Shown here: positions 1-64,000 of the stretch, piece by piece | How the letters are laid out: the number at the start of each line of letters is the position of its first letter | How positions within the stretch are numbered: position 1 is the stretch's first letter | NCBI GenBank assembly: GCA_031290985.1 | Contig: JARLJW010000094.1 | Coordinates: 2,368 to 66,367 of the forward strand | Length of the DNA stretch: 64,000 nucleotides | Direction of reading: 5' to 3' | DNA from: Verrucomicrobiia bacterium | GTDB taxonomy: Bacteria; Verrucomicrobiota; Verrucomicrobiia; Limisphaerales; UBA11358 | Notes under the pieces: model-generated | What the model was told of the DNA's origin: nothing | The model's input: only the letters and a program-made list of their open reading frames with translations | Database searches by the model: none | Position numbers and translations under genes: made by a program

Positions 1-1845
1 GAACCAGACTTCGCGGTCATGCTGCTTCGCGAGCTGCAGAATTTTCTGCTGCCCGGCCAGGGTCGTGATGCCGCCGTCCGCGCCGGTGAAGTTGAATGGA
101 TCGGTGATTACCTTGTGATAGGCAAAATCGCCGACAATCAAAATGATGTCAGGATCTTTGGCCCAAATCACCTCGGCCACGGCCTTGAATTTTTTATAGT
201 AGTCATCATCCACATGCTCCTCATTGCCCAGCTCGATGTATTTCAAATGGTACGGTGCCGGATGACCGTCCGCGACCCGCTTCCTGCCCCACTCGCTATC
301 CGGCTGGCCGTTGAGGTAATCCATCAAATCACTCATGTCCTGGGGCGACTCATTGATATTGAGATCGGGTATGCCGAGAATTCCAGTGGCTTCGCACAGG
401 TTCAAAAAATCAAAAATGCCCCAGCCGTCCGAAGCATACGGATACCATAGCCCCGCATAAGGCGGGCGTTGCGCCCGCGGCCCGATCATTTGCTTCCAGC
501 GATATTCCTGGCTATTGACCATGCTGCCGCCGTAACGGAGAATCGTGACCCCTTGATTGATTAATCCTTCAGCAACGTCCTTGCGCACCGGCAGATCCTT
601 GAAGCGTCCCCACGCACCCGGCTGCAAGAAAACATACCCCACGGAAACCGACCCGGGCTGCTTGAGCTTGACCACAAATCGTCCGGCCTTGTCGGCGGCA
701 TTCGGGGCCAGCTTGAAATCGAGCCGCTGCCAGTCGCCCGCCTTGAGTTTCAATGATTTTTCGGCATAGACCACCGGGCCTTTTGAGCCTTCCAAGGCGA
801 CAAATATTTCCGTTGGCGCTTGGGCCCGCGCCCAAAGATACCCTTCATAGCTTTTGCCTTTCACAAAATTCATGCCCCAGCGGTTGAGGCTTTGATTCTC
901 GATGCCGATGACACCCGAACCGCCGGCAAAAGTGATTTGCTGGCTTTGCTTGCCGGAGAATGCCCCCGGCGATTCCAAGGAAAGACTTCCCTCGACCGCG
1001 CCCTGCCGGACCGGGCGCCACATGCCGCTCACGCTGTCCGCCGGGCTGTTGCCCGCGTCATATTCAAACGCCACTTTTTCCTGCGCTGTGCCGGTGCCCA
1101 CGGAGAGGTTACGAAACGAAACCTTGTGCTGCCAGATCCGCAGCCCCACCGTGCCGGTTTCGAGCGGATGCTCGGTGTCCTCAAATTGCATCAGGCTCTT
1201 GCCGTTGACGAGCACCTCGAACGCTGTGGCCGTCATGCGGACCGTCAGCTTGATCCATTCGTTGACCGGCACGTCGCACGGCACGCGGCGAATCGGTTCC
1301 CAGTTCTGACGATGGCGGCCAACTACTAAAAATCCGGGCCTTTCGAGCGAAACTTCATAGCCGGCGAACACATCCGCGCCGATGCCGGCCTCGGTGACCT
1401 TGAATATCAGCCCCCCATTGCCGCCGCTTGCCTCCGTCAGCTTTACATCCACGCTGACCTCGCCCGCGGACAACGGCTGACCGTCCCAGACAATTTTTGA
1501 ACCATCGCTGCCAGCACCCTGGATGCTGCCATCGTCCGCCGGCGTCCAGCGGCCCGCGTAAGCCTTGAATCCCTTTAACGGCAGTTGGGCGGCGGGTTCG
1601 GCAAAGCTTTCGCCAAAAATCATCTGGCTGTCCAGGCCGCCATAAATCTCGTGGTTCACATCCTCGATGCAGGCCCCGGTCAGATAGGGCGAATTGGTGT
1701 GCAGCACTTGATCCGCATTCACCGTGATGGTGGCGACTTGCGTCTGACCAAGCGCCGTCAGCCCGCTGAGAATTCCCGCCAGGATGGCCGCCGCTTTTAT
1801 CAAACCGGTTTGCTGGTTCATTATATATTTTTGCTTTGTGTTCAT
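1..1845 (-). CDS. Secreted GH51-like (clan GH-A) glycoside hydrolase with an inserted concanavalin/DUF1080-like beta-sandwich. N-terminal 615 codons only; the C-terminus lies left of the window.
   Basis: Absent from the ORF track because it runs off the window edge. Manual minus-strand translation from ATG 1845 (in-frame ATG also at 1821) gives MNTKQKYIMNQQTGLIKAAAILAGILSGLTALGQTQ...CIEDVNHEIYGGLDSQMIFGESF...LRYGGSMVNSQEYRWKQMIGPRAQRPPYAGLWYPYASDGWGIFDFLNLCEA...YIELGNEE. It stays open to nt 1 and is colinear with the 1855..5247 protein. Confidence 0.75.
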   Translation of the reverse strand, partial: MNTKQKYIMNQQTGLIKAAAILAGILSGLTALGQTQVATITVNADQVLHTNSPYLTGACIEDVNHEIYGGLDSQMIFGESFAEPAAQLPLKGFKAYAGRWTPADDGSIQGAGSDGSKIVWDGQPLSAGEVSVDVKLTEASGGNGGLIFKVTEAGIGADVFAGYEVSLERPGFLVVGRHRQNWEPIRRVPCDVPVNEWIKLTVRMTATAFEVLVNGKSLMQFEDTEHPLETGTVGLRIWQHKVSFRNLSVGTGTAQEKVAFEYDAGNSPADSVSGMWRPVRQGAVEGSLSLESPGAFSGKQSQQITFAGGSGVIGIENQSLNRWGMNFVKGKSYEGYLWARAQAPTEIFVALEGSKGPVVYAEKSLKLKAGDWQRLDFKLAPNAADKAGRFVVKLKQPGSVSVGYVFLQPGAWGRFKDLPVRKDVAEGLINQGVTILRYGGSMVNSQEYRWKQMIGPRAQRPPYAGLWYPYASDGWGIFDFLNLCEATGILGIPDLNINESPQDMSDLMDYLNGQPDSEWGRKRVADGHPAPYHLKYIELGNEEHVDDDYYKKFKAVAEVIWAKDPDIILIVGDFAYHKVITDPFNFTGADGGITTLAGQQKILQLAKQHDREVWF

Positions 1846-1854
1846 GCAGGGAGT

Positions 1855-4800
1855 CTATTTGACAATCCGATAAAATGCCTGCCGGCTGGTCATGGGCACT
1901 GTTATCAAAAATGTCCCATTTGTCAGGACGTAGGACGACACCGCTGCCGGTGTCCAAGATGCACCCGCCCCAAGTTGAGCGGAAGTTTGAAGTGAGTAGC
2001 CGGCAATATAATCCGGCCAGGTGAACGCCAGGGTTTGCCCGGCGGTGGCGATGGATAGTTTGGGCATGGGCAAAGAATTGGGGCCTGAGGCATAATCATC
2101 GGCGATTTGCGCCTTCTTCATGGCTCCACTGTACATCCGGAACTCATCGATTGTGGCCACGCCACAATTGTCGCCCGCATAGGAAGATTTGCCGAGATAG
2201 CTATGCGCATTGACGATCGCCGAAATCGACAGGGTCACATTGCTGTTGATCCCCTGCAGAACGCCATTGGTGTAAACAGCCATGTACCCCGCAAGGGAAT
2301 CCCAAATCAGCACCAAATGGATCTTGCCCTGGTTATCCAATATAGGCGGCACGGCAATATTTTGGACGGAGGCATTGCCGGGGTCGGTGCCTGAGACTTC
2401 AAAATTAATGCCGCCGGGCCCATAACCGCTGTGCGGGGTGAAATCCAGGCAGTAACGGCCATTCCCGGTATCAGAGTTGGTGTCGCCAAAGTCAATCAGG
2501 CGACCCCAGGCACTATTGGTTCCGAACGCGACCCAAAACTCAAGCGTCACCGCCGTATAATTGGTGCTCGTGAGCAGATAAGGCGGCAATTCCGCGTAGT
2601 TTGTTTTCTGATTCAAACCGCCCAAAACCAGATTTCCATTCCCATCAATGCGGGCACCACCGTGAATAATGCCATTGGTAACACCCGGCACAGAATCAAC
2701 AAACTGAGTGGAATTGGCCGGTTCGTTAAAGCTCCAACGATGTGTGAGGGCCACCGGTGAAGCCGGCGGCGGCAGCATCGTTTGTCCTTGAAATGTGATG
2801 GTGGTGACGGAGTTTGCAGCAAACGTATAAGTGGTATTGCCGCCATTAAAATGATGCTGCCAACTGATGTTCGCCGGCACGAATCCCAAAGGAGCTTGCG
2901 CGGTGTTGACTGAACTTTGTAATGCCGCGAGCACCTGGACGGCGGCGGCGGGATTCGTTGGTACGAAACCGGAAATATTGATCGTGGCGGATTCCGGGGA
3001 ACTATTGAGATTGACCACCTGCAACACCAGTTGGCTTCCGTCCTGACTGCCTTCCGCACTGACATCCAAATCATTATTTGGATCGGCAACACTGCTCTGA
3101 ATTTCCAGCGGCTGAAAATTGGCCGCATACATCTGGGTCACATAGCCAGGCGGTTGCAACCAGACGTTGGACTGGTTCAGAAACAACAGCCCCTGATCCC
3201 AGCCGTTGTTGTTCTGGCCGTCGGGCTGCAAACCATTGGCCGACGTGGTGATTGGCAGCCGCCCATCCCGTTCAATCGCGTTGATCGCCAGCGCATTGCC
3301 CAAGGCGCGCCGCTGGGAGTGATTGTTCGCGTTCAGTTCAAACACCACCACCTGGTAATTCGCGCCATTGGCAATCTGCCCCAGCGCCGTGTCATACGAA
3401 AACATCCCCGCCAGACTGTTGTCCGCCCCCGGTCCGTCGGTCCACACATGCACATCAAACCACACCGCCCGGTTATTTGTCTGCGCCAGTTGCATAATCT
3501 GCTGGTGCGTCGCCAGGGTTGTGATGCCCGAATCGGCACCGCCGAAATTGAATGGATCGGTGATGACCGAATGATATGAAAAATCCCCGACGACCAGGAT
3601 GACATTCGTGTCCACGGCCCAAATGGCCTGGGCCACGGCTTGAAATTTCTGGTAATAGGTGTTGTTTACCGTCTCCTCATTGCCAAGTTCCAGGTATTTC
3701 AAGTTGTAAGGTTGTGGATGGCCCTCCGCCAGACGTCGCGCGCCCCAAACCGTGTTCGTTGAGCCGTTGGCGTATTGCATAAAATCCGCCATGTCCTGCG
3801 GCGTCTCGTTGATGTTGAAATCTGGAACCGCAAGAAATCCGGCCGCTTCACAGAAGTTCAGGAAGTCAGGAATGCCCCAGCCATCCGAGGAATACGGATA
3901 CCAGGTGCCGGTGTATGGCGGACGTTGATCACGCGGTCCAATCATGTTTTTCCAGCGGTATCCCGGGGCATTGACCATCGAACCACCGTAGCGTAAAACG
4001 GTGACGCCTTGGTTTATCAACCCCTGCACCACATCCTGGCGCACCGGCAACCCCTGAAAACATCCCCAGGGTCCGGGCTGTAAAAACGCATAACCCACCA
4101 CCACCGAGCCGGGCTGTTTCAGCTTGATGCTAAAACGCCCGTTGGCGTCGCTGGCGGCTGGTGTCAGGTTAAAAGCGAGCTGCTGCCAGTTGTTGCTGGT
4201 CACCAAAAGACTTTGCTCCGCATACACTGCGGATCCGTCCGCACTCTCCAATGACACCCAGAGGGTCGCTGGCGCATCGGCCCGCACATCGAGGGTTCCC
4301 GTGTAAGGCTTGCCGCCAACAAAGTTCAGTCCCCAATGGTTCAGCCCCTGATTGGCCAGGCCAATCGTTCCGGTTCCGCCCGTAAAGGAGAGCGCCTGGC
4401 TTTGCATTCCGACAAACACATTCGTGGTCGCCAACGAACCTTGGCCCGCGGCGGTGCCCGTGACGACCGGACTCCACATTCCGCTGATACTTCCATTTAA
4501 ACCATTGCCCGCGACCTGAAAGGGAATGTTGGTGCCATTGATGAAGAGATTTTGAAACTGTGCGTCCTGCTGCCAGGTGCGCAATCCCACCTGTCCGCTG
4601 GTGAGCGGCTGTTGGGTGTCGGTGTATTGCAAAACACTGTTGCTGTTGATGAGGATGTTGAGCGAGGCATTGGTGTATTGCACCTCCAAGGTGATCCATT
4701 GGCCGATGGGGACGGAGCAGGACACCTGACTTAAGGATGTGAAGTTCTGGACATGCCGCCCCAGCACCAAATAACCCGCCGGTGCCAATGAAATTTCATA

Positions 4801-5247
4801 GCCATTAAAAGCATCCGCACCCACGCCGGCCTGGCTGACTTGGAGAATCAAACCCGCATTGCCCCCGGCGTCGCTCGCGAACCACAACTGCACACGGACA
4901 TCCCCGCCCGTCTGGTTAAATCCATTGTCAACCAGCTTGGGCCCGCTGCCGGCCCCCGCCTGCAGCACCCCGTTTACCGGCAGCCAACTGCCACCGTAGG
5001 CGGTAAAGCCTGCCAGTGAGGTCGACGATGAACCCGGCTCCTGGAAACTTTCACCAAAGATCATCTGACTGTAGAGACCGCCGTATATCTCATGATTCAC
5101 ATCCTCAATACACGCCCCCGTCAGATAAGGCGAATTGGTGTGCAGCACCTGGCGGGAATTGACTGATATGCTTGCCAACTGGGCTTTCGCCTGGCTCGGC
5201 GAGCACACGATCGCCAGGGCGATTGCCAATGCGAAAAGTCTGTTCAT
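1855..5247 (-). CDS. Secreted multidomain GH51-like (clan GH-A) glycoside hydrolase with a beta-sandwich insert, a C-terminal LamG (Laminin_G_3-like) domain and a short C-terminal FYRI module
   Basis: The track ORF 1855..5493 overlaps the GRE gene. ATG at 5247 gives a signal peptide, MNRLFALAIALAIVCSPSQAKAQ. Motifs: CIEDVNHEIYGGLYSQMIFGESFQEP, VLRYGGSMVNAPGYRWKNMIGPRDQRPPY, YLELGNEE (GNE acid/base-like). C-terminal LamG: THRWSFNEPANS...IDEFRMYSGAM. Confidence 0.8.
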   Translation of the reverse strand: MNRLFALAIALAIVCSPSQAKAQLASISVNSRQVLHTNSPYLTGACIEDVNHEIYGGLYSQMIFGESFQEPGSSSTSLAGFTAYGGSWLPVNGVLQAGAGSGPKLVDNGFNQTGGDVRVQLWFASDAGGNAGLILQVSQAGVGADAFNGYEISLAPAGYLVLGRHVQNFTSLSQVSCSVPIGQWITLEVQYTNASLNILINSNSVLQYTDTQQPLTSGQVGLRTWQQDAQFQNLFINGTNIPFQVAGNGLNGSISGMWSPVVTGTAAGQGSLATTNVFVGMQSQALSFTGGTGTIGLANQGLNHWGLNFVGGKPYTGTLDVRADAPATLWVSLESADGSAVYAEQSLLVTSNNWQQLAFNLTPAASDANGRFSIKLKQPGSVVVGYAFLQPGPWGCFQGLPVRQDVVQGLINQGVTVLRYGGSMVNAPGYRWKNMIGPRDQRPPYTGTWYPYSSDGWGIPDFLNFCEAAGFLAVPDFNINETPQDMADFMQYANGSTNTVWGARRLAEGHPQPYNLKYLELGNEETVNNTYYQKFQAVAQAIWAVDTNVILVVGDFSYHSVITDPFNFGGADSGITTLATHQQIMQLAQTNNRAVWFDVHVWTDGPGADNSLAGMFSYDTALGQIANGANYQVVVFELNANNHSQRRALGNALAINAIERDGRLPITTSANGLQPDGQNNNGWDQGLLFLNQSNVWLQPPGYVTQMYAANFQPLEIQSSVADPNNDLDVSAEGSQDGSQLVLQVVNLNSSPESATINISGFVPTNPAAAVQVLAALQSSVNTAQAPLGFVPANISWQHHFNGGNTTYTFAANSVTTITFQGQTMLPPPASPVALTHRWSFNEPANSTQFVDSVPGVTNGIIHGGARIDGNGNLVLGGLNQKTNYAELPPYLLTSTNYTAVTLEFWVAFGTNSAWGRLIDFGDTNSDTGNGRYCLDFTPHSGYGPGGINFEVSGTDPGNASVQNIAVPPILDNQGKIHLVLIWDSLAGYMAVYTNGVLQGINSNVTLSISAIVNAHSYLGKSSYAGDNCGVATIDEFRMYSGAMKKAQIADDYASGPNSLPMPKLSIATAGQTLAFTWPDYIAGYSLQTSAQLGAGASWTPAAVSSYVLTNGTFLITVPMTSRQAFYRIVK

Positions 5248-5296
5248 GCCAATTTTTTGCTGTCGGTTCGCTTTTCCCAACAAGTTATGGCCGGCC

Positions 5297-7504
5297 TCAT
5301 CGAGTCGGTTCTCCATAGATATGGCGGCCAATAATCTGATTCTGATAAGCCGCGTCGAGCTCGCAAAAATAGCCGCTCCAGCCCCAGACACGCACCACGA
5401 GATTCTTGTGCCGTTCAGGATGCAACTGAGCATCTTTGAGGGACTCAACGTTAAGGGTGTTGATCTGAAGCTGCTGGCAACCCACGGCGGCAAAAAGGCG
5501 GATCAGCAAGGCCACTTGATGGATCGCCTCGGGATTTCGGAAAACGGTGTCGGACAATTCCAACGTCAGCGGCCCGCCATTGCAGATCCGTTGATAGTTA
5601 ATCTTGCTGTAACTCTTGAATACACTGAAGGGGCCGCGCACCTGCACCCCGGGCGAAGGTGCGAGGCTGGAACTAAAAAAACCGCCGCTTTTTCTGCCAT
5701 CCGCCGTGGCTCCCACCATCGGCTCGGTCATGGCCTCGTGGCCTTGCGCCAGCCAGACATAGAACATGGCCGAACCGCTCCCGGGTCGGAAAATGCCGCC
5801 GCGGCCATTATTGGGGAAGGATTCGCAAGCATCGGCAAACAGGTCAAATAACTTGACCAGCATGGCATCGGCACGTCCATCGTCATTGCCCACCTTGGGG
5901 GCTTCATCGAAGAGCTTTTTCCGCAGCTCCTCATCCTGCTCGAAGTTTGTATCCAGCGCAGCCAACAGGCGCCGGGCAGACAGTCCGCGCTCATCAAACA
6001 CGAAAGTCTTAACCGCCGCCAATGCGTCCGCCGCATTGGATGAACAGGCGCCGTGAATGCCAAAATTGTTATATTCCAGCCCCTGCGAGAGATCACAACC
6101 ACGTTCCAGGCAGCCGTTCATGAGCACGCTATAGTAAGGAGCCGGCGGAAGCAGCAGACGAGCGGAGCGCTCCGCCAGTTTTGCGACCTGCGAGCGCAGG
6201 TTCGCACCCACCCGGCCCAGTATTTTATCGAAGCCATCGCCGGCGGCCAATCCGGAGCGGATGGCGGAGTCAACCGCCGCTGGCATGGAAACCGCGCCGA
6301 TGTTCACGATTTCCATCCCCCGGCCGGGGATGAGAAATTCCCAGCAAGCCGCCACCGAATAGTCACGGGCATCCGCAAGAGCGTAGCCATGCGCCACCAA
6401 CCCCGGAATAACCACGTCGTCATTTGAGTATTGGGGAAATCCCAGGCCGATCTGGGTTAATTCCGCCGCCAGTTCCAGGAGGTCAAGGCCGGTGTCTTTC
6501 GTGACCCGCAGATTTATTTTCGGATCAATCATCCCCACGCCGCGCGCCACGCGCAGCACCATGTACGTCAATTCATTCACGCCGCTGGAGCCGTCGCGTT
6601 TCACTCCGCCGAGCATGAGCGATTGTCCATTGTCGCCTTGTTGGATGCCGGGATACAAATCACTGTCCTTGTTCAAAGACAGGAAAAATTCAGCCAGCAG
6701 TTGTTCGGCGCCATTTAGATCTACTCGGCCCAAATCCAGGTCCCTTTTTAGATACGGCCACATGTATTGGTCAAATCGTCCGAGCCCGCAGTGATAATGT
6801 CCCCCCAGCCACAAAACGGCATGGCCCAGGCGCAGGGCTTGCAGCGCCTCATGAAAGCTGCTTGCGGGTTGCGCGGGCACGCGATAGAGAATTTTGGCCA
6901 GATCATGGCGCTGATTTCGCGAAGCCTCCTCCGCATAACGACACGCCAAATCCAACACCGCATCAATCGTCTCGATGGCGCCGTCCAGAAATTCAACCGC
7001 CTTTGGATCATCTTTCAGTCTGGCGCGGGAGGCGAGCGCAACGTTGCGCCGGCTTAACAGGCCTTGGGACAGAACCATTTCCCAGTCCGCGCAAATGTTG
7101 CTGATCGGCCCCAGTTCGTGCAGCGCGCAGCCGGAGGCCAGGTTCCGCTGTTGGGATTCGCTGTAAACCGGCGGAACGTTTCCGGTCGTCCGCGTAAAGA
7201 CGATTCGCTCCTCCGGGGGAATGACAATTTTCTGGGCCTCGCACATGCGCCGGATCAGGCGCGCGGCCCGCTGCGGCCAGGAGAGCTGTTCGGCGTCGCA
7301 TTCGGCAAGCAAATCCACCTCCGCCGAAGTGCGATATTGCTTGTAATGCCCGTCCCGCAACGCCTGCTTCATTTCCACCAACCGCGGTTCCAATTCAAAC
7401 CGGTTGCGGGCTCTTGAATGGTGGCTTAATTCCACTCCATCAATGCCCGTAACTGGAGGTTTGAACCTTGGATGGGTGATGGGCTCGTTTAAGACGTTAT
7501 TCAT
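5297..7504 (-). CDS. Glycyl radical enzyme (PFL superfamily, Cys-x-Glu eliminase/dehydratase-like), 735 aa
   Basis: C-terminal glycyl-radical loop NLVVRVWGWSGYFCEL (Gly708, codon 5381..5383). Thiyl loop YSVAACWEFLIPG (Cys387, codon 6344..6346; Glu389). The start ATG overlaps the activase stop (ATGA at 7501..7504). Confidence 0.9.
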   Translation of the reverse strand: MNNVLNEPITHPRFKPPVTGIDGVELSHHSRARNRFELEPRLVEMKQALRDGHYKQYRTSAEVDLLAECDAEQLSWPQRAARLIRRMCEAQKIVIPPEERIVFTRTTGNVPPVYSESQQRNLASGCALHELGPISNICADWEMVLSQGLLSRRNVALASRARLKDDPKAVEFLDGAIETIDAVLDLACRYAEEASRNQRHDLAKILYRVPAQPASSFHEALQALRLGHAVLWLGGHYHCGLGRFDQYMWPYLKRDLDLGRVDLNGAEQLLAEFFLSLNKDSDLYPGIQQGDNGQSLMLGGVKRDGSSGVNELTYMVLRVARGVGMIDPKINLRVTKDTGLDLLELAAELTQIGLGFPQYSNDDVVIPGLVAHGYALADARDYSVAACWEFLIPGRGMEIVNIGAVSMPAAVDSAIRSGLAAGDGFDKILGRVGANLRSQVAKLAERSARLLLPPAPYYSVLMNGCLERGCDLSQGLEYNNFGIHGACSSNAADALAAVKTFVFDERGLSARRLLAALDTNFEQDEELRKKLFDEAPKVGNDDGRADAMLVKLFDLFADACESFPNNGRGGIFRPGSGSAMFYVWLAQGHEAMTEPMVGATADGRKSGGFFSSSLAPSPGVQVRGPFSVFKSYSKINYQRICNGGPLTLELSDTVFRNPEAIHQVALLIRLFAAVGCQQLQINTLNVESLKDAQLHPERHKNLVVRVWGWSGYFCELDAAYQNQIIGRHIYGEPTR

Positions 7505-8256
7505 ACGACTCTCACTTTCAGACCTGCGGATTTAAAGCAGGACAAGTTGATGTTTGACCTCTCAGATTCATCAAAAGTCGGCTCGAAAATCATGCCGCAC
7601 GCGGCATATTTGGCGCCGGCAGCCTGGTTATAAGGAAGCAAATCTATCCGCTGCAAACCGGGCATGCCCGCGACCGTCCGGGCAATCGCGGACAAATTAG
7701 CCCCGGTATCGGTCACTCCGGGAATCAACGGCACGCGAATGACAAAGGGAACGCCAAGCTCATTCAAGACGCGGAGGTTCCTTAAGATCGGCTGGTTGTC
7801 CACGCCCGTATGCGCCAGATGCGCGACGGGATCAATGAGCTTCAAGTCAAAGTAAACGAGCTGTGATTTGGCGGCGACCTTGCGAAAACTGTCCTCCTCG
7901 GCATATCCGGAGGTATCCAGCAAAACATGGACCCCCGCTAATTGATCAATCACCTCCGCAAGGAAGTCCGCTTGCGCCAGAGGTTCGCCCCCGGAAAAGG
8001 TCACGCCGCCTTCACCCACGCGCAGCCAAGCGGCCAGACTGTTGAGGCGCACGGCCAATGCCCGGGAACTGAAGGTCACCCCCGCCAAACGTTCGCCGGC
8101 GCTCCCGTGCAGAACCTGCGGTGCAGGCGACTGGCCTTCGGGATTGTGGCACCAGGAGCAGCGCAACGGACAGCCTTTCAGGAATACCGTCACCCGCAGA
8201 CCGGGTCCGTCATGCACGGCAAATTCCTTGATGTCAAACACAACGCCGGTGAGCAT
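7501..8256 (-). CDS. Glycyl-radical enzyme activating protein (radical SAM, short PflA-like form)
   Basis: Motifs FAVHDGPGLRVTVFLKGCPLRCSWCHNPE (CX3CX2C) and GGVTFSGGEPL. ATG 8256 (MLTGVVFDIKEF) is preferred; upstream ATG 8301 is also in frame but overlaps the binding-protein gene. There is no second Cys-rich ferredoxin-like block. Confidence 0.88.
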   Translation of the reverse strand: MLTGVVFDIKEFAVHDGPGLRVTVFLKGCPLRCSWCHNPEGQSPAPQVLHGSAGERLAGVTFSSRALAVRLNSLAAWLRVGEGGVTFSGGEPLAQADFLAEVIDQLAGVHVLLDTSGYAEEDSFRKVAAKSQLVYFDLKLIDPVAHLAHTGVDNQPILRNLRVLNELGVPFVIRVPLIPGVTDTGANLSAIARTVAGMPGLQRIDLLPYNQAAGAKYAACGMIFEPTFDESERSNINLSCFKSAGLKVRVV

Positions 8257-8285
8257 TTGAATTAGCAATAAAGCAAACCGAATTG

Positions 8286-9302
8286 TTATTGGCGCAGCCA
8301 TTGCTTCCAGTTTTGTTCGTATTGCTGCACGTCATCCTTCGTGACCGGGGGCAGTTCCGAATAATCCAGCACGTTCGCCGGATTTTTCCCCAGGATGACT
8401 TTGTCGGCCAGCAACTCCACCGAACGGACGCCCCAGCGGTAGGTCTGCTGGGCGTAAAGTTTCTGGACGACGCCCTTGGTCAGATAGGGCAATTCGGCCG
8501 GCAAGGCATCCATCGCCACAATCTTGACCTTGCCCGGCTCCCATTTCAGCAAAGCATCGGTAAACAAGCTCCACGAACCAATCATCGCCCAGCCATCAAT
8601 GTCGGGATTGGCCGTCTGCACCTCCTCGATTTTGGCGGCGGCATCCTGGGGAACTTCTTTGCTGTAATAGACGCCGCGAATGGTCAGGTTGGGATAATTC
8701 GTGGCTTCATCCAAGGCGCCTTTGATTCGATTCTGAATGTTGCGGGCATTCTGATTTCCGCCCGGGATGGCCACCACGTGTTTTCCCGGCCCCAACACCG
8801 CCGCCAGTTCCCGCATGATGATATGGCCGCATTCGATGTCATCCGTGCCATGATAACAAAAGCGCTTGCTGGCGGGCGCATCGCTGTCAAAGCACATGAC
8901 CGCCACGCCTTGCCCAACGGCCTTGTCAATGGCCGGCGTCAGCGTCTCGGCTTCGCTGCAACTCACGCTGATTCCGTCCACGCCCTGTAAAACCAATTGC
9001 TCGATGTTCTCGACCTGCTTCTGCGCGTCGTCTTCATTGGGCGTGCGCCAGAGCACGGTGATTTTCACGCCCAGTTTTTTGCCCAGCTCGGCGGCCGCAT
9101 CCTCGGCCCCCACCCGCGCCGCCTGAAAAACCGGATTGGACTGGCTTTTGGCCACCAGGGCGAAAGTGTATTCGGACTTTTTCGCGGTTGGTCCCGCGGC
9201 TTCGCCGGCAGCCGGCCCATTTTTCTTTTGATCGCAGCCGGTGATAAACGAAACGGCCAGACCCGCAATTGCGATGGTTTTGAAGAATTGTTGTATTTTC
9301 AT
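8286..9302 (-). CDS. Sugar ABC transporter substrate-binding lipoprotein (RbsB/Peripla_BP_4-like)
   Basis: Lipobox AVSFITGC. Typical periplasmic sugar-binding fold sequence (FALVAKSQSNPVFQAA...DGISVS...). Start overlaps the permease stop (ATGA 9299..9302). Confidence 0.85.
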   Translation of the reverse strand: MKIQQFFKTIAIAGLAVSFITGCDQKKNGPAAGEAAGPTAKKSEYTFALVAKSQSNPVFQAARVGAEDAAAELGKKLGVKITVLWRTPNEDDAQKQVENIEQLVLQGVDGISVSCSEAETLTPAIDKAVGQGVAVMCFDSDAPASKRFCYHGTDDIECGHIIMRELAAVLGPGKHVVAIPGGNQNARNIQNRIKGALDEATNYPNLTIRGVYYSKEVPQDAAAKIEEVQTANPDIDGWAMIGSWSLFTDALLKWEPGKVKIVAMDALPAELPYLTKGVVQKLYAQQTYRWGVRSVELLADKVILGKNPANVLDYSELPPVTKDDVQQYEQNWKQWLRQ

Positions 9303-10483
9303 GGTGTTGGTCGTGATTGTTCAATTTGAGAGGCACCTTCCTGTCGAGATTCCTTGGCGGCCAGCGCACTCCGCGCCATGCGTTTTTCGCGCAACGTGTC
9401 ATTGATGCGGTCCAGCAGCACCGCCAGGACGATGACGGCTCCGATGATGATTTGACTGTAGTTTTGGTCAATGTTGAGGATGATGATGCCGTTGTTGATC
9501 ATCTGGATGATCAGCGCCCCCAGCAATGCGCCCAAGGCCGTGCCGCGACCGCCGACGAGGCTCGCTCCGCCCACCACCGCCGCGGCGATCACATCCAATT
9601 CATATCCTTTGCCCGCATCCGACGAAGCCGATCCATAATATCCCAGCATGATCATCGCCGCGACGCCGGCGGCAAGTCCGCTGAACGCATAGACCTTTAC
9701 CTTGACGCGGTTCACGGGCAGCCCGCTGAACAGCGACGCTTGTTCGTTGCCACCCACGGCAAAAATGTGGCGACCTGTCACGGCGTGCTTGAGATACCAT
9801 CCGGCTAGGGCAGTGACACCCAGCATGATGGCCAGCGGCACGGGATAGAGATTGGCTCCCTGCCAGTTGATTTCGTAACGGATCAAGCCGTCGGTGAATT
9901 GCGCGGGGAAATGCGTATAGGCCTGGGCCTTCGTCATCACGAACGCCACGCCGCGGTAGATGGCCATGGTTCCCAAGGTGATAACGAACGGGTGCACCCG
10001 CAGAAAGACGACCCCCAGCCCGTTCAACAGACCGCACAATGTTCCGGTTCCGAGACAAATAGCAATCGCCCCCGGCACCACCCAAAAGGGAGACGCCCCG
10101 GCCCCCGGCCCCCGGGGCCCAAAGTGGTTCAGAAACATGGCGCCACAAACGGCCGCCAGGCAATACATGGAGCCCACCGACAAATCTATGCCGCCGGTGA
10201 TGATGACGAAAGTTGCGCCCACCGCCATGATGGCAAAAAATGAAGTGTTCTTGGCCAGATTGCCCAGATTGTCCGCGCGGAGAAATTTGTTCACGGTGAC
10301 GATCCCACCCGTGTCCCGATTAGGCACCTCGAGCGTGCCGCAAAAAAGGGAAAGCAACAATCCCAACGCCAGCACAACCCCCAAAAGTCCGGTCTCCTTA
10401 AACCGTGGATGACGTGCAGCCGTCACGGTCGACAACCCTTGGGAGGATTCTGCATTGAGCAAGGCTGGCTGGTCGGTTTTCAT
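9299..10483 (-). CDS. Sugar ABC transporter permease (RbsC/BPD_transp_2 type)
   Basis: 394 aa, multi-TM, with motifs such as GGIDLSVGS and GGRGTALGALLGALII typical of ribose/xylose-family permeases. Confidence 0.85.
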   Translation of the reverse strand: MKTDQPALLNAESSQGLSTVTAARHPRFKETGLLGVVLALGLLLSLFCGTLEVPNRDTGGIVTVNKFLRADNLGNLAKNTSFFAIMAVGATFVIITGGIDLSVGSMYCLAAVCGAMFLNHFGPRGPGAGASPFWVVPGAIAICLGTGTLCGLLNGLGVVFLRVHPFVITLGTMAIYRGVAFVMTKAQAYTHFPAQFTDGLIRYEINWQGANLYPVPLAIMLGVTALAGWYLKHAVTGRHIFAVGGNEQASLFSGLPVNRVKVKVYAFSGLAAGVAAMIMLGYYGSASSDAGKGYELDVIAAAVVGGASLVGGRGTALGALLGALIIQMINNGIIILNIDQNYSQIIIGAVIVLAVLLDRINDTLREKRMARSALAAKESRQEGASQIEQSRPTP

Positions 10484-10486
10484 GGT

Positions 10487-12031
10487 TTAGGCAACCAACA
10501 CGTTTTCTGGTATCGCCTGCAGGCTGGGGACATTTTGGCCGGCCATGAGTTGCATTACCCGCTCTTGCGTTGCTTCCGCGCGATCCAGCCTTCCCGCAAT
10601 CCGACCATTGCGCATCACAATCACCCGGGTGCTGAGGTTGAGCACTTCCGGCAACTCCGAGGAGATCATCAAGACCGCCAGCCCGGCCGCTGCCAGTTCG
10701 TCAATGAGCCGGTGAATCTCCGCTTTGGCCCCCACATCCACGCCCCGGGTCGGCTCGTCCAGAATCAGGATGCGACATTGGCGGGCGAGCCACTTGGCGA
10801 GGACAAGCTTTTGCTGGTTGCCTCCGGAAAGTGTTTGTGCCGAAACCTGCGGAGAAGCCGCCTTCACCTGAAGTTTCTGGAAAAAATCGGCGATCACGCT
10901 GCGTTCTTTCGCGAGGCGGATGACCCCATGCCGGCTTAACCGGTCCAGCGAGGAAAGGGTGATGTTGCTGCCGCATTCCATGCCCAGGACCAGCCCTTGT
11001 TTTTTGCGATCCTCGCTTACCAACCCGATGCCCAGGGCCATGGCATCGCGCGGGCAGCGCACGGCGGCTTTCCGTCCGGCCACAAAAACCCCGCCGGTCA
11101 TTCTCGCATCCAGCCCAAAGATTCCCAGGGCGACTTCGCTGCGTCCAGCGCCCACCAACCCCGCCATGCCCACGACTTCGCCGGCGCGCAATGAAAAACT
11201 GATGCTGCGAAACTTGCCCGGCGATGAAAGCTCCTCCACGCGCAAACATTCCGGCCCCGGGGCGCGTTCCACATGCTCCGGAAAAAGCTTCTGCCAGGTG
11301 CGGCCGATCATCAAGCGGACCAAGTCCCCCTCGTTGGTCTGCGCCAGCGGCATCGTGGCCACATGCTGGCTGTCACGCATCACGGTCACCGTGTCGCAAA
11401 AGCGGAAAATTTCGTCCATGCGGTGCGAGACATAGATGATGGTTGCCCCGCGTTTGCGCAGCGTGCCGATCAATTCCTCCAGCCGCCGCGCTTCCGATGC
11501 CGACAGGGAACTCGTGGGCTCGTCCAGCACGAAAATATCCGCGCCCGTGGCCAGCGCGGCCGCGACTTGTACCATCTGCATGCGCCCGGGACTCAAGCGC
11601 CCCAATTCTTCACGCACGTCGCAATCCGCCCCGATGGCGTCGAGATGCGATTGGGCCCGCTCTTCGAGCCGCCGCCAATCCACCCGGCCAAAACGCCGCG
11701 GCAAATCGGACAGGCAGACGTTCTCCGCAACGCTCAGGTTGGGACAAAAGGAAAGCTCTTGATGAACGATGGCCACCCCGGCGCGTTGGGCTTCGCGCGG
11801 CGAGCGGAAATGCCGGGCCACGCCCTTGATTTCCACCCGGCCTTCGTCCGGACGATGTATTCCCGCCAAGATTTTCCCGAGCGTGCTCTTGCCCGCGCCA
11901 TTCTCACCCATCAAGGCGTGGCAGCTTCCGCCCGCCACGTCAAAGCTTACGTTTTGCAGCGCGACAGTTCCCGGAAACCGTTTGCTGATGTTGTAAAAGC
12001 GAACGCTGGGAATGAAAGGCTCGACACTCAA
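10487..12031 (-). CDS. Sugar ABC transporter ATP-binding protein (duplicated ABC domains, RbsA/MglA type)
   Basis: Walker A GENGAGKST, signatures LSPGRMQ/LSGGNQQK, Walker B FVLDEPTSSL/LILDEPTRGVD. The start codon at 12031 is TTG. Confidence 0.9.
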   Translation of the reverse strand: MSVEPFIPSVRFYNISKRFPGTVALQNVSFDVAGGSCHALMGENGAGKSTLGKILAGIHRPDEGRVEIKGVARHFRSPREAQRAGVAIVHQELSFCPNLSVAENVCLSDLPRRFGRVDWRRLEERAQSHLDAIGADCDVREELGRLSPGRMQMVQVAAALATGADIFVLDEPTSSLSASEARRLEELIGTLRKRGATIIYVSHRMDEIFRFCDTVTVMRDSQHVATMPLAQTNEGDLVRLMIGRTWQKLFPEHVERAPGPECLRVEELSSPGKFRSISFSLRAGEVVGMAGLVGAGRSEVALGIFGLDARMTGGVFVAGRKAAVRCPRDAMALGIGLVSEDRKKQGLVLGMECGSNITLSSLDRLSRHGVIRLAKERSVIADFFQKLQVKAASPQVSAQTLSGGNQQKLVLAKWLARQCRILILDEPTRGVDVGAKAEIHRLIDELAAAGLAVLMISSELPEVLNLSTRVIVMRNGRIAGRLDRAEATQERVMQLMAGQNVPSLQAIPENVLVA

Positions 12032-12054
12032 GATTGCACAAGGAAATGGCCGGG

Positions 12055-13101
12055 TTATGGATTCGGCGGGGGCGGCAGGATTTTGGGCTGCGCCGCCCGC
12101 TCAAACGTATCCACCGGCACGACGATGCGTTTGCCGCTCGAATGAGATTTAATTGCGGCCATCGCCAGTTGCAACGCCCGCCGTCCGGCCCGGGCATGTA
12201 CCGGCGGTTGTTTGCCGGCTTTGAAGGCCTCCAGCACCGCATCCATGTGCCGGTCAAACGTGAGATAAAAATCACGGTCGCGGTCATTGAAATAACCGGA
12301 CTGCCAAACCTCGGCGGTTTCGGATCCCGCCGCATTAAATGTATAGCGACGCACCGTATCCTCGATGAGAATCCGGCCTTTCGTCCCATTTATTTCCACG
12401 CGGTGCGTGTCAGGATAGGCATAGGAAGAATCATAGGAGCCGACCAGGCTGCCAACCGCGCCGTTCGCAAAATGCAGTGCCAGCACCAGGGTGCGATAAG
12501 TTCCCTTGTGCGTTTTATCGGTCATTTGCGCCATGACCGAGTCAATGGGCCCGCAGAGAAACTCCAACATGTCAAACGCATGGCACTGGGTCTCGAACAG
12601 GTTGTTGAATGGATGGCTGGTGCCGCCCTCGCCTCCGAAGCGCCAGGTGGCAAAGGTCAAATCTCCCAGCCTGCCTTTTTGAATGGCCTCGTGCGCCAAA
12701 GCCACCGGCCGGGCATAGTGATGATTGAAATTGATGCCAAAGAACAGTTTGCGCTTCGCCGCTGCCTGCAAGAGCTGATCCGCTTCTTTCAAGTCAAACA
12801 CCAGCGGCTTTTCAACAAATAAAGGCACGCCCGCCCGGATCACTTCCATGGTGGGCTGAAAATGGCCATCATTGGGCAGCGAGAGAAAAGCCAGATCGGG
12901 CTTCTCTTCCGCCAGCATTTCCGGGATGTTCGTATAGGCGCGAACCCCAAACTGCGCGGCGCGGGCCTTCGTTTTTTCCGGGGTGCGGCCGGCAATCGCG
13001 CGGAAATCCACATCGGGACGCTGCGACAAAATGCGGGCGTGCTGAAGTCCCCATCCACCCGCGCCAATCAGGACGGCTTTTATTTTGGCTGGAGCGCTCA
13101 T
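12055..13101 (-). CDS. Gfo/Idh/MocA family oxidoreductase
   Basis: N-terminal Rossmann motif KAVLIGAGGWGLQHA followed by ...VFVEKPL. The ATG overlaps the stop of the upstream dehydrogenase (ATGA 13098..13101). Confidence 0.85.
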   Translation of the reverse strand: MSAPAKIKAVLIGAGGWGLQHARILSQRPDVDFRAIAGRTPEKTKARAAQFGVRAYTNIPEMLAEEKPDLAFLSLPNDGHFQPTMEVIRAGVPLFVEKPLVFDLKEADQLLQAAAKRKLFFGINFNHHYARPVALAHEAIQKGRLGDLTFATWRFGGEGGTSHPFNNLFETQCHAFDMLEFLCGPIDSVMAQMTDKTHKGTYRTLVLALHFANGAVGSLVGSYDSSYAYPDTHRVEINGTKGRILIEDTVRRYTFNAAGSETAEVWQSGYFNDRDRDFYLTFDRHMDAVLEAFKAGKQPPVHARAGRRALQLAMAAIKSHSSGKRIVVPVDTFERAAQPKILPPPPNP

Positions 13102-14129
13102 TGTTCAATAATTACCTTGCCGGTTTCACCACTGAAGAACAGCTCGAAGGATTTTTGGATTTCATCCACCCCAAAACGATGGGTGATGATCTGGTTGAGA
13201 TAGGAGCGATGCTGCGTGAGCCGGCGAAGGTTGGCCGGCAATTCATCAAAACGGAAGTATTCGCTGCCCACCACGCTCCGCTCCGGCGCGATGATGTCGG
13301 GTGAAACTTTCAACGCGATGCCTTCCCCATGCCCGACGCAAATCAGCGACCCCCGCTGGGCCAGCGCGCGATGGCCTTCCTCCCGCGCGGCCTGTTTGCC
13401 ACTTGTGTCCACCGCCATGTCAGCCGCATCAGCGCCATGCGCCTTCAGCCCGTCCTTGATGGAGCCTTTGGCAACATTGATCGGGAGACCGCCGAGTTTC
13501 TCCGCCAGCTTGAGACGGTAGGGAACAATGTCCGTCAAATAGACCTTCACCTGCTGGCCAAGAATAATCTTCGCCATCATCAAAACCCCCAGCCCAATCG
13601 GGCCGGCTCCGAGAACCAGCAGCGACTCGATGTCCGGCCGCATCAACTGGCAACGCTCAATCGCGTGGCCGCCCGTACCCATGATGTCGAGCAGCAGCGT
13701 GCCCTCCGTGGCCGAAAATTCCTTGGGCACCGGGAAAAAAATGCTTTCATGAACCAATTCATACTGCCCATATCCGCCGTCGCGATTGAAACCCATGTCG
13801 CCGCGCTTTTGCAGGCATTGATTGGTGAAGCCCAGCCGGCAGGAGCGGCAGTGCCCGCAAAAATCCATCAAGAAAACCACGCCCGGCGTGCCAACGGGAA
13901 TGCGCGTATCGGGTCCGACGGCAACCACCGTGCCCGCCGCCTCATGCCCGGGGGTGGTGGGTGTTCCGTCAAAAAATTGCGGCCTTTCCGAGCCGCAAAG
14001 CGCGTTGGCCTGGACGCGCATCAGGAGCTGGCCCGGACCTGGCTGCGGAACCGGTTTTTCGCCGAATTTGATTTGTTTGTTCCCGGCAAAGACCGGAACC
14101 CTGCATTGGGATGGTATGGATTGTGTCAT
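13098..14129 (-). CDS. Zn-dependent alcohol/polyol dehydrogenase (MDR family, sorbitol/threonine dehydrogenase-like)
   Basis: Motifs CGSERPQ...GHEAAGTVVAVG, CGHCRSCRLG (structural Zn) and GAGPIGLG (NAD). The track start 14168 is TTG; the first ATG is 14129 (MTQSIPSQ). Confidence 0.85.
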   Translation of the reverse strand: MTQSIPSQCRVPVFAGNKQIKFGEKPVPQPGPGQLLMRVQANALCGSERPQFFDGTPTTPGHEAAGTVVAVGPDTRIPVGTPGVVFLMDFCGHCRSCRLGFTNQCLQKRGDMGFNRDGGYGQYELVHESIFFPVPKEFSATEGTLLLDIMGTGGHAIERCQLMRPDIESLLVLGAGPIGLGVLMMAKIILGQQVKVYLTDIVPYRLKLAEKLGGLPINVAKGSIKDGLKAHGADAADMAVDTSGKQAAREEGHRALAQRGSLICVGHGEGIALKVSPDIIAPERSVVGSEYFRFDELPANLRRLTQHRSYLNQIITHRFGVDEIQKSFELFFSGETGKVIIEQ

Positions 14130-14245
14130 GCAAAAAAATTGAATGTGGAATTTGAATTTGCCGGCCAACTAGTTGGATTGCTGGGTGTCACCGCCGTAAA
14201 ACCCAGGGTGAATATTACATGTTTTCATTGCGCATGTTTTAACTG

Positions 14246-15136
14246 CTACAGATGCGAAGTGCTGTGGCTGATCATCCATTGGATGTCGCGGTCAGTGGGA
14301 AACGTGCCGCTAAAACCGGTATTAGGATTGGTATATTTGACCGACTGACTGGTGGTGGCTTCCAGCCATTTGTGCAACTCTGAATGGCCGTCCGCAAAAG
14401 TGAGGGAATTGGCCTGGTTATGAAAACTGCCCGGCAAATCACTTCCCCACTTGATGGTCGTCGTCGGATTGATGACCAGCCAGCCGTCGTTGATGCTATC
14501 CGGATGCTCATCCGTGAACACCCAAAGATCCACCGGCGCGGGAGAATTCATGTCTGTCGTCTTATTGTAGTAATGATAGGAAGCCGTAAAGTCATTCGGC
14601 GAGGGCGGAGGCGAACCGCTGCCGTATCCGCCCCCGATAAAAGCATTCAGCGAATTGCTGCGCAGTCGGGGAACCTGACTCCCGCCTTCGGAACACAAAT
14701 AGACATCCCCTGGACATTTATAAACGCCGAGATTCTGGGTCAGAGGCCATAGCAGTCCATTTTTAATCGTGTCAACATTGGTGTTGTCCGTATTGTCAGG
14801 CGCCCAGCTCTCGGTGCCCAACACCCAATTGGGAGACCCCATCCCCGGCATCATCGTATTCCGGCAACAGCGCTCATGATCATCACCGGAATACATTATC
14901 CAGGCCAGACCGAGCTGCTTGTGATTGCTCAAACACTGTATCTGTTGTGCCTTAATCTTGGCCTTGCTCAAGGCGGGCAGCAGCATCGCGGCCAGAATCG
15001 CAATGATGGCAATGACGACAAGCAGCTCAATCAAGGTAAAAGCGGCAAACCCATGGGCCGCAAACCTGTCCCGCCGTCGGCTCTTCGCCCTAACTTCCTG
15101 CCCGCCGGGCCTTTTGCAAGTGCCTGAGATATTCAT
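14246..15136 (-). CDS. DUF1559 / H-X9-DG protein with a prepilin-type N-terminal cleavage/methylation motif
   Basis: Motifs [28 protein letters not shown] and, at the C-terminus, [13 protein letters not shown] (an exact H-X9-DG). The track start 15238 is TTG; the first ATG is 15136. Confidence 0.8.
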
Positions 15137-15335
15137 TTTCAGTGATTCGTTCGTTTGTAATTCTGGCCGATCAATACCTGCTGTGAGCTGCATGCTGATA
15201 TCACCTGCCCCCATCCCGGCACCTTGTGCTCCATCCAAAAATCAGCAAAAATAATTTAGCGTGTTTTTGCATGGCGATTACGCGGTTGGTTTGGTGTTTT
15301 GCTTGGGTATATCCTCCCTCATTATTCCTGTTCAT

Positions 15336-15364
15336 CCATGAGTTTTAGCGGCTGGCATTTTGAG
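15336..15364. promoter_or_regulatory. Conserved intergenic box 1 (CCATGAGTTTTAGCGGCTGGCATTTTGAG). A second copy lies at 26433..26461.
   Basis: 25 of 29 nt are identical to 26433..26461. Both copies are preceded 17-18 nt upstream by ATCCTCCC and followed about 125 nt later by box 2. Confidence 0.35.
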
Positions 15365-15489
15365 AATCCTTGCCAAGGCGTATTTTGCGGCGCATTTTTA
15401 AACAATCCGGCATTTTTCCTTTAGACAATATGGAAAACTTGTAGTTTAATGGCTGCATCACTTAACTCATAAATCTGCTTCCCAAATCT

Positions 15490-15510
15490 TTTTTAAGATT
15501 GGTTACGACA
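15490..15510. promoter_or_regulatory. Conserved intergenic box 2 (TTTTTAAGATTGGTTACGACA). A second copy lies at 26585..26605.
   Basis: About 16-17 of 21 nt match TTTTTAAGACTGGTTTCGCAT at 26585..26605, at the same spacing from box 1 in both loci. Confidence 0.3.
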
Positions 15511-15597
15511 GATTTGCGGGTTTTTAGATTTGGCTCAGAAATTAGACGCCTGCTGAAATTGCTTTGGAACGAATGACGGCTAAATGATTGCCCACGC

Positions 15598-18114
15598 ATG
15601 AAAGCCCCCCGCAGGAAGAAGTCCGTTGCTGGTCGGAAGCAGGCTCATAAGACCGGGCAACCTCTTGATCCGTTGAGGCTAAGCCGGCGGAAATTGTGGT
15701 GCTTTCGGTTTCTCATTGTGATGGGTGTTCCGCTGGTTCTGCTCGGGACGCTCGGGTTGATTTTGCAACTGATTGGTTTTGGTTATCCCACCGGATTCTT
15801 GCTGCCATCACAACAAGATGGGAAGAACGTTCTGGTTCAGAACAACCAGTTCGGCTGGCGCTTTTTTGGCCCGGCCATGGCCCGTCTACCTCAACCGGTT
15901 TGCTTTCCAGAAATCAAGGGTTCCAACACCGTTCGCATCATCGTTTTTGGAGAATCGGCCGCGCTGGGCGATCCGCAACCAAATTTTGGCCTGCCGCGAA
16001 TGCTGGAGGCCATGCTGGAGTTGCGCTATCCCGGCACCCACTTTGAGGTCGTAAATGCCGCCATTGTTGCCATTAATTCCAACGTCGTTTTGCCCATCGC
16101 CCGCGATTGCACCAAGGCAAATGCCGATATCTGGGTGATTTACATGGGTAATAATGAAGTGGTCGGGCCGTTTGGTGCCGGCACGGTCTTTGGACAACAG
16201 GCACCTCCGCTTCCCCTGATTCATGCCAGCCTGGCCTTCAAAACCACACGCATTGGCCAGCTGATTGACGCCCTTCATTCGGTAATCCGGAAACCGCCGC
16301 CGGACAAAAGCGAATGGGGAGGCATGGAAATGTTTTTAAATCAGCAGGTTCTTATGGATGACCCGCGCATGGGAGCCGTTTATGACCATTTTTCAAAAAA
16401 CCTTGCGGATATTATCAGTGTGGGACGAATAGCCGGCGCTGGAATCGTGGTGAGCACTGTGGCGGTGAATTTGAAGGATTGTGCGCCGTTCGGCTCGGAG
16501 CACCGTCAAGGATTAGCCGCAGCGGATGAAAGCAAATGGGAACAGCTTTATAAAAATGGTGTTGACGCACAATCGGCTGGAAAAGCCGGGGCCGCGGCCG
16601 GCTGGTTTCACGAGGCGGCGCAGATTGATGACCAGTTTGCGGATTTGCGCTTTCGCCAGGGTTCTTGTGCGCTGGAACTCGGCAACATCAACGATGCACA
16701 AAAACAATTTGCCGCCGCCCGCGATCAGGACACCCTGCGCTTTCGCTGCGACAGCCGGCTAAATGATTTGATCCGGCAGGGTGTTTCGAATTTTGCCGAT
16801 CGGCAGGTGTTCCTGGCGGACGCGGAAACCGCTTTCGCAGAACAAAGCCCGGATGGCCTGCCCGGCAGTGATTTATTCTACGAACACGTTCACCTGACTT
16901 TTGATGGCAATTATCTTTTAGCCCGCACCCTGGTTCCCAAACTGGAAATGTTGTTGCCGGAAAGAATCACCGCGCAGGTCGCCGCCAGCCAGCCTTGGCC
17001 GTCTGAAGCCGATTGCGCGCGACGATTGGCATGGTCCGATTGGGACAAGCAGGCGGCGTTGTCTGAAATATTTTCCCGCTTGGGCAATCCCCCTTTCAAC
17101 CATCAAATCAATCATGACCGGCAAATACAAAACCTGGAAGCATCGCTGGACAAATTAATGCCGGCAACCCAACCCATGGGCATCAAGGCGGCGCAAAACC
17201 TGTGCGAACAATCCTTGTCCGCCATGCCGGATGATCCATTTTTATGCGAACAGATGGCGGCGCTGGATCAATTATCCGGCAATTTGGCCGGGGCCATGAC
17301 CAATGCCCAACGCGCCGTCAACCTGCTTCCCAGCAGCGCGGTTGACTGGTCGCAACTGGGCGTCATCCTGGCGAAACAGAAAAAGTATGAAGCGGCGGCC
17401 GCGGCTTTCCGTCGGGCTTTTCAGCTGAACCCCGAAGACGTTTGGTCTCTGCAAAATCTCGCACAGTCCCTGAACGATCTTGGACAGCATGCGGAAGCGA
17501 TTCGCGAATACCGGCATGCCGTGGCCGTCAAACCGCGGTTTGGGCCGGCCTGGCTTGGGCTGGGCCAGATATTCGAAGCCCTGGGACGTAAAACCGAGGC
17601 GGAAGACTGTTACCAGCAGGCCCTGCGCAATCGAATTGACCGCGCCCCGGAATTAACGGCCCTGGCCCGCTTTTGCGCCAATCACAACTGGCGCGAAGCC
17701 GCCGCGACTAATTTTGATGACGCCATAAAACTTAATCCTTTCGAGGCGATGCTCCATGTTGAAGCGGGCCAAAATCTTTCTGTTTTGGGACGCCGCCTGG
17801 AAGCTGAACGGCACTTTCGCGAGGCTGTGAGGCTTTCGCCGGATTCGATTCAAGCCCATTTTTTTTATGGTTCGGAGCTGGGACGCGATGGCAAACCGGC
17901 CGATGCCGTCAGAGAATTTCGCGAAGCGGTGCGGATCATGCCGGATATGGTCGAAGCCCGTTATAACCTGGGCATCTCGCTTGTGGATGCCGGAAATTAT
18001 TCGGACGCCCTCGCGCAATTTGAAATAGTCCTTGCGCGGGACCCCGCCAATGCCAAAGCCCTTCAATATGCCAAAGCCCTGCGCCAGAAGCTCGCCGGGT
18101 TGCCACCACACTGA
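15598..18114 (+). CDS. Membrane-anchored SGNH/GDSL-like hydrolase domain protein with C-terminal TPR repeats
   Basis: N-terminal TM segment (FLIVMGVPLVLLGTLGLILQLI). SGNH-like blocks IIVFGESAALG, IYMGNNE and DLFYEHVHLTFDGNYLLA. The C-terminal half consists of TPR repeats (AWLGLGQIFEALGRKTEAEDCYQQAL and similar). Confidence 0.7.
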   Translation: MKAPRRKKSVAGRKQAHKTGQPLDPLRLSRRKLWCFRFLIVMGVPLVLLGTLGLILQLIGFGYPTGFLLPSQQDGKNVLVQNNQFGWRFFGPAMARLPQPVCFPEIKGSNTVRIIVFGESAALGDPQPNFGLPRMLEAMLELRYPGTHFEVVNAAIVAINSNVVLPIARDCTKANADIWVIYMGNNEVVGPFGAGTVFGQQAPPLPLIHASLAFKTTRIGQLIDALHSVIRKPPPDKSEWGGMEMFLNQQVLMDDPRMGAVYDHFSKNLADIISVGRIAGAGIVVSTVAVNLKDCAPFGSEHRQGLAAADESKWEQLYKNGVDAQSAGKAGAAAGWFHEAAQIDDQFADLRFRQGSCALELGNINDAQKQFAAARDQDTLRFRCDSRLNDLIRQGVSNFADRQVFLADAETAFAEQSPDGLPGSDLFYEHVHLTFDGNYLLARTLVPKLEMLLPERITAQVAASQPWPSEADCARRLAWSDWDKQAALSEIFSRLGNPPFNHQINHDRQIQNLEASLDKLMPATQPMGIKAAQNLCEQSLSAMPDDPFLCEQMAALDQLSGNLAGAMTNAQRAVNLLPSSAVDWSQLGVILAKQKKYEAAAAAFRRAFQLNPEDVWSLQNLAQSLNDLGQHAEAIREYRHAVAVKPRFGPAWLGLGQIFEALGRKTEAEDCYQQALRNRIDRAPELTALARFCANHNWREAAATNFDDAIKLNPFEAMLHVEAGQNLSVLGRRLEAERHFREAVRLSPDSIQAHFFYGSELGRDGKPADAVREFREAVRIMPDMVEARYNLGISLVDAGNYSDALAQFEIVLARDPANAKALQYAKALRQKLAGLPPH

Positions 18115-18175
18115 TTATAATGCATCATGATGCCTCACAAGCCAGCACCTCAACCAACCCGATTATAAACAACTC

Positions 18176-18328
18176 ATGTGGTCGCTACTTAAGGAATTTT
18201 TCAAGTTCGCCAGGCAGGAAAAAAAATGGTGGTTGATCCCGCTCATCATCCTGCTGCTCCTGTTGGGGGCCATTCTCATCTTCACCGCCAACTCGGGCAT
18301 CGCCTGGGCGCTCTATCCCTTTCTTTGA
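18176..18328 (+). CDS. Small membrane protein, DUF5989 / SxtK-like (50 aa)
   Basis: Not in the ORF track. Manual translation gives MWSLLKEFFKFARQEKKWWLIPLIIILLLLGAILIFTANSGIAWALYPFL. It matches the remembered DUF5989 pattern (KK-W-L-PII-LLLLG...) and its usual position directly upstream of a carbamoyltransferase. Confidence 0.65.
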   Translation: MWSLLKEFFKFARQEKKWWLIPLIILLLLLGAILIFTANSGIAWALYPFL

Positions 18329-18331
18329 TTC

Positions 18332-20146
18332 ATGACCGCGCGGCGCAATATTCTTGGTTTATCGGCGTATTACCATGATTCGGCCGCCGCGCTGGTGATG
18401 GATGGCAAAATCATTTCCGCCGCGCAGGAAGAACGGTTTACGCGCAAAAAGAACGATTCCGACTTCCCGCGCCACGCCGCCCAATTTTGCCTCCGGCACG
18501 CGAACCTCCCGCTGGCACAATTGGACGCCGTGGTTTTTTACGACAAACCCATTTCAAAATTCGCGCGGCTGCTGGAAACGTATCTCGCCGTCGCGCCCGG
18601 CGGCTGGCGCACCTTTCCCACCGTGCTGTCCAACTGGCTGGGCGGGAAGCTGGATTTGCGCAAAGCGATTCTTGCGGAACTGCCCGGATTGCGGGCCGGC
18701 TGCGAAATCCTGTTCACCGGACACCACCAAGCGCACGCGGCCAGCGCATTTTATCCATCGCCTTTTGATGCGGCGGCCATTTTGACAATTGACGGTGTCG
18801 GAGAATGGGCGACCACGACCATCGGTCATGGCACCGGCAACCAAATCAAGCTGCTGAAAGAGCTGCGCTTCCCACATTCGCTTGGGCTCGTTTATTCGGC
18901 CTTCACTGATTACTGCGGCTTCCGCATCAATTCCGGCGAATACAAGCTCATGGGCCTCGCGCCGTACGGGGAACCAAAATACGCCGGCGCCATCCGGCGT
19001 GAACTGCTGGACATCAAGCCGGACGGCTCGTTCTGGCTGAACCTGGACTATTTCAATTTTTTAAGCGGCACAACGATGACCAACCGGCGTTTTCATGAAT
19101 TGTTCGGTGGACCGCCCCGCGGGCCGGAGGAAAAAATTGAACCGCGTCATATGGACGTGGCGCGTTCGATCCAATTGGTTACGGAGGAAATCATGCTGCT
19201 CCTCGCACGCCACGCCCGGGAAGTCACCGGCCAGAAGAACCTCTGCCTGGCCGGCGGCGTGGCGCTCAACTGCGTGGCGAACGGAATCATTTTGCGCGAA
19301 AAGATTTTTGAAAACATCTGGATCCAGCCCGCCGCCGGCGATGCCGGCGGTGCGCTCGGCGCTGCGCTGGCGGCGTGGCATGTTGAAAATCCGCGGATTG
19401 CCCTCCGGCCAGATTCCATGCAGGCGTCCTTGCTCGGCCCGGAATTTCCCAATGATGAAATTGAGGCGCTGCTGCGTTCACACCATGCCATTTTCCACAA
19501 ACTGGAAAAAGATGCGCTGCTGGCTGCCACCGTTGAGCTTTTGAAGACGGAAAAAGTCATCGGTTGGTTTCAAGGACGGATGGAATTCGGCCCGCGTGCG
19601 CTTGGCAACCGCTCCATTCTCGGCGACGCGCGTTCAACCAAGATGCAGTCGGTCATGAACATGAAGGTGAAATTTCGGGAATCGTTCCGGCCTTTCGCGC
19701 CGATTGTCCGGCGGGAGCGCGTGGCGGATTATTTTGAAATGCATGTGGCATCGCCTTACATGCTGCTGGTGGCACCGGTCAGAAAGGAATTGTGCCGGCC
19801 GGTTCCCCCGGAAATTCAGGGGCTGGATCGCCTCAAGGGCGTCCGCTCCATCCTGCCGGCAATCACGCATGTGGACTATTCGGCCCGGATTCAAACCGTG
19901 GAGCGCGAAAGCAACCCCCTCCTTTACGAATTGCTGCTGGCCTTTGAGGAAGCAACCGGCTGCGGCGTGCTGGTCAATACGTCATTCAATGTGCGCGGGG
20001 AGCCGGTTGTTTGCACACCTGACGACGCGTATCGTTGTTTCATGAACACGGAGATGGATTACCTTGTCATGGGCAATTATCTCATCCCGCGCACCGGGCA
20101 ACCACGGCAAAACATTCCGCGCCGAATTCTGCCGCAAACCGATTGA
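18332..20146 (+). CDS. Carbamoyltransferase (NodU/CmcH family)
   Basis: N-terminus ILGLSAYYHDSAAALVMDGKIISAAQEERFTRKKND, 604 aa, with a C-terminal VLVNTSFNVRGEPVVCTP motif. Confidence 0.9.
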   Translation: MTARRNILGLSAYYHDSAAALVMDGKIISAAQEERFTRKKNDSDFPRHAAQFCLRHANLPLAQLDAVVFYDKPISKFARLLETYLAVAPGGWRTFPTVLSNWLGGKLDLRKAILAELPGLRAGCEILFTGHHQAHAASAFYPSPFDAAAILTIDGVGEWATTTIGHGTGNQIKLLKELRFPHSLGLVYSAFTDYCGFRINSGEYKLMGLAPYGEPKYAGAIRRELLDIKPDGSFWLNLDYFNFLSGTTMTNRRFHELFGGPPRGPEEKIEPRHMDVARSIQLVTEEIMLLLARHAREVTGQKNLCLAGGVALNCVANGIILREKIFENIWIQPAAGDAGGALGAALAAWHVENPRIALRPDSMQASLLGPEFPNDEIEALLRSHHAIFHKLEKDALLAATVELLKTEKVIGWFQGRMEFGPRALGNRSILGDARSTKMQSVMNMKVKFRESFRPFAPIVRRERVADYFEMHVASPYMLLVAPVRKELCRPVPPEIQGLDRLKGVRSILPAITHVDYSARIQTVERESNPLLYELLLAFEEATGCGVLVNTSFNVRGEPVVCTPDDAYRCFMNTEMDYLVMGNYLIPRTGQPRQNIPRRILPQTD

Positions 20147-20147
20147 G

Positions 20148-20549
20148 ATGAAATTGATTTACCAAGAAGCACCTGGAGAATGGCGCAAGTCCGCCTTGCT
20201 GGCCGGGTTGGGGCTGGAGCTGTTGGCTTCGCTGCTGCACTGGCGGCGGCATCTGTCGTCAGGCGGCTGGTCGTTTATGGCCCTGCTGGTCATCGCGATG
20301 GTGATCGCCGCCATGCTTCGGCCGCGCTGGTTCCGCGGTTGGTATCGGCTTTCATTGTGGCTCGGCTTTCATTCGAGCCAGTTCGTGGGACGCTGCGTGC
20401 TGCTGCTTTTCTTTATTTTCATCATCACGCCACTTGGACGTTTAATGCGCCTGGGCGGCAAGGATTTATTGCGGCTCAAACGCGCGCGCGATGCCCGGAC
20501 CTATTGGCATATGTCCAAAGACAGCAGCCCGCTGGATCGTCTGTTTTAA
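20148..20549 (+). CDS. SxtJ-like membrane protein
   Basis: ATG lies 1 nt after the carbamoyltransferase stop. Sequence MKLIYQEAPGEWRKSALLAG...LLFFIFIITPLGRLMRLGGKDLLRLK resembles the SxtJ family usually found next to carbamoyltransferases. Confidence 0.65.
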   Translation: MKLIYQEAPGEWRKSALLAGLGLELLASLLHWRRHLSSGGWSFMALLVIAMVIAAMLRPRWFRGWYRLSLWLGFHSSQFVGRCVLLLFFIFIITPLGRLMRLGGKDLLRLKRARDARTYWHMSKDSSPLDRLF

Positions 20550-20595
20550 CAACCGGACCTTTTGAAATTGCGCGCCCCATTCCAAAACTGAAAAA

Positions 20596-20622
20596 ACGGC
20601 CGGAGCTTCCCGCTCCGGCCGT
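20596..20622. terminator. Bidirectional intrinsic terminator between convergent genes
   Basis: 11-bp stem ACGGCCGGAGC / GCTCCGGCCGT with loop TTCCC, flanked by AAAAAA on the left and TTTGT on the right. Confidence 0.6.
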
Positions 20623-20659
20623 TTGTCATATTAACCTGCAACGCTTCAACCGCCACCCG

Positions 20660-23600
20660 TCAAGGAACCCGAAGTCTGAAGAACTTGGTGGAGTTGGTCG
20701 CCGGAACGGTGTATCCCGGAACCGCGGCGCTGTTGGTGGTCCACGGACCGAGCAAGTTGGTTGACTCCAAAAGCGTTCCGGTCTGCCAGTTAAGAATGAC
20801 ATTGGATCCAGAGCGTGTGATCGCTATGGTTTGAGCACCGGGAATCCACTGACCATTGTAAATCCCATTTACCTGGGCGGCATTTAAGGACTGGGCAAAG
20901 ACAGCCGCATTGGCAATGTAGGCGGGCAGGAAGCGGTCTCCATAATCAGGCGAACCGCCAATCCACGCATCCAGGCCATTGCCGGCGGGAGCCGTTGCCA
21001 CCGTGTTGCTGGCCACCAGCGCGCCGTCCACATAAAGTCGGCCATTACCACTTTGACCAGGCATGCCCGTATAGGTGTAAGCCACCATGTGCCAGTTGCC
21101 ATCATTGATGCCAGGCTTGGCAATCGGATCGGTCGCGTCCGGCAGACCCGGACCATCGTTGCCACCTGATTGTCCATTCCCATTAATGGTCATGCGCCAG
21201 GAAGCATCACCATGACCAAACAGACCACCAAATGTTGGCGCGGACAACACATTGACCCAGGCCACCACGGTGACAGCGCCCGTGATGTTAAATGGCGTTC
21301 CCGGAATATAAACATGACCCGATGCCCCATCAAACGCGGCCGAGGTGGCACCGCTAAAAAATGGATTGGGGGGTCCCGTCTGGCCCAGCACATAATTATT
21401 CGTATAGGTGCCGTTATGACCACCGATCAGGTCATAAGCAACCGTGCCACTGGATTCATTTAATGGCCAGTAGCCAATTGGATTGCCTGACAGCATGACT
21501 TGCTGGTAGGTGGTCGGCGCAGCCACGGTGAGACTTAGCGCCGAACTGGTGGCCGTTCCAACATGATTGCTGACCACACAGACATAACTGCCGGCGTTGC
21601 CCAATTGCAGGTTGGGCACCGTGAGCACCGGGGAGGAAGATACGCTGATCGGTGTCGGCCCGGCATTCGTAAACCAGAAGTAGGTAAACGGCGCATCACC
21701 AATGGCAGCCACGCTGGCTTGCAAAGTCCCGCCAACCAGCAATGTCAGCGAAGCAACCGGCTCTTGGGTGATTACGGGTCCGCTCGCCGCCACGGTCATG
21801 GTTGAACTGGTTCCGGTAATTCCATCGAATGTGGCGCTGATGGTAGCCGTGCCATGGGCGATGGCAGTAACCACTCCATTGCTGTTCACCGTAACAGCAC
21901 TAGGATTGCTGCTTACCCAGTTGGTTGCCAAAGCCGTGACCGATACGCCGGAGACCTGGTCAAAATTAACGCTAACCGACGCCTGCTGTACTTGACCGAT
22001 GATCACGCTGGTATTGACGGAAACATTCACCGCCTGCGGTGTGGTGTTCGTCACCACCACCCCGGGGCCGGCCGCCGCGCTGACCAGTTCATACAGCGGT
22101 GTCACCGCCCCATCCCAGATGCGCATTTCATCATAGGTGCCGTTGAATATGGGATCGTTCCACTGGTCAAGCCCCAGGAAGTTGTTGTACGTGAAGCCCA
22201 AAGCAGCTGGCGTATACGTAATGTTTGTGGCCGTCGCCACCTGAACACCGTTCAAATAAAGCCGGGCGGTCTTGTCCCACACTTGGTAGGTCACCGTGAC
22301 GTATTCCTCCGTGCCGGTCGGCAAAGGTGCGGTCACACCATCGGTTATGCCGAAATGCTCGAACTCCATCCACATTCCGCCGCTGCCGCCGGCAGTAGGA
22401 ATCAAATCAATATAGTTTCCATGAAGAAAATTGTTGTTGGGGCCAGTGGTATAACCACCAAACGACCACGGACGAGCCCACGTCAGCCCGGCGTTGTCCG
22501 TAAACCACGTCTCAATCGTTATCGAATTGCTGTAGGTGGACAATATGCCATTGGGGAACTGCGCATAGTTCCCGGCACCACCCGGCAGGGTCAACACCCC
22601 ACTCCCAAGCGATGTCCCGCCCAGCAGGGTAATATTCGAACTCGAAATCGAGTCAAACGCCGTCGTGCCACCGCTCTCGTTGAAGGACCACTCGTTGCGC
22701 AAAATCGGAGGAACCACGGTCACCACCACCGGCACGTTTGTCCTCCCGGCACTGTTGGTGATCAACAAACTGTACGTCCCGGATTGCGTCAATTGCAGGT
22801 TCGTCAACGTCAGCGTCGGGCTGGTCGCCCCGCTGATTGGCCCGCTGTTAAAACTCCATTGATAGACCAGCGCCCCGCCATACGCCCCCACGCTCAACGT
22901 CGCGTTCTCGCCCACCACCACCGTCACATTGGACAAAACGTTTGTCGGCGTCGGTTGCGTCGGGGCCACGGTGATCAGTGCGCTCGTTCCCATTATGCCA
23001 TTGAACGTGGCGCTCACTGTCGCGCTGCCGCCGCTGACGCCGGTGATCAGGCCGTTGGCATCCACCGTCAGGACGCTGGGATTGCTGCTCGTCCAGTTCG
23101 TCGCCAATGTGTTCAACCCGACTCCGCTTGCTTGGATGAAGTTACCCGTCACCATCGCCTGCTCCGACTGCGAAAGCACCAGGCTGGTGCCGGCCGTCAC
23201 CATCACCGCCGATTGCAGCGTGGTATTTGTCACCACCACCCCGGGGCCGGCCGCCGCCGCGACCAAGGCGTATATCGGAGCGGCCGCTCCATCCCAGATG
23301 CGCATTTCATTATACGTGCCGTTGAAAATGGTGTCGTCGTACTGGTCAAGCCCCAGGAAGTTGTTATAGGTAAATCCCAGATCGGACGGCGCAAACGTGA
23401 TATTCGTAGCCAGCGCCACTTGCACGCCGTTCAGATAAAGCCGGGCGGTCTGATCCCATGCTTGATAGGTCACAGTGACACATTCCTGGGTGCCGGTCGG
23501 CAAAGGCGTGGCCACATGAGCATCCGTGTTGCCATTATGGTTGAACTCCGCCCACATGCCACCATTGAGACCGTTGGCGTTGCCGGCCGTGGGAATCAGG

Positions 23601-26194
23601 TCAATGTAGTTGCCATGACTGAAGTTGTTGTTCGTACCCGTGGTATAACCGCCGAAGGACCAGGGACGCGCCCACGTCAGCCCGCCGTTGTCCGTAAACC
23701 ACGTCTCGATGGTTATCGAACTGAAAGTCGAAAGAATGCCGTTGGGGAACTGCGCATAGTTCCCGGCACCACCCGGCAGGTTCAACACCCCTCCGCCCAG
23801 CGAACAGCTGCCCGACAACGTAATGTTGGAAGCCGAGATCGCGTCAACCGCCGTCGTGCCGCCGCTCTCGTTGAAGGACCATTCGTTGCGCAAAATCGGA
23901 AGCGGCACCACCGTCACCACCGCCGAGAGGTTGGTGCTCCCGAAACTATTGGTGATTAACAGGCTGTAGGTTCCGGTTTGTGATATTTGAATGTTTGTCA
24001 GCGTCAGTGTCGAGTTGGTTGCCCCGCTGATCGGCGCGCTGTTATAACTCCATTGATAGACCAGTGATCCGCCATATGCCCCCACGCGCAACACCAAGTT
24101 ATCCCCCTTCACCGTCGTCACATTACTCAAAGTGTTTGTGGGTGTCGGCTGCGTCGATGCCACCGTAACCGTCGCGCTCGTTCCCGTTACGCCATAGACC
24201 GTGGCGCTCACCGTGGCGCTGCCGCCGCTGACTCCGGTGATCAGACCGTTGGCATCCACCGTCAGGACACCGGGATTGCTGCTCGTCCAGTTTGTCGCCA
24301 CGGTGGTCAGGCTGAGTCCACTCGCTTGAATAAAGTTAACCGTCACCGATGCCTGCTCCGTCTGCGAGCCCAACAGGCTGGTGCCGGCGGTCACCGCCAC
24401 CGTTTGCGGCGTTGTATTCGTCACCACCACGCCCGGACCGGCCGCGGCCGCGACCAGCAGATACGCCGGAGTCACCGCCCCATCCCAAATGCGCATTTCA
24501 TCAAATGTGCCATGAAAGGGGGAATCGTTCCACTGGTCCAGACCAATGAAATTATTCATCGCATTGCCCAAAGTTGCTGGACTGATGACGATCCCGCTCA
24601 CTGTCGCCGCCAGCACCCCGTTGACATACTCGGTGTAGGTCTGATTTTGAGCATTGTAAGTCACGACAACATATTGCTCACTTCCTGTCGGCAGCTGTGC
24701 CGGGCCTTCTACATCGTTATTTGAATTGTGGGGGATATCCGCCTTGACCTCAGTCCACAAATGACCGTTGCCCGCCGTAGGTATCAAGTCAATGTAGTTG
24801 CCGGCCTGAGGGCCGATAAAGTCAAGCGGCGCGGCCACACTGCCACCGAAAGACCAGGCACGTGACCATGTTTTTCCCTCGTTGTCCGTCAACCATGTCT
24901 CAATCGTAATCGAATTATTGGAAGCCACTATCCCGTTCGGAAAGGTCGCATAGCTTCCGCCGCTGCCCGGCAGCGTCAGAACCCCCCCACCCAGGCTGGT
25001 CCCTCCCTGCAACGTCACATTGGCCCCGCCAACTGAATCGGCTGCCGTGGTGCCACCGCTTTCGTTGAATGACCACTCATGCTGAAGAGTCTGCCTCGTG
25101 ACCGTGATGCTCCCGCTGGTGACGGTCGTGCCGGCGATGGTGGCACTGACGGTGGCTGTGCCCAGACCCACCGCGTTGATCACACCATTGCTGCTGACCG
25201 TCAAAACACCCGTGTTGCCGCTCACCCAGTTCGTGGCATCCGCCGTCGCCAGCAAATCGGCCGTCCCCGTCTGCGGAAGCCGCACCGTGAGCACCGCCTG
25301 CTCCGTTTCCGTCAGCGGGATGGACGCCCCCGCAGTCAAGCTGGGTGAGCTCGGAGTCAAATCAGTTATGACAACGTCCGGCCCGGCCACCAAGCTGGCC
25401 GAGATATACCGCTGGGAAACCGCGCCATTCCAGATCCGCAATTCATTAATTGCGCCATTAAAAGGGATGTCGTTATACTGATCGCGCCCCAGTATGTTGT
25501 ATTTCGTAAATCCCAAGTCGGACGGTTTAAAGCCCACGTAAGTTTGTCCCACCTGCACACCATTAAAATAAAGCCGCGCCGTCTGGGATGGACCGTCATA
25601 AACGACGGTGGCATACACCGGAGCCCCAGCCTTCACCGGCGTCCTGTCCATGTCCGAGGTGTTCGCCGGAAACGTCTCAGCCGCATCCCGCGAGCCGCTG
25701 CCATGGTTGAATTCCGCCCAAAAACCTCCGTGGATACCACCGGAATCCAGAGCCTCCGGTATCAAGTCAATATAGTTGTTATTATCAGTTGCAAACGTGC
25801 TGGTGCTGCCACCGATCGTAAATAAACGCGCCCAGGTGTGGGCACTATTCTCCGTGAACCACGTTTCAATGGTCATCGACCCGGTAAAAGTTGAAAGTAT
25901 CCCGTCGGGTAATTGCGCGTAATCGCCGCTCCCGCCCGGCAAGGTCAGAGATCCACCGCCCAGTGACGCGCCCCCCGCCAGCGTGATGTTGGAGCTGGAG
26001 ATCGAATCAATCGCGGTGCCGCCACCGCTTTCATTAAACGACCACTCGTTTACAAGTGTCTGCGCCACCAGCAAGCCGGGCAGGCTGAATATAAACAGCG
26101 TGAAAATCATCAGGCATTTCAATGCTGCGCGGGCCGGTCCATATCGCAATAAGTTCATGGTTATATTTGGCGTTGCGGCTTTTGTCGGTTTCAT
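20660..26194 (-). CDS. Giant secreted LamG (Laminin_G_3) / Big_2 / Ig-like array protein, 1844 aa
   Basis: Signal peptide CLMIFTLFIFSLPGLLVAQT. Five LamG units start with (N/H)EWSFNESGG (the fifth diverges: WPLNESSGT). Four Big_2-like units carry ATNW(T/V)SSNP(G/S)VLTV. Three Ig-like units carry GTYSLLITNS or GSYVCVVSNHVG. The C-terminus is ...STKFFRLRVP. Confidence 0.85.
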   Translation of the reverse strand: MKPTKAATPNITMNLLRYGPARAALKCLMIFTLFIFSLPGLLVAQTLVNEWSFNESGGGTAIDSISSSNITLAGGASLGGGSLTLPGGSGDYAQLPDGILSTFTGSMTIETWFTENSAHTWARLFTIGGSTSTFATDNNNYIDLIPEALDSGGIHGGFWAEFNHGSGSRDAAETFPANTSDMDRTPVKAGAPVYATVVYDGPSQTARLYFNGVQVGQTYVGFKPSDLGFTKYNILGRDQYNDIPFNGAINELRIWNGAVSQRYISASLVAGPDVVITDLTPSSPSLTAGASIPLTETEQAVLTVRLPQTGTADLLATADATNWVSGNTGVLTVSSNGVINAVGLGTATVSATIAGTTVTSGSITVTRQTLQHEWSFNESGGTTAADSVGGANVTLQGGTSLGGGVLTLPGSGGSYATFPNGIVASNNSITIETWLTDNEGKTWSRAWSFGGSVAAPLDFIGPQAGNYIDLIPTAGNGHLWTEVKADIPHNSNNDVEGPAQLPTGSEQYVVVTYNAQNQTYTEYVNGVLAATVSGIVISPATLGNAMNNFIGLDQWNDSPFHGTFDEMRIWDGAVTPAYLLVAAAAGPGVVVTNTTPQTVAVTAGTSLLGSQTEQASVTVNFIQASGLSLTTVATNWTSSNPGVLTVDANGLITGVSGGSATVSATVYGVTGTSATVTVASTQPTPTNTLSNVTTVKGDNLVLRVGAYGGSLVYQWSYNSAPISGATNSTLTLTNIQISQTGTYSLLITNSFGSTNLSAVVTVVPLPILRNEWSFNESGGTTAVDAISASNITLSGSCSLGGGVLNLPGGAGNYAQFPNGILSTFSSITIETWFTDNGGLTWARPWSFGGYTTGTNNNFSHGNYIDLIPTAGNANGLNGGMWAEFNHNGNTDAHVATPLPTGTQECVTVTYQAWDQTARLYLNGVQVALATNITFAPSDLGFTYNNFLGLDQYDDTIFNGTYNEMRIWDGAAAPIYALVAAAAGPGVVVTNTTLQSAVMVTAGTSLVLSQSEQAMVTGNFIQASGVGLNTLATNWTSSNPSVLTVDANGLITGVSGGSATVSATFNGIMGTSALITVAPTQPTPTNVLSNVTVVVGENATLSVGAYGGALVYQWSFNSGPISGATSPTLTLTNLQLTQSGTYSLLITNSAGRTNVPVVVTVVPPILRNEWSFNESGGTTAFDSISSSNITLLGGTSLGSGVLTLPGGAGNYAQFPNGILSTYSNSITIETWFTDNAGLTWARPWSFGGYTTGPNNNFLHGNYIDLIPTAGGSGGMWMEFEHFGITDGVTAPLPTGTEEYVTVTYQVWDKTARLYLNGVQVATATNITYTPAALGFTYNNFLGLDQWNDPIFNGTYDEMRIWDGAVTPLYELVSAAAGPGVVVTNTTPQAVNVSVNTSVIIGQVQQASVSVNFDQVSGVSVTALATNWVSSNPSAVTVNSNGVVTAIAHGTATISATFDGITGTSSTMTVAASGPVITQEPVASLTLLVGGTLQASVAAIGDAPFTYFWFTNAGPTPISVSSSPVLTVPNLQLGNAGSYVCVVSNHVGTATSSALSLTVAAPTTYQQVMLSGNPIGYWPLNESSGTVAYDLIGGHNGTYTNNYVLGQTGPPNPFFSGATSAAFDGASGHVYIPGTPFNITGAVTVVAWVNVLSAPTFGGLFGHGDASWRMTINGNGQSGGNDGPGLPDATDPIAKPGINDGNWHMVAYTYTGMPGQSGNGRLYVDGALVASNTVATAPAGNGLDAWIGGSPDYGDRFLPAYIANAAVFAQSLNAAQVNGIYNGQWIPGAQTIAITRSGSNVILNWQTGTLLESTNLLGPWTTNSAAVPGYTVPATNSTKFFRLRVP
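21520..25085 (-). repeat. Intragenic tandem repeat, about 1.19-kb unit x3 (LamG-Big_2-Ig module)
   Basis: Example: a 39-nt identical run TTGGGGAACTGCGCATAGTTCCCGGCACCACCCGGCAGG at 22551..22589 and at 23742..23780 (offset 1191 nt). Long similar stretches also link 22930..23280 with 24110..24470. Confidence 0.8.
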
Positions 26195-26432
26195 TGTTTG
26201 AGTTATTTAGGTTCTGGTTATTGCAAGTGGGTGCTTAAGCAGGTGCAAATCTAACTTCCCGCGCACCACCTGGCGCAATGGGCATTTTTTCCGCCACCCC
26301 GCCATCTCCCCGAGATGCTGACTTTTAAACGCATACAAAAACGGTTTTATCGACACTGCCGGACGGCAAGGGCCGTCAGGCGATGGATTCGGTGGTTCAT
26401 GCTGGCATCCTCCCCTACCCTTCTTCGTTTAA

Positions 26433-26461
26433 CCATGAGTTTTGGCGGCTGAATTTTTGAG
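26433..26461. promoter_or_regulatory. Second copy of conserved intergenic box 1 (CCATGAGTTTTGGCGGCTGAATTTTTGAG)
   Basis: See 15336..15364. ATCCTCCC lies at 26407..26414 and box 2 at 26585..26605. A local hairpin TTTTGAGT-N9-ACTCAAAA overlaps the 3' end. Confidence 0.35.
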
Positions 26462-26648
26462 TTTCTTTATTACTCAAAAGCCAAAGAGTTCCACGACGCA
26501 ACCCTTCGTTTCCCCTTTATAAAATGGGCCTGCGCCCATTGCGCGCCAGTTTTAGCCTGGCAAATCACTTGTACGGGCATTGCCTTTTTAAGACTGGTTT
26601 CGCATCAACGGAAGCGTATATTAAAGGGAAATCACCAGCAATTTTCCC

Positions 26649-27836
26649 ATGAACAAGTCGCCTCAAGTCGCTCTGATCATCGAATCATCGGTCAGCTATG
26701 GACGCAATATATTACAGGGCATCGCCCGGTACATGTCATCGCATCACCGCTGGTCAGTGTACTTTGAACAGCATGAATTAGGGGCGGCGCCCCCGGCCTG
26801 GCTGGCTTCCAGCCACTGGGATGGAATTCTGTGCCGGCCGACCGACCCCGTGCTCGCACGACGCTTGAAGCGCATGAAGGTGCCCGTTGTGGATTTGAAT
26901 GATCTTTATGAAAATTTGCAATTTCCGTGGGTCGGTTCAAATCACCGGGCCATCGGCTGCCTGGGTGCCAATCATTTTTTGGAGCGTGGTTTTCACCATT
27001 TTGCCTTTTGTGGCTTTAGCAAGGAACTGTGGGCCGAACAACGACGCGATGGCTTCTGCGCCGTCGTCGGGAAAGAAGGCGCGCCCGTGCCGGTTTACGA
27101 ATCCCCCTGGCGCGGCTCAACGGTCTCCCGTTGGGATCTGGAAATGGAACATATTGGGAAATGGCTGAGCGACCTGCCAAAACCAATCGGAATCATGGCC
27201 TGTAACGATGCCCGGGCTTTGCACCTGCTTGATGCCTGCCACCAGACTGGCATCCTCGTGCCGGAGGAGGTCGCTGTCGTCGGCGTGGATAACGAAGAAA
27301 TATTCTGCGAACTCTGCAATCCCGCGCTGTCAAGTGTGACACCCGACGCCGAGCGCATCGGCTATCATGCGGCGGAATTGCTCGATCAACTCATGTCCGG
27401 TCAGTCACCTCCAAGCCAACGGATTCTGATTGATCCCCTCCACATCGTCACCCGCCGCTCATCGGATACGCTTGCCATCAAAGATCGATCGGTGGCAACC
27501 GCGTTGAGATTCATCAACGAACAGGCGCTTCACGGCTGCACCGTCACGGATGTGATCAATTCTGTTCGAGTCTCACGCAGCTTTTTGGAACGGAAGTTTC
27601 GCCAGCACTTGAAACGTTCTCCACAGGCCGAAATTCGGCGGGTTCAAGGCAGCCGCATCAAACAATTGCTCACCGAAACAAACTTTACTTTGGAAAGAAT
27701 TTCCGAGCTTTCGGGCTTTGAACACCCCGAATACATGAGCGTGGTTTTTAAACGATTGTTTGACCAAACGCCTGGGCAATATCGCAAAAAAATGCGCACC
27801 AATTATCAAGCCCCGCACCTTTCAGGCCAGCGATAG
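26649..27836 (+). CDS. XylR-type transcriptional regulator (periplasmic-binding-protein-like sensor domain plus AraC-family HTH)
   Basis: N-terminus VALIIESSVSYGRNILQGIARY...WDGIL (LacI/PBP-like). C-terminal AraC HTH: ...ISELSGFEHPEYMSVVFKRLFDQTPGQYRK. Confidence 0.85.
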   Translation: MNKSPQVALIIESSVSYGRNILQGIARYMSSHHRWSVYFEQHELGAAPPAWLASSHWDGILCRPTDPVLARRLKRMKVPVVDLNDLYENLQFPWVGSNHRAIGCLGANHFLERGFHHFAFCGFSKELWAEQRRDGFCAVVGKEGAPVPVYESPWRGSTVSRWDLEMEHIGKWLSDLPKPIGIMACNDARALHLLDACHQTGILVPEEVAVVGVDNEEIFCELCNPALSSVTPDAERIGYHAAELLDQLMSGQSPPSQRILIDPLHIVTRRSSDTLAIKDRSVATALRFINEQALHGCTVTDVINSVRVSRSFLERKFRQHLKRSPQAEIRRVQGSRIKQLLTETNFTLERISELSGFEHPEYMSVVFKRLFDQTPGQYRKKMRTNYQAPHLSGQR

Positions 27837-27895
27837 CCAATGAGGAAACAATTTCGATATTCGTCATCCCCCCGTCGCCCTTTGCGTGAGAACAT

Positions 27896-29347
27896 TCACT
27901 CCACCCGCAGCAGCACGCATCCGTGCGGCGGAATCTCCGCCGTAAACACCTTTCCCTTCGCCAAATCTTTACGCAACCAAAGATCGCGAACTTTCGGTGT
28001 GGACCGCAACCCCGCATCGCTCCACGTTAGCTCCACTTTGGTTGCCAGCCCGGTGCGGTTGAACAGCCCGATCGCATGTGACCCGTCCGCCAGTTCGCGC
28101 ACCCAGAATTCCGCCGCCAGGCCGCGCAAGAAAACCCGCTTCGCCGGCTTGCCCCCGGCATCTTGGTTCACCGCCAGCACCTCCGGATTCGTCAGCAGCG
28201 CGGTCGTCCATTCGTCGTTGTCCGGCAGGTTCATGCCGAGCATCAAAGGCGACGGCGCCAGCGACCAGAGCGACATCAGTGTGAGCTGTTCATCGCGCGT
28301 AAAATGCGTCCAATGCGAACTGCCCCCGAGCTTTGAGCGCATGGCGATGTATCCTAGCGGGATCATGTCCGCATCCGGCCAATGCCCCGGCCCGCCTGCG
28401 CCCGACCATTCCGCGATCAGGTCGAACTGTTCATTGATCTTCGGCCAACGATCCCAAAAATCACCCGAGATGCGCCACAGGTTGGCCTGGGCGGCGATAT
28501 GGCCGCCACGGGCGGTGGTCGTCGGCCCCGGCGACGTGCTGAACACGATATTGCTCCCATACTTGTCCAGCGCCCGCCGGATCTGTTCGATCTCGCTGGT
28601 GTGATATGGCTCGGACAGGTCATCCACCTTGATGTAATCCACGCCCCATGACGCCCAGAGTTGCACGCACGAATCGTACCACGCCTGCCCGGCGGCATTG
28701 TCACGCACCCCGAACATGTCCGGGCACCAGATGCACTTGTCATTTTGGTCGCCCGCATCCGCCGCGGAAAATTGCCCTCCCAAAATCTTGGTGTTCGCCA
28801 GCACCGCCTGCCGCGGGATGCCGCGCATCACATGGATGCCGAACTTCAACCCCATCGCGTGCAGCTTGTCCGCCAACGCCTTGAACCCCGAACCCTTCGC
28901 GGCCGAGGGAAAACGGTTCGGCGCGGGCAGCAGGCGGCTGACGTCATCCGCCGCCAGCGCCGCCCCCACGCGCGTCTTGTTCAACAACCGGTCATCGCCC
29001 GTCGGCATCGGATCATACCAGCGAAAATCCACCACCACCGTGTCCCAGCCCACCGGCAGCAAATTCGCCCGCATCCATTCCGCATTGGCCAGCGTCTCGT
29101 CCTCCGTCACGGAATCGCCAAAGGTGTCGTAACTGTTCCACCCCATCGGCGGCGTCTGCGCCAGTTTGCCGGCATGGGTGAATTTGAATGATGATTTCAG
29201 TTTCGCCGCCGCCACGATTTGCTGTTCCACCTGCGTCAGATTGGTGTTGGGCGAGGCCATGTCCCCCGCCTGCAATCCGGCGGCGGCGAAAACCGCCAGC
29301 AGAACCGCCACGGCGGGCGGGGTGAAAATTTCAATTTTGTTTTTCAT
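27896..29347 (-). CDS. GH27-family glycosidase (alpha-galactosidase or beta-L-arabinopyranosidase type), secreted
   Basis: Signal peptide. Motifs PPMGWNSYDTFGDSVTEDE, GLKFGIHVMRGIPRQA and WGVDYIKVDD. Confidence 0.78.
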   Translation of the reverse strand: MKNKIEIFTPPAVAVLLAVFAAAGLQAGDMASPNTNLTQVEQQIVAAAKLKSSFKFTHAGKLAQTPPMGWNSYDTFGDSVTEDETLANAEWMRANLLPVGWDTVVVDFRWYDPMPTGDDRLLNKTRVGAALAADDVSRLLPAPNRFPSAAKGSGFKALADKLHAMGLKFGIHVMRGIPRQAVLANTKILGGQFSAADAGDQNDKCIWCPDMFGVRDNAAGQAWYDSCVQLWASWGVDYIKVDDLSEPYHTSEIEQIRRALDKYGSNIVFSTSPGPTTTARGGHIAAQANLWRISGDFWDRWPKINEQFDLIAEWSGAGGPGHWPDADMIPLGYIAMRSKLGGSSHWTHFTRDEQLTLMSLWSLAPSPLMLGMNLPDNDEWTTALLTNPEVLAVNQDAGGKPAKRVFLRGLAAEFWVRELADGSHAIGLFNRTGLATKVELTWSDAGLRSTPKVRDLWLRKDLAKGKVFTAEIPPHGCVLLRVE

Positions 29348-29354
29348 GATCGTT

Positions 29355-30881
29355 TCAATTTAAAAATGCCGGCCGGGCCGCCGCGATGGTCTTGCCCACT
29401 GCCAGGTTCATCACGTTTTCCTCGTTGCAATCCGCGCGCTCCAGCACGCCCGCGATCTTGCCCTCGTGCATCACCGCCACGCGGTCGCTGACATTCAGGA
29501 CTTCCTCCATGTCGCTGCTGATCATCAGAATGACCCCGCCGCGGTCGGCCAGTTCGCGCATCAGCCGGTAAATTTCCGCCTTCGCCCCCACGTCAATGCC
29601 GCGCGTCGGCTCGTCCATGATCATCACCTTCGGCGACATCGAGAGCCACTTGCCCAGGACGACTTTCTGCTGGTTGCCGCCGCTCAAATTCAGCACCAAA
29701 GACTCGCGGCCCGGGGTTTTGATGTTCAACGACTTGATCTGTTCGTCCGCAACCTTGCGCTCCCGCTCACGGCTGATCAGGGTGCACGTGGAATATTTTT
29801 TCAACGCCGGCAGCGTGGTGTTCTCGCGCACCGTCATCCCGGTGACCAGCCCCTCGCCGCGCCGGTCCTCGGGCACGAGATAAATTCCATGACCAATGGC
29901 GTCCGTCGGCGTGTGGATGAAAATTCGCTCGTCACCGATGGTGACCTCGGCGCTGCCATGCGGATCCAGCCCGACCATCGCCTTGACGATCTCCGACCGC
30001 CCCGCCCCAACCAGCCCGGCAAAGCCAAGGATCTCTCCGCGCGCCGCATCAAATGCCACCCTCTTCGCCGGAAACCGGCCCGATATGGCATTGCGTACCC
30101 GTAAATACCCCGGCGTTTTGGCCACCTTGGAAGCGGCGTAAGTGCTCTTGATTTCGCGCCCGACCATCAACCCCACGATCTGGTCGTGACCAATCTCCGC
30201 GCGGCTCAATCGGCCCGCGTTTTTGCCGTCGCGCAACACCACCACCCGGTCGGCAATATGCTCCACCTCGCTCAACCGATGTGAAATATACACCACGCTG
30301 ACACCCTGCTTCTTCAATTCCAACACCAGTTCCAACAGCCGGTCCGTCTCCTGCAACGTCAGCGAGGACGTCGGCTCGTCCATGATGATGATGCGCGAAT
30401 CCAGCGACAGGGCCTTGGCAATCTCCACCATCTGCTTCTCCGCGATGGACAGCCGGTCGAGCGGCGTCCGGCTGGCAATGTCCAGACCCAGCCGCTTCAA
30501 GAACGGTTCCGTGTCAGCGTGGATTTTTTTTAAGTCGATCAGTCCGAACCCATTCTTCGGCTCGCGCCCGAGAAAAACGTTCGCTGCGACATCTAAGTTG
30601 TCCAGCACGTTCAACTCCTGATGAATGAACGCCACCCGCAGCTTCATCGAGTCGGTGACATTGTTGATCGTCACCGCCGCGCCATCCATGAAGATTTCCC
30701 CGGCATCCGGCTGGTAGATACCGCCGAGGATCTTCATGAGCGTGGACTTGCCCGCCCCGTTCTCGCCACAAAGCGCCACCACCTCGCCCGCGCCGACCTC
30801 CAGCGAAACATTGTCCAGGGCGATCACGCCGGGGAATCGTTTGCCGATCCCCCGCATGGAGAGCAGCGGGTTTGGATTCAC
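29355..30881 (-). CDS. Sugar ABC transporter ATP-binding protein (duplicated ABC domains), with no adjacent permease or binding protein
   Basis: Walker A GENGAGKST, signatures LSIAEKQ/LSGGNQQK, Walker B IIMDEPTSSL/MIMDEPTRGIDV. GTG start at 30881 (ATG alternative at 30857). Confidence 0.9.
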   Translation of the reverse strand: MNPNPLLSMRGIGKRFPGVIALDNVSLEVGAGEVVALCGENGAGKSTLMKILGGIYQPDAGEIFMDGAAVTINNVTDSMKLRVAFIHQELNVLDNLDVAANVFLGREPKNGFGLIDLKKIHADTEPFLKRLGLDIASRTPLDRLSIAEKQMVEIAKALSLDSRIIIMDEPTSSLTLQETDRLLELVLELKKQGVSVVYISHRLSEVEHIADRVVVLRDGKNAGRLSRAEIGHDQIVGLMVGREIKSTYAASKVAKTPGYLRVRNAISGRFPAKRVAFDAARGEILGFAGLVGAGRSEIVKAMVGLDPHGSAEVTIGDERIFIHTPTDAIGHGIYLVPEDRRGEGLVTGMTVRENTTLPALKKYSTCTLISRERERKVADEQIKSLNIKTPGRESLVLNLSGGNQQKVVLGKWLSMSPKVMIMDEPTRGIDVGAKAEIYRLMRELADRGGVILMISSDMEEVLNVSDRVAVMHEGKIAGVLERADCNEENVMNLAVGKTIAAARPAFLN

Positions 30882-30943
30882 GCTTTGATGATAACTTTAT
30901 CGAAATAAAAAGCTCCAAAACAATTGCCAGGCGGTTCCCGCTG

Positions 30944-30995
30944 TTTGGAGCTTGAAGTTTCTCTGGTGCTTGGATGTTGGTGCTTGGAATTTTTT
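30944..30995. repeat. REP-like intergenic element with a tandem TGGTGCTTGGA motif
   Basis: TGGTGCTTGGA occurs at 30964..30974 and 30978..30988, preceded by TTTGGAGCTTGAAG. It resembles the GCTTGGA/GCTTGAA-type intergenic repeats I recall from PVC genomes. Confidence 0.3.
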
Positions 30996-31093
30996 ACGTT
31001 ACTTGCCGGCCTTGAACCCCGCGTTTTCGTAAAAGCACACGATCTTTACCTTCGCCGCCGGGCCCGGCCAGCAACGGCAAGGTCATTAAAATA

Positions 31094-31124
31094 CCAAGTG
31101 GCGATGCCACGCATCGCCACTTGG
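31094..31124 (-). terminator. Intrinsic terminator downstream of the symporter gene
   Basis: Perfect 14-bp stem CCAAGTGGCGATGC / GCATCGCCACTTGG with a 3-nt loop, 15 nt after the stop. On the minus strand it is followed by TATTTTAAT. Confidence 0.55.
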
Positions 31125-31138
31125 CTGCCTTTGACAGC

Positions 31139-32977
31139 TTACCAGAACTTGATGTAGAACAGCACGATGGTGCCAATGACAATCAGCGACAGGACCACGT
31201 CCAGAGCATTCCAGCTGGCCTTGGTGGCCGCTTTCTCTTCTGGCGTCGCGCCATACCAGGTGTATTTGACGGTCTTCGGATCCGGTGCCTTGGTCATGAG
31301 ACTGATGACGATCATCAACGCCAACGTGAACACGAACAAAATCTGGCACCAGTAAAGCCAGTGAATGTCCTCAAACTGGAAAATGATGCCATATTTTTCC
31401 TTGATCGGCGCAATCATCGTCGCGTATTGATCCGCGGTGATCGTGCCTTGATAAAGATGTTCCTTCAGGTCTTTCAGCGAACTGCCGTCAGCCGCTTTGA
31501 CATCTTTCATAACCAAGTCCGCCGCCAACCGCGCAAAGCCGCCGATGACACCGATGGAGAACGACCATAGCGCCGCCGGTGCCGTGGCCCGTTTCCAGAA
31601 CACGCCAACGCCAAACAACACCGCGATGGCGGGCGAAAGATAGCCTTGCACGCTTTGCAGGTATTCATACAAATTCGAGTGCAGCATCTTGATGACCAGC
31701 ACCCAGCAAATACCGACGAACACAATCACCGCCGTGGCGATGCGACCCACGAGCACCTCGGTTTTGCCGGAGGCGTTGGGATACCATTCGCGATAGAAGT
31801 CCATCGTAAACAGCGTGGCGGAGGCGTTGAATTTGGAGCCGAGCGACGCCATGAGGGCGACGATCATGCCGCAAGCCACCATGCCGCGCAGGCCGTGCGG
31901 AAGAATTTGTCCGACAAGTGAAGTGTAAGCCGCGTCGCCGCTGGTGCTGAAACCGCTGCCGGGCGTCTGCGTGAGCGCAAACGCAATCATTCCGGGGATC
32001 AGAAAAATGAACACCGGGGTGAGTTTGAAGAAACCGGCGAGAATCGAACCCCGCCGCGATTCCTGCTGGTTTTTTCCAGCCAGCACACGTTGGACGATGT
32101 ATTGGTCGGTGCACCAATACCAGAAGCCAATGATGGCCGATGAAGGCAATACCTTCGTCCATCCCCATTCGGGATCATTCTTCGAACGGATCAGGTGGAT
32201 ATTGTTACCCGCCGCAGAGAGCATCGTGTGCCATCCTTCCGCGAGACTGCCGTGGCCGAGCGCACGCAGACCTACGAACAAAATACACAGCGAGCCAAAG
32301 ATCAGGACCGGCGCCTGCAGCACGGCGGTATACATGATGACGCGCATGCCGCCGAAGATCGTGTAAAGACCCGTGGTGAACGCCAGGCCGAGCGCGATGG
32401 CCCAGAAGACGTCAATGTCACCTAAACCGGGAACATGGATTTTTTGCACGTTCAACAAAGTGCGGATGACGACATCACCGGCGTAGATGGTCGCGGCAAT
32501 TTTCGTCAATACCAGGCTGGCCATCGTGAGCAGGCTCAAGACGTTTCGCGAACCGCGGCTGAAGCGCAGTTCGAGAAATTCCGGCATGGTGAATATTTTC
32601 ATGCGGTCATAAAGCGGCACGAAGGCCCAGCCCAGAATCAGAATGATCCACCCGTGCATTTCCCAGTGTGCCATCGCCATGCCAGTGAGGAAGCCGGCGC
32701 CGGCGAGACCGACGAGGTGCTCGGAACCGATGTTCGAGGAGAAGATCGAGGAACCGATCTGCAGCCAGTTCGCATCGCGACCGGACAGAAAGTAATCCTT
32801 GCCCGACTCGTTCTTCTTCCGCATGGAGAACCAGACGGTCGCGATCATGCCGATGGCAAAGGCGATAATGACCGCCAGGTCCAGCCCATTGAACACCGTG
32901 CCATTCAAACCTCCCGCCACGGAGGCGGCGGCCAGCGAGTTGGTCGCCACCTCGACTGCATTTGTTATTTCGTTCAT
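31139..32977 (-). CDS. Sodium:solute symporter family (SGLT-like) sugar transporter
   Basis: 612 aa, multi-TM, with SSF motifs (DYFLSGRD..., GGMRVIMYTAVLQ). The track start 32992 is TTG; the first ATG is 32977. Confidence 0.9.
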   Translation of the reverse strand: MNEITNAVEVATNSLAAASVAGGLNGTVFNGLDLAVIIAFAIGMIATVWFSMRKKNESGKDYFLSGRDANWLQIGSSIFSSNIGSEHLVGLAGAGFLTGMAMAHWEMHGWIILILGWAFVPLYDRMKIFTMPEFLELRFSRGSRNVLSLLTMASLVLTKIAATIYAGDVVIRTLLNVQKIHVPGLGDIDVFWAIALGLAFTTGLYTIFGGMRVIMYTAVLQAPVLIFGSLCILFVGLRALGHGSLAEGWHTMLSAAGNNIHLIRSKNDPEWGWTKVLPSSAIIGFWYWCTDQYIVQRVLAGKNQQESRRGSILAGFFKLTPVFIFLIPGMIAFALTQTPGSGFSTSGDAAYTSLVGQILPHGLRGMVACGMIVALMASLGSKFNASATLFTMDFYREWYPNASGKTEVLVGRIATAVIVFVGICWVLVIKMLHSNLYEYLQSVQGYLSPAIAVLFGVGVFWKRATAPAALWSFSIGVIGGFARLAADLVMKDVKAADGSSLKDLKEHLYQGTITADQYATMIAPIKEKYGIIFQFEDIHWLYWCQILFVFTLALMIVISLMTKAPDPKTVKYTWYGATPEEKAATKASWNALDVVLSLIVIGTIVLFYIKFW

Positions 32978-33000
32978 AGGATGTGATTCCAATTACACGA

Positions 33001-34152
33001 CTATTTCTTTTCCACACCAAACTTGTAGATGATCGTGTTGTGATAGGTCTCGCCCGGGTTCAACTCGGTCGTGGGAAACGCCGGATGGTTCGGTGAATCC
33101 GGAAAGTGCTGCGGCTCAAAGCACATCCCGTTGCGGAACTGATACGTCCAGCCGCCCTTCCCCGTGATCGTGCCGTCAAGGAAGTTGCCGCTGTAGAACT
33201 GCAGGCCCGGCGATGTGCTCCAGACCTCCATGGTGCGCCCGCTGGTCACCTCGTACACGGCTGCTGCCAGCGAAACTCCTTCACCGTCCCGGTTCAAGAC
33301 CCAGTTGTGATCATAGCCGCCGCCAAACTTCAATTGTTCGTCCGCCGCATTGATCCGCTCGCCAATCGTGTGCGGCGTGGTGAAGTCAAACGGCGTTCCC
33401 GCCACCGGCCGCAGTTCGCCCGTCGGAATCAGGCCGGCGTCCACCGGCGTGTACTTGTCGGCGTTGATGGTCAGAATCGTGCCCAGAATGTCACCGCTGC
33501 CGCGCAGGTTGAAATAGGAATGGTGCGTCAGGTTCACGACGGTTTTCGCGCTGGTCGTGGCGGAAAAGTCGAGGCGCAGTTCATTGTCTTCCGTCAGGGA
33601 ATAAACCGCCGTCACCGAAAGCGTGCCCGGATACCCTTCCTCGCCGCCCGGGCTCACATAAGCCAGAATCAGCGACGGGCCGTGCGCTGTCGGCATCGGC
33701 CGCGCCGTCCACACCACCTTGTCAAAGCCCTTCAAGCCGCCGTGCAACGAGTTCACGCCGTTGTTCGTCGCCAGCGTATAGGTCTGCCCGTCGAGCGAGA
33801 ACTTCCCGTTCGCAATGCGGTTGCCATAACGGCCGACCAACGCGCCGAAGTACGGCGTGCTCTTGAGGTAGCCGTCCAGATTGTCGTAGCCCAGCACCAC
33901 GTCGCCCAGTTTGCCGGTCTTGTCCGGCGTCTTGAGCGATGTCACGATGCCGCCGTATGTCATGATCTTTGCCTCCATGCCCTTGCCGTTGCGCAGGGTG
34001 TAGAGTTGCACGGCCTTGCCGTCTGGCGTCTGGCCAAAATCGATCTTGGTGATGGTTCCTTTCGGGGTGTTGTTCATAGTTTCGCAGCCGGTAAAACACG
34101 CCGCTGCGATGCCGAGCGCCGTGACCGTAATGAGTTGGATGATTTTTTTCAT
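33001..34152 (-). CDS. galM: Aldose 1-epimerase (galactose mutarotase) with a lipoprotein signal peptide
   Basis: Motifs NGVNSLHGGLKGFDKVVW, LTHHSYFNL and FCFEPQHFPDSPN. N-terminus MKKIIQLITVTALGIAAACFTGC (lipobox) from ATG 34152. Confidence 0.9.
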   Translation of the reverse strand: MKKIIQLITVTALGIAAACFTGCETMNNTPKGTITKIDFGQTPDGKAVQLYTLRNGKGMEAKIMTYGGIVTSLKTPDKTGKLGDVVLGYDNLDGYLKSTPYFGALVGRYGNRIANGKFSLDGQTYTLATNNGVNSLHGGLKGFDKVVWTARPMPTAHGPSLILAYVSPGGEEGYPGTLSVTAVYSLTEDNELRLDFSATTSAKTVVNLTHHSYFNLRGSGDILGTILTINADKYTPVDAGLIPTGELRPVAGTPFDFTTPHTIGERINAADEQLKFGGGYDHNWVLNRDGEGVSLAAAVYEVTSGRTMEVWSTSPGLQFYSGNFLDGTITGKGGWTYQFRNGMCFEPQHFPDSPNHPAFPTTELNPGETYHNTIIYKFGVEKK

Positions 34153-34236
34153 GGTTGTTTTTGGCAGTGGGTTACTTGGGGCAATGGTAAACACCCCGAC
34201 TGTGTTTGCGAATAAAATGTTTGTCGTGAATTTTCA

Positions 34237-34935
34237 TCACCGCTGGCCGTAGGTCGCCTTCGGACCGTGCTTGCGCATAAAATGCTTGTCCAGCAGCACG
34301 CCCTGCATCGGCTTGATCTTGGGGTTGATCCGCAGCGTCTCGCTGTTCAGGCGAGCAATGAACTCCAGCACGCTCGCGTTATGCACCGCATCATTCACGT
34401 CTTTGCCCCAGGTGAACGGGCCATGGCTCGCCACCAGCACCGCCGGATGCTGCCGCGGGTCAAACTTCAGCTTCTTGAACGTCTCCACGATCACATCGCC
34501 GGTGTTCGCCTCGTAATCGTTTTTGATTTCCGCCGCCGTCAGCTTGCGCGTACAGGGCACGTCGCCATACCAGTAATCCGCCTGCGTCGTGCCATAGGCC
34601 AGCAATGGCTGGCACGCCTGCGCCCATGACGTCGCAAACAAGCTGTGCGTATGCACCACCCCGCCGATCCCCTTGAACGCGCGATAAAGAATAAGATGCG
34701 TGTCTGTGTCCGAACTGGGCTTGAGCTTGCCCTCCACCACCTCGCCCGTCGCCAGCGACACGCAGACCATGTGCTGCGGCTTCATCTCTGAATATGGGAC
34801 CCCGCTCGGCTTGATGACCATGACGCCGCGCTCGCGGTCCACCGCGCTCGCATTCCCCCACGTCTGGATGACCAACCCTTCGGCCACCAGGTCCAAATTC
34901 GCCTTGCAGACTTCAGCTTTTAATTTTTCCAACAT
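34237..34935 (-). CDS. araD: L-ribulose-5-phosphate 4-epimerase
   Basis: Near-colinear with E. coli AraD as recalled: [14 protein letters not shown]...[22 protein letters not shown]...KPSSDTDTH...GGVVHTHS. Confidence 0.92.
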
Positions 34936-34950
34936 AAAAATTTATTTTGA

Positions 34951-34975
34951 CCACGGATGAACACAGATAAACACG
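34951..34975. repeat. Left arm of a perfect 25-bp inverted repeat (CCACGGATGAACACAGATAAACACG)
   Basis: It is the exact reverse complement of 35527..35551. The sequence type resembles REP-like intergenic elements common in PVC genomes. Confidence 0.9.
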
Positions 34976-34984
34976 CATGAAATT

Positions 34985-35518
34985 TCATTCGTTCAATCGC
35001 CAAATCGCATACATGTCGCATTGTGCATGAGCATCTTCCGGGTGTTTTTCTGCCAAAACCGATTTAATCTCATTTGCGCGTTCAAATTCTGAAATCAAAC
35101 CAAATGAATTCAGTTCTTCTTTGCTAAATACATCTGAGAATCCGCAGTTTGTAAGCGCACTGGTATGCGTCTGCTCATCAATGAGTTCATATCCCATGAA
35201 TTTAAAATCACCCGTTGATGGAGGTTTTGTTATGTGCGCTTCGGGATTCCGGTACAATCCTAAAATATTTCTTCGTTTTACGGACTGAACACGGTTTAAC
35301 AGATAGTCCAAATGGCAAAAATAGCGAAGTAGGTAATCAGCGTTTACAATATGATTCCAATCTTCGTCCGATATTTCTACAAGAATAGGGTTGCATAGCG
35401 ACCCATCCAGACCAACCACTTCGGCCAATGCCGGGATTTTCGCATGCTCAAAATACTTCTTCCATGCCTCGTCACTGGGGTCGAAGCGTTCAGTTGCTAT
35501 GAACAGTGGTTCGATCAC
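34985..35518 (-). CDS. Hypothetical protein (177 aa), low-GC cassette ORF between araB and araD
   Basis: Uninterrupted ORF with a GTG start in the same orientation as the operon. It is visibly AT-richer than its flanks, and I recognise no family motif. Confidence 0.5.
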   Translation of the reverse strand: MIEPLFIATERFDPSDEAWKKYFEHAKIPALAEVVGLDGSLCNPILVEISDEDWNHIVNADYLLRYFCHLDYLLNRVQSVKRRNILGLYRNPEAHITKPPSTGDFKFMGYELIDEQTHTSALTNCGFSDVFSKEELNSFGLISEFERANEIKSVLAEKHPEDAHAQCDMYAIWRLNE

Positions 35519-35526
35519 TTTTTATC

Positions 35527-35551
35527 CGTGTTTATCTGTGTTCATCCGTGG
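35527..35551. repeat. Right arm of the perfect 25-bp inverted repeat (CGTGTTTATCTGTGTTCATCCGTGG)
   Basis: Exact reverse complement of 34951..34975. Confidence 0.9.
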
Positions 35552-35558
35552 TTAAAAA

Positions 35559-37235
35559 TCATTTCCTCACCCGGCTTCGGATCGCAATCAACTTCTTCAT
35601 CACGCCATAAAGATTCCCATTCCACTGCTTCGTGCCAAATGCATCGTGCAATTGCTTGTAGAGCGCGTAAAGCTCCTTGTAGACCGCATGAGTCTTTGGA
35701 TTCGGCTTGTACACGGTCGACTTCAGGCCAGTCATCTTCTTTTGCGCCGTCGCAAAATCCTTGTACGCCCCCGCCACCACCGCCGCCGCGATGGCCGACC
35801 CCAGCGCGCATGTCTGCGCCGAGCGCGAAATCTTCATCGGCCGCCCCGTGATGTCCGCGTAGATCTGCATCACCAGCGCGCTCTTGTCCGCGATGCCGCC
35901 GCAGTTCACCACTTCGGAAATCTTCACACCATATTCCTCATAGCGGTTGATGATGGTCAGCGCACCGTAAGCCGTCGCCTCCACCAACGCGCGATAGACT
36001 TCCGCCGGCGTCGTATACAGCGTCTGGCCCACGATCAGGCCGGTGAGTTGCTGGTCCACGAGCACGGTGCGGTTGCCATTGTTCCAGTCCAGCGCCAGCA
36101 ACCCGCTTTCGCCCGGCTGCAGTTTCAAGGCGGCCTCATCAAGCTGCCGGTGCGACAAGGCCTTGGTCCCGCCCGGCTGGATGTAATCCACCCACCAGTT
36201 AAAAATATCGCCCACCGCCGACTGCCCGGCCTCGATGCCAAAATAGCCCGGCACCACGCTGCCGTTCACGATGCCGCAAACGCCCGGGATGTCCGCCAGC
36301 TTCGCCGTGTTTACGCGCACGCTGATGTCGCAGGTGCTCGTGCCGATGATCTTCACCAGCGTGCCCGGCTTCACGCCCGCACCAATCGCCCCGGTGTGCG
36401 CATCGAACGCGCCGACCGTCACGGGAATCCCCGCCGGCAGCCCCGTGCGCTTCGCCCAGTCCGTCGTCAAATTTCCCACCGCTGAATCCACGGCCAGGAC
36501 GCGCGCCGGCAAACGGTCGCGTAACGCGCCCAGCTTGGGATCCAGCTTGGAAAGAAACGCCTTGTCCGGGTAGCCGCCCCAGGTCGTGCTATACATCGCC
36601 TTGTGACCGGCGGCGCAGATGCCCGCAATGAAACTGCGCGGGTCCAGCGTGTCCGTCAATGCGGCGGGCACCAGGTCGGAAAGCTCGATCCACGAATGCG
36701 CGGCGTCAAAAACTTCCGGCGCGCTGCGCAGGCATTTCAAGATCTTGCTGAAAAACCATTCGCTCGAATACGTCCCGCCGCACTTGGCTAGATATTGCGG
36801 GCGCATCCTGCGCGCCAACGCGGTGATCTCGGTCGCCTCCGCGATGCCCGTATGGTCCTTCCACAACCACGCCATCGCGGCGGGGTTGTTCGCAAATTTC
36901 TTTTGAAATGCCAGCGGCTGCCCGCGCTTGTCCACCGGCAACGGCGTGCTGCCCGTCGTATCCACGCCGATGCCGATGACCTGCGCGGCGCTGAAACCTT
37001 TGACCGATTTCTTCGCCGCCGCCAACGCCTGCTTGATGGTGATCTCCGCACCCTTCAGATAATCCGCCGGATGCTGCCGCGCCAGATTCGGGTCGCGGCC
37101 GAGAATGACCCCTGCCGTGCCGTGTTCGTAGCCCCAGACCGCCGCCGCCACTTCCGCGCCGTTGGCGACATTGACAATGAGGGCGCGAACCGAGTTTGTG
37201 CCGTAGTCCAGACCGATGGTGTATTTCGTTGGCAT
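35559..37235 (-). CDS. araB: Ribulokinase
   Basis: FGGY kinase. N-terminus YTIGLDYGTNSVRALIV, 558 aa, positioned within the ara cluster. Confidence 0.9.
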   Translation of the reverse strand: MPTKYTIGLDYGTNSVRALIVNVANGAEVAAAVWGYEHGTAGVILGRDPNLARQHPADYLKGAEITIKQALAAAKKSVKGFSAAQVIGIGVDTTGSTPLPVDKRGQPLAFQKKFANNPAAMAWLWKDHTGIAEATEITALARRMRPQYLAKCGGTYSSEWFFSKILKCLRSAPEVFDAAHSWIELSDLVPAALTDTLDPRSFIAGICAAGHKAMYSTTWGGYPDKAFLSKLDPKLGALRDRLPARVLAVDSAVGNLTTDWAKRTGLPAGIPVTVGAFDAHTGAIGAGVKPGTLVKIIGTSTCDISVRVNTAKLADIPGVCGIVNGSVVPGYFGIEAGQSAVGDIFNWWVDYIQPGGTKALSHRQLDEAALKLQPGESGLLALDWNNGNRTVLVDQQLTGLIVGQTLYTTPAEVYRALVEATAYGALTIINRYEEYGVKISEVVNCGGIADKSALVMQIYADITGRPMKISRSAQTCALGSAIAAAVVAGAYKDFATAQKKMTGLKSTVYKPNPKTHAVYKELYALYKQLHDAFGTKQWNGNLYGVMKKLIAIRSRVRK

Positions 37236-37240
37236 AAATT

Positions 37241-39607
37241 TTAATCCGTTATGTTGGCGCGCAAAACCCGCAGGCCATACAGGCCGCCAGCCAGATTGCC
37301 CGGATGCGCGGCGAACTTCACGGTGATGCTTTGCTTGTCTTGAGTAAGTTCGGGCGGCAACGAAAATACCACGTCAAAAAATTCACCGGCCTTGGAGTTG
37401 CCCAATTTTTGCGTGCCGATGATTTTGCCGTCCACCAGTACGTCGAATGCGCGCGCGCCAGCATCGCTGCCCCAGAACGTGGCGACGAGTTGCTGCGGCT
37501 GGCCGGACAGCACCTTCATTTCGTAGCTGAACCAGCCGGCGGCGTGGCGCCACTTGCGCCCGTAAAAATCACCGGTCTGCGTATCCTCGCCCTGCATCTT
37601 GTGATCAGTCTCGGACTGCGGCTCGCCGGGGCGGACGACATCCACCACCCGTGCTTCCTCGGACATGCGGCTCGCCTCGGTGGCGGCGATGCCGGCGGCC
37701 TGCACCTTCCAGTCGGCCTCGGAGATCAACTTCCAATAAACCGAGTAACGCTGGCGATGCAGTTCGTAAAATGGGATCAGGGTCACATCCACGGGCCGGC
37801 CGATGCCATGCGTACGGAACGTCAGTGGCCGGCCGGAACTTGGTTTGACGTGGCGGAGCAAATCAGCCGGCGCGCTCACCAACATCGGGACGGCCGGCGC
37901 GGGCAGGCGGCTGTAATCCGTTTGGTTCGGGGTCATTGGGTTCGGCATGGCCGTGTTCCCGAGTTCACCGGCCAGGACAATCGGCCCATAAAGCAGGGCG
38001 ACTTCGTTGGTCGTGCCGGGCAGAAATTCCGTGTGCAATTTCATCGGCAACTGGATTTTTACCGTATCGCCGTCGTGCCATTCACGCTGAACGGCCAGGT
38101 AGCTGCCGGGCGCGGATTTGATTTTCTGCCGGCTGCCGTTCACCGAAATTTTCAGGCCGTCGGCCGCCCAGGCGGGCTGCCGGATTTTTAACGCGAACAC
38201 CACCGGCCTCTCCGCCTTGATTTTTAAAACCGTTATGCCGCTCTCGGGAAATTTTGTCTCCTGCCGGACGGAAACCCCTTTTTCCGCCCAGTTCAATTCC
38301 GAGGCGATGAACAGATTCACATAAAGCGAATCCGCAGCGTGGAAATAAATCGTGTCGCCGTATTTGGAATGATTCTCCATGCCGGTGCCAATGCAGCACC
38401 AGAAGGAATTCTCCGGCGTCGAATAGACCTTGAAATGTCCCGGTTTGAGCGACATGAAATAAGTGAACATGCCGGTCTCCGGATCCTGCGAACCGAGGAT
38501 GTCGTTGTAGAGCGCACGTTCGTAAAAATCCATTTTCACCGCGTCCGGCTCCAGCGCGAACAGCTCGCGCGTGAGCTTGAGCATGTTGTAGGTGTTGCAG
38601 GTTTCCGCCGTGTCGGTGCCCAGGTGTTGGCCGAAATCGTTGGTCGGAAAAAAATGCTCATGGTCACTGTCGCCGCCGATGACGTAGGAACGATGCAGCG
38701 CGACTGCGTTCCAAAACGTCTGCGCCACGGTGAGGAACTGCGCGTCGCCGGTGAGTTCGTATTCCCGCGTCGCGCCGATGATCTTTGGAATTTGCGTGTT
38801 GGCATGGAGCCGGTCCAGCTTGTCCTCGCCACGCGCGAGCGGAGCAAAAACCTTCTGGTGGTTGAAGGCTTCGGCGACCCGCAGATAGTTCGTGTTGCCC
38901 GTCACCGCGTAAAGATTGGCGAGCACTTCATTCATCCCCCCGTGTTCGGTGTCGAGCGACTTCTGCATCTGCTCCGGCGTCAGGTGGTCCACGTGGAATT
39001 TCACCCAGTCAGCCATCTGCGTCAGAACCTCCAGCGCCTGCGCGTTTCCGCAGCGCTGGTTCGCCTCAAGGAGGCCGGCCATGATTTTGTGCAATGTATA
39101 CCACGGTGCCCAGACCCGCTGCCCTTGCTCCAGTCGGTCCATGAATGATTCCGGGAACGCCGATAAATAACCCTCATGGAATCCAGCGGCGGGTGAATGG
39201 CTCTGGCACTTCGCCAGTTCGCCGACAATGTAATCCGCGCGTTTTTTGAACCGCCCGTCGCCGGTGCTGGCATACATCAGCGACAGCGCCGAGAGGTAGT
39301 GGCCGAGGCTGTGGCCGCGCAACTCGCAATCCGGCGCCTCCCAGCCGCCATAAGGCTTCGCGTCTGTGGGCAGCCCGACATTGACACGGAAGCTCCGTAG
39401 CAGCCGGTCCGGATCCAGCGTCAGCAGATATTTTTGATCCCGCAACATTGCGTCGCGGAACGGGCCGTCCAGCAGCCGCACTTCTGGCAGGGGAAACGGT
39501 TCCGCGGCCCGCACCACCTTCACCGTCACCGGCTCCGCCGACGCCATCCCGACGCAGGCCAGGAAGCCTGCAAATACTGCGTAAATTTTTCCCAATGAAA
39601 ACCGCAT
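37241..39607 (-). CDS. GH127 beta-L-arabinofuranosidase-like (DUF1680) with a C-terminal extension, secreted
   Basis: Signal peptide. Motifs RGHSLGHYLSAL, GGMNEVLANLY and FWCCIGTGMENHSKYGD (GH127 Cys pair). Confidence 0.8.
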   Translation of the reverse strand: MRFSLGKIYAVFAGFLACVGMASAEPVTVKVVRAAEPFPLPEVRLLDGPFRDAMLRDQKYLLTLDPDRLLRSFRVNVGLPTDAKPYGGWEAPDCELRGHSLGHYLSALSLMYASTGDGRFKKRADYIVGELAKCQSHSPAAGFHEGYLSAFPESFMDRLEQGQRVWAPWYTLHKIMAGLLEANQRCGNAQALEVLTQMADWVKFHVDHLTPEQMQKSLDTEHGGMNEVLANLYAVTGNTNYLRVAEAFNHQKVFAPLARGEDKLDRLHANTQIPKIIGATREYELTGDAQFLTVAQTFWNAVALHRSYVIGGDSDHEHFFPTNDFGQHLGTDTAETCNTYNMLKLTRELFALEPDAVKMDFYERALYNDILGSQDPETGMFTYFMSLKPGHFKVYSTPENSFWCCIGTGMENHSKYGDTIYFHAADSLYVNLFIASELNWAEKGVSVRQETKFPESGITVLKIKAERPVVFALKIRQPAWAADGLKISVNGSRQKIKSAPGSYLAVQREWHDGDTVKIQLPMKLHTEFLPGTTNEVALLYGPIVLAGELGNTAMPNPMTPNQTDYSRLPAPAVPMLVSAPADLLRHVKPSSGRPLTFRTHGIGRPVDVTLIPFYELHRQRYSVYWKLISEADWKVQAAGIAATEASRMSEEARVVDVVRPGEPQSETDHKMQGEDTQTGDFYGRKWRHAAGWFSYEMKVLSGQPQQLVATFWGSDAGARAFDVLVDGKIIGTQKLGNSKAGEFFDVVFSLPPELTQDKQSITVKFAAHPGNLAGGLYGLRVLRANITD

Positions 39608-39613
39608 GGTTCT

Positions 39614-42001
39614 CTATTTGGTTTGGAGCCGCAACACCGTCAATGAATTGCCCGGAAACGAACGTTTCAAGGTCGTTCCGCTGAAACTCACCGCTTCCGT
39701 CTTGGGCGAAACTTTCATCGGCTCCGCCAGGGAATTTTCATCCGCCCCGCTGTCCGAGGTCAGCACGATGGCCGTCCCCTGCCCGCTCAATTTTGCATCA
39801 CCTAGATAAACCTCCGTTTCCAGCGGTTGGGCGTTCGCGTTGACCACTTTCACGATGAGGTCGCCGGTCTTCGCTTCCGTGGCGGCGACTGCGTAGAGGC
39901 TGGCCACCTTGCTTGAGGTGTCAAAGTCCACGTCGTGGATCAGCTTGCCATCGAGCCAGCATTTAACATTCTTGCCGCTCACAGTGACCTTGAGGTCATA
40001 CCAGCGGTCGGTCTCGATGTGACTGGGCTTGGAGTCGAGCGTGCCGCCGGCTTCGATGCCATCCGCCGTGTTGTTCCAGCCGCCGACGTTCCACCAGGTG
40101 CGATCTTCATCGCCGCCGATGCGAAACATGATCATAAAGCCTTCCGCACCGGAAATTTTCCGCGCCTTCAGCGTAATGGTGTAGTCCGTCCATTCGCGCT
40201 TGCCGGCGATGGCGCGGATGAATTCCTTTTCCGCCGTCTGGCGCAGTGCTCCGTCCTGCGTCTTCCACTGTGCGCCGTCACCCAACGGCTTCCACCCTTT
40301 CATCCCTCCGTTGAAGTCCGATTCAAACAAGACGCTCCCGTCCGGTGCGGTCACCTTGACGTCCTTGTATTCCGCCGCCGTGTCCCAGGTCGCCACCCCG
40401 ATCATGCCGCCCGCCGGCGCCGTCTCGGCCAGCGGCGACTCCACCGTCGTTGGCAGCGAAACGTCGCCGCGATTTTCCGCGAACAGTTTCTGAACGTAAT
40501 AGCTCGGCAGGCCATACCACTTCTCGCTGTCGAAATTGATCAGGTCGGGATTCCATGCGCGATGATTCAGATTCACGAGCAGCGGCGCGTAGCTCGCCAT
40601 GATCACGTGATCAGAATTACGCTCCAACCCGGTCATGAACGCCGCCTCGCCGATGGCGCCGCGCAGGTTGCCCAGGCCGCAATTGCGGGTCACCGCGTAT
40701 TCGCCGACAAACACCTTCGGCTCACTGCGGTTGTATTTGTCGAAATGTGTCGCGTTGCGCATGAAAAACTCCGGCGTATCGTAAAAATGTTCGTCCACGA
40801 TGTCCGCCTTCGGCGTGCTGGGATAACCACCCTGCCAGTGGTTGGCGATAAACTTGATCTCCGGGTGCTTCGCATGGATGGCGTTCACGAACAGCGGCCA
40901 GCGCTCGCGGTACGGCACGCCGCCATTCTCGTTGCCAACTTCCAGATACTTCAGGTTGAACGACGCGGGATGGCCGTTCCGGGCGCGCGCGCCGCCCCAT
41001 AACGAATTCGTCGGACCATTCGCATATTCAATCGCATCCAGCGCGTCCTGCACCCACTCGTTCATGCGGTCCATCGGGATGACTTCCTTGTGCGACATGC
41101 CCACATTGACGTCAAACAACGGCTCCGCCCCGAGGTCTTCCGCAAGCTGCAGATATTCATGATAGCCCAGGCCCTGCGTGGAATAATAGTTCCAGATGTT
41201 CCACAGCGGCTCGCGCACATCCACGTTGCCAATGGTCTTCTTCCAGTGGTTCATGTGCGCAAAATCATCGCCCTCCACCCAGCAGCCGCCGGGGAAACGG
41301 AGAAATCCCGGATGCAGCGCATCCAGCGATTCCGCCAGGTCGGGACGCAGTCCATGATTTTTCCACGTCTTTTTCGGCATCAACGAAACCATGTCGAGGT
41401 AAAGCACGCCTTTGCCGTCGCCGGAAATCTCCAGTTTCCCCTTCGGGTCGCTGCCTGTCGCGGTCAAATCAAGCGTGTGATATTCCCACCGGCCGCCGAT
41501 GTTTGAAATCTCCCCGCTGGCCAGGACCGTGCCGGTGCTGCTCAAAACTTTCACCGTCAGCGTGCCGTTGTACTTTTCACCCCGCGCCGCCAGCTTGAAC
41601 GTGTAGCCGTCGCCGGCCACGATGTTCATGCCCCAATAGCCTTCATTCTGGAGCGTGAAGGCGCCGCCCGCCTTGATGCGGAGCGATTTGCGGTTGAACG
41701 GGTTCAACGGCGGCACGGGCGGCTTGCCCTGCACGTCCGCCGTGGCGATGGTCGCCACGCTGCCGCCGCCGGCGAATGTCCAGTCGTCCGGCTTGTCCGA
41801 ATCTTCAAATGAACGGTTGCGGACGAGTTCTGGATAGATGCCGCCGTCGGCCGAAAGGTTGATGTCCTCAAAGAAAATCCCCCACAACGTCGGCGCGATG
41901 GCGTGGGCCGGATGCGCCGCATCCACGGTGATTTTCGCGGTTTGTGCATTCGCAGCCAGCACCGCAGCCGCGAGAGCGGCGGCTATAAAGAATTTTTTCA
42001 T
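39614..42001 (-). CDS. GH51 alpha-L-arabinofuranosidase with an inserted beta-sandwich domain, secreted
   Basis: Motifs GIFFEDINLSADGGIYPELVRNRSFED, LRFPGGCWVEGD, YLEVGNENGG and VFVGEYAV. Confidence 0.85.
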   Translation of the reverse strand: MKKFFIAAALAAAVLAANAQTAKITVDAAHPAHAIAPTLWGIFFEDINLSADGGIYPELVRNRSFEDSDKPDDWTFAGGGSVATIATADVQGKPPVPPLNPFNRKSLRIKAGGAFTLQNEGYWGMNIVAGDGYTFKLAARGEKYNGTLTVKVLSSTGTVLASGEISNIGGRWEYHTLDLTATGSDPKGKLEISGDGKGVLYLDMVSLMPKKTWKNHGLRPDLAESLDALHPGFLRFPGGCWVEGDDFAHMNHWKKTIGNVDVREPLWNIWNYYSTQGLGYHEYLQLAEDLGAEPLFDVNVGMSHKEVIPMDRMNEWVQDALDAIEYANGPTNSLWGGARARNGHPASFNLKYLEVGNENGGVPYRERWPLFVNAIHAKHPEIKFIANHWQGGYPSTPKADIVDEHFYDTPEFFMRNATHFDKYNRSEPKVFVGEYAVTRNCGLGNLRGAIGEAAFMTGLERNSDHVIMASYAPLLVNLNHRAWNPDLINFDSEKWYGLPSYYVQKLFAENRGDVSLPTTVESPLAETAPAGGMIGVATWDTAAEYKDVKVTAPDGSVLFESDFNGGMKGWKPLGDGAQWKTQDGALRQTAEKEFIRAIAGKREWTDYTITLKARKISGAEGFMIMFRIGGDEDRTWWNVGGWNNTADGIEAGGTLDSKPSHIETDRWYDLKVTVSGKNVKCWLDGKLIHDVDFDTSSKVASLYAVAATEAKTGDLIVKVVNANAQPLETEVYLGDAKLSGQGTAIVLTSDSGADENSLAEPMKVSPKTEAVSFSGTTLKRSFPGNSLTVLRLQTK

Positions 42002-42030
42002 GTCAAAGTATTTGCCCGCGGAAATTACGG

Positions 42031-43545
42031 TTACGCCGCCCAGCCGCCTTTCAGACCATAAGCCGCATCATTCCACGCCAGTTCCTGCTTAAACTGCCGC
42101 AGCTTCGTATCCGCATCGATCACCACGACTTCCAAGCCCGCGATCGCGCCAAAGTCCTCCAGCATCTCCGTCGTGACCGCCTGGCTGAAGCCGGTATGAT
42201 GCGCCCCACCGGCATAAATCCACGCCGCGCACGCATCCTCAAAACTCGGACGGCACTGCCACACCGCCTGCGCCACCGGCAGCTTGGGCATGGAATGTTC
42301 CGGCGTGATGCAATCCACCTCGCTGATGAGCAGGCGGAAACGGTTGCCAAAATCCATCAGCGAGGCGTTCACCGCCGCCCCGGCCGGCGTGTTGAACACC
42401 AAACGCGCCGGATCCGCCTTGCCGCCGATGCCCAGCGGATGCACCTGCAACGAAACCTTCCCATCCGCAATGCTCGGGCAGATCTCCAGCATGTGCGCGC
42501 CGAGGACCAGTTTGTTTCCCGGCTGCAAATGATAGGTATAGTCCTCCATGAACGACGTGCCGCCCTCGAGGCCGCTGGCCATCACCTTCATCGCACGGAC
42601 GAGCGCGGCGGTTTTCCAGTCGCCTTCGCCGCCAAATCCGTAGCCCGCCGCCATCATGCGCTGCGAGCCCACGCCCGGCAGTTGCGCGAGACCATGCAAA
42701 TCTTCAAACGTGTCCGTATAGCCCTTGTAGCCGCCGGCCGTCAGGAATTGCAAAATACCCAGCTCGATGCGCGCCGCTTCGCGGACAGATTTATGCCGCT
42801 TGCCGCCCTTCTTCAAGTCGGCGGTCATTTCATAAGCCCCTTCATAGGTTTTGCACAGGGCGTCCACTTCCTTTTCGGAAACTGCATTGACCACTTGGAC
42901 GAGATCGCCGACACCATGGGTGTTCACCGAGAAACCGAACTTCATCTGCGCGGAAACCTTGTCGCCTTCCGTCACGGCCACCTCGCGCATGTTGTCGCCA
43001 AAACGGACGAACTTGCCGCCCTGCCAGTCCGCCCACGCGGCGGCGGCCCGGGTCCACGCCCCGATCTTTTCCTGCGTCGCCTCTTCCTGCCAGAAACCAA
43101 CCACCACTTTGCGGTTCAGCCGCATCCGGCTCATGATGAAACCATGCTCCCGGTCGCCGTGCGCCGCCTGGTTCATGTTCATGAAATCCATGTCGATCGT
43201 CGCCCACGGCAGGTCGCGGTTATATTGCGTGTGCAGATGGCAGATGGGCTTGCGCAGTTGCTTGAGCCCGTTGATCCACATCTTCGACGGCGAGAACGTG
43301 TGGCACCAGGTCACGAGACCGATGCACTTCGCCGCATTGTTCGCCTGCTGGCAAAGTTCCGTGATGGCGTCCGGCGAAACCATCACCGGTTTGAACACGA
43401 CCTTGACCGGGATCGCGGGCGCGGCATTAAGCGCCTTGGCGATTTCCTGTGAATGTTGCGCGACCGCCTTCAAGGTTTCCGGTCCGTAAAGATGCTGGCT
43501 GCCCGTGACGAACCAGACTTCAAATTGTTTGAGGTTAATTTTCAT
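42031..43545 (-). CDS. araA: L-arabinose isomerase
   Basis: [28 protein letters not shown] matches the E. coli AraA N-terminus as recalled. The track ORF start 43644 is an upstream extension; the ATG is at 43545. Confidence 0.92.
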
Positions 43546-43576
43546 GAAAAATGTTCTTATAAAATTGTTAAACGCC

Positions 43577-44890
43577 TCAAATGAACTCGTTGATGAGGTT
43601 CTCGAGGAATTCCTGGCGGCCGCTCGTGTTCGGTTCCACCTCACCCTTCTTCAGAATGTAGGCGTTGATTTCTTTGAGGCTCGCCTTGCCTGATTCAATC
43701 TTCGCGCCGATGCCGCTGTCCCATGACGCGTAGCGGTTCTTTACGAAGTCTGCCAGACGGCCGTCCCTCCGGATCGCCGCCGCAATCTTCAACCCCCGCG
43801 CAAACGCATCCATCCCCCCGATATGCGCATGAAACAGGTCGATGGGCTCAAAACTCTCCCGCCGCACCTTCGCATCAAAATTCACCCCGCCAGTCTTCAA
43901 GCCACCATATTTCAGGATCGAGAGCATCGTGTACGTCGTCAGGTAGATGTTCGTCGGGAACTGGTCCGTATCCCAGCCGAGCAACTCGTCCCCCGTGTTC
44001 GCATCAATCGAGCCCAACGCATCCGCCGCCCCCACCACTTCCAGCTCATGCTGCATCGTATGTCCCGCCAGCGTCGCGTGGTTCGTCTCGATGTTCAGCT
44101 TGAAGTGCGGCAACAAATCAAATTCCCGCAGAAAGTTCAGGCACGCTGCCGCGTCCGAATCATATTGATGCTTCGTCGGCTCTTTCGGCTTCGGCTCAAT
44201 GTAAAACTGCCCCTTGAAGCCGATCGCCTTCTTGTGCGCCACCGCCAGGTGCAGAAACTTCGCCAGATGTTCCTGTTCCCGCTTCATGTCCGTGTTCAGC
44301 AGCGTCATGTACCCTTCTCGCCCGCCCCAGAACGTATATCCTTCCCCGCCCAGCTCATGCGTCACTTCCAAAGCTTTCTTCACCTGCGCCGCCGCATACG
44401 CAAATACATCCGCATTGCAGCTCGTGCTCGCCCCGTGTACAAACCTTGGATTGGAAAACAGGTTCGCCGTGCCCCACAGCAGCTTGATCCCCGTCCGCTG
44501 CTGCTCCTGCTTCAGCACCTTCGCCACCGCGTCAAAATTCTTGTTGGATTCAGCCAGGTTCTTCCCTTCCGGCGCCACGTCCCGGTCATGCCAGCAATAG
44601 TACGGCGCACCCAGCTTCTCGATAAATTCAAAGGCCACCCGCGCACGGTTCTGCGCATTCTTGACGCTGTTGCTGCCGTCATCCCATGGCCGCTGCATCG
44701 TCCCCGCCCCAAACGGATCGCTCCCGGTCCCCCGGAACGTGTGCCAGTACACCACCGCAAACCGCAGATGCTCCCGCATCGTCTTCCCCGCCACCAACTC
44801 CTCCGCGTGGTAATGCTTGAACGCCAAGGGGTTTTTGGACTGCGGACCTTCGTAGATGATTTTGTTGATTTTAGGAAATGTAGATTTCAT
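43577..44890 (-). CDS. xylA: Xylose isomerase (class II)
   Basis: 437 aa, with motifs [40 protein letters not shown] and [12 protein letters not shown]. Confidence 0.95.
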
Positions 44891-46142
44891 TTTTTGATGC
44901 GGTTGCAGGATTTAGTTTTGAAGGTTTAGCGCGGCTGGTTTCCCCCCGCGACAATTTTAATTTTGAATCCAATTCGTCCCCGGTCTCCGGCACCACCAGA
45001 CGGTCAATGCCGATGGCGACCAGGCCGGCGGCACGGCAGCGCGGAGCACCAACGCATTCGATGCTCCCAAAGCGGGCCCACATGGCGCCGTTCTGGACGG
45101 ACCGGGACACATAGTCCAGCACCGCGGGCGGCAATTCCGCAAGGCTGCCGGTGATGACGACTTGCCGCAGGCCCAGCACATTCAGCGCCGCACAGATCGC
45201 CACCGCCGCCGCATCCAGCGACTGCGTCAGCCACGGCTCGAGGCCGGTGGCCGCGATATGATCGCCCAAGGCGGCCCAGGTTTTCTTTGATTTTGGATGG
45301 GCGGCGGAAAAACTTTCGATCAGTCCACGGGTCGAAACCAAAGTCTCCACGCAACCGGTCGCGCCGCAGCCGCAGCGGCGGTGATTGCCCAGCGCCGGTG
45401 TGTGACCCAGTTCCCCGCTGATGGGCAGCGGGCTGGCAAATGGCTTGCCGCCCACGATCGCGGCGCCGCCAACACCCTCACCAAAGTCCACCAGGAGGAA
45501 ATTTTCATCTTCCGGATTGTTAAAATGATGACCGAGCGCCACCACCCGTTCCTCCTGCACCACGAGCGCCGGCAGGTTCCAGACACGACGGATGACCGCC
45601 GGCAGGTCCTGGCCTTCGCTCCAGTGGATGTTCGGGGAAAACAATATCTTGTTGGCCGGCTCATCCACGATGCCGGGCACGCTCAACAACACGCCCAGAA
45701 ATTTTTTTGAATCCAGTTTTTTGGCGGCTTCCCGCAGTTCCGCTTCCCATTGCGCGACCGGCTGGGACTTCGTGGCCGGGTTGCGGAAGGAATGCCGCCA
45801 GCGATCCTCGTCCGCATCCCCCAAAGGCAGTTCGGCCAGAGACGTCTCCTGGATGCCAAGGTGGATGCCCAAAAATCCCGGCTGCGAACGGTTTAACTGG
45901 AGCTGCCGGCCGGGCCGCCCCAACCGGGTGGCGCCGTTTCCGTTACCGTCACCGGCCTCCACGGCGTCAACTTCCTCCAGGATGTTGTCCGCGATCAGCT
46001 CATCCACAATCTTCCCCGCCGTTGGCTGGCTCATGCCAAGGGAACGCGCCAGCACGGCCCGCGACGCGATGCCGGACTTTTGCAATTGCCGCACCAAGGC
46101 GCGCTTGTTCAGCAGGCCCATTCTGGCGGGGTGGAAAATCAT
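44871..46142 (-). CDS. ROK-family transcriptional regulator
   Basis: N-terminal wHTH ([23 protein letters not shown]). ROK sugar-kinase-like core with the zinc motif [21 protein letters not shown]. The 3' end overlaps the xylA start by 20 nt. Confidence 0.85.
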
Positions 46143-46308
46143 TTAATTAAGAAAACTACGAAACTCCCCCCGCTGTCAAGCGACTTCAGTAAAAATTGTT
46201 TGAACAACCCCCTTCACCCGGCATCAAAACCGGCCTCAAAATCGCCATTGCGGTTTGCCGGCTTAAGTGGAATTGTAATGCCAATGATTACGTCTGTTAA
46301 AACCGATT

Positions 46309-47145
46309 ATGTCCTTTAAAAAACTTGCCGCCGCCGCCGTCGCGCTGCTGGCCATCGTCAATTTGATCCAGGCCGATGATGCCACCGTGCTCGCCCAGGA
46401 AAACAGCATCATAATGCGAATCCAGGCAAAAATCGATGCCCACAAAACCGCCGAGTCGGATTTCAAGCCGGAACTGGCGGACTTGGACGGTTTGATTGCC
46501 GCGCAGGACCGCGGCAACACCAACGTGCTGGCTGGTCTGCTCTATAAAAAAGCCGAGTTTTACCTGGTGGCCCTCAAGGACACTGACAAGAGCGAAAAGC
46601 TTTACCGGGAAGTCAGTGAAAATTACCCCACCTACCGGCTCGCCGGTGTCGCGGCGAACATGGCCGGGCAAATCCGGCTTGATATTGAAAAACGACACAT
46701 CCAGGAGGCGCTGAAACCAGGCACCGCCTTTCCCGACTTCAGCGTCACTGGCATGGATGGGAAAAGCCTTTCCGTCTCCAACTACGCCGGCAAGATCGTG
46801 CTGGTGGATATGTGGGCGACCTGGTGCCCGCGCTGCTTGATTGAACTGCCGTCGATCATCAAACTTTACCAGGCGGACCACGCCCAAGGTTTGGAGATCA
46901 TCGGTGTGACCCTGGATAAGACGGAAGATCGCCCCAAGCTGGACGCCTTTCTCAAGAAAAATTCAGACATGAAGTGGCCCGAATACTTTGACGGCCTTTA
47001 TTGGGACAACCACTTGGCCGTGAAATATGGCGTCACCGAAACCCCTTGGAACGCCCTCATTGACCGCGATGGCAAAATCATCGGCATCAATTTGCATGAC
47101 GACGAGTTGAAGGACGCCATCAGCAAGGCGCTCAAAACAAAATAA
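46309..47145 (+). CDS. TlpA-like thiol:disulfide oxidoreductase (thioredoxin fold) with an N-terminal helical domain, secreted
   Basis: Signal peptide, and VLVDMWATWCPRC (CxxC) in an AhpC/TSA-Redoxin-like C-terminal half. Confidence 0.8.
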   Translation: MSFKKLAAAAVALLAIVNLIQADDATVLAQENSIIMRIQAKIDAHKTAESDFKPELADLDGLIAAQDRGNTNVLAGLLYKKAEFYLVALKDTDKSEKLYREVSENYPTYRLAGVAANMAGQIRLDIEKRHIQEALKPGTAFPDFSVTGMDGKSLSVSNYAGKIVLVDMWATWCPRCLIELPSIIKLYQADHAQGLEIIGVTLDKTEDRPKLDAFLKKNSDMKWPEYFDGLYWDNHLAVKYGVTETPWNALIDRDGKIIGINLHDDELKDAISKALKTK

Positions 47146-47148
47146 AAA

Positions 47149-47174
47149 ACGCCGCCCTTCACAAAGGGCGGCGT
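47149..47174. terminator. Bidirectional intrinsic terminator
   Basis: 11-bp stem ACGCCGCCCTT / AAGGGCGGCGT with a 4-nt loop, preceded by AAAAAA. It sits between convergent genes. Confidence 0.65.
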
Positions 47175-47191
47175 CCGGCTTCACCCGCGGA

Positions 47192-48481
47192 CTATTTCTT
47201 GCCCGCCAGCAAAAGTTCCGTTCCCGCCAGCAACACCACGCCGCGTCCGTGCAGGTCATCCTCCGGCTGCTGGCGTTTGATGTAATAATCCAGATCCTGG
47301 CCGATGTTCGTGCCAATGCATGTGCCGTTGACCCCGCCATCGGCGGTCACATTTTTGACGATGCCCGCGAACGCCTTGCGCGCGACTTCCATGTTTGAAG
47401 GATCGATCCAGCCGCGGTTCACCGCCCGGGCGATGCCATAGGCGAACATCGCGGTGGCGCTGGTTTCCTCCCACAATTCCGGCTTGTCCAGGACCTGACG
47501 CCACATGCCGTCAGCGGCCTGCACTTTTTTGAGCCCTTCAATCTGGGCCTTCAATATCTCGATGAGCTTCGGACGCAACGGGCTTTTTTCATCCAACGCC
47601 GACAGGGTTTCAACCAGCGTGACCGTCACCCAGCCGTTGCCGCGACCCCACTTGAACGGCGCGTGCTTCTTGTCCGCTTCAAAATAGCCATGGAACCAGA
47701 GGCCATCTGCGTCCGCTTCCAGCGCCGCCTGGTGGATGATGTTGTTCGCCGCGTCCTCGATGAATTTTTGGTCGTGGTTGTATATGCCCCAGCGCACCAG
47801 GAACACGCCGCCCATGTAAAGATCATCGGGCCAAAGCGTGCCGCCCATGTTCTTCGGCCGCCAAAAAGTGCCGTCGGGCAGGCGTTCCTGTTTGTTCACC
47901 ACCCAGTCGGCAACCCGTTCAACCACGGCCTTCTCCTCCGGTGTCACGGACTCCGGATGGCGGATCATGCTTTCAAGCATTTGATTCCCCATCGAGCCGC
48001 AACTGTCGAGATTGCCCAGCGTAATCAGTGCGCGGAGCTTGGAACCGCGGGTGAAACCATTGAGGTCGCCGCCATTCGTGACTCCGGTCTTCAAGCCCGC
48101 CAGCCAGTTGTAATACCGCGCGCAGATCTGGTCATGCTCCACGACAAATTTATCCATCGCCTTGTCGCCGGTCACATCGGTCGAGCGCAACATCCCGTAC
48201 AGCGTCACGCCCCACGGATAACTCCAGGCGATCCCCTCCGGCGCTTTCGCCGCCTTGGCCGCTTCGACCGATTTGACGGCGGCATAATCGCCGTCCACCA
48301 GCGTGTGGATCTGATGTTTGGCCACGCGCGTGATGACATCGCGTATTTCGGCATCGCTGATGCCGTTCGTCGTCTCGGCCGCCCGGGCGGTCAAACCCGC
48401 CTCCAGCAGCAACGCGGCTGATAACAGACTGATAAATTGTTTCGGCAGATGACCGGCGATGAACGGGTGTGTTTTTTTCAT
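47192..48481 (-). CDS. GH105 unsaturated rhamnogalacturonyl hydrolase-like (GH88/GH105 fold), secreted
   Basis: Motifs WSYPWGVTLYGML, WPDDLYMGGVFLVRWG and KWGRGNGWV. Confidence 0.8.
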   Translation of the reverse strand: MKKTHPFIAGHLPKQFISLLSAALLLEAGLTARAAETTNGISDAEIRDVITRVAKHQIHTLVDGDYAAVKSVEAAKAAKAPEGIAWSYPWGVTLYGMLRSTDVTGDKAMDKFVVEHDQICARYYNWLAGLKTGVTNGGDLNGFTRGSKLRALITLGNLDSCGSMGNQMLESMIRHPESVTPEEKAVVERVADWVVNKQERLPDGTFWRPKNMGGTLWPDDLYMGGVFLVRWGIYNHDQKFIEDAANNIIHQAALEADADGLWFHGYFEADKKHAPFKWGRGNGWVTVTLVETLSALDEKSPLRPKLIEILKAQIEGLKKVQAADGMWRQVLDKPELWEETSATAMFAYGIARAVNRGWIDPSNMEVARKAFAGIVKNVTADGGVNGTCIGTNIGQDLDYYIKRQQPEDDLHGRGVVLLAGTELLLAGKK

Positions 48482-48680
48482 TATGGATTAAGCTGGATTG
48501 GACGGCGGACGCATGGAAAAGTTTCGCGATTTTAACCACACCCGCCCGGATTGCACCAGAATTTAGCCCCACCACGGATAGGCACCGCGACCATCGTTGC
48601 CATTCCGCCACGGGTGCGGGTCTAGCAAACGCCGCCATCCCGTATGGCAATCTTCGAACGACTGTCGCCGCCGCCAGGTT

Positions 48681-49484
48681 CTACGAACTTGCGCTCGTGT
48701 AACGCCGGATCGAGTACCGCCAGAACCATTCCGAAATGCACGCCCACACCGCGCCCACGCCCAGCAACAGCAGCCACGACCACGGCGAACTGATCTTGTC
48801 CGCCAGCACCCGGACCGGCACGTTGCTCACCAGCAACACCGGCAGCGCAAACGTGAACACCGCCTTAAAAACACGCGCCTTCGTAAACGCCTCATCCGGC
48901 ATCCGGGCGATGTTGAACAGGTTGTAATAGCCCCACACGATCCCCTGCGCCCGCACCGTCCAAAAACTGATGGTCGCCAAAATGAACATCAGCGAGTAAT
49001 GGATTAATATCCCCACCATACAGAGCGTGCTGAAGCCGCACAATTGAACAAACGTTGGATGCACCCCCGCCTTGTGCGCCGCATACACCAGCACGCTAAG
49101 CCCGAACGCCGCATTGATGAACGCCCCCAGATCCACCACCCGCAGCGACACCAGAAAACGCGTGTTGATCGGCAGCGCCAGCAGGAAATCCATCTTCCCC
49201 GTCCGCACCAGCTCCGACAACCCCGTGCAGTTCGTCAGGAAAAACGCCTGGAACACCTGCTGGATAAAATTGCTCGCCCCGATCAGCATCACCATCTGCC
49301 ACTGCGTCCAGGTGCCCACCGAATTCGTCTGCGAATAGATCACCGATACAAAGGTCAGTTGCAGCCCGAACCACAGCAGCTCCACGATGATCCACAGGAT
49401 GAAATTTCCCTTGAAAGACATCTCGCGGGCCACGGAATTCTTCCACAGCGCGGCGTAAATCGTCCAGTAACGTCTCAGATTCAT
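48681..49484 (-). CDS. ABC-2 family transporter permease (DUF990 / ABC2_membrane_6 type), 267 aa
   Basis: MNLRRYWTIYAALWKNSVAREMSFKGNFILWII...RTGKMDFLLALPINTRF; six predicted TM segments. Confidence 0.75.
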   Translation of the reverse strand: MNLRRYWTIYAALWKNSVAREMSFKGNFILWIIVELLWFGLQLTFVSVIYSQTNSVGTWTQWQMVMLIGASNFIQQVFQAFFLTNCTGLSELVRTGKMDFLLALPINTRFLVSLRVVDLGAFINAAFGLSVLVYAAHKAGVHPTFVQLCGFSTLCMVGILIHYSLMFILATISFWTVRAQGIVWGYYNLFNIARMPDEAFTKARVFKAVFTFALPVLLVSNVPVRVLADKISSPWSWLLLLGVGAVWACISEWFWRYSIRRYTSASS

Positions 49485-49593
49485 CAGCGGTCAAAATAAA
49501 CGGCTTTGGCCGATGCGCAAGCAGTCATCATGGTGCACTTGACATTTTGAGGGCATGGCTTATCGCTTTAAAAGCCTGTTTGGGAATTAAAAC

Positions 49594-50583
49594 GTGGCCA
49601 ACCGCCCCCATATCGAACCCTCTTTCCTTGCTTCGCCAAGGCTGTCCCCCGCGGAAGTCTGGCCCGTGAGCCGGAAACCCTGTGCCGCAGGGCCTCATCC
49701 TGATGCAAATGCCTTCACGCTCATGGAGCTTTTGGTTGTGATTGCCATCATCGCCATTCTCGCCGGGATGCTCCTGCCGGCGTTGGCCCGCGCCAAAGAG
49801 CGTGCCCGGGCGACAGCCTGCCTCAATAATTTCAGGCAACTTGGCATTACCACAAAACTTTACATTGATGATGAACGGGGCCGATTTCCCAGAAAGTGGA
49901 TTCCACGGGTCGACTTGGCGGATGGCCAGCCGATCGGAGGCAACTGGAACGACCAATACACGCCGGGCGGTACCAACGCCCTGCCTGAATGGATGGACGA
50001 GGATGGTGAAGCGCCACCGGCACAATTTCGCCCATTGAACTTGTATGTGCTCCCGCCAAATATCTACCGGTGCCCGGAGGATGCGGGGATGCCGGCAAAC
50101 GGGATCACACCCTCCAACTGGGCTGCTCTGGGATGCAGCTATCAATACAATGCCGGGCAGTTAATATATCCCATCGCCGGAAACCTGCCCCCTGATGATT
50201 CTCAGGCAGGACCACATCGCCCGTTCGCCGCCCCGTTTGCGGATAAAAGCCAGGAGTTTGCTGACAAACCCGAGTCGTGGGTGACCGATCCAGCCCGGCA
50301 GATCATTTATTTTGAGCCTCCTGCCCGTATTTATGGCTCGTATTCACTGTTTCAGCCGCGCACTCCCTGCAGGTGGTATCAATGGCACTACGCGAAACGC
50401 GCCCCAGAATTCCTTGATCCTTCTTTTGCGAGTGGCTCCCGGTTTGTGAGCCCGATCCAGTTCGTGGACGGACACGCCGCCATCGAGGATTTCACGCCGA
50501 TGATTTTAGGAGATCCTTGGTTCCCCTACAAGCCAACCTCCAATTGGCGCTGGTATAAATCGGGCGATGACAACCCTGAGTGA
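49594..50583 (+). CDS. DUF1559-like protein with a prepilin-type N-terminal methylation motif
   Basis: Motifs [44 protein letters not shown] and, at the C-terminus, ...[12 protein letters not shown] start at 49594 (alternative GTG near 49666). Confidence 0.78.
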
Positions 50584-50885
50584 AAGCCGGTAACCCGTCA
50601 AGGAGGGGCTAAATTTTCCCGCCGTGCCACGTCTACAGTCAGGCAGCGTCGCAAATTCATCGGCCCTCAAAATGAACGTCTTTAGCCGGTTCGCAAGGCG
50701 CTTAACAAACCTGCCTCATCCGGCTTTAACCGCCCGCATCCCTTCCGTAATTGATCCTTCTGGGCGGGCGCCAAATGTGCTAATAAATCCATGTCGCCGG
50801 TGTCATGCCTTGTATGAAAAGCACCCCGCTTGCCTTTTTAACCCGTCCGGGCAAATCGTTCCGCGCCCAAACCCGCTCCACGACC

Positions 50886-51236
50886 ATGCCCCGCATCAGT
50901 TCCCTATTGCTTCTCGCCGCGTACTTTTGTTGCCTCGGCTGCCAGAGCGTCAGCCCGGAAAATCAGGCGATGTGGCAAAAATATCACCAGATCAAACCCG
51001 GCATGACGCGTTCGCAGGTGCTTGCCATTCTGCCCCCCACCGGTACGGTTCAACGCGCCTCCACTCCGGGCGATGCCATGGAGGTTTGGCGTTGCAGCAG
51101 CTCCCATCCTGACGTGAAAACCGGCGTGGCCATGAACTTCATCAGCCTGTGCGTAACGTACGGGCCGAATGGACGGGTGAAGCAAGCGGACCGTGAAGTT
51201 CACTCCTTAAAGGCCGGGATCCTGTTTAAACCGTGA
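50886..51236 (+). CDS. Small lipoprotein, SmpA/OmlA (BamE-like) motif
   Basis: ATG 50886 gives MPRISSLLLLAAYFCCLGCQS (lipobox), followed by IKPGMTRSQVLAIL. Confidence 0.5.
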   Translation: MPRISSLLLLAAYFCCLGCQSVSPENQAMWQKYHQIKPGMTRSQVLAILPPTGTVQRASTPGDAMEVWRCSSSHPDVKTGVAMNFISLCVTYGPNGRVKQADREVHSLKAGILFKP

Positions 51237-51537
51237 TGCCGGCGACCGGCCAGATGCTCATTGCGACGTCCGCACCCGGTAAAATTTATCGCCCCCCAAT
51301 CCGCCGCTCTTCACCCCGTGATCGGTGAATTTGAAAGTGCCGCAAGTGGAGGCGATAATGTTAAAACAGCGGCGAACAAACCATTCCTTTGACCCTGCCG
51401 CTCCAACTGCAATACCTCTGCACCGGTGCCGAGATGACGGAGGCGCAGTCGCCGAACCTGCGGCAACAGCTCGGCGGCGGTTCGCGCTGGCTTTTCCTCT
51501 GACCGCTGGCACCGGGCCGCCAGATGGCCGGCGAAAA

Positions 51538-54183
51538 TCAAGCCCCATCCAGGCAATCTCGGATGGTTTGCGCGAGTTTGTGCGACTGAAACGGTTTGGG
51601 GAGAAAGTTAACCCCCTCTTGCAGCAGAAAATCCTTGCCGATGACTTCCGCGCTGTAGCCGCTCATGTAGATCACTTTCAATCCGGGGCTTTCCTGCTGG
51701 ATGCGTTCCGCCAGCTCTTTTCCGGTCATGCCATCAGGCATCACCAAATCCGTCAGCAACAAACGTATTTCATCGCGGTTATGCCGCCACACTTCCAGGG
51801 CTTTGATCCCCGTCGGTGCTTCCAAGATGCGGTAGCCGAGCTGTGCCAGGGCTTTGCGCACGGTGACCCGCAGTGACGGATCGTCTTCCGCCAGCAAAAT
51901 GGTCTCGTGCCCCCCGCAGACAGGCGCCACATCCCTGGGGTCGGACTTTGCGCCGGCATTTTGGGCCAGTCGCGGCAGGTAAATCCGGAACGTCGTGCCT
52001 TGGTTGATTTCGCTGTAGACATTGATCCAGCCATCATGCTGCTGCACGATGCCAAACACGGTCGCCAGCCCCAGACCCGTGCCTTTGCCGACTTCTTTGG
52101 TGGTAAAGAAGGGTTCGAAAATTTTTGGCAACATTTCCGTGGGAATGCCCCAGCCGGTGTCGCTCACGCTCAGGCACACATAAGAACCAACCCGCGCCGA
52201 GGCCGACTGGCGGGCCGCAAACTCATCGAACTCCACGCCGGCGGTCTCAATGACCAGCCGTCCGCCCCGGGGCATGGCGTCGCGCGCGTTCACCGCGAGG
52301 TTCAACAAAATTTGATCCATCATACCCGGATCTGCGCGGATGAACATCGCTTGCGGCGGCGGCTTGAATTCCAGCTGGACCTCTTCACCCAGAATGCGCC
52401 TTAACATTTTGGTCGTGTTGGCGATGGATTCATTCAGATCCAGATCGCGCGGTTGGAAAACTTCGCGCCGGCTGAATAACAGCAGTTGACGCGTCAGGCT
52501 GACGGCGCGTTGAACCGTAAGACAAATCTCCTCGGCAAACTCCGATTGCTCGGCGGAAAGCCCGCCGCTGCTCTGCAATAATGCGGTCTGCAACTGGATG
52601 ACCGCCAGAATATTGTTGAAATCATGCGCCACCCCGCCGGCCAACTGGCCGATGCCCTCCATCTTTTGCATATGGCGGGCCTGCGTTTCCAGTTGCACTT
52701 CCCGCGTCACGTCGCGCTTGACCGCCACGTAACTGATGACCTTGCCCTCGGTGTCCCGCAGGGGCGAGATGGTGGCCTCCTCCTCGTAAATCTTGCCATC
52801 CTTCCGTTTATTGATGAAATGTCCCTTCCATACTTCACCGCACTTGAGCACGTCCCACATCTTTTGGTGAAACCCGATTTCCTGTTTGCCGCTCTTCAGG
52901 ATGCGCGGGTTCTGGCCGATGGCCTCCGCGCGGGTGTAGCCGGTGATCTTCTCAAACGCCGGGTTGACGTAAATGATCTGGCCATCCGTGTCGGTGATCA
53001 CAATGGTCTCGCTGGCTTGCTCCACCGCCATCGCCAGCCGGGCATGGATGGCCTCCGCCTGCTTGCGCTCGGAGACGTCGCGAACCGAGGCGATCAAGTA
53101 ATCGCGCTCCAGCTTGACGTAGCGGATATTGACCTCGACGGGAAAAGTCGAACCATCTTTTCGTCTATGCCGGCCCTCGATGAACATCAAGCCCGCCTGG
53201 CGGATTTTTTCCACATGTTCGTGCCACGTTGAAAAATCCAGCGCCACGTTTTCCAGGTCCGACACCCGCATGGCCAGCAATTCCTCGCGGGCATACCCCA
53301 CCTGCCGGCAGGTGGTGTCATTGACATCCAGAAAGCGTCCGGTTTCCGGATCGACCACCTCAATCCCGTCACTTGACCGGTCAATCAACGCCCGGAACAT
53401 CCGCGAGGCGGCCTCGGCCCGTTTCCGTCCGCTGATGTCACGCAATCCCACCAGCAGCGCGGTCTGTCCTTGGAATTGAAACCGCGTGGAACAGCCCTCC
53501 ACCTCCACAACCGAGCCATCCAGCCGCAGAAACTTCTCCTCCAGCAACGGCAGCGCCTGTTCCTGCCCCCCCGCTTGGGCAATGCGATCGCGTACGACCT
53601 GGTGAAAATCCGGGTGGATGAAGCCGAAGACATCCCGGCCCAGTAATTCCGCCTCACGGCCCGCGCCCAGCAGCCTGAGCGTCGCTTGGTTGACCAAAAC
53701 AAACCGGCCCTGCTGCAGGACAAAAATGGCGTCGGGCGAAGTTTCCACCACCTTCCGATATTGGCCCTCGCGTTCCAGCAACGCCGCTTCGGCCAACTTG
53801 CGCTGGGTGATGTCCGTGCGGATGGCGACGTATTGGCGTGGCTTGCCGTCTGCGCGGAGAAACGGAACAATGGTCGTGTCCACCCAGTAAAAAGTGCCGT
53901 CCTTCGCCTTGTTTTTGATTTCCCCCTTCCAGATCCTGCCCTGCGTGATGGTCGTCCATAAATCGCGCATATATTCCTTCGGGTGAAAACCGGAATTGAT
54001 CAGGCGATGATCCTGCCCCAACAACTCCTCCCGGGAATATTTTGAGATCGCGCAAAACTTGTCGTTGACGCTGGTAATTCTGCCCTGCGGGTCGGTGATG
54101 GCCACGATGGCGTGCGCATCCAGCACGGCTTTCAGGTCGTCCAATTCCTTGAGCGGAGTTGTCGATTGTTCATCTATCCGCAT
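51538..54183 (-). CDS. Hybrid sensor histidine kinase (multiple PAS domains, HisKA, HATPase_c, C-terminal receiver)
   Basis: About four PAS/PAC units (for example [22 protein letters not shown]). H-box [12 protein letters not shown]-boxes DTGWGI and GTGLGLATV. Receiver domain ILLAEDD...[14 protein letters not shown]. Confidence 0.9.
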
Positions 54184-54371
54184 GGCTTTCCTTTGCGGCT
54201 GCCGGGGATGTCCCCGATGATGTGTTTATTGCCAGCGACGGCGTGGTCGCTGCCGCCCGGAATGAAGTTATAACTTTTCTCCCCCGCATACCTTTGAGAA
54301 ATTTGCTTTAACAAGTTCTCACTCTTGACGCCATAAGCAAGTCTTTTCCAGTTTTGCCGGCCGCTGGGCTG

Positions 54372-55748
54372 TCACTTTTCAAAAAACGCCACCAGTTCGT
54401 CGTACAGGCCGGTGCGGTTGGCGTAGGCGGCGTAGCTGCGCGCGGTCTCCAGCCATTCATTGGTGGAAGGGCGCGTCTCTTTCAAGGCCTCCATGAGCAT
54501 GGCCTGGGTGAGCTTGCCAGCCTGGCCGGTCCGCATTTCCTGGAAGATCGCTCTTTCGGAAGCGCGCTCCACGATCGCGCGCAGGTCCGCACCCGAAAAT
54601 CGGTCGGTCATTTTGACAATCTTGCCCAGATCAACTTTTTCCACCGGCAGATCACGCAGGCAGATCTTCAAGATGGCCTCCCGCGCCGGCGCATCCGGCG
54701 GCGGCACGAACAAGACCCGGTCAAACCGGCCCGGACGGCGCAGCGCATCATCCACGCGCCACGGCGTGTTCGTCGCGGCCAGCACCATCAGGTTTTCATT
54801 CTTGCCGGTGATGCCGTCCAGTTCGGTCAGCAGCACATTGACCAGCGGGGCCATGGCTGACGACGCGTCGGACCGGCTTACGCCAATGGCATCCATCTCG
54901 TCGATGAAAATGACGGCGGGCGTCCGGCGGCGGGCCGTTTCGAAAAATTGGTGCAGCCGCTGCTCGCTCTCCCCCAGCCATTTGGAAAGGATGTCCGTGA
55001 TGGCGATGGTCATGAACGCCGCGCCACACTCACCGGCGGTCGCGCGGGCGATGTGGGTCTTGCCGCAGCCCGGCGGGCCGTACATCAAGATGCCGCCGCC
55101 GGATTTCTTGTTGAACTTTTTGAACACCTCCGGGTTCTTGAACGGATAAATGATGTTCATCCGGATGCGCTCGATGACCTCCGTCATGCCGCCGATGTCG
55201 TCAAAGGTGATTTTCGGCGCTTCCGGTCCGGCGATGATGTCAGGCAGCGGCGCGGCTTCCTGCGCCAAAATCCCCACCGGCGGATCATCGACGCCATCGG
55301 CGGCCACCGGCGGCGCGGCCGTTGGCGGCGCTGCTTTGGGGGGCGACGGCGGCTGGCTGTCGCCCAGCCACGCTTCCAGTTCTTCATCATGCAAGGACTC
55401 GTCGATGATCGTGGCCGCGCCGTATTTTTTCCGGGCTTCCTCGCGCAATCCGCGTTTGTGGAAAATTTTCGCGAGCAGCAGATAAGCCTGCGCGCAGGCC
55501 TTGTTCCGCGTGAGCACGCGCTCCAAGGTCAGTTGCGCCTCCGCCGGGGCGGTCTCCATCTCCACGCGGGCCTTGCGCAACGCGTCGGCCTCGGTGTCAG
55601 GAATTTCCGGGGCGGCCTTCAGCAGTTCCGCCGCGCGCTGCGGCCGGCCGGCGGCGAGATGCGCATCAATCAGGTGGGCGCGCGTCTCCCAATCGCCCGG
55701 CGAGGCGGTCAGGGCCTTTTCAAGCAGCTTCAGCGTTTGGTCATTCAT
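54372..55748 (-). CDS. TPR-domain classical AAA+ ATPase (CDC48/FtsH-type AAA module)
   Basis: ILMYGPPGCGKTHIA (Walker A), VIFIDEMDAIG (Walker B), and the second region of homology ATNTPWRVDDALRRPGRFDR. N-terminal TPR-like helices and a Pro-rich linker. ATG 55748 lies 5 nt after the upstream gene's stop. Confidence 0.85.
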   Translation of the reverse strand: MNDQTLKLLEKALTASPGDWETRAHLIDAHLAAGRPQRAAELLKAAPEIPDTEADALRKARVEMETAPAEAQLTLERVLTRNKACAQAYLLLAKIFHKRGLREEARKKYGAATIIDESLHDEELEAWLGDSQPPSPPKAAPPTAAPPVAADGVDDPPVGILAQEAAPLPDIIAGPEAPKITFDDIGGMTEVIERIRMNIIYPFKNPEVFKKFNKKSGGGILMYGPPGCGKTHIARATAGECGAAFMTIAITDILSKWLGESEQRLHQFFETARRRTPAVIFIDEMDAIGVSRSDASSAMAPLVNVLLTELDGITGKNENLMVLAATNTPWRVDDALRRPGRFDRVLFVPPPDAPAREAILKICLRDLPVEKVDLGKIVKMTDRFSGADLRAIVERASERAIFQEMRTGQAGKLTQAMLMEALKETRPSTNEWLETARSYAAYANRTGLYDELVAFFEK

Positions 55749-55753
55749 GATGC

Positions 55754-57001
55754 TCAGGTGTGGCGGCGGAAAATCTGCCACCATCTTCGCTTTTTTAAGC
55801 CGGGATGCAAAATATTTTCAAACCGTCTGGCCCGCTTGCGTGCGGCGGCGGCCCTGACCCGCTGCTTTAGCTTGGCCCGCAGCCAGGCAGCCGCCAGCAG
55901 AAAAATGATGATCGCAAATAACACCACATACAACACCACGGCATCGTCGCGGCTTGGCAACCCGGCATTGTTCATGACCGCGAAAACCAGGCCGCCCCAG
56001 AACAAGACCAGAATGACCGCAAAAAGCGACAGCCGCACATTCACGGACCATTTCCGATAGCCGAACAAACCGCCGCGCCGCGCCCCCAGTTCGCCCGCCT
56101 GCGCGCGGATGTCCCCGATCGTCAGGTACTCGTAAACCTTGGTCAGCGGCCAAACCAGCGTGAACCACAGCGCCAGGCCGGTCAGGATGAAGCGAAAGGC
56201 GATCAGCCAGACTGGGATCATCAACAGGTACAGCAATATGTTCCGCCGGCCCACCCTGGCAAAACCGCCCAGCAGCTTAAACAGCATGTCCTTCGGCGCA
56301 CAGAGCGCGCGATAGAACGCATCCCGCTGCTTGACCGTTATCAGCAGGTTCCGCTGGAAAAGTTTGACCGATGGATTGAAGAACAGCGCCCGCCGGAAAC
56401 ATTCCTCGGCCTTCGCCTGGTCCTTCAGCGCCAGATATTGCACCCCGATGTTGTTGTGGAGGTAGGCGTTTTCCGGGTCCAGGGCCAGGGCCTCCTCGTA
56501 ACGCCGGATTTTTCGCGGCACCATGTCGGGACTGTTCGGCTCGCACAGGATGACCAGGTTGAGGATGTCCGGGTCGCGCGGATTCAGCTCCCGCGCCTTC
56601 TCCGCGGATTTTCGGGCCGTCACCGAGTCACCTTGCTGATAGCTCATCCGCGCCAGGTGATGCCAATGAAAGGCATCCTGCGGATCGATGGCGATCGCCC
56701 TTTGGATGGATTCATCCGCCTGCTTGAACCGCTTTTCTTGGAAATGAACCATGGACATCAGCCGGTGGGCAAAACCATCGTTGGGTTTTCCGGCCAGAAC
56801 CTTTTCAAGATGCGTCCGCGCCTCCGCGTGGCGTTCCAGGTTCACCAGCGACTGGGCTGCGGCTCGGTGGGCGCGCACATTTTCCGGCTCCTTGCCCAGC
56901 CATTCCCGCGCCGCGCTCAGCGCCCGATCCCACTGCTTGCTGGAAATGAACCGCTGCGTGAGAACCCCGTAATCGGGCGCATCAGTTCCCTCAGAATTCA
57001 T
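55754..57001 (-). CDS. TPR-repeat protein with C-terminal transmembrane segments
   Basis: N-terminal TPRs (AHRAAAQSLVNLERHAEARTHLEKVL and similar) and about 4 hydrophobic helices in the last ~170 aa. Confidence 0.72.
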   Translation of the reverse strand: MNSEGTDAPDYGVLTQRFISSKQWDRALSAAREWLGKEPENVRAHRAAAQSLVNLERHAEARTHLEKVLAGKPNDGFAHRLMSMVHFQEKRFKQADESIQRAIAIDPQDAFHWHHLARMSYQQGDSVTARKSAEKARELNPRDPDILNLVILCEPNSPDMVPRKIRRYEEALALDPENAYLHNNIGVQYLALKDQAKAEECFRRALFFNPSVKLFQRNLLITVKQRDAFYRALCAPKDMLFKLLGGFARVGRRNILLYLLMIPVWLIAFRFILTGLALWFTLVWPLTKVYEYLTIGDIRAQAGELGARRGGLFGYRKWSVNVRLSLFAVILVLFWGGLVFAVMNNAGLPSRDDAVVLYVVLFAIIIFLLAAAWLRAKLKQRVRAAAARKRARRFENILHPGLKKRRWWQIFRRHT

Positions 57002-57356
57002 GGGCAGGCATTATCAAAAGACCGGATCAACAATCAAACCTTAACTCTTAGCCGGGACGATCCGGCCACGGCGTCGGCTGCTGACCAGGAAACCTCACCG
57101 CTCGTGGTTGTAATACACGCGTAAAAGCTTGGCGACCACCAGCGCGAGAATCAGGCTGAATCCGACCACGCACACGAACGTTTTAGCGCTGCGGGTCTGC
57201 TGCCAGTCCTGCTGCCGGGGGAACAGCATCCGGCCCAGGAAAAAGAAAAATCGTTCCATCAGTGGCATAAATCAAAATCAAATCATCCTCATTGATACCA
57301 GCAGCTTAAGGTACCAAAAAAGCCATCGCCAAGCCAGCCCAATCTGGCTGCGGCTC

Positions 57357-58160
57357 TCATCCCCCGAAGGCGGAATACTTCTTCACCCCGCGCGCCCACA
57401 TGAACCGGGCGAAGGCGTACGCCAGCAGCACCCAGAGAAATTGCACCAGCAGCCCGCGCCACAAGTCCACCCCGGCAACCTTGCCCATGTAGATGCTGAT
57501 CGGGAAGTAAAGCTGATACGGAAACGGCGTCAGAAACAGGATATCCCGCAACAGCGGCGGCAGCACGTCGAGCGGAAACAGATGGCCGCTGGCCAGGTAT
57601 TCAAACGCAAACAGGATGAAGATGAACGTGGAAATCTCCAGCAGCCAGAACGCCAGCATGGCCATCGCGTACGAGATGAAAAATTGCAGCAACGCCGTCA
57701 GCACCAGCGAGACCGGGAACAGCCAGGCGGTACCCGCCGCTGGCGCGACAAAATAGCCGCGGAAACAAAAGATGAAAATCCCCAGCGGAATGCACGCCAT
57801 CGAGATGAACGCGATGCGCCCGGAAATGAACAGACAAAGCCGGTACCACAGATAATCCACGGGTTTGAGCAGGAACTGGCTGATGTTGCCCTCGCGGATG
57901 TCCGCGGCGATCTGCCAGTCATCCTCGTTCACGGCGGTGAAGACATCCACCACCGCGACGAGCATGTAATAAAATATGATCTGCGCCTCGCTGAAACCGT
58001 TGTGCGCCCCCGCCCCGCTGTTGCCGGCGTAGATCATCCGCCACAGCGAAACCATCGCAAAGAGCGGAATGAAGCTGAACAGCGTCCGCGTCAGGTAATT
58101 GACGCGGTACTGCAGATTATTTTGCAGGCCGATGCCGATGACATGCAGATATTTTTTCAT
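57357..58160 (-). CDS. ABC-2 family transporter permease (DUF990 / ABC2_membrane_6 type), 267 aa, partner type of 48681..49484
   Basis: ATG 58160 gives MKKYLHVIGIGLQNNLQYRVNYLTRTLF...REGNISQFLLKPVDYLWY. The track ORF start 58298 overlaps trxB. Confidence 0.75.
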   Translation of the reverse strand: MKKYLHVIGIGLQNNLQYRVNYLTRTLFSFIPLFAMVSLWRMIYAGNSGAGAHNGFSEAQIIFYYMLVAVVDVFTAVNEDDWQIAADIREGNISQFLLKPVDYLWYRLCLFISGRIAFISMACIPLGIFIFCFRGYFVAPAAGTAWLFPVSLVLTALLQFFISYAMAMLAFWLLEISTFIFILFAFEYLASGHLFPLDVLPPLLRDILFLTPFPYQLYFPISIYMGKVAGVDLWRGLLVQFLWVLLAYAFARFMWARGVKKYSAFGG

Positions 58161-58185
58161 CCGCCAAAAAGGCGTGCAGATTCGC

Positions 58186-59115
58186 TCACTGGTTTTCCGC
58201 CGCGAGATACCGCTCCGCATCGATCGCCGCCGCACAACCCACGCCCGCCGCCGTGATGGCCTGGCGATAGACGTGATCGGCGCAATCGCCCGCCACAAAC
58301 ACGCCGGGGATGTTCGTCATGGTGCCTTCCTGCGGCACGATGAAGCCGTTTTCATCGGTCTTGATGGCCGGCTTGAACAGGTCCGTGTTCGGCACATGGC
58401 CGATGGCGACAAACAGGCCCGCGCACGGCAGCACCGTTTCTTCGTTGGTCTTAAGATTTTTCAACCGCACGCCGGTGACCTTGTCCTGTTTCACATCAAG
58501 CACTTCCAGCACGGCAGAATCCCAGATGGGCTTGATCTTGGGATTGGACAACGTGCGCTCCGCCATGATCTTGGAGGCGCGCAAAGAATCGCGCCGGTGC
58601 ACCAGATAAACCGTGGAACCAAAGCGCGTCAAATACATCGCCTCTTCACAGGCGGAATCACCGCCGCCAACAACCACGAGCGGCTGGTTCCGGAACATCG
58701 GCAGCGCGCCGTCGCAGGTCGCGCAATAGGTCGTGCCCTTGTTCTCCAATTCATGCTCTCCCGGCACGCCCAGATGCTTGTGGCTCGCGCCGGTGGCGAT
58801 GATCACGGTCTCCGCCTCGACCTTCTCCCCGTCCACAGTCAGGACAAAGGGTTTTTTGGAAAAATCCGCCGCCTCAACGACGCCAAAACTGGTGCGGGCG
58901 CCAAAACGTTCGGCCTGTTTCTGCATCCGGGTCATCAATTCATACCCATCCACGCCTTCGGGGAAACCGGGGAAGTTTTCCACGATGCTGGTGGTGGTGA
59001 GCAGGCCGCCGGGCTGCTTGCCAGTGAGCACGAGCGGGGCAAGCTGCGCGCGGGCGGTGTACAGCGCCGCCGTCCAGCCTGCCGGTCCGGAACCGATGAT
59101 GACAACTTTTTCCAT
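58186..59115 (-). CDS. trxB: Thioredoxin-disulfide reductase
   Basis: Motifs VVIIGSGPAGWTAALY, the redox-active CATCDG, and GGGDSACEEA. Confidence 0.93.
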   Translation of the reverse strand: MEKVVIIGSGPAGWTAALYTARAQLAPLVLTGKQPGGLLTTTSIVENFPGFPEGVDGYELMTRMQKQAERFGARTSFGVVEAADFSKKPFVLTVDGEKVEAETVIIATGASHKHLGVPGEHELENKGTTYCATCDGALPMFRNQPLVVVGGGDSACEEAMYLTRFGSTVYLVHRRDSLRASKIMAERTLSNPKIKPIWDSAVLEVLDVKQDKVTGVRLKNLKTNEETVLPCAGLFVAIGHVPNTDLFKPAIKTDENGFIVPQEGTMTNIPGVFVAGDCADHVYRQAITAAGVGCAAAIDAERYLAAENQ

Positions 59116-59249
59116 AGGCCGCGCAAGTTAAACTTAAGAACGGGTGGTTGCAAGTTTGGGGCGCGACAAAAAACCCGGCGGGCCACCCCATTTCCAGGTT
59201 GCGCGAGGCGGCATATTATGGCAATCCTATGGGCGTCCGACAAATGGAT

Positions 59250-59325
59250 GGGGTCTTAGCTCAGTTGGTAGAGCGTCTCGTTCGCAATGAGAAGGTCAGG
59301 AGTTCGAGCCTCCTAGGCTCCACCA
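59250..59325 (+). tRNA. tRNA-Ala (anticodon CGC), CCA encoded
   Basis: Manual cloverleaf fold. Acceptor GGGGTCT/AGGCTCC includes the G3:U70 Ala identity pair. D-arm GCTC-AGTTGGTA-GAGC. Anticodon arm TCTCG-TTCGCAA-TGAGA. T-arm AGGAG-TTCGAGC-CTCCT. Confidence 0.9.
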
Positions 59326-59347
59326 AATTTTTTGGTGGATTTAAACC

Positions 59348-59384
59348 GCCCGCATATTCATCAATGAATATGCGGGTTTCTTTT
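59348..59384 (+). terminator. Intrinsic terminator after tRNA-Ala
   Basis: 12-bp stem CCCGCATATTCA / TGAATATGCGGG with a 4-nt loop, followed by TTTCTTTT. Confidence 0.65.
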
Positions 59385-59910
59385 GACAATCCGCATCGGT
59401 CAAGCCGGCTTCTGCAACACCAGATAAAAATACTTTTCCATCCTACAGCCTAGGAACTTTTTGGGGGAAAGTGTGGAATATGTTGTTTTATTTTCTGGAA
59501 ATTTTTTGAACCTACAATCTTCCGGCGGGTCGTCAGGTCGGTTTTCCGGCCGGCTTGCATCGATTGCTGGCTCCATGACAGAACTGTAAAGTGACCTGCG
59601 CCGGCAAATCTTCAGGTGCCTGCCGGGACGGCCCAATCTACTGTATCACCCAAGGGCCATAATTACCGGACCAAAGTTCGACAGAGGATGGTCCACGGTC
59701 AATCAACTCTGGCACTATGAGGAGAAGCAATCCGCTCCTTGTTGTTCGTGCTGAAAATCACTTCGACTCGAAGCCAATCGCCGTATTTTAGGTTACAGCA
59801 CATGCCTGAACCACCGCAGCTAAAGTAATTACCAGTCCGGCGGGGTCTGCACCTCGCGCTTCGACCTACGGATGATAAACAGCACGTGATATCGAATCAG
59901 TCTCCCGGCC

Positions 59911-59924
59911 ATCCAAGGCTCCAC
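59911..59924 (+). repeat. Direct repeat of the tRNA-Ala 3' end (TCCAAGGCTCCACC versus TCCTAGGCTCCACC at 59311..59324)
   Basis: 13 of 14 nt are identical, exactly 600 nt downstream of the corresponding tRNA positions. Confidence 0.4.
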
Positions 59925-60259
59925 CGTGAAAAAGCCGATGGCCGCCGACACCTCCCAATGCGTTTTCAAGAAATCCCTCCCCGTCATTCCCACCGTTGCA
60001 CTGGGGCTGGCTCCCTTTCCGTCGACCGCAACACGTTGGCGATTGTTCCCCTGCCCGCTTCATGGCGGAGATGTTCACCTGATCTTTTTCAGCGGCGGAC
60101 GCAAAACCGAAACACCCATGCAAAATGGAGTATCTGGTCAGCAAAAAGTGCATGATCCAGATGGCCGATAAACAGGCCGCGCTTCGTGCCCCACGGCTAA
60201 AATCGGGCCCAGATCCCGAAACCGCTATTAATCAATGAACCATGCTTCGAGCCACCGCA

Positions 60260-60922
60260 CTAAACTGCAGCTGGTTTTGAGGCGTTTGCTGAATTGCTGC
60301 GGAGATATTTGGCTGCCGCTTCAGTGCGGCAATGAACGTGCAGCTTTTCGTATATGTGCATCAGGTGCGTCCGGACGGTGCCGCTGCTGATTAAAAGCTT
60401 TGAGGCAATCTCTTTGTTCGGGCAACCCTCTGCAATCAGTGCTAGGATTTCCAACTCCCGGTCTGAAAGTTGATCCGTGCCTTCAGCCACGGGAATTGGG
60501 GGCGAGTCCGCAAAAGCGCGCACTACCATCCGCGCGATTTCGCTCGTCATGGGAGCACCGCCCGTCCGTACTTCGGCGATGGCCGCCAGAATTTCACTCT
60601 CTGGCGCTCGCTTTAAGACATAGCCGCAGGCACCGGCTTTAAGGGCTTGAAAAATCGTTTTAATATCCTTGTAAACAGTCAGCATGATGACCTGTAAATC
60701 GGGCATTTTTTCACGCAAACGCGCCGTGCAGGCAATGCCAGATTCGCCAGGAAGATGGATGTCCATAAGCACCACATTGGGGCGGTGTTTGGGAATCTCC
60801 AAAATTGCTTCCTCAGCGGAAACGCAAGTGCACACGCATTTGTGGCCAGACTTGCTGCCAATCAGTCCTGCGAGATATTTTCGCAGTGTGGCATTATCTT
60901 CAACAATGGCGACTTTTGTCAT
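60260..60922 (-). CDS. NarL/LuxR-family response regulator
   Basis: Receiver domain (VAIVEDN...VVLMDIHLPGESG) plus a C-terminal LuxR HTH (LSDRELEILALIAEGCPNKEIASKLLISSGTVRTHLMHIYEKL). ATG 60922 is preferred over 60961. Confidence 0.9.
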   Translation of the reverse strand: MTKVAIVEDNATLRKYLAGLIGSKSGHKCVCTCVSAEEAILEIPKHRPNVVLMDIHLPGESGIACTARLREKMPDLQVIMLTVYKDIKTIFQALKAGACGYVLKRAPESEILAAIAEVRTGGAPMTSEIARMVVRAFADSPPIPVAEGTDQLSDRELEILALIAEGCPNKEIASKLLISSGTVRTHLMHIYEKLHVHCRTEAAAKYLRSNSANASKPAAV

Positions 60923-61056
60923 CAAATCAGACTCAATAAATTGTGCCAATTGTGCAGTCATGTCATCAATTCAACCGGAATATTTTTTACTCCGAATTGG
61001 TGACATTCTAGATTACCTGCATTCAAAAGGCATCCGATAAACGTCGTATGCGGGTT

Positions 61057-64000
61057 TTATGGTTTGTCCGTTTTATCAAGGCTTGCTTCCTTGGTTGCCC
61101 CGAGCGGCAGGCGGAATTTGACAAGCGTTCCCCCATCAGCTTTTGATTCCAGCTTGCAATGGCCTCCCAGTTTCTGCAACCGGGCGGACAAATTCTTCAG
61201 GCCGTGGCCGTCGCTGGGTGATTCATTCTCCAGCCCTTTCCCATTATCGGCAATGTTAATCTCAAGGCAACTGTCAGCCATGTCCATGCCAAATTCAACT
61301 TCCGTTGCCCCAGCATGTCGCACAATGTTATTGAACGCCTCCTTAACCGCCATCAAAACTTCATGTCGCACACGGCCCTCAAGGGTGACGGCGGGAAATG
61401 ATACCGGCACCTTGAACCGGCAGGCGATGGAGGTGTGTGCGAAAAACTCCTCCGCATAGCCGCTCAAATAGTCGGCCAGCGATTGGAGCGAGTTGTCTTC
61501 CGGGTCCACAGCCCAGACGATTACGTCGAGCGCCGAGACGAGTAGGCGAGCCTTGGCGCCGATGGTCTGAAACAGATTGGGTTGATGATCCGCGCTGGTT
61601 TGCCGAAACTGGCCCGTGCTGGCCAGCACGCTGATTTCCGTCAAGCTTGAACCTAGATCGTCGTGCAAATCTCGCGCAATGCGGGAGCGCTCGGCTTCGA
61701 GGGCATGCTGGTGTTGGACGCGCTCGCGTTCGCGGGTTTCGTGCTGAAGTTGGTTGGTGCGTTGCTCCACGAGCCGGCGCAATTGCCGGTTCCAAATCAC
61801 CGTCGAAGCCAAAATCACCAGCAAGACTCCCACCAGGATCAACAATCGCTGCAGCGTCCACCAGGATGGCTGTGAGAGAACGACAATGTCAGCCGGTGAA
61901 TTCAGCAGCAGATCAAAGGATTCTGCCGCCGTGCTCAAAAGCGGATCGCGACCGCGCCGGACATAAACCCCGGTGAGCCCGAGACTGCTGTCGGCGCGCA
62001 GAGAGGAAAAATTGGATTTTCCCGGCGCAAGTCGTGCCAGGTATAAACGGGTGCCCGATTGCATTTCCAAAACCTGTGCGCCCTGTTCAAAATGCCAGCC
62101 GAGCAATTGGCCCTGCATCCGCAGCCGGGTTGAGTCCAAATCTTCCCGCGTCAACTCGGTTTCGGCGAGTTGTTTTGGCGCCGGCAACGCCGCCGCCCCG
62201 GTTTTCCGAAGGATGACTTCACGCATCAGCAACGCCGTTCTGCCAATGTCCGGATACCCGACGGCTTCGACCAAATCACCGGCGTGTAAATCCGTTTTTC
62301 CCGCCGGCAGCAGCCGGAGTCCTGCCCCATCTGCTTGCAAATAAATTAGCGTCGCATCCGCGTATACAATTTGCCCCCGCACTTTCACCGGGAGGAAAGA
62401 TGTGGCTTGTGCGTCAAACAACAAGAGTTCACGTGGCGTTCTTACCATGGCATCGAATGGATCTGCCGGCGCGGGAACATCCACGCTGACCGTGGAACTG
62501 CGCATCATAACCTGGCCGACGCGGACTTCGCGCGTCGTTGCGTCCCACACCGCGTACAGCACGCCACGAATCCTTACATTGGCTCTTAGAAAGGGCTTGA
62601 GGTCAGATTCAAAAGAACCCTCCAACTCCACATCGAGACGGCCATCAGGCAAATAAAGGCTGATCGTGTTGCTGTGAACATCAGTAACCAACCCCTTCAA
62701 CTCGGCCCACTGAACGTCCCGGCTGCCATTGAGAAGTTCAGTCCAAGTGGGGCTGACGGGCGGAGGCAGTAATCCTTCACCCAGGCGGGTGGCTTTGCTG
62801 GAAAGGATGGTGGGGGCGAAATCTCCCGCTGCGCTGTGGCCCTCCACTTCCCACAACTCACCAAACGCAGGAGCTGCGTTTGAAATCGCGCTCAATGATA
62901 CAAATATTCCGCGGGTGTCGTCCTGAAAAGACATCCAGTGTTCCTGGGCCGTTTTGATTGCTCCGGTCACCACCCCACGTATCCGCACCGGCAGGGACTG
63001 CCGGGCGCGTTCAATGGGCAGGCTTTGCACTTGGGCCACCGATGTAATCGGAAGCGTCGGTTCACCCCGGCCAAACGGGTGTTCAAGGATTACGAGATCC
63101 CTGCCGCTGGCCGCGAACAGCTTCCCCAATTGCAGCGTCTGATCCGAGGTCATCACCCCGCGCCCCATCCCAGTTATCCGGACGCGGGCATTGAGCAGGT
63201 TGGACAAGTCCAATCCCGTTGCGTCGGCCAGTCTGACAGAAATGACGTGCTGGGCACTGTTCAGATCAAACCTGACGCCTTCCCCGGTTTTGGAGACAAA
63301 GCTGATGCGTCCCTCGGTCACCATCCAGCAGCGCTCGTCCAAATTCGTCAGGTTGATCGCCAAATTCTGGCCGGGTGGCGGTTCCGAAGCATTGTTGCGT
63401 CCCAGGCTGACGACCGGCACGTTTAAATCGCCGAGATACAACACCGCCCCGTCATCTGACATGACCGTGAACTGGTAGCGTCCGGCACGAGGCACGTCCA
63501 AAAATCCGGAGTATTGGATGCCAACACCTTCGTCGCGGGACCTGAAGTTCAGGTCGAAATTGGTCGCTTGGCCGGTTTTGACCGGTTGAAGCAGATTGAA
63601 ATCCGGGAGCGTTTCCCATAAACCTTCATAGCATTCCGCTCTCAGCCCAGGCAGGAAGTTGGTGGCGCCGGACTCGGTGACGACCGCGTGCCAGAGATTA
63701 GAAGATCCGATCAACCGTGGCGGTTCATTCGGAACCGCCCATCGCACTTCCAGCGCGAAGTATCGCCAATAATTGAACCACTCCACGCGCAGGGGGATTT
63801 TTCCGGCCGGCAATTTCACCTCTCCGATCGCAGCCTTTGACGCGTGCAAACCGTCGTTAACGACGACCGGCCGGGCAGAAATCTCAATCCCCATTTCGCG
63901 TTTGCGCAACAGGCAAGAGCGGTGGCGGATGCGGATTTGCTCTCCGGGCACGATCTCCCGCCCAAAGTCGCCAACTTGCAGCAGCTCAACTCCCGTCTCG
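61057..64000 (-). CDS. Sensor histidine kinase (HisKA_3/NarX-LiaS type) with a large extracytoplasmic region containing PA14-like domain(s). The N-terminus lies beyond the window.
   Basis: The frame stays open upstream of the track start (GTG 63951) to the window end. PA14-like LRAECYEGLWETLPDFN...YSGFLDVPRAGRYQFTVMSDDGAVLYLGD. TM segment WWTLQRLLILVGVLLVILASTVIW. H-box RIARDLHDDLGSSLT. ATP-binding ADNGKGL...GHGLKNL. Confidence 0.85.
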   Translation of the reverse strand, partial: ETGVELLQVGDFGREIVPGEQIRIRHRSCLLRKREMGIEISARPVVVNDGLHASKAAIGEVKLPAGKIPLRVEWFNYWRYFALEVRWAVPNEPPRLIGSSNLWHAVVTESGATNFLPGLRAECYEGLWETLPDFNLLQPVKTGQATNFDLNFRSRDEGVGIQYSGFLDVPRAGRYQFTVMSDDGAVLYLGDLNVPVVSLGRNNASEPPPGQNLAINLTNLDERCWMVTEGRISFVSKTGEGVRFDLNSAQHVISVRLADATGLDLSNLLNARVRITGMGRGVMTSDQTLQLGKLFAASGRDLVILEHPFGRGEPTLPITSVAQVQSLPIERARQSLPVRIRGVVTGAIKTAQEHWMSFQDDTRGIFVSLSAISNAAPAFGELWEVEGHSAAGDFAPTILSSKATRLGEGLLPPPVSPTWTELLNGSRDVQWAELKGLVTDVHSNTISLYLPDGRLDVELEGSFESDLKPFLRANVRIRGVLYAVWDATTREVRVGQVMMRSSTVSVDVPAPADPFDAMVRTPRELLLFDAQATSFLPVKVRGQIVYADATLIYLQADGAGLRLLPAGKTDLHAGDLVEAVGYPDIGRTALLMREVILRKTGAAALPAPKQLAETELTREDLDSTRLRMQGQLLGWHFEQGAQVLEMQSGTRLYLARLAPGKSNFSSLRADSSLGLTGVYVRRGRDPLLSTAAESFDLLLNSPADIVVLSQPSWWTLQRLLILVGVLLVILASTVIWNRQLRRLVEQRTNQLQHETRERERVQHQHALEAERSRIARDLHDDLGSSLTEISVLASTGQFRQTSADHQPNLFQTIGAKARLLVSALDVIVWAVDPEDNSLQSLADYLSGYAEEFFAHTSIACRFKVPVSFPAVTLEGRVRHEVLMAVKEAFNNIVRHAGATEVEFGMDMADSCLEINIADNGKGLENESPSDGHGLKNLSARLQKLGGHCKLESKADGGTLVKFRLPLGATKEASLDKTDKP

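Follow-up and report, generated by a model that had tools for sequence, protein, structure and literature searches.

A glycyl radical enzyme of a large uncharacterised clade, set among predicted sugar-import and glycosidase genes in a Verrucomicrobiia bacterium

The gene block described here is most readily understood around one enzyme, an oxygen-sensitive glycyl radical enzyme (GRE) that, judged by its sequence, is a member of a large uncharacterised clade, and for which a carbohydrate-linked radical step is supported. It lies in a 64,000-nt window (the whole stretch of DNA analysed) of contig JARLJW010000094.1, from the Verrucomicrobiia bacterium assembly GCA_031290985.1. On balance we lean slightly towards reading the region as the distal end of a Verrucomicrobium regulon for glycan utilisation, induced by sugar, with a radical step on an imported sugar or a close derivative of it; as to the substrate itself, the present data would fit a sugar or a small downstream metabolite alike.

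The glycyl radical enzyme and its clade

The 735-aa GRE (5297..7504, minus strand) carries a PFL-like domain (PF02901, E = 2e-91) and a Gly_radical domain (PF01228, E = 4e-17). Its glycyl radical loop, RVWGW around Gly708, is kept in 74/74 aligned homologues, and the loop Cys387-Trp388-Glu389 is invariant in 75/75; Cys387 aligns with Cys433 of glycerol dehydratase and with the catalytic Cys of PflD, and the CWE loop as a whole with GCVE of both. A CXE motif defines the GRE eliminases and isomerases (PMC13450708). The glycyl loop and the Cys-x-Glu loop thus point to an enzyme of the eliminase/isomerase type and not to a pyruvate formate-lyase, the name given by the sources: the loop reads A-C-W-E, with no second Cys, and TIGR01255 gives 51 bits, its cutoff being 994.

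The GRE reaches no NCBIfam cutoff and matches no curated equivalog. Identities tried and rejected include HypD, CutC, HpsG/HpfG, HPAD and indoleacetate decarboxylase, at 134–240 bits against cutoffs of 1000–1150, and glycerol/propanediol dehydratase, whose PFL2/glycerol dehydratase subfamily model (TIGR01774) gives 294 bits against 678. Choline, hydroxyproline and isethionate, which the earlier note had listed as substrates that would speak against its carbohydrate proposal, are not expected, since the equivalog scores (224–240 bits) fall far under cutoffs of at least 1000. A scan with family-specific peptide patterns, taking one genome per species, found 578 confirmed stretches of the clade in at least seven phyla; its signature is CWE, RVWGW, and Asn in place of the dehydratase His and Asp. 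Record titles give peat, soil and groundwater as source samples.

In the PDB, CutC gives the top profile match to the GRE (314 bits); the top-scoring solved relatives include glycerol and propanediol dehydratase (230–304 bits), and PflD is the second-best (224–308 bits). With the two dehydratases the GRE shares the CXE loop, the equivalent of His281 (here His238) and an overall PFL2-type fold signature. However, their general-acid His164/166 and Asp447 correspond to Asn136 and Asn401, as they do to Asn in 74–75 of 75 family members; Trp stands in the loop where the dehydratases have Val; and aldehyde-processing and microcompartment genes are absent near the window GRE. In glycerol and propanediol dehydratase this His and Asp assist departure of the hydroxyl; with both replaced, plain dehydratase chemistry is not assured. 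CutC too shares the CXE loop, but TIGR04394 gives 240 bits against a cutoff of 1050, CutC residues Asp216 and Thr502 are not conserved, and the locus has no cut-type microcompartment or choline context. Asn136 occupies the position of the substrate-specifying Asp216 of CutC, which shows this position to tune leaving-group chemistry. The AF2 model (pLDDT 60.6) is too poor for inspection of the pocket.

The only sugar-acting GREs known are YbiW/PflD, described in 2024: these are 1,5-anhydroglucitol-6-phosphate and 1,5-anhydromannitol-6-phosphate C-O lyases, the GRE isomerases of ‘anhydroglycolysis’ (PMC13450708). The window GRE may be likened to these carbohydrate-acting enzymes by context: it has a Cys-x-Glu loop, an adjacent activase and a setting among sugar uptake genes, and a HAD phosphatase adjoins the GRE gene in E. 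coli (ybiV), in the closest Verrucomicrobial relatives and in Bacteroidota members of the clade. Identity with YbiW/PflD was nevertheless rejected: the window GRE is 26–27% identical to them and about 70–100 residues shorter; Asn136 stands where both conserve His; its activase lacks the ferredoxin-like Cys-rich insert of their partners (alignment with YbiY and PflC); the operon contains no PTS, kinase or transaldolase-family aldolase; and no fructose-6-phosphate (FSA-type) aldolase neighbours the GRE. YbiW/PflD are associated with a PTS, whereas the clade has an ABC or MFS importer, which would deliver unphosphorylated sugar. The earlier note knew of no described GRE pathway with this gene set; the gene set is indeed new, but sugar-acting GREs were already on record.

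The operon

From 15136 down to 1 every gene lies on the minus strand, as the earlier note had it; the genes number ten, not eleven, and ten is also what its own gene list gives. The first (14246..15136) encodes a protein with a prepilin-type N-terminal methylation motif (PF07963 N_methyl, E = 3e-6) and an H-x9-DG motif near the C-terminus (HX9DG protein); homologues occupy the equivalent position at three loci of relatives (L005, L002 and L087). Its identification as DUF1559 (PF07596) was rejected, the model scoring 13.2 bits where 23.3 are required (E = 0.09) and the methylation motif alone being significant. Domain searches bore out the rest of the proposed assignments: dehydrogenases, importer, activase, GRE and the GH51-like pair.

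Next comes a Zn-dependent medium-chain dehydrogenase of the threonine/sorbitol dehydrogenase type (Zn-ADH; 13098..14129, 343 aa from ATG 14129; ADH_N and ADH_zinc_N), whose nearest relatives of solved structure are L-threonine 3-dehydrogenase, ketose reductase and sorbitol dehydrogenase, and which reaches no NCBIfam equivalog cutoff. The cytoplasmic Gfo/Idh/MocA NAD(P) oxidoreductase (Gfo; 12055..13101; PF01408, PF02894, PF22725) has inositol dehydrogenase-like proteins as best solved relatives; its top NCBIfam match, inositol 2-dehydrogenase, scores 126 bits, far under the cutoff of 355. A CUT2 monosaccharide ABC importer follows, made up of a fused double ATPase with two ABC_tran domains (10487..12031), a permease (9299..10483; BPD_transp_2) and a lipoprotein sugar-binding protein (8286..9302; Peripla_BP_4, PF13407, E = 2e-48; lipobox ITGC). 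Among NCBIfam models the ATPase comes nearest to that of the L-arabinose ATPase, AraG (550 bits, cutoff 689), followed by XylG and RbsA; the permease has ribose, GguB and AraH-like matches, every one under cutoff; and the best solved relatives of the binding protein bind glucose/xylose, arabinose or ribose.

The short-form radical-SAM activase (7501..8256; 251 aa, or 266 aa from ATG 8301) passes TIGR02494 (200 bits, cutoff 174) and has the CX3CX2C motif, as CPLRCSWC. Beyond the GRE lie two glycosidases, predicted to be divergent GH51-like enzymes. Both have a signal peptide and a DUF1080 domain. GH_A (1855..5250, 1131 aa; ASD1_dom, Alpha-L-AF_C, 3keto-disac_hyd, Laminin_G_3) has the DUF1080 domain inserted and carries an additional C-terminal LamG domain; its solved relatives are exclusively fungal and bacterial GH51 arabinofuranosidases, the GNE acid/base motif (LELGNEE) is present, and orthologues lie 3' of the GRE in nine loci from three phyla. 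Its paralogue GH_B (1..1845), placed by translation and domains, is cut by the window start, with about 615 of some 820 aa present, judged by the 826-aa orthologue in L081. The divergence of the GH51-like proteins appears in the scores: ASD1_dom is partial (E = 5e-16), Alpha-L-AF_C is sub-threshold (21 bits, cutoff 27) and the ArfA equivalog gives 69 bits against 625.

The junctions are tight. ATGA start/stop overlaps, read directly, join Zn-ADH to Gfo (13098–13101), permease to binding protein (9299–9302) and activase to GRE (7501–7504). Gaps of 3 nt (ATPase–permease), 9 nt (GH_A–GH_B), 23 nt (Gfo–ATPase) and 46 nt (GRE–GH_A) agree with the 3–50 nt claimed earlier for the remaining junctions; the gap before Zn-ADH does not, with 116 nt (ATG 14129) or 77 nt (TTG 14168) after the stop of the prepilin-like gene. 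Binding protein and activase are separated by 29 nt or overlap by 16 nt, according to the ATG chosen. No intergenic gap of the operon holds a terminator-like site, terminator counts being at chance level. Indirect support for a single transcription unit comes from the overlaps and short gaps, from the lack of terminator-like sites in them and from a conserved cis element ahead of the first gene.

A shared cis element and regulator

A 29-nt element, CCATGAGTTTTAGCGGCTGGCATTTTGAG, a candidate operator or promoter element, precedes the operon's first gene by 200 nt (15336..15364). It occurs exactly twice in the window, where none is expected (100 shuffles); the second copy (26433..26461) lies between the gene for a giant secreted protein and a divergent regulator gene. 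The giant protein (20660..26194, minus strand; 1844 aa) has five Laminin_G_3 domains and Big_2/Ig repeats, and its orthologues (82% identical in L087, 49% in L081) are encoded directly upstream of the GRE unit of those loci. The regulator (26649..27836, plus strand) is XylR-like, joining a periplasmic-binding-protein sugar sensor to an AraC HTH (Peripla_BP_3, HTH_18, HTH_AraC, PBP1_XylR), and is 50–69% identical to regulators adjoining activase–GRE in L002, L003, L004, L006, L016, L028, L048 and L062. Relatives of the element occur upstream of the GRE unit in L081, L087, L002 and L005, and beside the regulator gene in L081, L002 and L004; shuffled loci amounting to 684 kb contained no match. 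Taken together, the sequence relationships of the element and of the orthologous XylR-like regulator show a tie between the GRE operon and the giant LamG protein, although the roles of operator and regulator are predicted ones. The span of 1–15136 originally proposed is correct as a gene block and too narrow as a functional unit, which reaches the cis element at 15336–15364 and genes as far as 27836. The window also holds a complete ara set (araA, araB-like, araD, GH127, GH51, GH27 and a mutarotase), 13–31 kb from the operon head.

Neighbourhoods across relatives

Neighbourhoods were counted over 77 loci with a GRE gene called, related genomes being treated as independent; the 21 Chloroflexota-type loci among those counted may stand for few evolutionary events. 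In a tblastn comparison with the proteins of the window, the activase gene adjoins the GRE gene in about 67 of 80 loci. Of the 77 loci, 45 have sugar-transporter components (CUT2 ABC, CUT1 permease or sugar-porter MFS) close to the GRE, 28 have arabinofuranosidase or L-arabinose catabolic genes there, and 55 have a recurrent carbohydrate family of any kind; the remaining 22/77, many of them on short contigs, have no recurrent carbohydrate gene within 8 kb. GH51-like, GH51 or GH127 arabinofuranosidases are found in 15/77 loci, from Verrucomicrobiota, Planctomycetota, Chloroflexota, Acidobacteriota and Bacteroidota. In Verrucomicrobiota and Planctomycetota a GH51-like or GH127 gene is directly 3' of the GRE; Bacteroidota include the order GH51, MFS, activase, GRE; and the AraA, AraD and GalK adjoining the Chloroflexota GRE pass NCBIfam cutoffs, AraA on an equivalog model. 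The closest relatives, L005, L086 and L087, keep the full order of the window: prepilin-like, Zn-ADH, Gfo, ABC, activase, GRE, GH51-like. The link of GRE to extracellular glycoside cleavage and sugar import, as first proposed, is on this co-occurrence and recurring order real.

The GRE clade is thus embedded, across phyla, in loci like the bacterial L-arabinose and arabinoside loci (AraA-AraB-AraD, GH51/GH127/GH43, AraFGH-type importers), which the window resembles in its AraG-related ATPase and nearby ara set. No described arabinose locus with a glycyl radical enzyme appears in the June 2026 GRE review (PMC13450708) or was found in literature searches.

The two dehydrogenases fare otherwise. 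Zn-ADH-superfamily genes occur in 12/77 loci, mostly at only 25–28% identity, Gfo genes in 3/77, and both together in 1/77, plus L086 and L087. The earlier note had suggested testing whether both co-occur with GRE, activase and importer, and had placed redox tailoring by them in its route. As a defining step this is not upheld: their rarity, and their absence from L081, whose GRE is 83% identical and which lacks the ABC importer as well, indicate a lineage-specific add-on, and their absence from most relatives leaves their role speculative. One could go further and regard the dehydrogenases and the prepilin-like gene as passengers in a compact array, the functional module being importer, activase, GRE and glycosidase only. 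L082 (GRE 78% identical) likewise lacks both dehydrogenases, and those of L005 are 85% identical to the window's when its GRE is 70% and its activase 56%, unequal values that suggest modules with different histories. But the pair is ATGA-coupled, inside the unit and downstream of the shared cis element, and the order is identical in L005, L086 and L087; Zn-ADH orthologues in L005 and L004 are 71–85% identical, and Zn-ADH is equally placed in L086 and L087. We consider passengers less likely than not.

Proposed pathway and alternatives

In the pathway that we favour, the secreted GH51-like enzymes would release a furanose-type monosaccharide from arabinofuranoside-rich plant glycans, and the binding protein and ABC system would import it. 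The activated GRE would then take a hydrogen from a carbinol carbon of the imported sugar or a close derivative; Glu389 would deprotonate the hydroxyl, and cleavage of the C-O bond next to it (ring, ether or hydroxyl) would give a deoxy-keto sugar. In this lineage, Zn-ADH and Gfo may reduce or oxidise the GRE product, or prepare the substrate. The AraA/AraB/AraD route is already complete in GRE-bearing organisms and would make a radical step on L-arabinose itself superfluous. The chemistry that the earlier note had put forward, dehydration or C-C/C-O cleavage of a polyol or keto-sugar, is hypothetical.

Another perspective takes the substrate from further downstream. Propanediol dehydratase is found in fucose/rhamnose clusters, and on that model the GRE would be a microcompartment-free dehydratase of 1,2-propanediol, ethylene glycol or glycerol derived from sugar catabolism, with Zn-ADH handling the aldehyde. 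The high rank of glycerol and propanediol dehydratase among solved relatives is consistent with this, as are a FucI/FucU pair downstream in L081, a fucosidase adjoining the GRE in L044 and the Zn-ADH-superfamily genes of 12 loci. The subfamily score and the two Asn positions argue against it; moreover, the annotated recurrent neighbours include no CoA-acylating aldehyde dehydrogenase, phosphotransacylase or shell protein, no diol arises from the standard arabinose pathway, and the direct neighbours are transporters, sugar regulators and glycosidases. We consider it unlikely.

Equally improbable to within a little, and purely analogical, is a radical ether or glycoside lyase that would split a vicinal hydroxy-ether with loss of an alcohol (an aglycone, or methanol in the case of an O-methyl sugar), much as CutC or IslA eliminate trimethylamine or sulfite. 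Its attraction lies in Chloroflexota, where three MtaA/CmuA-like URO-D proteins and a corrinoid protein are encoded immediately ahead of activase–GRE, a methyl-transfer or O-demethylation set found in 14–22 loci; a position that is Asp216 in CutC, His in the dehydratases and Asn here is compatible with a different leaving group; and O-methyl sugars occur in peat, soil and groundwater, the source samples of the clade. The URO-D/corrinoid association is, however, limited to one phylum and absent from the window, as are methanol-handling genes. Very improbable is a divergent HypD-like enzyme whose substrate would be hydroxyproline, or an amino acid related to it, set free from extensins, the arabinosylated hydroxyproline-rich glycoproteins. 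GH127 beta-L-arabinofuranosidases act on Hyp-linked arabinosides and recur near the GRE, an M24 peptidase-family gene follows AraA in five Chloroflexota loci, and the best specific NCBIfam match of the activase is Hyp dehydratase activase, under cutoff; but the HypD model reaches 240 bits where its cutoff is 1100, Asn stands in the GRE where HypD-type dehydratases conserve His (residue list from the review), transporters and regulators are of sugar type, and no proline-pathway gene is among the recurrent neighbours.

Returning to sugar chemistry, a bolder form of the favoured pathway, which we advance tentatively, is that CWE-clade GREs carry out an undescribed radical C-O cleavage on a non-phosphorylated arabino- or galacto-series sugar, a new branch of anaerobic plant-pentose metabolism. 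The reaction could open the ring of a furanose or anhydro-pentitol, or remove an alcohol from a sugar that is O-methylated or ether-linked; such a branch would be widespread among the Verrucomicrobiota, Planctomycetota, Chloroflexota and Acidobacteriota of soil, peat and groundwater.

Implications

Known GRE functions number only a few dozen. Abundant but poorly cultured anaerobes of soil, peat and groundwater, hundreds of species in all, carry members of this clade, which is repeatedly wired into arabinofuranoside and arabinose utilisation; the GRE stands beside sugar-uptake or arabinose genes in most relatives examined, which points to an undescribed radical step in plant-sugar breakdown. 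The locus itself provides all that a direct test requires: a binding protein, a regulator and its candidate operator, glycosidases, the GRE and its activase. With Asn at both the catalytic His and Asp positions, the clade may show leaving-group chemistry new to GREs. Knowing the substrate would correct a widespread ‘pyruvate formate-lyase’ annotation, and would extend the picture of anaerobic plant cell-wall degradation, and of carbon turnover in anoxic soils, by a radical step.

Anatomy of the GRE operon

ORF listing and translation place ten genes between 15136 and 1, not the eleven claimed in the earlier note, whose own gene list also comes to ten; that all of them lie on the minus strand is confirmed. 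They encode, in order, a prepilin-type protein (14246-15136), a Zn-dependent medium-chain dehydrogenase (Zn-ADH, 13098-14129), a Gfo/Idh/MocA oxidoreductase (Gfo, 12055-13101), a fused double ABC ATPase (10487-12031), a permease (9299-10483), a binding protein with a lipobox (SBP, 8286-9302), the GRE activase (7501-8256, or 8301), the GRE (5297-7504) and two large glycosidases, GH_A (1855-5250) and GH_B (<1-1845, cut by the window start). The three ATGA overlaps (13098-13101, 9299-9302 and 7501-7504) lie exactly where they had been reported. Other gaps had been put at 3-50 nt: this holds for those of 3, 9, 23 and 46 nt, but 77-116 nt follow the first gene; the SBP/activase junction is either a 29-nt gap or a 16-nt overlap. 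No terminator-like hairpin was found in the intergenic gaps of the operon; the scan for sigma-70 promoters and terminators gave chance-level counts and is uninformative.

Pfam and NCBIfam bear out the domain calls with one exception: the first gene, taken for a DUF1559 protein, has no significant match to that family and offers just an N-terminal methylation motif. GH_A and GH_B each have a signal peptide, a DUF1080 (3-keto-disaccharide-hydrolase-like) domain and a divergent GH51-like catalytic part containing a GNE motif; their sole solved relatives are GH51 arabinofuranosidases.

Elsewhere in the window, a complete arabinoside and L-arabinose utilization set occupies 27896-46142 on the minus strand: GH27, an ABC ATPase, an SSF symporter, aldose 1-epimerase (mutarotase), an AraD-like protein, an FGGY kinase, GH127, a GH51 with a DUF1080 insertion, AraA, a xylose-isomerase-like TIM barrel and a ROK protein, with GH88 (47192-48481) after it. 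A second prepilin-type N-methylation protein (49594-50583, plus strand), two ABC-2 membrane proteins (48681-49484 and 57357-58298, both minus) and PAS histidine kinase/response regulator genes (51538-54183, 60260-63951) have no evident link to the GRE operon.

Class of the enzyme

The GRE, of 735 aa, joins a PFL-like barrel to a glycine radical domain; Gly708 lies in the motif RVWGW, and the Cys loop has the sequence A-C387-W-E389. Such a Cys-x-Glu motif is what marks the GRE classes of 1,2-eliminases and isomerases (PMC13450708). Pyruvate formate-lyase scores 51 bits and is rejected; its Cys-Cys pair is absent, and the ‘formate C-acetyltransferase’ of the source annotations is therefore incorrect. 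No NCBIfam model reached its own cutoff: the best, the PFL2/glycerol dehydratase subfamily, gave 294 bits against 678; CutC, HypD and the sulfonate lyases gave 205-240 against 1000-1100; aromatic decarboxylases gave 134-174 against 1100-1150. With scores so far under the cutoffs, the GRE is not counted among CutC, HypD, sulfonate lyases or decarboxylases. In the PDB, CutC, PflD and glycerol dehydratase come out best, with similar scores; the GRE is 26-27% identical to E. coli YbiW and PflD. A predicted structure (13-sequence alignment) was set aside, with a pLDDT of 60.6 and values below 50 in the Cys and Gly loops.

Profile alignment sets Asn136 against known substrate-specifying residues of three enzymes: the general acid His164 of glycerol dehydratase, His166 of propanediol dehydratase and Asp216 of CutC. 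Asn401 stands where glycerol dehydratase has Asp447 and CutC has Thr502. All 75 homologues taken from the fetched loci have C-W-E and Asn401; Asn136 is kept in 74 of the 75, and RVWGW in 74 of 74. The replacement of His/Asp by Asn/Asn speaks for a leaving group, or a mode of activating it, unlike that of known dehydratases.

The activase (7501-8301) passes the cutoff of the GRE-activase subfamily. Eliminase-type GRE activases typically have a Cys-rich, ferredoxin-like two-cluster insert; YbiY, PflC and the activase of a distant member of this GRE family (locus L076) carry it, and the window's activase does not. Judged from these sequences, the insert was lost within the GRE clade.

Distribution and neighborhoods of the clade

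A protein search with the GRE returned a dense set of proteins, 66-91% identical and about 710-740 aa long, all from Verrucomicrobiota wherever the organism is named. The clade is wider than this: two peptide patterns specific to the family, run over genomes taken one per species, yielded 578 confirmed stretches, and the best 80 belong to Verrucomicrobiota, Planctomycetota, Chloroflexota, Acidobacteriota, Lentisphaerota/Kiritimatiellota, Spirochaetota, Alphaproteobacteria, Bacteroidota and Bacillota. Around each GRE, ORFs were called out to 8 kb and clustered, and recurrent clusters were annotated; counts refer to the 77 loci with a called GRE gene.

The activase was called adjoining the GRE at 57 of the 77 (about 67 of 80 by tblastn). 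Within 8 kb, 45/77 loci have a sugar-transporter component (CUT2 ABC, sugar-porter MFS or CUT1 permease), 20/77 a LacI or XylR-like regulator, 15/77 a GH51-like, GH51 or GH127 arabinofuranosidase, and 13/77 AraA, FGGY kinase or AraD; any arabinose-related gene is present at 28/77, and any recurrent carbohydrate family at 55/77. AraA itself falls within that distance in 11 of the 77 genomes; as it is normally a single-copy gene, this should, by inference rather than computation, be far above expectation for a random 18-kb window. The Chloroflexota AraA scores 833 against a cutoff of 622 as an L-arabinose isomerase equivalog, and AraD and GalK beside the GRE there also pass their own cutoffs. 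Typical orders are SBP-ATPase-permease-(3x URO-D)-corrinoid protein-activase-GRE-AraA-M24-ZnADH-kinase-AraD in Anaerolineae, LacI-SBP-ATPase-permease-activase-GRE-GH51-like-GH51 in Sedimentisphaerales and mutarotase-GH27-GH51-MFS-activase-GRE-HAD phosphatase in Bacteroidota. In two distant family members (L074 12058-12663, L080 12058-12660), a Sua5/YciO/YrdC-domain gene, an unusual GRE partner, overlaps the GRE stop codon.

The full gene order of the window recurs in three of the loci fetched for GRE relatives: L005, L086 (GRE 91% identical) and L087 (88%). L082 (78%) keeps regulator, ABC, activase, GRE, GH127 and GH51-like genes, and its dehydrogenases are absent; L081 (83%) keeps the regulator, a giant LamG protein, activase, GRE and two GH51-like genes, without ABC importer or dehydrogenases. 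Across these loci the conserved core is thus a sugar sensor or importer, activase-GRE and arabinofuranosidase-like enzymes. As a pair, Zn-ADH and Gfo are confined to the nearest relatives; they occur together at 1 of 77 genome loci. The co-occurrence proposed in the earlier note stands for sugar import with activase-GRE; for the dehydrogenases, it extends to the nearest relatives only. In Chloroflexota and Acidobacteriota, Zn-ADH genes close to the GRE are not orthologues of the window's, being just 25-28% identical.

L005 (CAYTJG010000069.1) is labelled ‘uncultured Bifidobacteriaceae’ but has the Verrucomicrobial gene order, with the prepilin-like gene present and dehydrogenases 85% identical to the window's; the contig is probably mis-binned. 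Similarity to the window is much lower for its GRE (70%) and activase (56%) than for the genes on either side, a pattern suggestive of module exchange.

A HAD hydrolase of the beta-phosphoglucomutase family overlaps the GRE stop in L086 (9008-9685) and L087 (12199-13230), and L086 additionally has GH127; both genes are absent from the matching position in the window, which either lost the phosphatase gene or never had one. An MDP-1 family HAD phosphatase is coupled to the GRE 3' end in Bacteroidota (L072 12067-12552; L077 11941-12411). E. coli ybiW is similarly adjoined by the HAD gene ybiV (L084, the ybiW context, 4214-5029). A HAD phosphatase beside the GRE hints at a phosphorylated intermediate.

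Regulation and extent of the unit

At eight loci in four phyla, regulators directly beside activase-GRE share 50-69% identity with the XylR-like regulator of the window (26649-27836). A 29-nt element, CCATGAGTTTTNGCGGCTGNNNTTTTGAG, has exactly two copies in the window, with 0 expected: one at 15336-15364, 200 nt ahead of the operon's first gene, the other at 26433-26461, between the regulator gene and a giant LamG/Ig gene (20660-26194). Related copies occupy equivalent places in five loci (L081, L087, L002, L005 and L004), against none in 684 kb of shuffled sequence. No copy precedes the ara genes of the window, which still has only two copies at <=6 mismatches; the ara cluster is therefore not linked to the regulator by this element. 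In L087 and L081, an orthologue of the giant protein directly precedes the GRE unit. There the gene is contiguous with the unit; in the window the two are split apart by genes for a TPR protein (15598-18114, plus) and a carbamoyltransferase (18332-20146, plus), a pair that, given this contiguity, looks like an insertion accompanied by the second copy of the cis element. The functional unit extends beyond the ten-gene operon.

A possible route and its alternatives

The gene arrangement, the GRE class and a conserved tie to sugar import or sensing and to arabinofuranoside/arabinose genes are established. In the proposed route, the secreted GH51-like enzymes would release a furanose-type monosaccharide, to be taken up by the lipoprotein SBP and the ABC system; a thiyl radical at Cys387 would abstract a carbinol hydrogen; Glu389 would deprotonate the hydroxyl, with cleavage of the neighboring C-O bond, by analogy with YbiW/PflD or the eliminases. 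The product would be a deoxy-keto compound, which in the window's lineage the two dehydrogenases may process; that they are passengers is also plausible. The AraA route, found at the same loci, makes L-arabinose itself an unlikely substrate. Apiose, galactofuranose, levoglucosan-type anhydrosugars, L-arabinitol and feruloyl-arabinose were weighed, and none is supported.

Other chemistries were considered for the GRE. A small-diol dehydratase is argued against by the score below cutoff, by the missing acid residues and by the lack of genes for handling aldehydes. Transporters and regulators of sugar type, together with a HypD score of 240 against a cutoff of 1100, speak against a Hyp-type enzyme linked to extensin. 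Corrinoid and URO-D genes, in Chloroflexota only, suggest an ether or methanol lyase. There, three paralogous MtaA/CmuA-like URO-D proteins and a corrinoid (B12-binding) protein lie directly 5' of activase-GRE, accompanied by a divergent transglutaminase-like gene (L008, L010, L011, L015, L018-L020, L042, L056, L059, L073 and others); the set sits between a sugar-type ABC importer and activase-GRE-AraA, so that an arabinose operon here encloses a system for methyl transfer or O-demethylation.

Among described systems, YbiW/PflD anhydroglycolysis and the GRE dehydratases come nearest; tested against each, the GRE belongs to neither. The June 2026 GRE review (PMC13450708) contains no arabinose-linked GRE, a Limisphaera paper mentions no GRE at all, and no description of the family was found in literature searched for a GRE linked to arabinose, arabinofuranosidase, Anaerolineae, Planctomycetes, corrinoid or pentose. 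The GRE represents an uncharacterized, widespread clade in a new metabolic context.

Follow-up and report, generated by a model that had tools for sequence, protein, structure and literature searches.

The 64,000-nucleotide stretch of Verrucomicrobiia DNA analyzed here (the window) carries, on its minus strand, a glycyl radical enzyme (GRE) gene next to genes for its activase, a sugar transporter and two dehydrogenases. The first gene codes for a Zn-dependent alcohol/polyol dehydrogenase (13098..14168; Pfam ADH_N and ADH_zinc_N), whose ortholog cluster occurs in 12 related loci. It is followed by a Gfo/Idh/MocA oxidoreductase (12055..13101), assigned by Pfam, with an IolG-like top match of 126 bits that lies well under the cut-off; the gene order around it is repeated in related locus L010. 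Next come a sugar ABC ATPase with a double ABC domain (10487..12031), scoring 494-550 bits on the AraG, XylG, and RbsA models, under their cut-offs, and an ABC permease of the ribose/galactofuranose type (9299..10483; Pfam BPD_transp_2, 202 bits on the NCBIfam ribose permease model). The periplasmic binding protein (8286..9302; CUT2, Pfam Peripla_BP_4) has a lipoprotein-type signal and belongs to an ortholog cluster found in 30 related loci. It is predicted to be of the monosaccharide type, and its nearest solved matches include 6sw4 ("arabinose binding protein") and 2qvc/3c6q, which we take to be the glucose/xylose-binding protein of T. maritima. The activase (7501..8301) and the GRE (5297..7504) complete the series and share 4 bp (ATGA), and all genes from the Zn dehydrogenase through the GRE overlap or abut. 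A secreted GH51-like protein (1855..5247; Pfam 3keto-disac_hyd, ASD1, Alpha-L-AF_C, and LamG), starting with MNRLF and a signal peptide, is encoded 49 bp downstream of the GRE, and the same family lies 3' of the GRE in 15 loci. No kinase was found in the operon by Pfam and NCBIfam annotation.

The ORF 5297-7504 was confirmed by its sequence as an intact GRE. Its uninterrupted 735-aa translation scores above the gathering thresholds for PFL-like (PF02901, 308 bits, E 1.9e-91) and Gly_radical (PF01228, 63 bits), and these results, together with the alignment to solved GREs, bear out an earlier sequence-only reading that had recognized Cys387 and Gly708 at a spacing of 321 aa. The structure prediction proposed in that reading gave a confident AF2 model with the GRE fold (pLDDT 84.7, pTM 0.88), and in Foldseek the nearest structures were 1,2-eliminases and the sugar isomerase PflD, with a TM of about 0.8 each to CutC, glycerol dehydratase (GDH), propanediol dehydratase (PD), and PflD. 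The barrel and glycine-radical domains, the aligned Cys and Gly, and the adjoining activase place the protein in the PFL-like division of the superfamily and predict an oxygen-sensitive radical enzyme. However, its identity to any solved GRE is only 22-25%, and HMM placement left it below all curated isofunctional models: it scored 294.5 bits on TIGR01774 (PFL2/glycerol dehydratase subfamily; cut-off 678.2) and about 134-258 bits on the NCBIfam equivalogs, with 134-240 bits on those for CutC, HypD, HpsG/HpfG, IAD, and HPAD (cut-offs of 1000-1150). The proposal of an uncharacterized GRE clade is therefore upheld. Three outcomes had been named beforehand as speaking against it, and the opposite was found in each case: the protein joins no characterized isofunctional group, Cys387 and Gly708 coincide with the catalytic residues in the alignments, and the gene is intact and strongly conserved.

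Homologues of this GRE are named "formate C-acetyltransferase" or "pyruvate formate lyase family protein" in public databases, which would make it a pyruvate or 2-ketobutyrate formate-lyase, and the PflA-like architecture of the activase might be taken in the same sense. This function is effectively refuted. The protein has a single Cys in place of the Cys-Cys pair, its scores on the PFL models are low (TIGR01255, 51 bits against 994; NF007437, 258 against 1109), PFL is among its weakest PDB matches (E 1e-13), and its genes stand in a context of sugar import, not of fermentation.

The activase is a radical-SAM protein whose start is more likely the ATG at 8256, since its homologues, like the resulting product, have 251 aa. 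Besides the CX3CX2C cluster motif CPLRCSWC (8149..8172, minus strand; Cys44/48/51), it contains only Cys235 and Cys255. The ferredoxin-like 8-Cys insert that would follow the SAM-cluster motif is absent, as the sequence-only reading had said of the ferredoxin-like insert, and the spacer between the motif and GGEP is 52 aa long and Cys-free. Like PflA (PDB 3c8f/3cb8), the activase consists of the radical-SAM core only, and its alignment to E. coli PFL-AE (residues 8-217) spans the whole protein. Nevertheless, TIGR02494, the PflC-type model of ferredoxin-bearing activases, gave the higher score (200 bits in two separate segments, passing the cut-off of 174.35), and the PflA model TIGR02493 the lower one (155.8 bits, below 231.75). 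Its insert-bearing family relatives have spacers of 82-89 aa with 8-10 Cys, and the activases partnering deep-branching GREs of the family keep a compact 8-Cys insert at the exact site where it is missing here. This indicates that the domain was lost in the window's activase, which is PflA-like in architecture only and not by descent. The 8-Cys insert is present in nearly all activases except those of PFL and RNR (PMC13450708).

In the GRE, the Cys loop AACWEF (6335..6352, minus strand; residues 385-390) contains the thiyl Cys387, Trp388, and Glu389, and aligns with C433-V-E435 of GDH and C431-x-E433 of PflD. The glycyl radical loop RVWGWSGYF (5366..5392, minus strand; residues 705-713) aligns with RVAGYS of GDH and PflD. 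In phmmer and profile alignments, Cys387 was paired with GDH Cys433 and PflD Cys431, and Gly708 with the radical glycine of the RVAGY loop (GDH Gly763). RVxG[FWY] is the radical-Gly loop fingerprint of GREs. The Trp before the radical Gly, previously singled out as unusual, is indeed there, but it is no peculiarity of this protein, being invariant in the family and present also in neighboring uncharacterized GRE clusters with RVWG[FY]. The single Cys with Glu at +2 had been read as the eliminase arrangement. The motif itself aligns as expected, but the decarboxylase HPAD likewise has C-x-E, and the motif is not specific to eliminases. All GRE eliminases retain C-x-E, and so do the isomerases (PMC13450708). 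C-x-E by itself is thus no indicator of an eliminase.

At least 589 species genomes from about nine phyla contain the family signature (RVWGWS and AACWEF, with a length of 640-740 aa). The clade extends beyond PVC, with Chloroflexota, Acidobacteriota, Bacillota, Bacteroidota, Spirochaetota, and Synergistota also represented. Both motifs are kept in the 120 homologues listed at 66-91% identity, 118 of which have the full RVWGWSGYF, as well as in distant representatives (40-50% identity) and across phyla. The preservation of the motifs in close, distant, and cross-phylum relatives indicates selection on the GRE. No publication on this clade was found in the literature. The sequence data support the assignment of the pair to a previously undescribed, widespread GRE family.

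The top PDB sequence match of the GRE is glycerol dehydratase (E 5.5e-67). The dehydratases for glycerol (C. butyricum, 1r8w/1r9d) and propanediol (5i2a) share with it the ten-stranded GRE barrel, C-x-E, and the RVxG loop, and are its best sequence matches (230 bits in the single-sequence search and 427 in the profile search; TM about 0.8). Like known GRE dehydratases, the GRE might accordingly act on glycerol, 1,2-propanediol, or ethylene glycol that arises when pentoses or deoxy-sugars are fermented; ethylene glycol can form in arabinose or xylose fermentation (PMC11255663). However, at 25% identity the window's GRE differs from these enzymes in several respects. It has 52 residues fewer than the 787-aa glycerol dehydratase, about 46 of them N-terminal to the Cys by alignment numbering, in line with the shortening noted earlier. 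In the profile-to-PDB alignment GDH His164, Asp447, Tyr640, and Gln636 are replaced by Asn136, Asn401, Gly577, and Arg573. Trp residues flank the radical Gly and follow the Cys, and the activase is without the ferredoxin-like domain. The lack of microcompartment shell genes noted earlier was borne out, as tblastn over the whole 64 kb with PduA and EutN as queries gave nothing better than E=2, and shell Pfam families were absent among the annotated neighbors. No aldehyde dehydrogenase recurs in the labeled neighbor families or in the 130 unlabeled neighbors, and a dedicated monosaccharide importer appears to be co-transcribed. Membership among the diol/glycerol dehydratases was rejected on the Asn/Asn/Gly replacements despite C-x-E, and we consider a small-diol substrate quite improbable.

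Asn136, Asn401, and Gly577 are each invariant or nearly so across the family, and Arg573 is an additional invariant. The alignment indicates a pocket that is remodeled and, with Gly577 in place of Tyr640, enlarged relative to that of glycerol dehydratase. Two conserved elements of the family, the loop DSDLYPGxQQGDNGQS and the motif DPKINLR, have the polar character that sugar binding would call for. With the general acid His164 and its partner Asp447 replaced by Asn, a hydroxyl or alkoxy leaving group would be without its usual proton donor, which counts against C-O cleavage; His238 is a possible replacement donor.

To our knowledge, PflD and YbiW are the sole characterized carbohydrate-active GREs. 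PflD is also the top profile match of the window's GRE (438 bits), and C-x-E is common to both. PflD and YbiW are C-O lyases of 1,5-anhydromannitol-6-P and 1,5-anhydroglucitol-6-P (PDB 8id0, 8yjo, 8id7), and cleave a ring C-O bond (PMC13450708). This reaction is the closest model for the possible chemistry of the GRE. However, PflD has His and Asp where the window's GRE has Asn136 and Asn401, and the PflD/YbiW substrates are 6-phosphates, whereas an operon with an ABC importer and no kinase presumably serves an unphosphorylated substrate. Membership in the PflD/YbiW group was rejected on these grounds, although C-x-E is kept.

Arg573 seems, from conserved spacing, to occupy the position where C-S lyases anchor the sulfonate. 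Of the three anchors in IslA, IseG, and HpsG, two have counterparts (IslA Gln193 and Asn136; IslA Arg678 and Arg573) in a mapping inferred from conserved spacing and alignment offsets, whereas the third, IslA Arg189, corresponds to Gly132. The GRE also scored far under the C-S lyase equivalog cut-offs, and no sulfite-handling genes are nearby. If so, the position of Arg573 may point to a substrate with a negative charge, and a decarboxylase or an ester/sulfate eliminase would fit such a substrate equally.

The gene context offers the best clue to function, one that the sequence-only reading did not contain. Of 86 related loci, at least 58 have the activase next to the GRE. Among the 52 long loci, the activase is present in at least 42 and a sugar transporter in 35. 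Arabinose-linked genes (AraA, AraB, AraD, GH127, GH51-like, or mutarotase) occur in 26 of them and a dehydrogenase in 11, and the annotated gene calls agree with these counts. In several Chloroflexota operons, including L015, L022, L023, L026, L052, and L066, AraA lies directly 3' of the GRE and no glycosidase is present. The imported compound itself must therefore be turned into a substrate of AraA. The GRE could decarboxylate D-galacturonate at C6 in a Kolbe-type radical reaction, like the arylacetate-decarboxylase GREs, and deliver L-arabinose to AraA, AraB, and AraD. Galacturonate and L-arabinose have the same configuration. The invariant Arg573, the missing acid His, and the C-x-E shared with HPAD are consistent with such a uronate decarboxylase, and the corrinoid methyltransferases encoded in the same operons could deal with pectin methyl groups. 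However, the neighbors include no recurrent polygalacturonase, pectate lyase, or pectin esterase, and UxaC was found in just 2 of 130 unlabeled ones. In addition, CUT2 binding proteins usually bind neutral sugars, and the closest relatives in sequence and structure are eliminases and isomerases, with HPAD among the weakest matches. We therefore regard galacturonate decarboxylation as unlikely.

GH127 neighbors in related loci point to another source of substrate. GH127 includes enzymes acting on beta-L-arabinofuranosyl-hydroxyproline oligosaccharides, and the GRE might dehydrate hydroxyproline or a derivative of it that comes from extensins, arabinogalactan proteins, or other arabinosylated plant glycoproteins. 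Seven loci contain an M24 (prolidase-like) gene, the GREs of N-methyl-hydroxyproline catabolism set a precedent, and corrinoid demethylases are paired with GREs in that pathway. However, the HypD model gave 240 bits where its cut-off is 1100, the transporter belongs to the sugar CUT2 systems and not to those for amino acids or peptides, and no P5C reductase or proline-pathway genes recur among the neighbors. A hydroxyproline-type dehydratase is very improbable.

Most likely, the GRE works as an eliminase or isomerase that cleaves a C-O bond in a sugar derivative taken up from outside. For the fuller statement that the pair is a working GRE system of an undescribed, widespread family with this activity, we see about an even chance. 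Arabinose-linked genes occur in just half of the long loci, and radical chemistry is not ordinarily required for reducing sugars, both of which count against this reading. The fold, catalytic residues, activase pairing, family conservation, and gene context are direct results; from them we infer radical formation and the cleaved bond by homology, and the substrate from gene context. The family would probably perform an anaerobic step in the breakdown of plant sugars. The substrate would be a monosaccharide-sized compound, imported by the co-transcribed CUT2 transporter and probably derived from the plant polymers that are also the source of L-arabinose and galactose, for example arabinan, arabinogalactan, or arabinoxylan side chains. 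The activase, with its single [4Fe-4S]/SAM site, would take a hydrogen from Gly708, and the glycyl radical would generate a thiyl radical on Cys387. This would then take a hydrogen from the carbinol carbon of the substrate, while Glu389 would deprotonate the hydroxyl on that carbon. The resulting ketyl radical would expel a hydroxyl, alkoxy, or ring oxygen substituent from the neighboring carbon, with the C-O bond broken as in a 1,2-eliminase or an isomerase, and the product radical would regain a hydrogen from Cys387. The deoxy-keto product may then be handled by the adjoining Zn-dependent and Gfo/Idh/MocA dehydrogenases.

The glycyl radical enzyme (GRE) is encoded by an uninterrupted 735-aa ORF (5297-7504, minus strand), whose product matched the Pfam PFL-like domain with 308 bits and Gly_radical with 63 bits. 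In the translation, AACWEF occupies residues 385-390 and RVWGWSGYF residues 705-713, giving a catalytic set of Cys387, Glu389, and Gly708 with a Cys-to-Gly spacing of 321 residues. In phmmer and profile alignments with solved structures, Cys387-x-Glu389 fell on Cys433-x-Glu435 of glycerol dehydratase (GDH) and Cys431-x-Glu433 of the sugar-phosphate isomerase PflD, and Gly708 fell on the radical glycine of the solved GREs. The translation and these alignments bear out the two hallmark loops, the length, and the spacing described in the sequence-only reading. That reading had also placed the shortening of the protein N-terminal to the Cys loop; compared with GDH, about 46 of the 52 absent residues indeed precede this loop, and the short length is common to the whole family of GREs sharing the two motifs. 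The AlphaFold model had a pLDDT of 84.7 and a pTM of 0.88, with residues 1-32 predicted to be disordered. Within the folded part, confidence was lowest (pLDDT <50) in the loop LYPGIQQGD (residues 283-291; window about 6632-6658), despite its high conservation across the family; this loop may be mobile and gate the substrate.

The NCBIfam isofunctional models for PFL, CutC, HypD, HpsG, HpfG, IAD, and HPAD scored 51-258 bits against cut-offs near 1000, and the PFL2/glycerol-dehydratase subfamily model was also missed (294 against a cut-off of 678). The window GRE is none of the enzymes covered by these isofunctional models. Scores below every isofunctional cut-off and the TIGR01774-type subfamily cut-off support the earlier suggestion of an uncharacterised clade, since the HMM placement proposed with it found no characterised isofunctional group claiming the protein. 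GDH, PflD, CutC, and propanediol dehydratase were the top solved relatives and nearly level in sequence searches. The structure prediction, also proposed earlier, returned a GRE fold with a TM of about 0.8 to all four alike, at 22-25% identity. The naming of one closest characterised relative was dropped, as the four rank almost equally by sequence and fold, and this near tie means that no functional transfer is justified. Homologues are publicly named 'formate C-acetyltransferase' or 'pyruvate formate-lyase'. An identity as PFL was rejected and these current names are wrong for the homologues, because the Cys-Cys pair is absent and PFL is among the weakest matches. A full-text literature search found no paper describing the clade or any arabinose-linked GRE. 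The clade is new within the known GRE superfamily, and its notable features are its breadth, remodelled active site, carbohydrate context, and within-family loss of the activase auxiliary domain.

The active site was compared by aligning the family profile to PDB sequences. In GDH, His164 protonates the leaving hydroxyl, and a His is also found in propanediol dehydratase and PflD, whereas the window GRE has the family-invariant Asn136. Similarly, Asp447 of GDH (Asp445 in PflD) is replaced by Asn401, the pocket residue Tyr640 by Gly577, and Gln636 by the invariant Arg573; Glu389 is kept. Judged by conserved spacing, Asn136 and Arg573 would correspond to Gln193 and Arg678, two of the three sulfonate anchors of the isethionate sulfite-lyase IslA. 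In addition, the conserved polar family motifs DSDLYPGxQQGDNGQS, DPKINLR, and NGGPLT are without counterpart in the solved enzymes. Because of these substitutions and added motifs, the pocket is predicted to be larger, polar, and chemically unlike that of every characterised GRE. The absence of the acid residues together with the invariant Arg573 argues for a leaving group or a substrate unlike that of any known member.

The activase is a radical-SAM protein (7501-8301, minus strand) with CPLRCSWC and only two further Cys, and its gene overlaps the GRE start by ATGA. The listed start, ATG 8301, puts the first 16 bp inside the binding-protein gene; the internal ATG at 8256 is more probably the true start, because it gives the 251-aa length of the homologues. 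Along its full length, the protein aligns with E. coli PFL-AE. Its 52 residues from the SAM-cluster motif to GGEP are Cys-free, which, with the Cys count, confirms that the ferredoxin-like insert is missing, as had been claimed. It scored 200 bits on TIGR02494 (ferredoxin-bearing activases), above the cut-off and split in two stretches, and 156 bits on the PflA model, below the cut-off. Among 58 activases adjoining family GREs, 10 had spacers of 82-89 residues containing CxxCxxCxxxC...CxxCxxCxxxCP. These ten belong to Bacillota, Bacteroidota, Lentisphaeria, and gut/rumen Thermoguttaceae; their partner GREs share 44-49% identity with the window GRE, and the insert was absent from every activase of the set paired with a GRE at least 56% identical. 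Its retention only beside the 44-49% GREs and the better score on TIGR02494 indicate that the auxiliary-cluster domain was lost inside the family. This domain is otherwise absent only from PFL and RNR activases (2026 review, PMC13450708). If this holds, the family would be the first case outside PFL and RNR in which a GRE is shown to function with an activase stripped of the auxiliary-cluster domain, and the closely related activases that carry or lack the ferredoxin-like domain offer a natural comparison for its long-debated role. Reconstitution, which is the main bottleneck in GRE discovery (2026 review, PMC13450708), may also prove simpler with a small activase that has a single cluster.

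All 120 close homologues listed (66-91% identity) keep RVWGWS[GA]YF and AACWEF, and they span 650-755 aa apart from a single outlier of 824 aa. In a wider search of 1.8 billion 50%-identity representatives, about 40 more full-length clusters had both motifs (40-50% identity, 640-710 aa), followed in the same ranking by a sister group with RVWGF and CWE[PT] and then by ordinary GREs of about 800 aa. The sister sequences (representatives P0163-P0167, P0172-P0173, P0178-P0179, P0195-P0196, and others) are about 690-765 aa long and carry RVWGFSAYF, several with CWE[PTI]. Trp at Gly-1, Gly+1, and Cys+1 is a family signature. The Trp residues around the radical Gly had been called unusual; they are family-wide, and the one at Gly-1 also occurs in the sister group, so this Trp marks a wider unexplored branch of the superfamily. 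A species census, made by pattern scan of one genome per species, gave at least 589 confirmed loci in Verrucomicrobiota, Planctomycetota, Lentisphaerota, Chloroflexota (many Anaerolineales), Acidobacteriota, Bacillota, Bacteroidota, Spirochaetota, and Synergistota. With at least 589 species genomes, the family is abundant among soil, peat, groundwater, and rumen anaerobes. The carriers listed were nearly all metagenome-assembled genomes, with no named cultured isolate among them. The neighbourhood survey had been proposed for PVC genomes; it was run, but the spread of carriers over these phyla means that the family is not a PVC speciality.

In the window, a minus-strand run of overlapping or abutting genes leads up to the GRE, coding for a Zn-dependent dehydrogenase (13098-14168), a Gfo/Idh/MocA oxidoreductase (12055-13101), a sugar ABC ATPase (10487-12031), a permease (9299-10483), and a CUT2 monosaccharide-binding protein (8286-9302). 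A secreted GH51-like protein (1855-5247, minus strand) is encoded 49 bp past the GRE. The nearest solved relatives of the binding protein include 6sw4, 'arabinose binding protein', and 2qvc/3c6q, a glucose/xylose-binding protein. A complete canonical L-arabinose utilisation cluster (31139-46142) lies on the same strand, 25-40 kb from the GRE operon, and contains a ROK regulator, a xylose-isomerase-like TIM protein, AraA, a GH51-like arabinofuranosidase, GH127, an FGGY kinase, AraD, a mutarotase, and an SSF symporter. Promoter and terminator counts in 1500-15800 equalled the shuffled expectation. Microcompartment shell-protein genes, which the sequence-only reading had not seen nearby, did not turn up anywhere in the 64 kb when it was searched by tblastn with PduA and EutN.

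ORFs were clustered for 86 related loci, and the 52 that reach at least 20 kb served for the context counts. The activase was present in 42 of the 52, an undercount in that antisense ORFs took the place of some calls; 35 had a sugar transporter (CUT2 ABC or MFS), 26 arabinose-linked genes, and 11 a dehydrogenase. The arrangement in PVC genomes is ABC transporter, activase, GRE, and then a GH127 and/or GH51-like gene, and that in Bacteroidota is AraC, glycosidases, mutarotase, MFS, activase, and GRE. In Anaerolineales, LacI and an ABC transporter are followed by 1-4 MtaA/CmuA-like methyltransferases, a corrinoid protein, activase, and GRE, often with AraA 3' of the GRE and with M24, Zn dehydrogenase, kinase, and AraD in varying combinations. 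When the 130 neighbours still without a label were assigned to Pfam families, to look for a hidden recurrent one such as pectinases, kinases, or aldolases, no family recurred beyond 2-3 members. Two Thermoguttaceae loci, L004 (13.5-16.9 kb) and L011 (13.8-19 kb), have 2-3 tandem copies of one gene pair beside the activase, coding for proteins of about 462 and 78 aa with no Pfam match on record.

The system is almost certainly functional, and its substrate is a monosaccharide-sized compound taken up through the dedicated transporter. Given the C-x-E motif and the nearest relatives, the favoured reaction starts with hydrogen abstraction at a carbinol carbon; elimination of the adjacent C-O substituent would come next, as it does in the GRE eliminases and in the isomerases PflD and YbiW. 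A deoxy-keto product would then be handled by the flanking dehydrogenases. That the family performs a sugar reaction new to any radical enzyme, whether alkoxy/ester elimination or galacturonate decarboxylation, seems unlikely. In the former candidate, methanol or another alkoxy or ester group would be radically eliminated from a modified plant sugar, such as 4-O-methyl-glucuronate or other O-methyl sugars of arabinogalactan or xylan side chains. It fits parts of the evidence but is unproven; such an elimination would explain why three or four MtaA-like methyltransferases and a corrinoid protein immediately precede the activase and GRE in Chloroflexota operons. The latter candidate, in which galacturonate would be decarboxylated to L-arabinose, likewise fits parts of the evidence and is unproven. 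In the Anaerolineales loci L014-L023, L052, L055, and L066, one to four methyltransferase paralogues and the corrinoid protein (at about 5-9.2 kb in the coordinates of each locus) lie directly upstream of the activase and GRE, and in several of them AraA comes after; the methyltransferases are distant MtaA/CmuA-family proteins of the URO-D fold, and the corrinoid protein is MtgC/MtbC-like. Two other substrates were rejected. Weak IolG, IolM, and rhizopine-SBP matches pointed to a cyclitol or O-methyl-inositol, but all of them scored far under the cut-offs, and such a substrate leaves the arabinose genes unexplained. For 3,6-anhydrogalactose, suggested by GH127 and sulfatases in a few loci, most of the genomes are terrestrial or freshwater.

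GREs carry out the chemically hardest steps of anaerobic metabolism. Whole GRE clades lack assignment, and only two carbohydrate-active GREs are recognised, both gut-bacterial and both acting on sugar phosphates (2026 review, PMC13450708). The abundance of the family, its plant-sugar loci, and its distinct active site therefore make it a tangible way into an anaerobic carbohydrate reaction that is still missing, and one that bears on how carbon turns over in anoxic soils and peat. If the alkoxy/ester-elimination reading were true, it would settle how alkyl methyl ethers on sugars are cleaved without oxygen.

A second sugar module in the window (26649-30881) consists of a XylR/AraC-type regulator (26649-27836, plus strand), a GH27 alpha-galactosidase-like enzyme (27896-29347), and a second double-domain sugar ABC ATPase (29355-30881), and GH88 is encoded at 47192-48481, also near the arabinose cluster. 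GH27 also includes beta-L-arabinopyranosidases, and the GH27/ABC module with GH88 is reminiscent of arabinogalactan-protein degradation. A giant 1844-aa protein (20660-26194, minus strand) has five LamG (Laminin_G_3) stretches and several Ig-like and Big_2 domains, and a pseudopilin-like gene is located at 14246-15238. In the related loci L003 and L005, LamG proteins and an adjoining N-terminal-methylation (pseudopilin-like) gene precede the GRE operon.

Follow-up and report, generated by a model that had tools for sequence, protein, structure and literature searches.

A 177-codon gene nested in a REPIN-like palindrome recurs at unrelated operon junctions of Verrucomicrobiota

We analyzed a stretch of 64,000 nucleotides from a Verrucomicrobiia bacterium (hereafter the window) and found that the spacer between araB and araD of its arabinose operon holds a single 177-codon ORF enclosed by the two arms of a palindrome. 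This arm-linker-ORF-linker-arm unit recurs at five unrelated operon junctions. The arms are an abundant REPIN-like repeat family without target duplication, and not the private ends of a transposon. We consider it probable, with some reserve, that a REPIN-like palindrome carries the ORF as a promoterless passenger, and that the gene has spread by recombination or by mobilization in trans. The feature is more general than the initial annotation, made from the window itself, could see.

The initial annotation had described a perfect 25-bp inverted repeat around a 177-aa ORF with a GTG start, inserted between araB and araD. A scan of the window confirms both the repeat and the ORF (Table 1), with the correction that the ORF lies on the minus strand, which is the strand of all its neighbors, and is co-directional with the operon. 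The 25-mer CCACGGATGAACACAGATAAACACG, which forms the perfect core of the 3' arm, and its exact reverse complement in the 5' arm are the only two copies of this sequence in the window with up to 3 mismatches allowed, and the number of such repeats expected by chance was 0 (100 shuffles). When mismatches are tolerated, the inverted repeat extends to 45 nt with 87% complementarity, making this pair of arms by far the strongest inverted repeat of the 64 kb and the sole strong one. Both arms are convergent and lie within 10 nt of the ends of the ORF. The contrast between an AT-rich ORF and GC-rich ara genes also held on measurement, with a GC content of 0.38-0.46 across the ORF versus 0.60-0.67 in the flanks, and the remaining intergenic gaps of the operon, given previously as 5-42 nt, are 5, 6, 8 and 42 nt. 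Further operon neighbors identified through Pfam are an aldose epimerase, an SSF symporter, GH127 and a GH51 arabinofuranosidase.

Table 1. Features at the araB-araD junction, with positions counted from the first nucleotide of the window
Feature	Position	Strand	Remarks
5' arm (transcript; operon-proximal)	35520..35564	.	perfect core 35527-35551; overlaps araB stop codon region
3' arm (transcript; operon-distal)	34938..34982	.	perfect core 34951-34975; end 2 nt before araD start codon
Passenger ORF, 177 aa	34985..35518	-	GTG start, TGA stop, GC ~0.41
Mini-ORF MNTDKHG*, 7 codons, within 5' arm	35522..35545	-	ATG AAC ACA GAT AAA CAC GGA TAA
araB, FGGY-family kinase (ribulokinase-like), upstream of cassette	35559..37235	-	Pfam
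araD, class II aldolase (L-ribulose-5-phosphate 4-epimerase), downstream of cassette	34237..34935	-	Pfam

The window is present at 100% in four bioreactor metagenomes, and contigs from four independent runs span the cassette without a mismatch. These contigs, together with homologous cassettes in assemblies made independently, show that the arrangement did not arise from misassembly. A scan for promoters and terminators found no site resembling either at the cassette. The metatranscriptomic data are sparse: one contig of low depth overlaps the 177-aa ORF, and galM and the transporter are more densely covered by contigs than araB and GH127 are. The mini-ORF within the 5' arm is in frame with the main ORF and stops 3 nt before its GTG. 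In several homologues, the ATG of the arm is open into the ORF, which gives the protein an N-terminal extension of the form MNTD.HG or MDTDKHG. The ATG of the 5' arm, or the mini-ORF that it begins, may be relevant to expression of the 177-aa ORF.

At the araB-araD junction, the arm-ORF-arm arrangement was found in the window and in loci L001, L013, L200, L203 and L015 (the contig of the last begins inside the ORF, and the right arm alone is visible). The same arrangement is present at the junctions trpA-manC (L008), sufB-sufC (L009), lutA-lutB (L004) and bioB-bioD (L205), and it is repeated in at least 10 independent loci. At least 8 further homologues have N-termini (MNTD.HG, MDTDKHG) that correspond to translation of the left arm. 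The order within the unit is arm, short A-rich linker, ORF, short T-rich linker and arm, the linkers are alike between junctions, and every cassette found is co-oriented with its operon.

The araB-araD junction is polymorphic among the nearest relatives of the window. In L213 and L214, whose araB and araD are 93% and 93.5% identical to those of the window, the junction is empty, with 4 nt (TTTT) from stop codon to start codon. In L212, it is occupied by a cargo-free hairpin made of CACAGAG units, a sibling type, and in L210, with an araB 96% identical to that of the window, by a PDDEXK_3 gene nested in sibling arms (CACGAAA units); a second PDDEXK_3 gene of L210 lies between arms of the CGCTAAT type further down the operon. 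L211 carries an antitoxin gene and two more genes at this junction. CACGGAT arms also surround other cargo, namely a PDDEXK_3 gene (Pfam E = 1e-36) in L192 and, in L195, an ORF of 95 aa, and so the arm type is not tied to the 177-aa family. An empty junction in relatives and inverted arm pairs around ORFs elsewhere (the 177-aa family, PDDEXK_3 and the 95-aa ORF) had both been proposed as checks by the initial annotation, and both were found. Its reading of the ORF as a foreign passenger gene between REP- or MITE-like ends is supported by this empty site, by the five junctions, by the abundance of the arm repeat in PVC genomes and by the patchy distribution of the protein family, the last two described below.

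Each arm is built of three units with a period of 10 bp (CACGGATGAA CACAGATAAA CACGGAT), preceded in the 5' arm of the window by TTTTTAAC, and CACGGAT arms are framed by ..TTTAAC and GTTAAA... In every locus of the compared set of cassettes and homologues, these arms occur as convergent pairs. Short CACGGAT hairpins of about 150-200 bp are located between other operon genes in L001 (11165-11316), L004 (6829-7027) and L021 (5735-5920), the last being a Planctomycete locus. When metagenome contigs were scanned with a degenerate arm pattern, at least 199 arms were found in at least 120 loci, including at least 63 convergent pairs and at least 73 solos. The two arms of a convergent pair are mostly separated by -4 to 193 nt, and the usual hairpin of the family has a loop of 5-190 bp within a short operon spacer. 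Among the matches listed, ORF-sized cargo of the 177-aa family was absent from the pairs, and no ORF-sized cargo besides the kinds described here was seen between arms. In metagenomes of the source community, contigs link both arms through loops of 15-39 nt, and the sequencing depth over an arm is about 40 times that of the genome. The CACGGAT hairpin family is common in Verrucomicrobiota and in some Planctomycetota, which bears out the earlier impression of a REP-like element type of PVC genomes.

Direct repeats flanking the hairpins are identical in just 1-3 of 54 cases (k=2-5), while the inverted repeat is prolonged by AA..TT in 35 of 54. TTTT stands on both sides of the element in the window, and the empty site of the relatives is also TTTT, a pattern that is ambiguous as to duplication. 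Because no target-site duplication is detectable, the hairpin family is closer to REPINs than to classical MITEs. Of the MITE-like ends that the initial annotation had proposed, the terminal inverted repeats stand, but the target-site duplications that it had suggested looking for are not to be seen, and the ends are rather REPIN-like. A search of Rfam with the cassette and the short hairpins returned only sub-threshold look-alikes of miRNA hairpins.

The 177-aa ORF is a real gene, given its 284 close homologues (60-80% identity, all unannotated), the 501 clusters at 50% identity recovered by an exhaustive search across many phyla (E<=1e-3), its conserved motifs and a confident structural model (AlphaFold2 pLDDT 97.2, pTM 0.92). 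Among species-representative genomes, the family was found in Verrucomicrobiota, Planctomycetota, Mesorhizobium, Acidobacteriota, Chloroflexota, Gemmatimonadales, Bacteroidota and Desulfosporosinus. This distribution is broad but patchy, and there is normally one copy per genome. In an alignment of 79 sequences, G108 and S119 are invariant and W18, D37, L40, C124, G139, L140, A147, L154 and H163 are nearly so; the motifs of the family are G108-Y-D/E-L (GYDL), S119-ALTNC124-GGF (SALTNCGGF), G139-L and H163-A-x-C166 (HAxC). A soluble accessory enzyme is the most likely nature of the protein, which has an invariant Ser and a nearly invariant set of Asp, Cys and His.

Neither remote homology nor structure prediction, both of which had been recommended for this protein, led to a known family. 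Pfam, NCBIfam and PADLOC gave no match above threshold for the ORF, Pfam searches of 79 family members at E<=0.1 gave scattered chance matches only, and a search of the PDB with the family sequence profile gave 0 matches at E<=10. Foldseek searches with the AlphaFold2 model reached a best E of 2.8 in the PDB and 0.12 in BFVD, with TM<0.3 for all matches. Several candidate identities were rejected. A match to MurU was dismissed as sub-threshold (E=0.077). Kinship with PDDEXK_3 (PF13366), the cargo of L192 and L210, was discarded with no Pfam match and an hhalign probability of 0.3% against a PDDEXK_3 alignment, and identity with a known anti-phage defence protein was discarded with no match to a PADLOC model.

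The genomic context of the family is varied. Its neighbors are unrelated housekeeping genes, and those identified by Pfam include trpA and manC, sufB and sufC, a histidine kinase with a sigma-54 response regulator, aroC with a transporter, and rtcB; no recurrent partner gene was found across 56 loci. Loci in Bacteroidota and Firmicutes were inspected for an immunity-array context and showed no such pattern, with one DUF4304 neighbor only, and no match to the family was obtained by tblastn in sequenced plasmids or phages. Most loci have a co-directional gene upstream, often only a few nucleotides away. In most loci of high-GC hosts, the family gene has an AT content above that of its surroundings, usually by about 0.1, whereas in low-GC Bacteroidota its composition equals that of the surroundings. 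No flanking inverted repeats were found around family genes outside the PVC group, which indicates that the arms are not intrinsic to the gene. Armless copies also exist within Verrucomicrobia (L006, L012, L014 and L016).

The comparison of ORFs with their flanking genes indicates that the two have had separate histories. By araB and araD, L013 is nearest to the window (88.5% and 86.6%), yet the ORFs of these two loci share only 63%. The ORF of L015, at an araBD junction, is closest to that of L205 at bioBD (78%), and the ORF of L013, also at araBD, is closest to that of L009 at sufBC (74%). This comparison of trees is a crude one based on identities, and rate variation could account for part of the conflict. 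Partial duplications of flanking genes accompany several of the inserts. In L004 a duplicated 5' end of lutB (lutB') is fused to a duplicated 3' end of lutA (lutA'), in L015 42 nt of the 3' end of araB are duplicated, in L205 about 115 nt of the 5' end of bioD are duplicated together with the right arm, and in L211 a remnant of the araB 3' end lies beside the insert. Such duplications would be the footprint expected if an allele were gained from a donor through one homologous and one illegitimate crossover.

The mechanism that we propose starts from a REPIN-like hairpin located in an operon spacer, the loop of which, in the present case, holds the promoterless 177-aa gene. Its expression would depend on transcripts of the arabinose operon reading through into it. 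From one hairpin site to another, the composite may move by means of a mobilizer of the hairpin family acting in trans, an engine whose existence we infer, or alternatively by ectopic recombination through the arms of about 30 bp. Spread from genome to genome would instead proceed by homologous recombination, or by homology-facilitated illegitimate recombination, via the flanking operon genes, and recombination of this kind would leave the partial gene duplications observed at several loci. As to the linkers, insertion of the gene alone, if specific for the loop, would conserve them equally well as movement of the whole unit.

Several other explanations were weighed against a passenger gene in a REPIN-like palindrome. 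It is unlikely that the gene entered a pre-existing REP hairpin just once, with the arms being the two halves of a split target, and was thereafter inherited vertically or exchanged by homologous recombination of the operon region. Homologous arms and linkers are found at five unrelated types of junction, related ORF alleles reside at different junctions (L015 and L205; L013 and L009), and homology of the flanks alone cannot shift a cassette from araB-araD to bioB-bioD. On the other hand, REP sequences are known targets of insertion sequences (PMC1525189; ISPpu9, PMC12288879), bare hairpins occur in the same kind of spacer (L212 and the 11165-11316 hairpin of L001), the duplicated fragments of flanking genes show recombination through the flanks, and the ORFs of the window, L200, L203 and L001 form a core araBD clade (73-84%), all of which would fit a single capture. 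A selfish gene of the homing type, in which the 177-aa protein would be a site-specific nuclease of a new kind, cleaving alleles or hairpins that lack the gene, which is then copied in by recombinational repair, is improbable. It could account for the patchiness of the family across phyla, its lower GC than that of the host in most high-GC loci, the flanking-gene duplications with a tree conflict resembling co-conversion, and the co-directional placement of the gene in tight conserved junctions even where arms are missing (HK-RR in L038 and L041 of Blastocatellia, with gaps of 5 and 27 nt), and the sibling nested cargo PDDEXK_3 is itself a family of nuclease fold. However, the 177-aa protein matches no nuclease family or fold and is unrelated to PDDEXK_3, and the synteny of the family is stable in four Mesorhizobium species. 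Slightly less credible still is that the protein is a new non-HUH enzyme that disperses CACGGAT hairpins as RAYTs disperse REPINs, flanked by its own substrates. The architecture is that of a REPtron or TIRtron, in which one gene is flanked by inverted copies of a repeat abundant elsewhere (PMC3733652, PMC3116915), the gene seems to be present in one copy and its product has an invariant Ser and nearly invariant Asp, Cys and His, and the hairpins, like REPINs, are without target duplications. Yet the same arms hold PDDEXK_3 and another ORF, most members of the family, from many phyla, lack repeats at their flanks, the arms occur in PVC loci only, the gene being far more widespread, and neither Pfam, the PDB profile search nor the fold search gave a Y1/HUH signal.

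Two further readings go back to the initial annotation. In enterobacteria, the stability of mRNAs is known to be influenced by REP hairpins located in operon spacers, and the arms had been proposed to pair in the operon mRNA as a long-range stem, with the ORF looped out and expression of araD, galM and the transporter affected. Stability of this downstream message could be tuned in the same way. The minimum-free-energy fold of the 641-nt transcript does pair the arms (z = -4.6), and the denser metatranscriptome contigs over galM and the transporter would agree with such an effect, but in silico pairing of a perfect inverted repeat is trivial. As a selected function, the stem is not supported by comparison with other loci, and we consider it very improbable: complementarity of the arms is about 70-93% in other cassettes and degenerate in L203 and L009, a spacer of 4 nt with no element at all is what the closest relatives have, and there is no match to an Rfam family. 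Moreover, no convincing pairing constraint between arms was found, an arm's own partner not being consistently its best match; similarity within pairs is 0.79 versus 0.76 between pairs, with imperfect registration in L013 and L009. The other reading, in which two independent solo REP insertions happened to bracket an orphan gene, is effectively refuted. Solo arms do exist (at least 73 among at least 199 arms), but the two arms of the window are the sole ones in 64 kb, are convergent and perfectly complementary and lie within 10 nt of the ORF, arms normally come as one convergent pair forming a single palindrome, and the arrangement is common to unrelated junctions in at least 10 independent loci. 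We also entertain, only as a tentative and rather unlikely extension, that the 10-bp-periodic hairpins in operon spacers of PVC bacteria serve generally to carry or dock small genes without promoters (so far the 177-aa family, PDDEXK_3 and others), in effect a dispersed, integrase-less cassette system that adds accessory genes to housekeeping operons, or else that one of the nested proteins is a new repeat-associated driver enzyme.

Among known systems, REPINs, and REPtrons or TIRtrons, in which RAYT or TIRYT genes are flanked by REPs or TIRs, are the obvious comparison (PMC3116915, PMC3337134, PMC3733652, PMC2817692). Similar to REPINs, the hairpins are abundant intergenic palindromes composed of two inverted arms and a spacer, usually located just after coding regions and without target-site duplication. 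Similar to REPtrons and TIRtrons, the cassette has one gene flanked by a repeat in inverted orientation, further copies of which are dispersed elsewhere, but its protein is not a Y1/HUH transposase (IS200/IS605-like, PF01797) by sequence or fold, and with no HUH transposase the cassette is not a REPtron. The arms (CCACGGATG...CACGGAT) contain none of the GTAG or CGTC tags that characterize the REP super-families (PMC3733652), which places them outside the classical ones. They also differ from REPs in being made of three 10-bp-periodic units rather than a short GC-rich hairpin, and in holding unrelated genes.

Mobile insertion cassettes (MICs) and MITEs with passenger genes, such as the qnrS2 MIC (PMC5444012; definitions in PMC3129680), share with the cassette the terminal inverted repeats, the one passenger gene, the lack of an internal transposase and the existence of shorter "empty" relatives with the same ends. 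They differ in that our cassette has no detectable target-site duplication or known cognate IS and resides in chromosomal operon spacers, not on plasmids; with neither a target duplication nor a known parent IS, it is not a MITE or MIC. Insertion sequences that target REPs (IS1397/ISKpn1, ISPpu9/ISPpu10; PMC1525189, PMC12288879) likewise produce a gene-bearing insert within a REP palindrome, with halves of the repeat on either side, whereas the insert described here has no transposase, recombinase or ends of its own, and between arm and start codon there is only a short A-rich linker. Free-standing homing endonuclease genes, as found between conserved phage genes, are similarly small, AT-richer than their surroundings, patchy and placed between conserved co-directional genes, with recombination-mediated spread and signs of flank co-conversion, but the 177-aa family has no nuclease motif or fold and is found in cellular chromosomes of many phyla while absent from sequenced phages and plasmids. 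The cassette also resembles an integron cassette in being a promoterless single ORF that follows the direction of upstream transcription and relies on it, and in its association with imperfect palindromes. Here the ends of the palindrome, ..TTTAAC and GTTAAA.., may loosely resemble the integron consensus RYYYAAC/GTTRRRY as well. In our case, however, the ORF lies inside one palindrome and not between complete attC sites, and the sites are dispersed in housekeeping operons; there is no attC array, and thus the cassette is not an integron cassette. By analogy, it would work most like a REPIN with acquired cargo or like a MIC, and in form it would correspond to a REPtron or TIRtron minus the transposase.

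REP and REPIN elements are usually viewed as short and gene-free, with a transposase as the only associated gene. Within the literature library searched, we found no paper on non-transposase genes nested in REP-type hairpins of PVC bacteria. CACGGAT palindromes repeatedly carry unrelated genes that do not encode transposases into spacers of the ara, suf, bio, lut and trp operons, where expression by read-through is presumed. The 177-aa family is widespread, and with a confidently predicted fold that has no neighbor in the PDB, an invariant Ser and nearly invariant Asp, Cys and His, it deserves structural and functional study. If it is true that these hairpins ferry or capture genes, accessory genes would flow by this route within a phylum of soils and bioreactors that is abundant yet little studied, and such flow would explain the highly polymorphic operon junctions in Verrucomicrobiota.

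Partial copies of the flanking genes lie beside the insert, or flank an additional ORF, in four of the homologous or arm-bearing loci of other genomes (L004, L015, L205 and L211, see the table), and these duplicates look like the scars of homology-facilitated illegitimate recombination. The table also lists other cargo found between CACGGAT-type arms, together with sibling repeat types built from different units. Because the sibling repeats of L212, L205 and L009 have a 10-bp periodicity in common, decamer-periodic palindromes are suggested to form a large super-family in these genomes.

Partial gene copies, alternative cargo and sibling repeats
Feature	Locus	Coordinates
Chimeric ORF of 79 aa beside the insert, lutB' 5' end joined to lutA' 3' end	L004	6560-6830
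araB 3' end, 42 nt duplicated beside the insert	L015	500-575
bioD 5' end (~115 nt) plus right arm, flanking an additional ORF of 109 aa	L205	5620-6290
araB 3' remnant beside the insert	L211	455-520
PDDEXK_3 gene (127 aa) between CACGGAT-type arms	L192	1336-1758
95-aa ORF between CACGGAT-type arms; no Pfam match	L195	931-1254
Nested GC-rich repeats between CACGGAT-type arms, giving spurious ORFs	L091	2351-2835
CACAGAG units, bare hairpin at araB-araD	L212	3405-3497
AATTCGCG/ATTCGTG units, sibling repeat types	L205; L009	6170-6240; 4537-4570

Genes are also enclosed by sibling palindromes. In L210, a near relative of the window, two PDDEXK_3 genes (PF13366; 125 and 139 aa, at 3020-3500 and 6400-6880) are each enclosed by the arms of a 10-bp-periodic sibling, of the CACGAAA and CGCTAAT types, and occupy two sites of one operon, namely the araB-araD junction and that between the binding-protein and ABC-ATPase genes. 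PDDEXK_3 genes are found nearby in L211 and L004 as well.

Further repeat families occur at or near the gene homologous to the 177-aa ORF. In L203, whose cassette has a degenerate right arm, the left arm is separated from the ORF by a GC-rich repeat of ~230 bp (2237-2480, containing ...GCGGTGTCGCCGCTGCGCTCTGCCACCGCAGTCCAAGA...) that belongs to another PVC family; gene calling made it a 73-aa gene, for which Pfam gives no match. The Verrucomicrobial copy in L006 is without CACGGAT arms, and a 59-nt direct repeat from a different repeat family (…GGGGCGGCGCGGCAGCGCCAGCC), at 5504-5561 and 6548-6604, brackets the gene and ~430 bp upstream of it.

Contigs of three metatranscriptomes from the same study were denser over the galM and SSF-transporter genes downstream of the cassette (31000-34300, within 31000-42100) than over araB and the glycoside hydrolase genes upstream of it, data too sparse to interpret. 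L010 (CAZQNQ010000005.1) carries Verrucomicrobia-type genes and CACGGAT repeats under the title 'uncultured Bifidobacterium sp.', and the AraD proteins P0274 and P0327, 88-93% identical to that of the window, carry the labels Candidatus Acidoferrales and Candidatus Paceibacterota. These titles look taxonomically wrong, and mis-binning or mislabelling of MAG contigs is the probable cause.

No repeats accompany the gene in two Blastocatellia MAGs (L038 and L041, 3980-4560), where it lies with gaps of just 5 and 27 nt between a histidine kinase gene and that of its sigma-54 response regulator. The gene family therefore occupies tight operon junctions independently of the hairpins.
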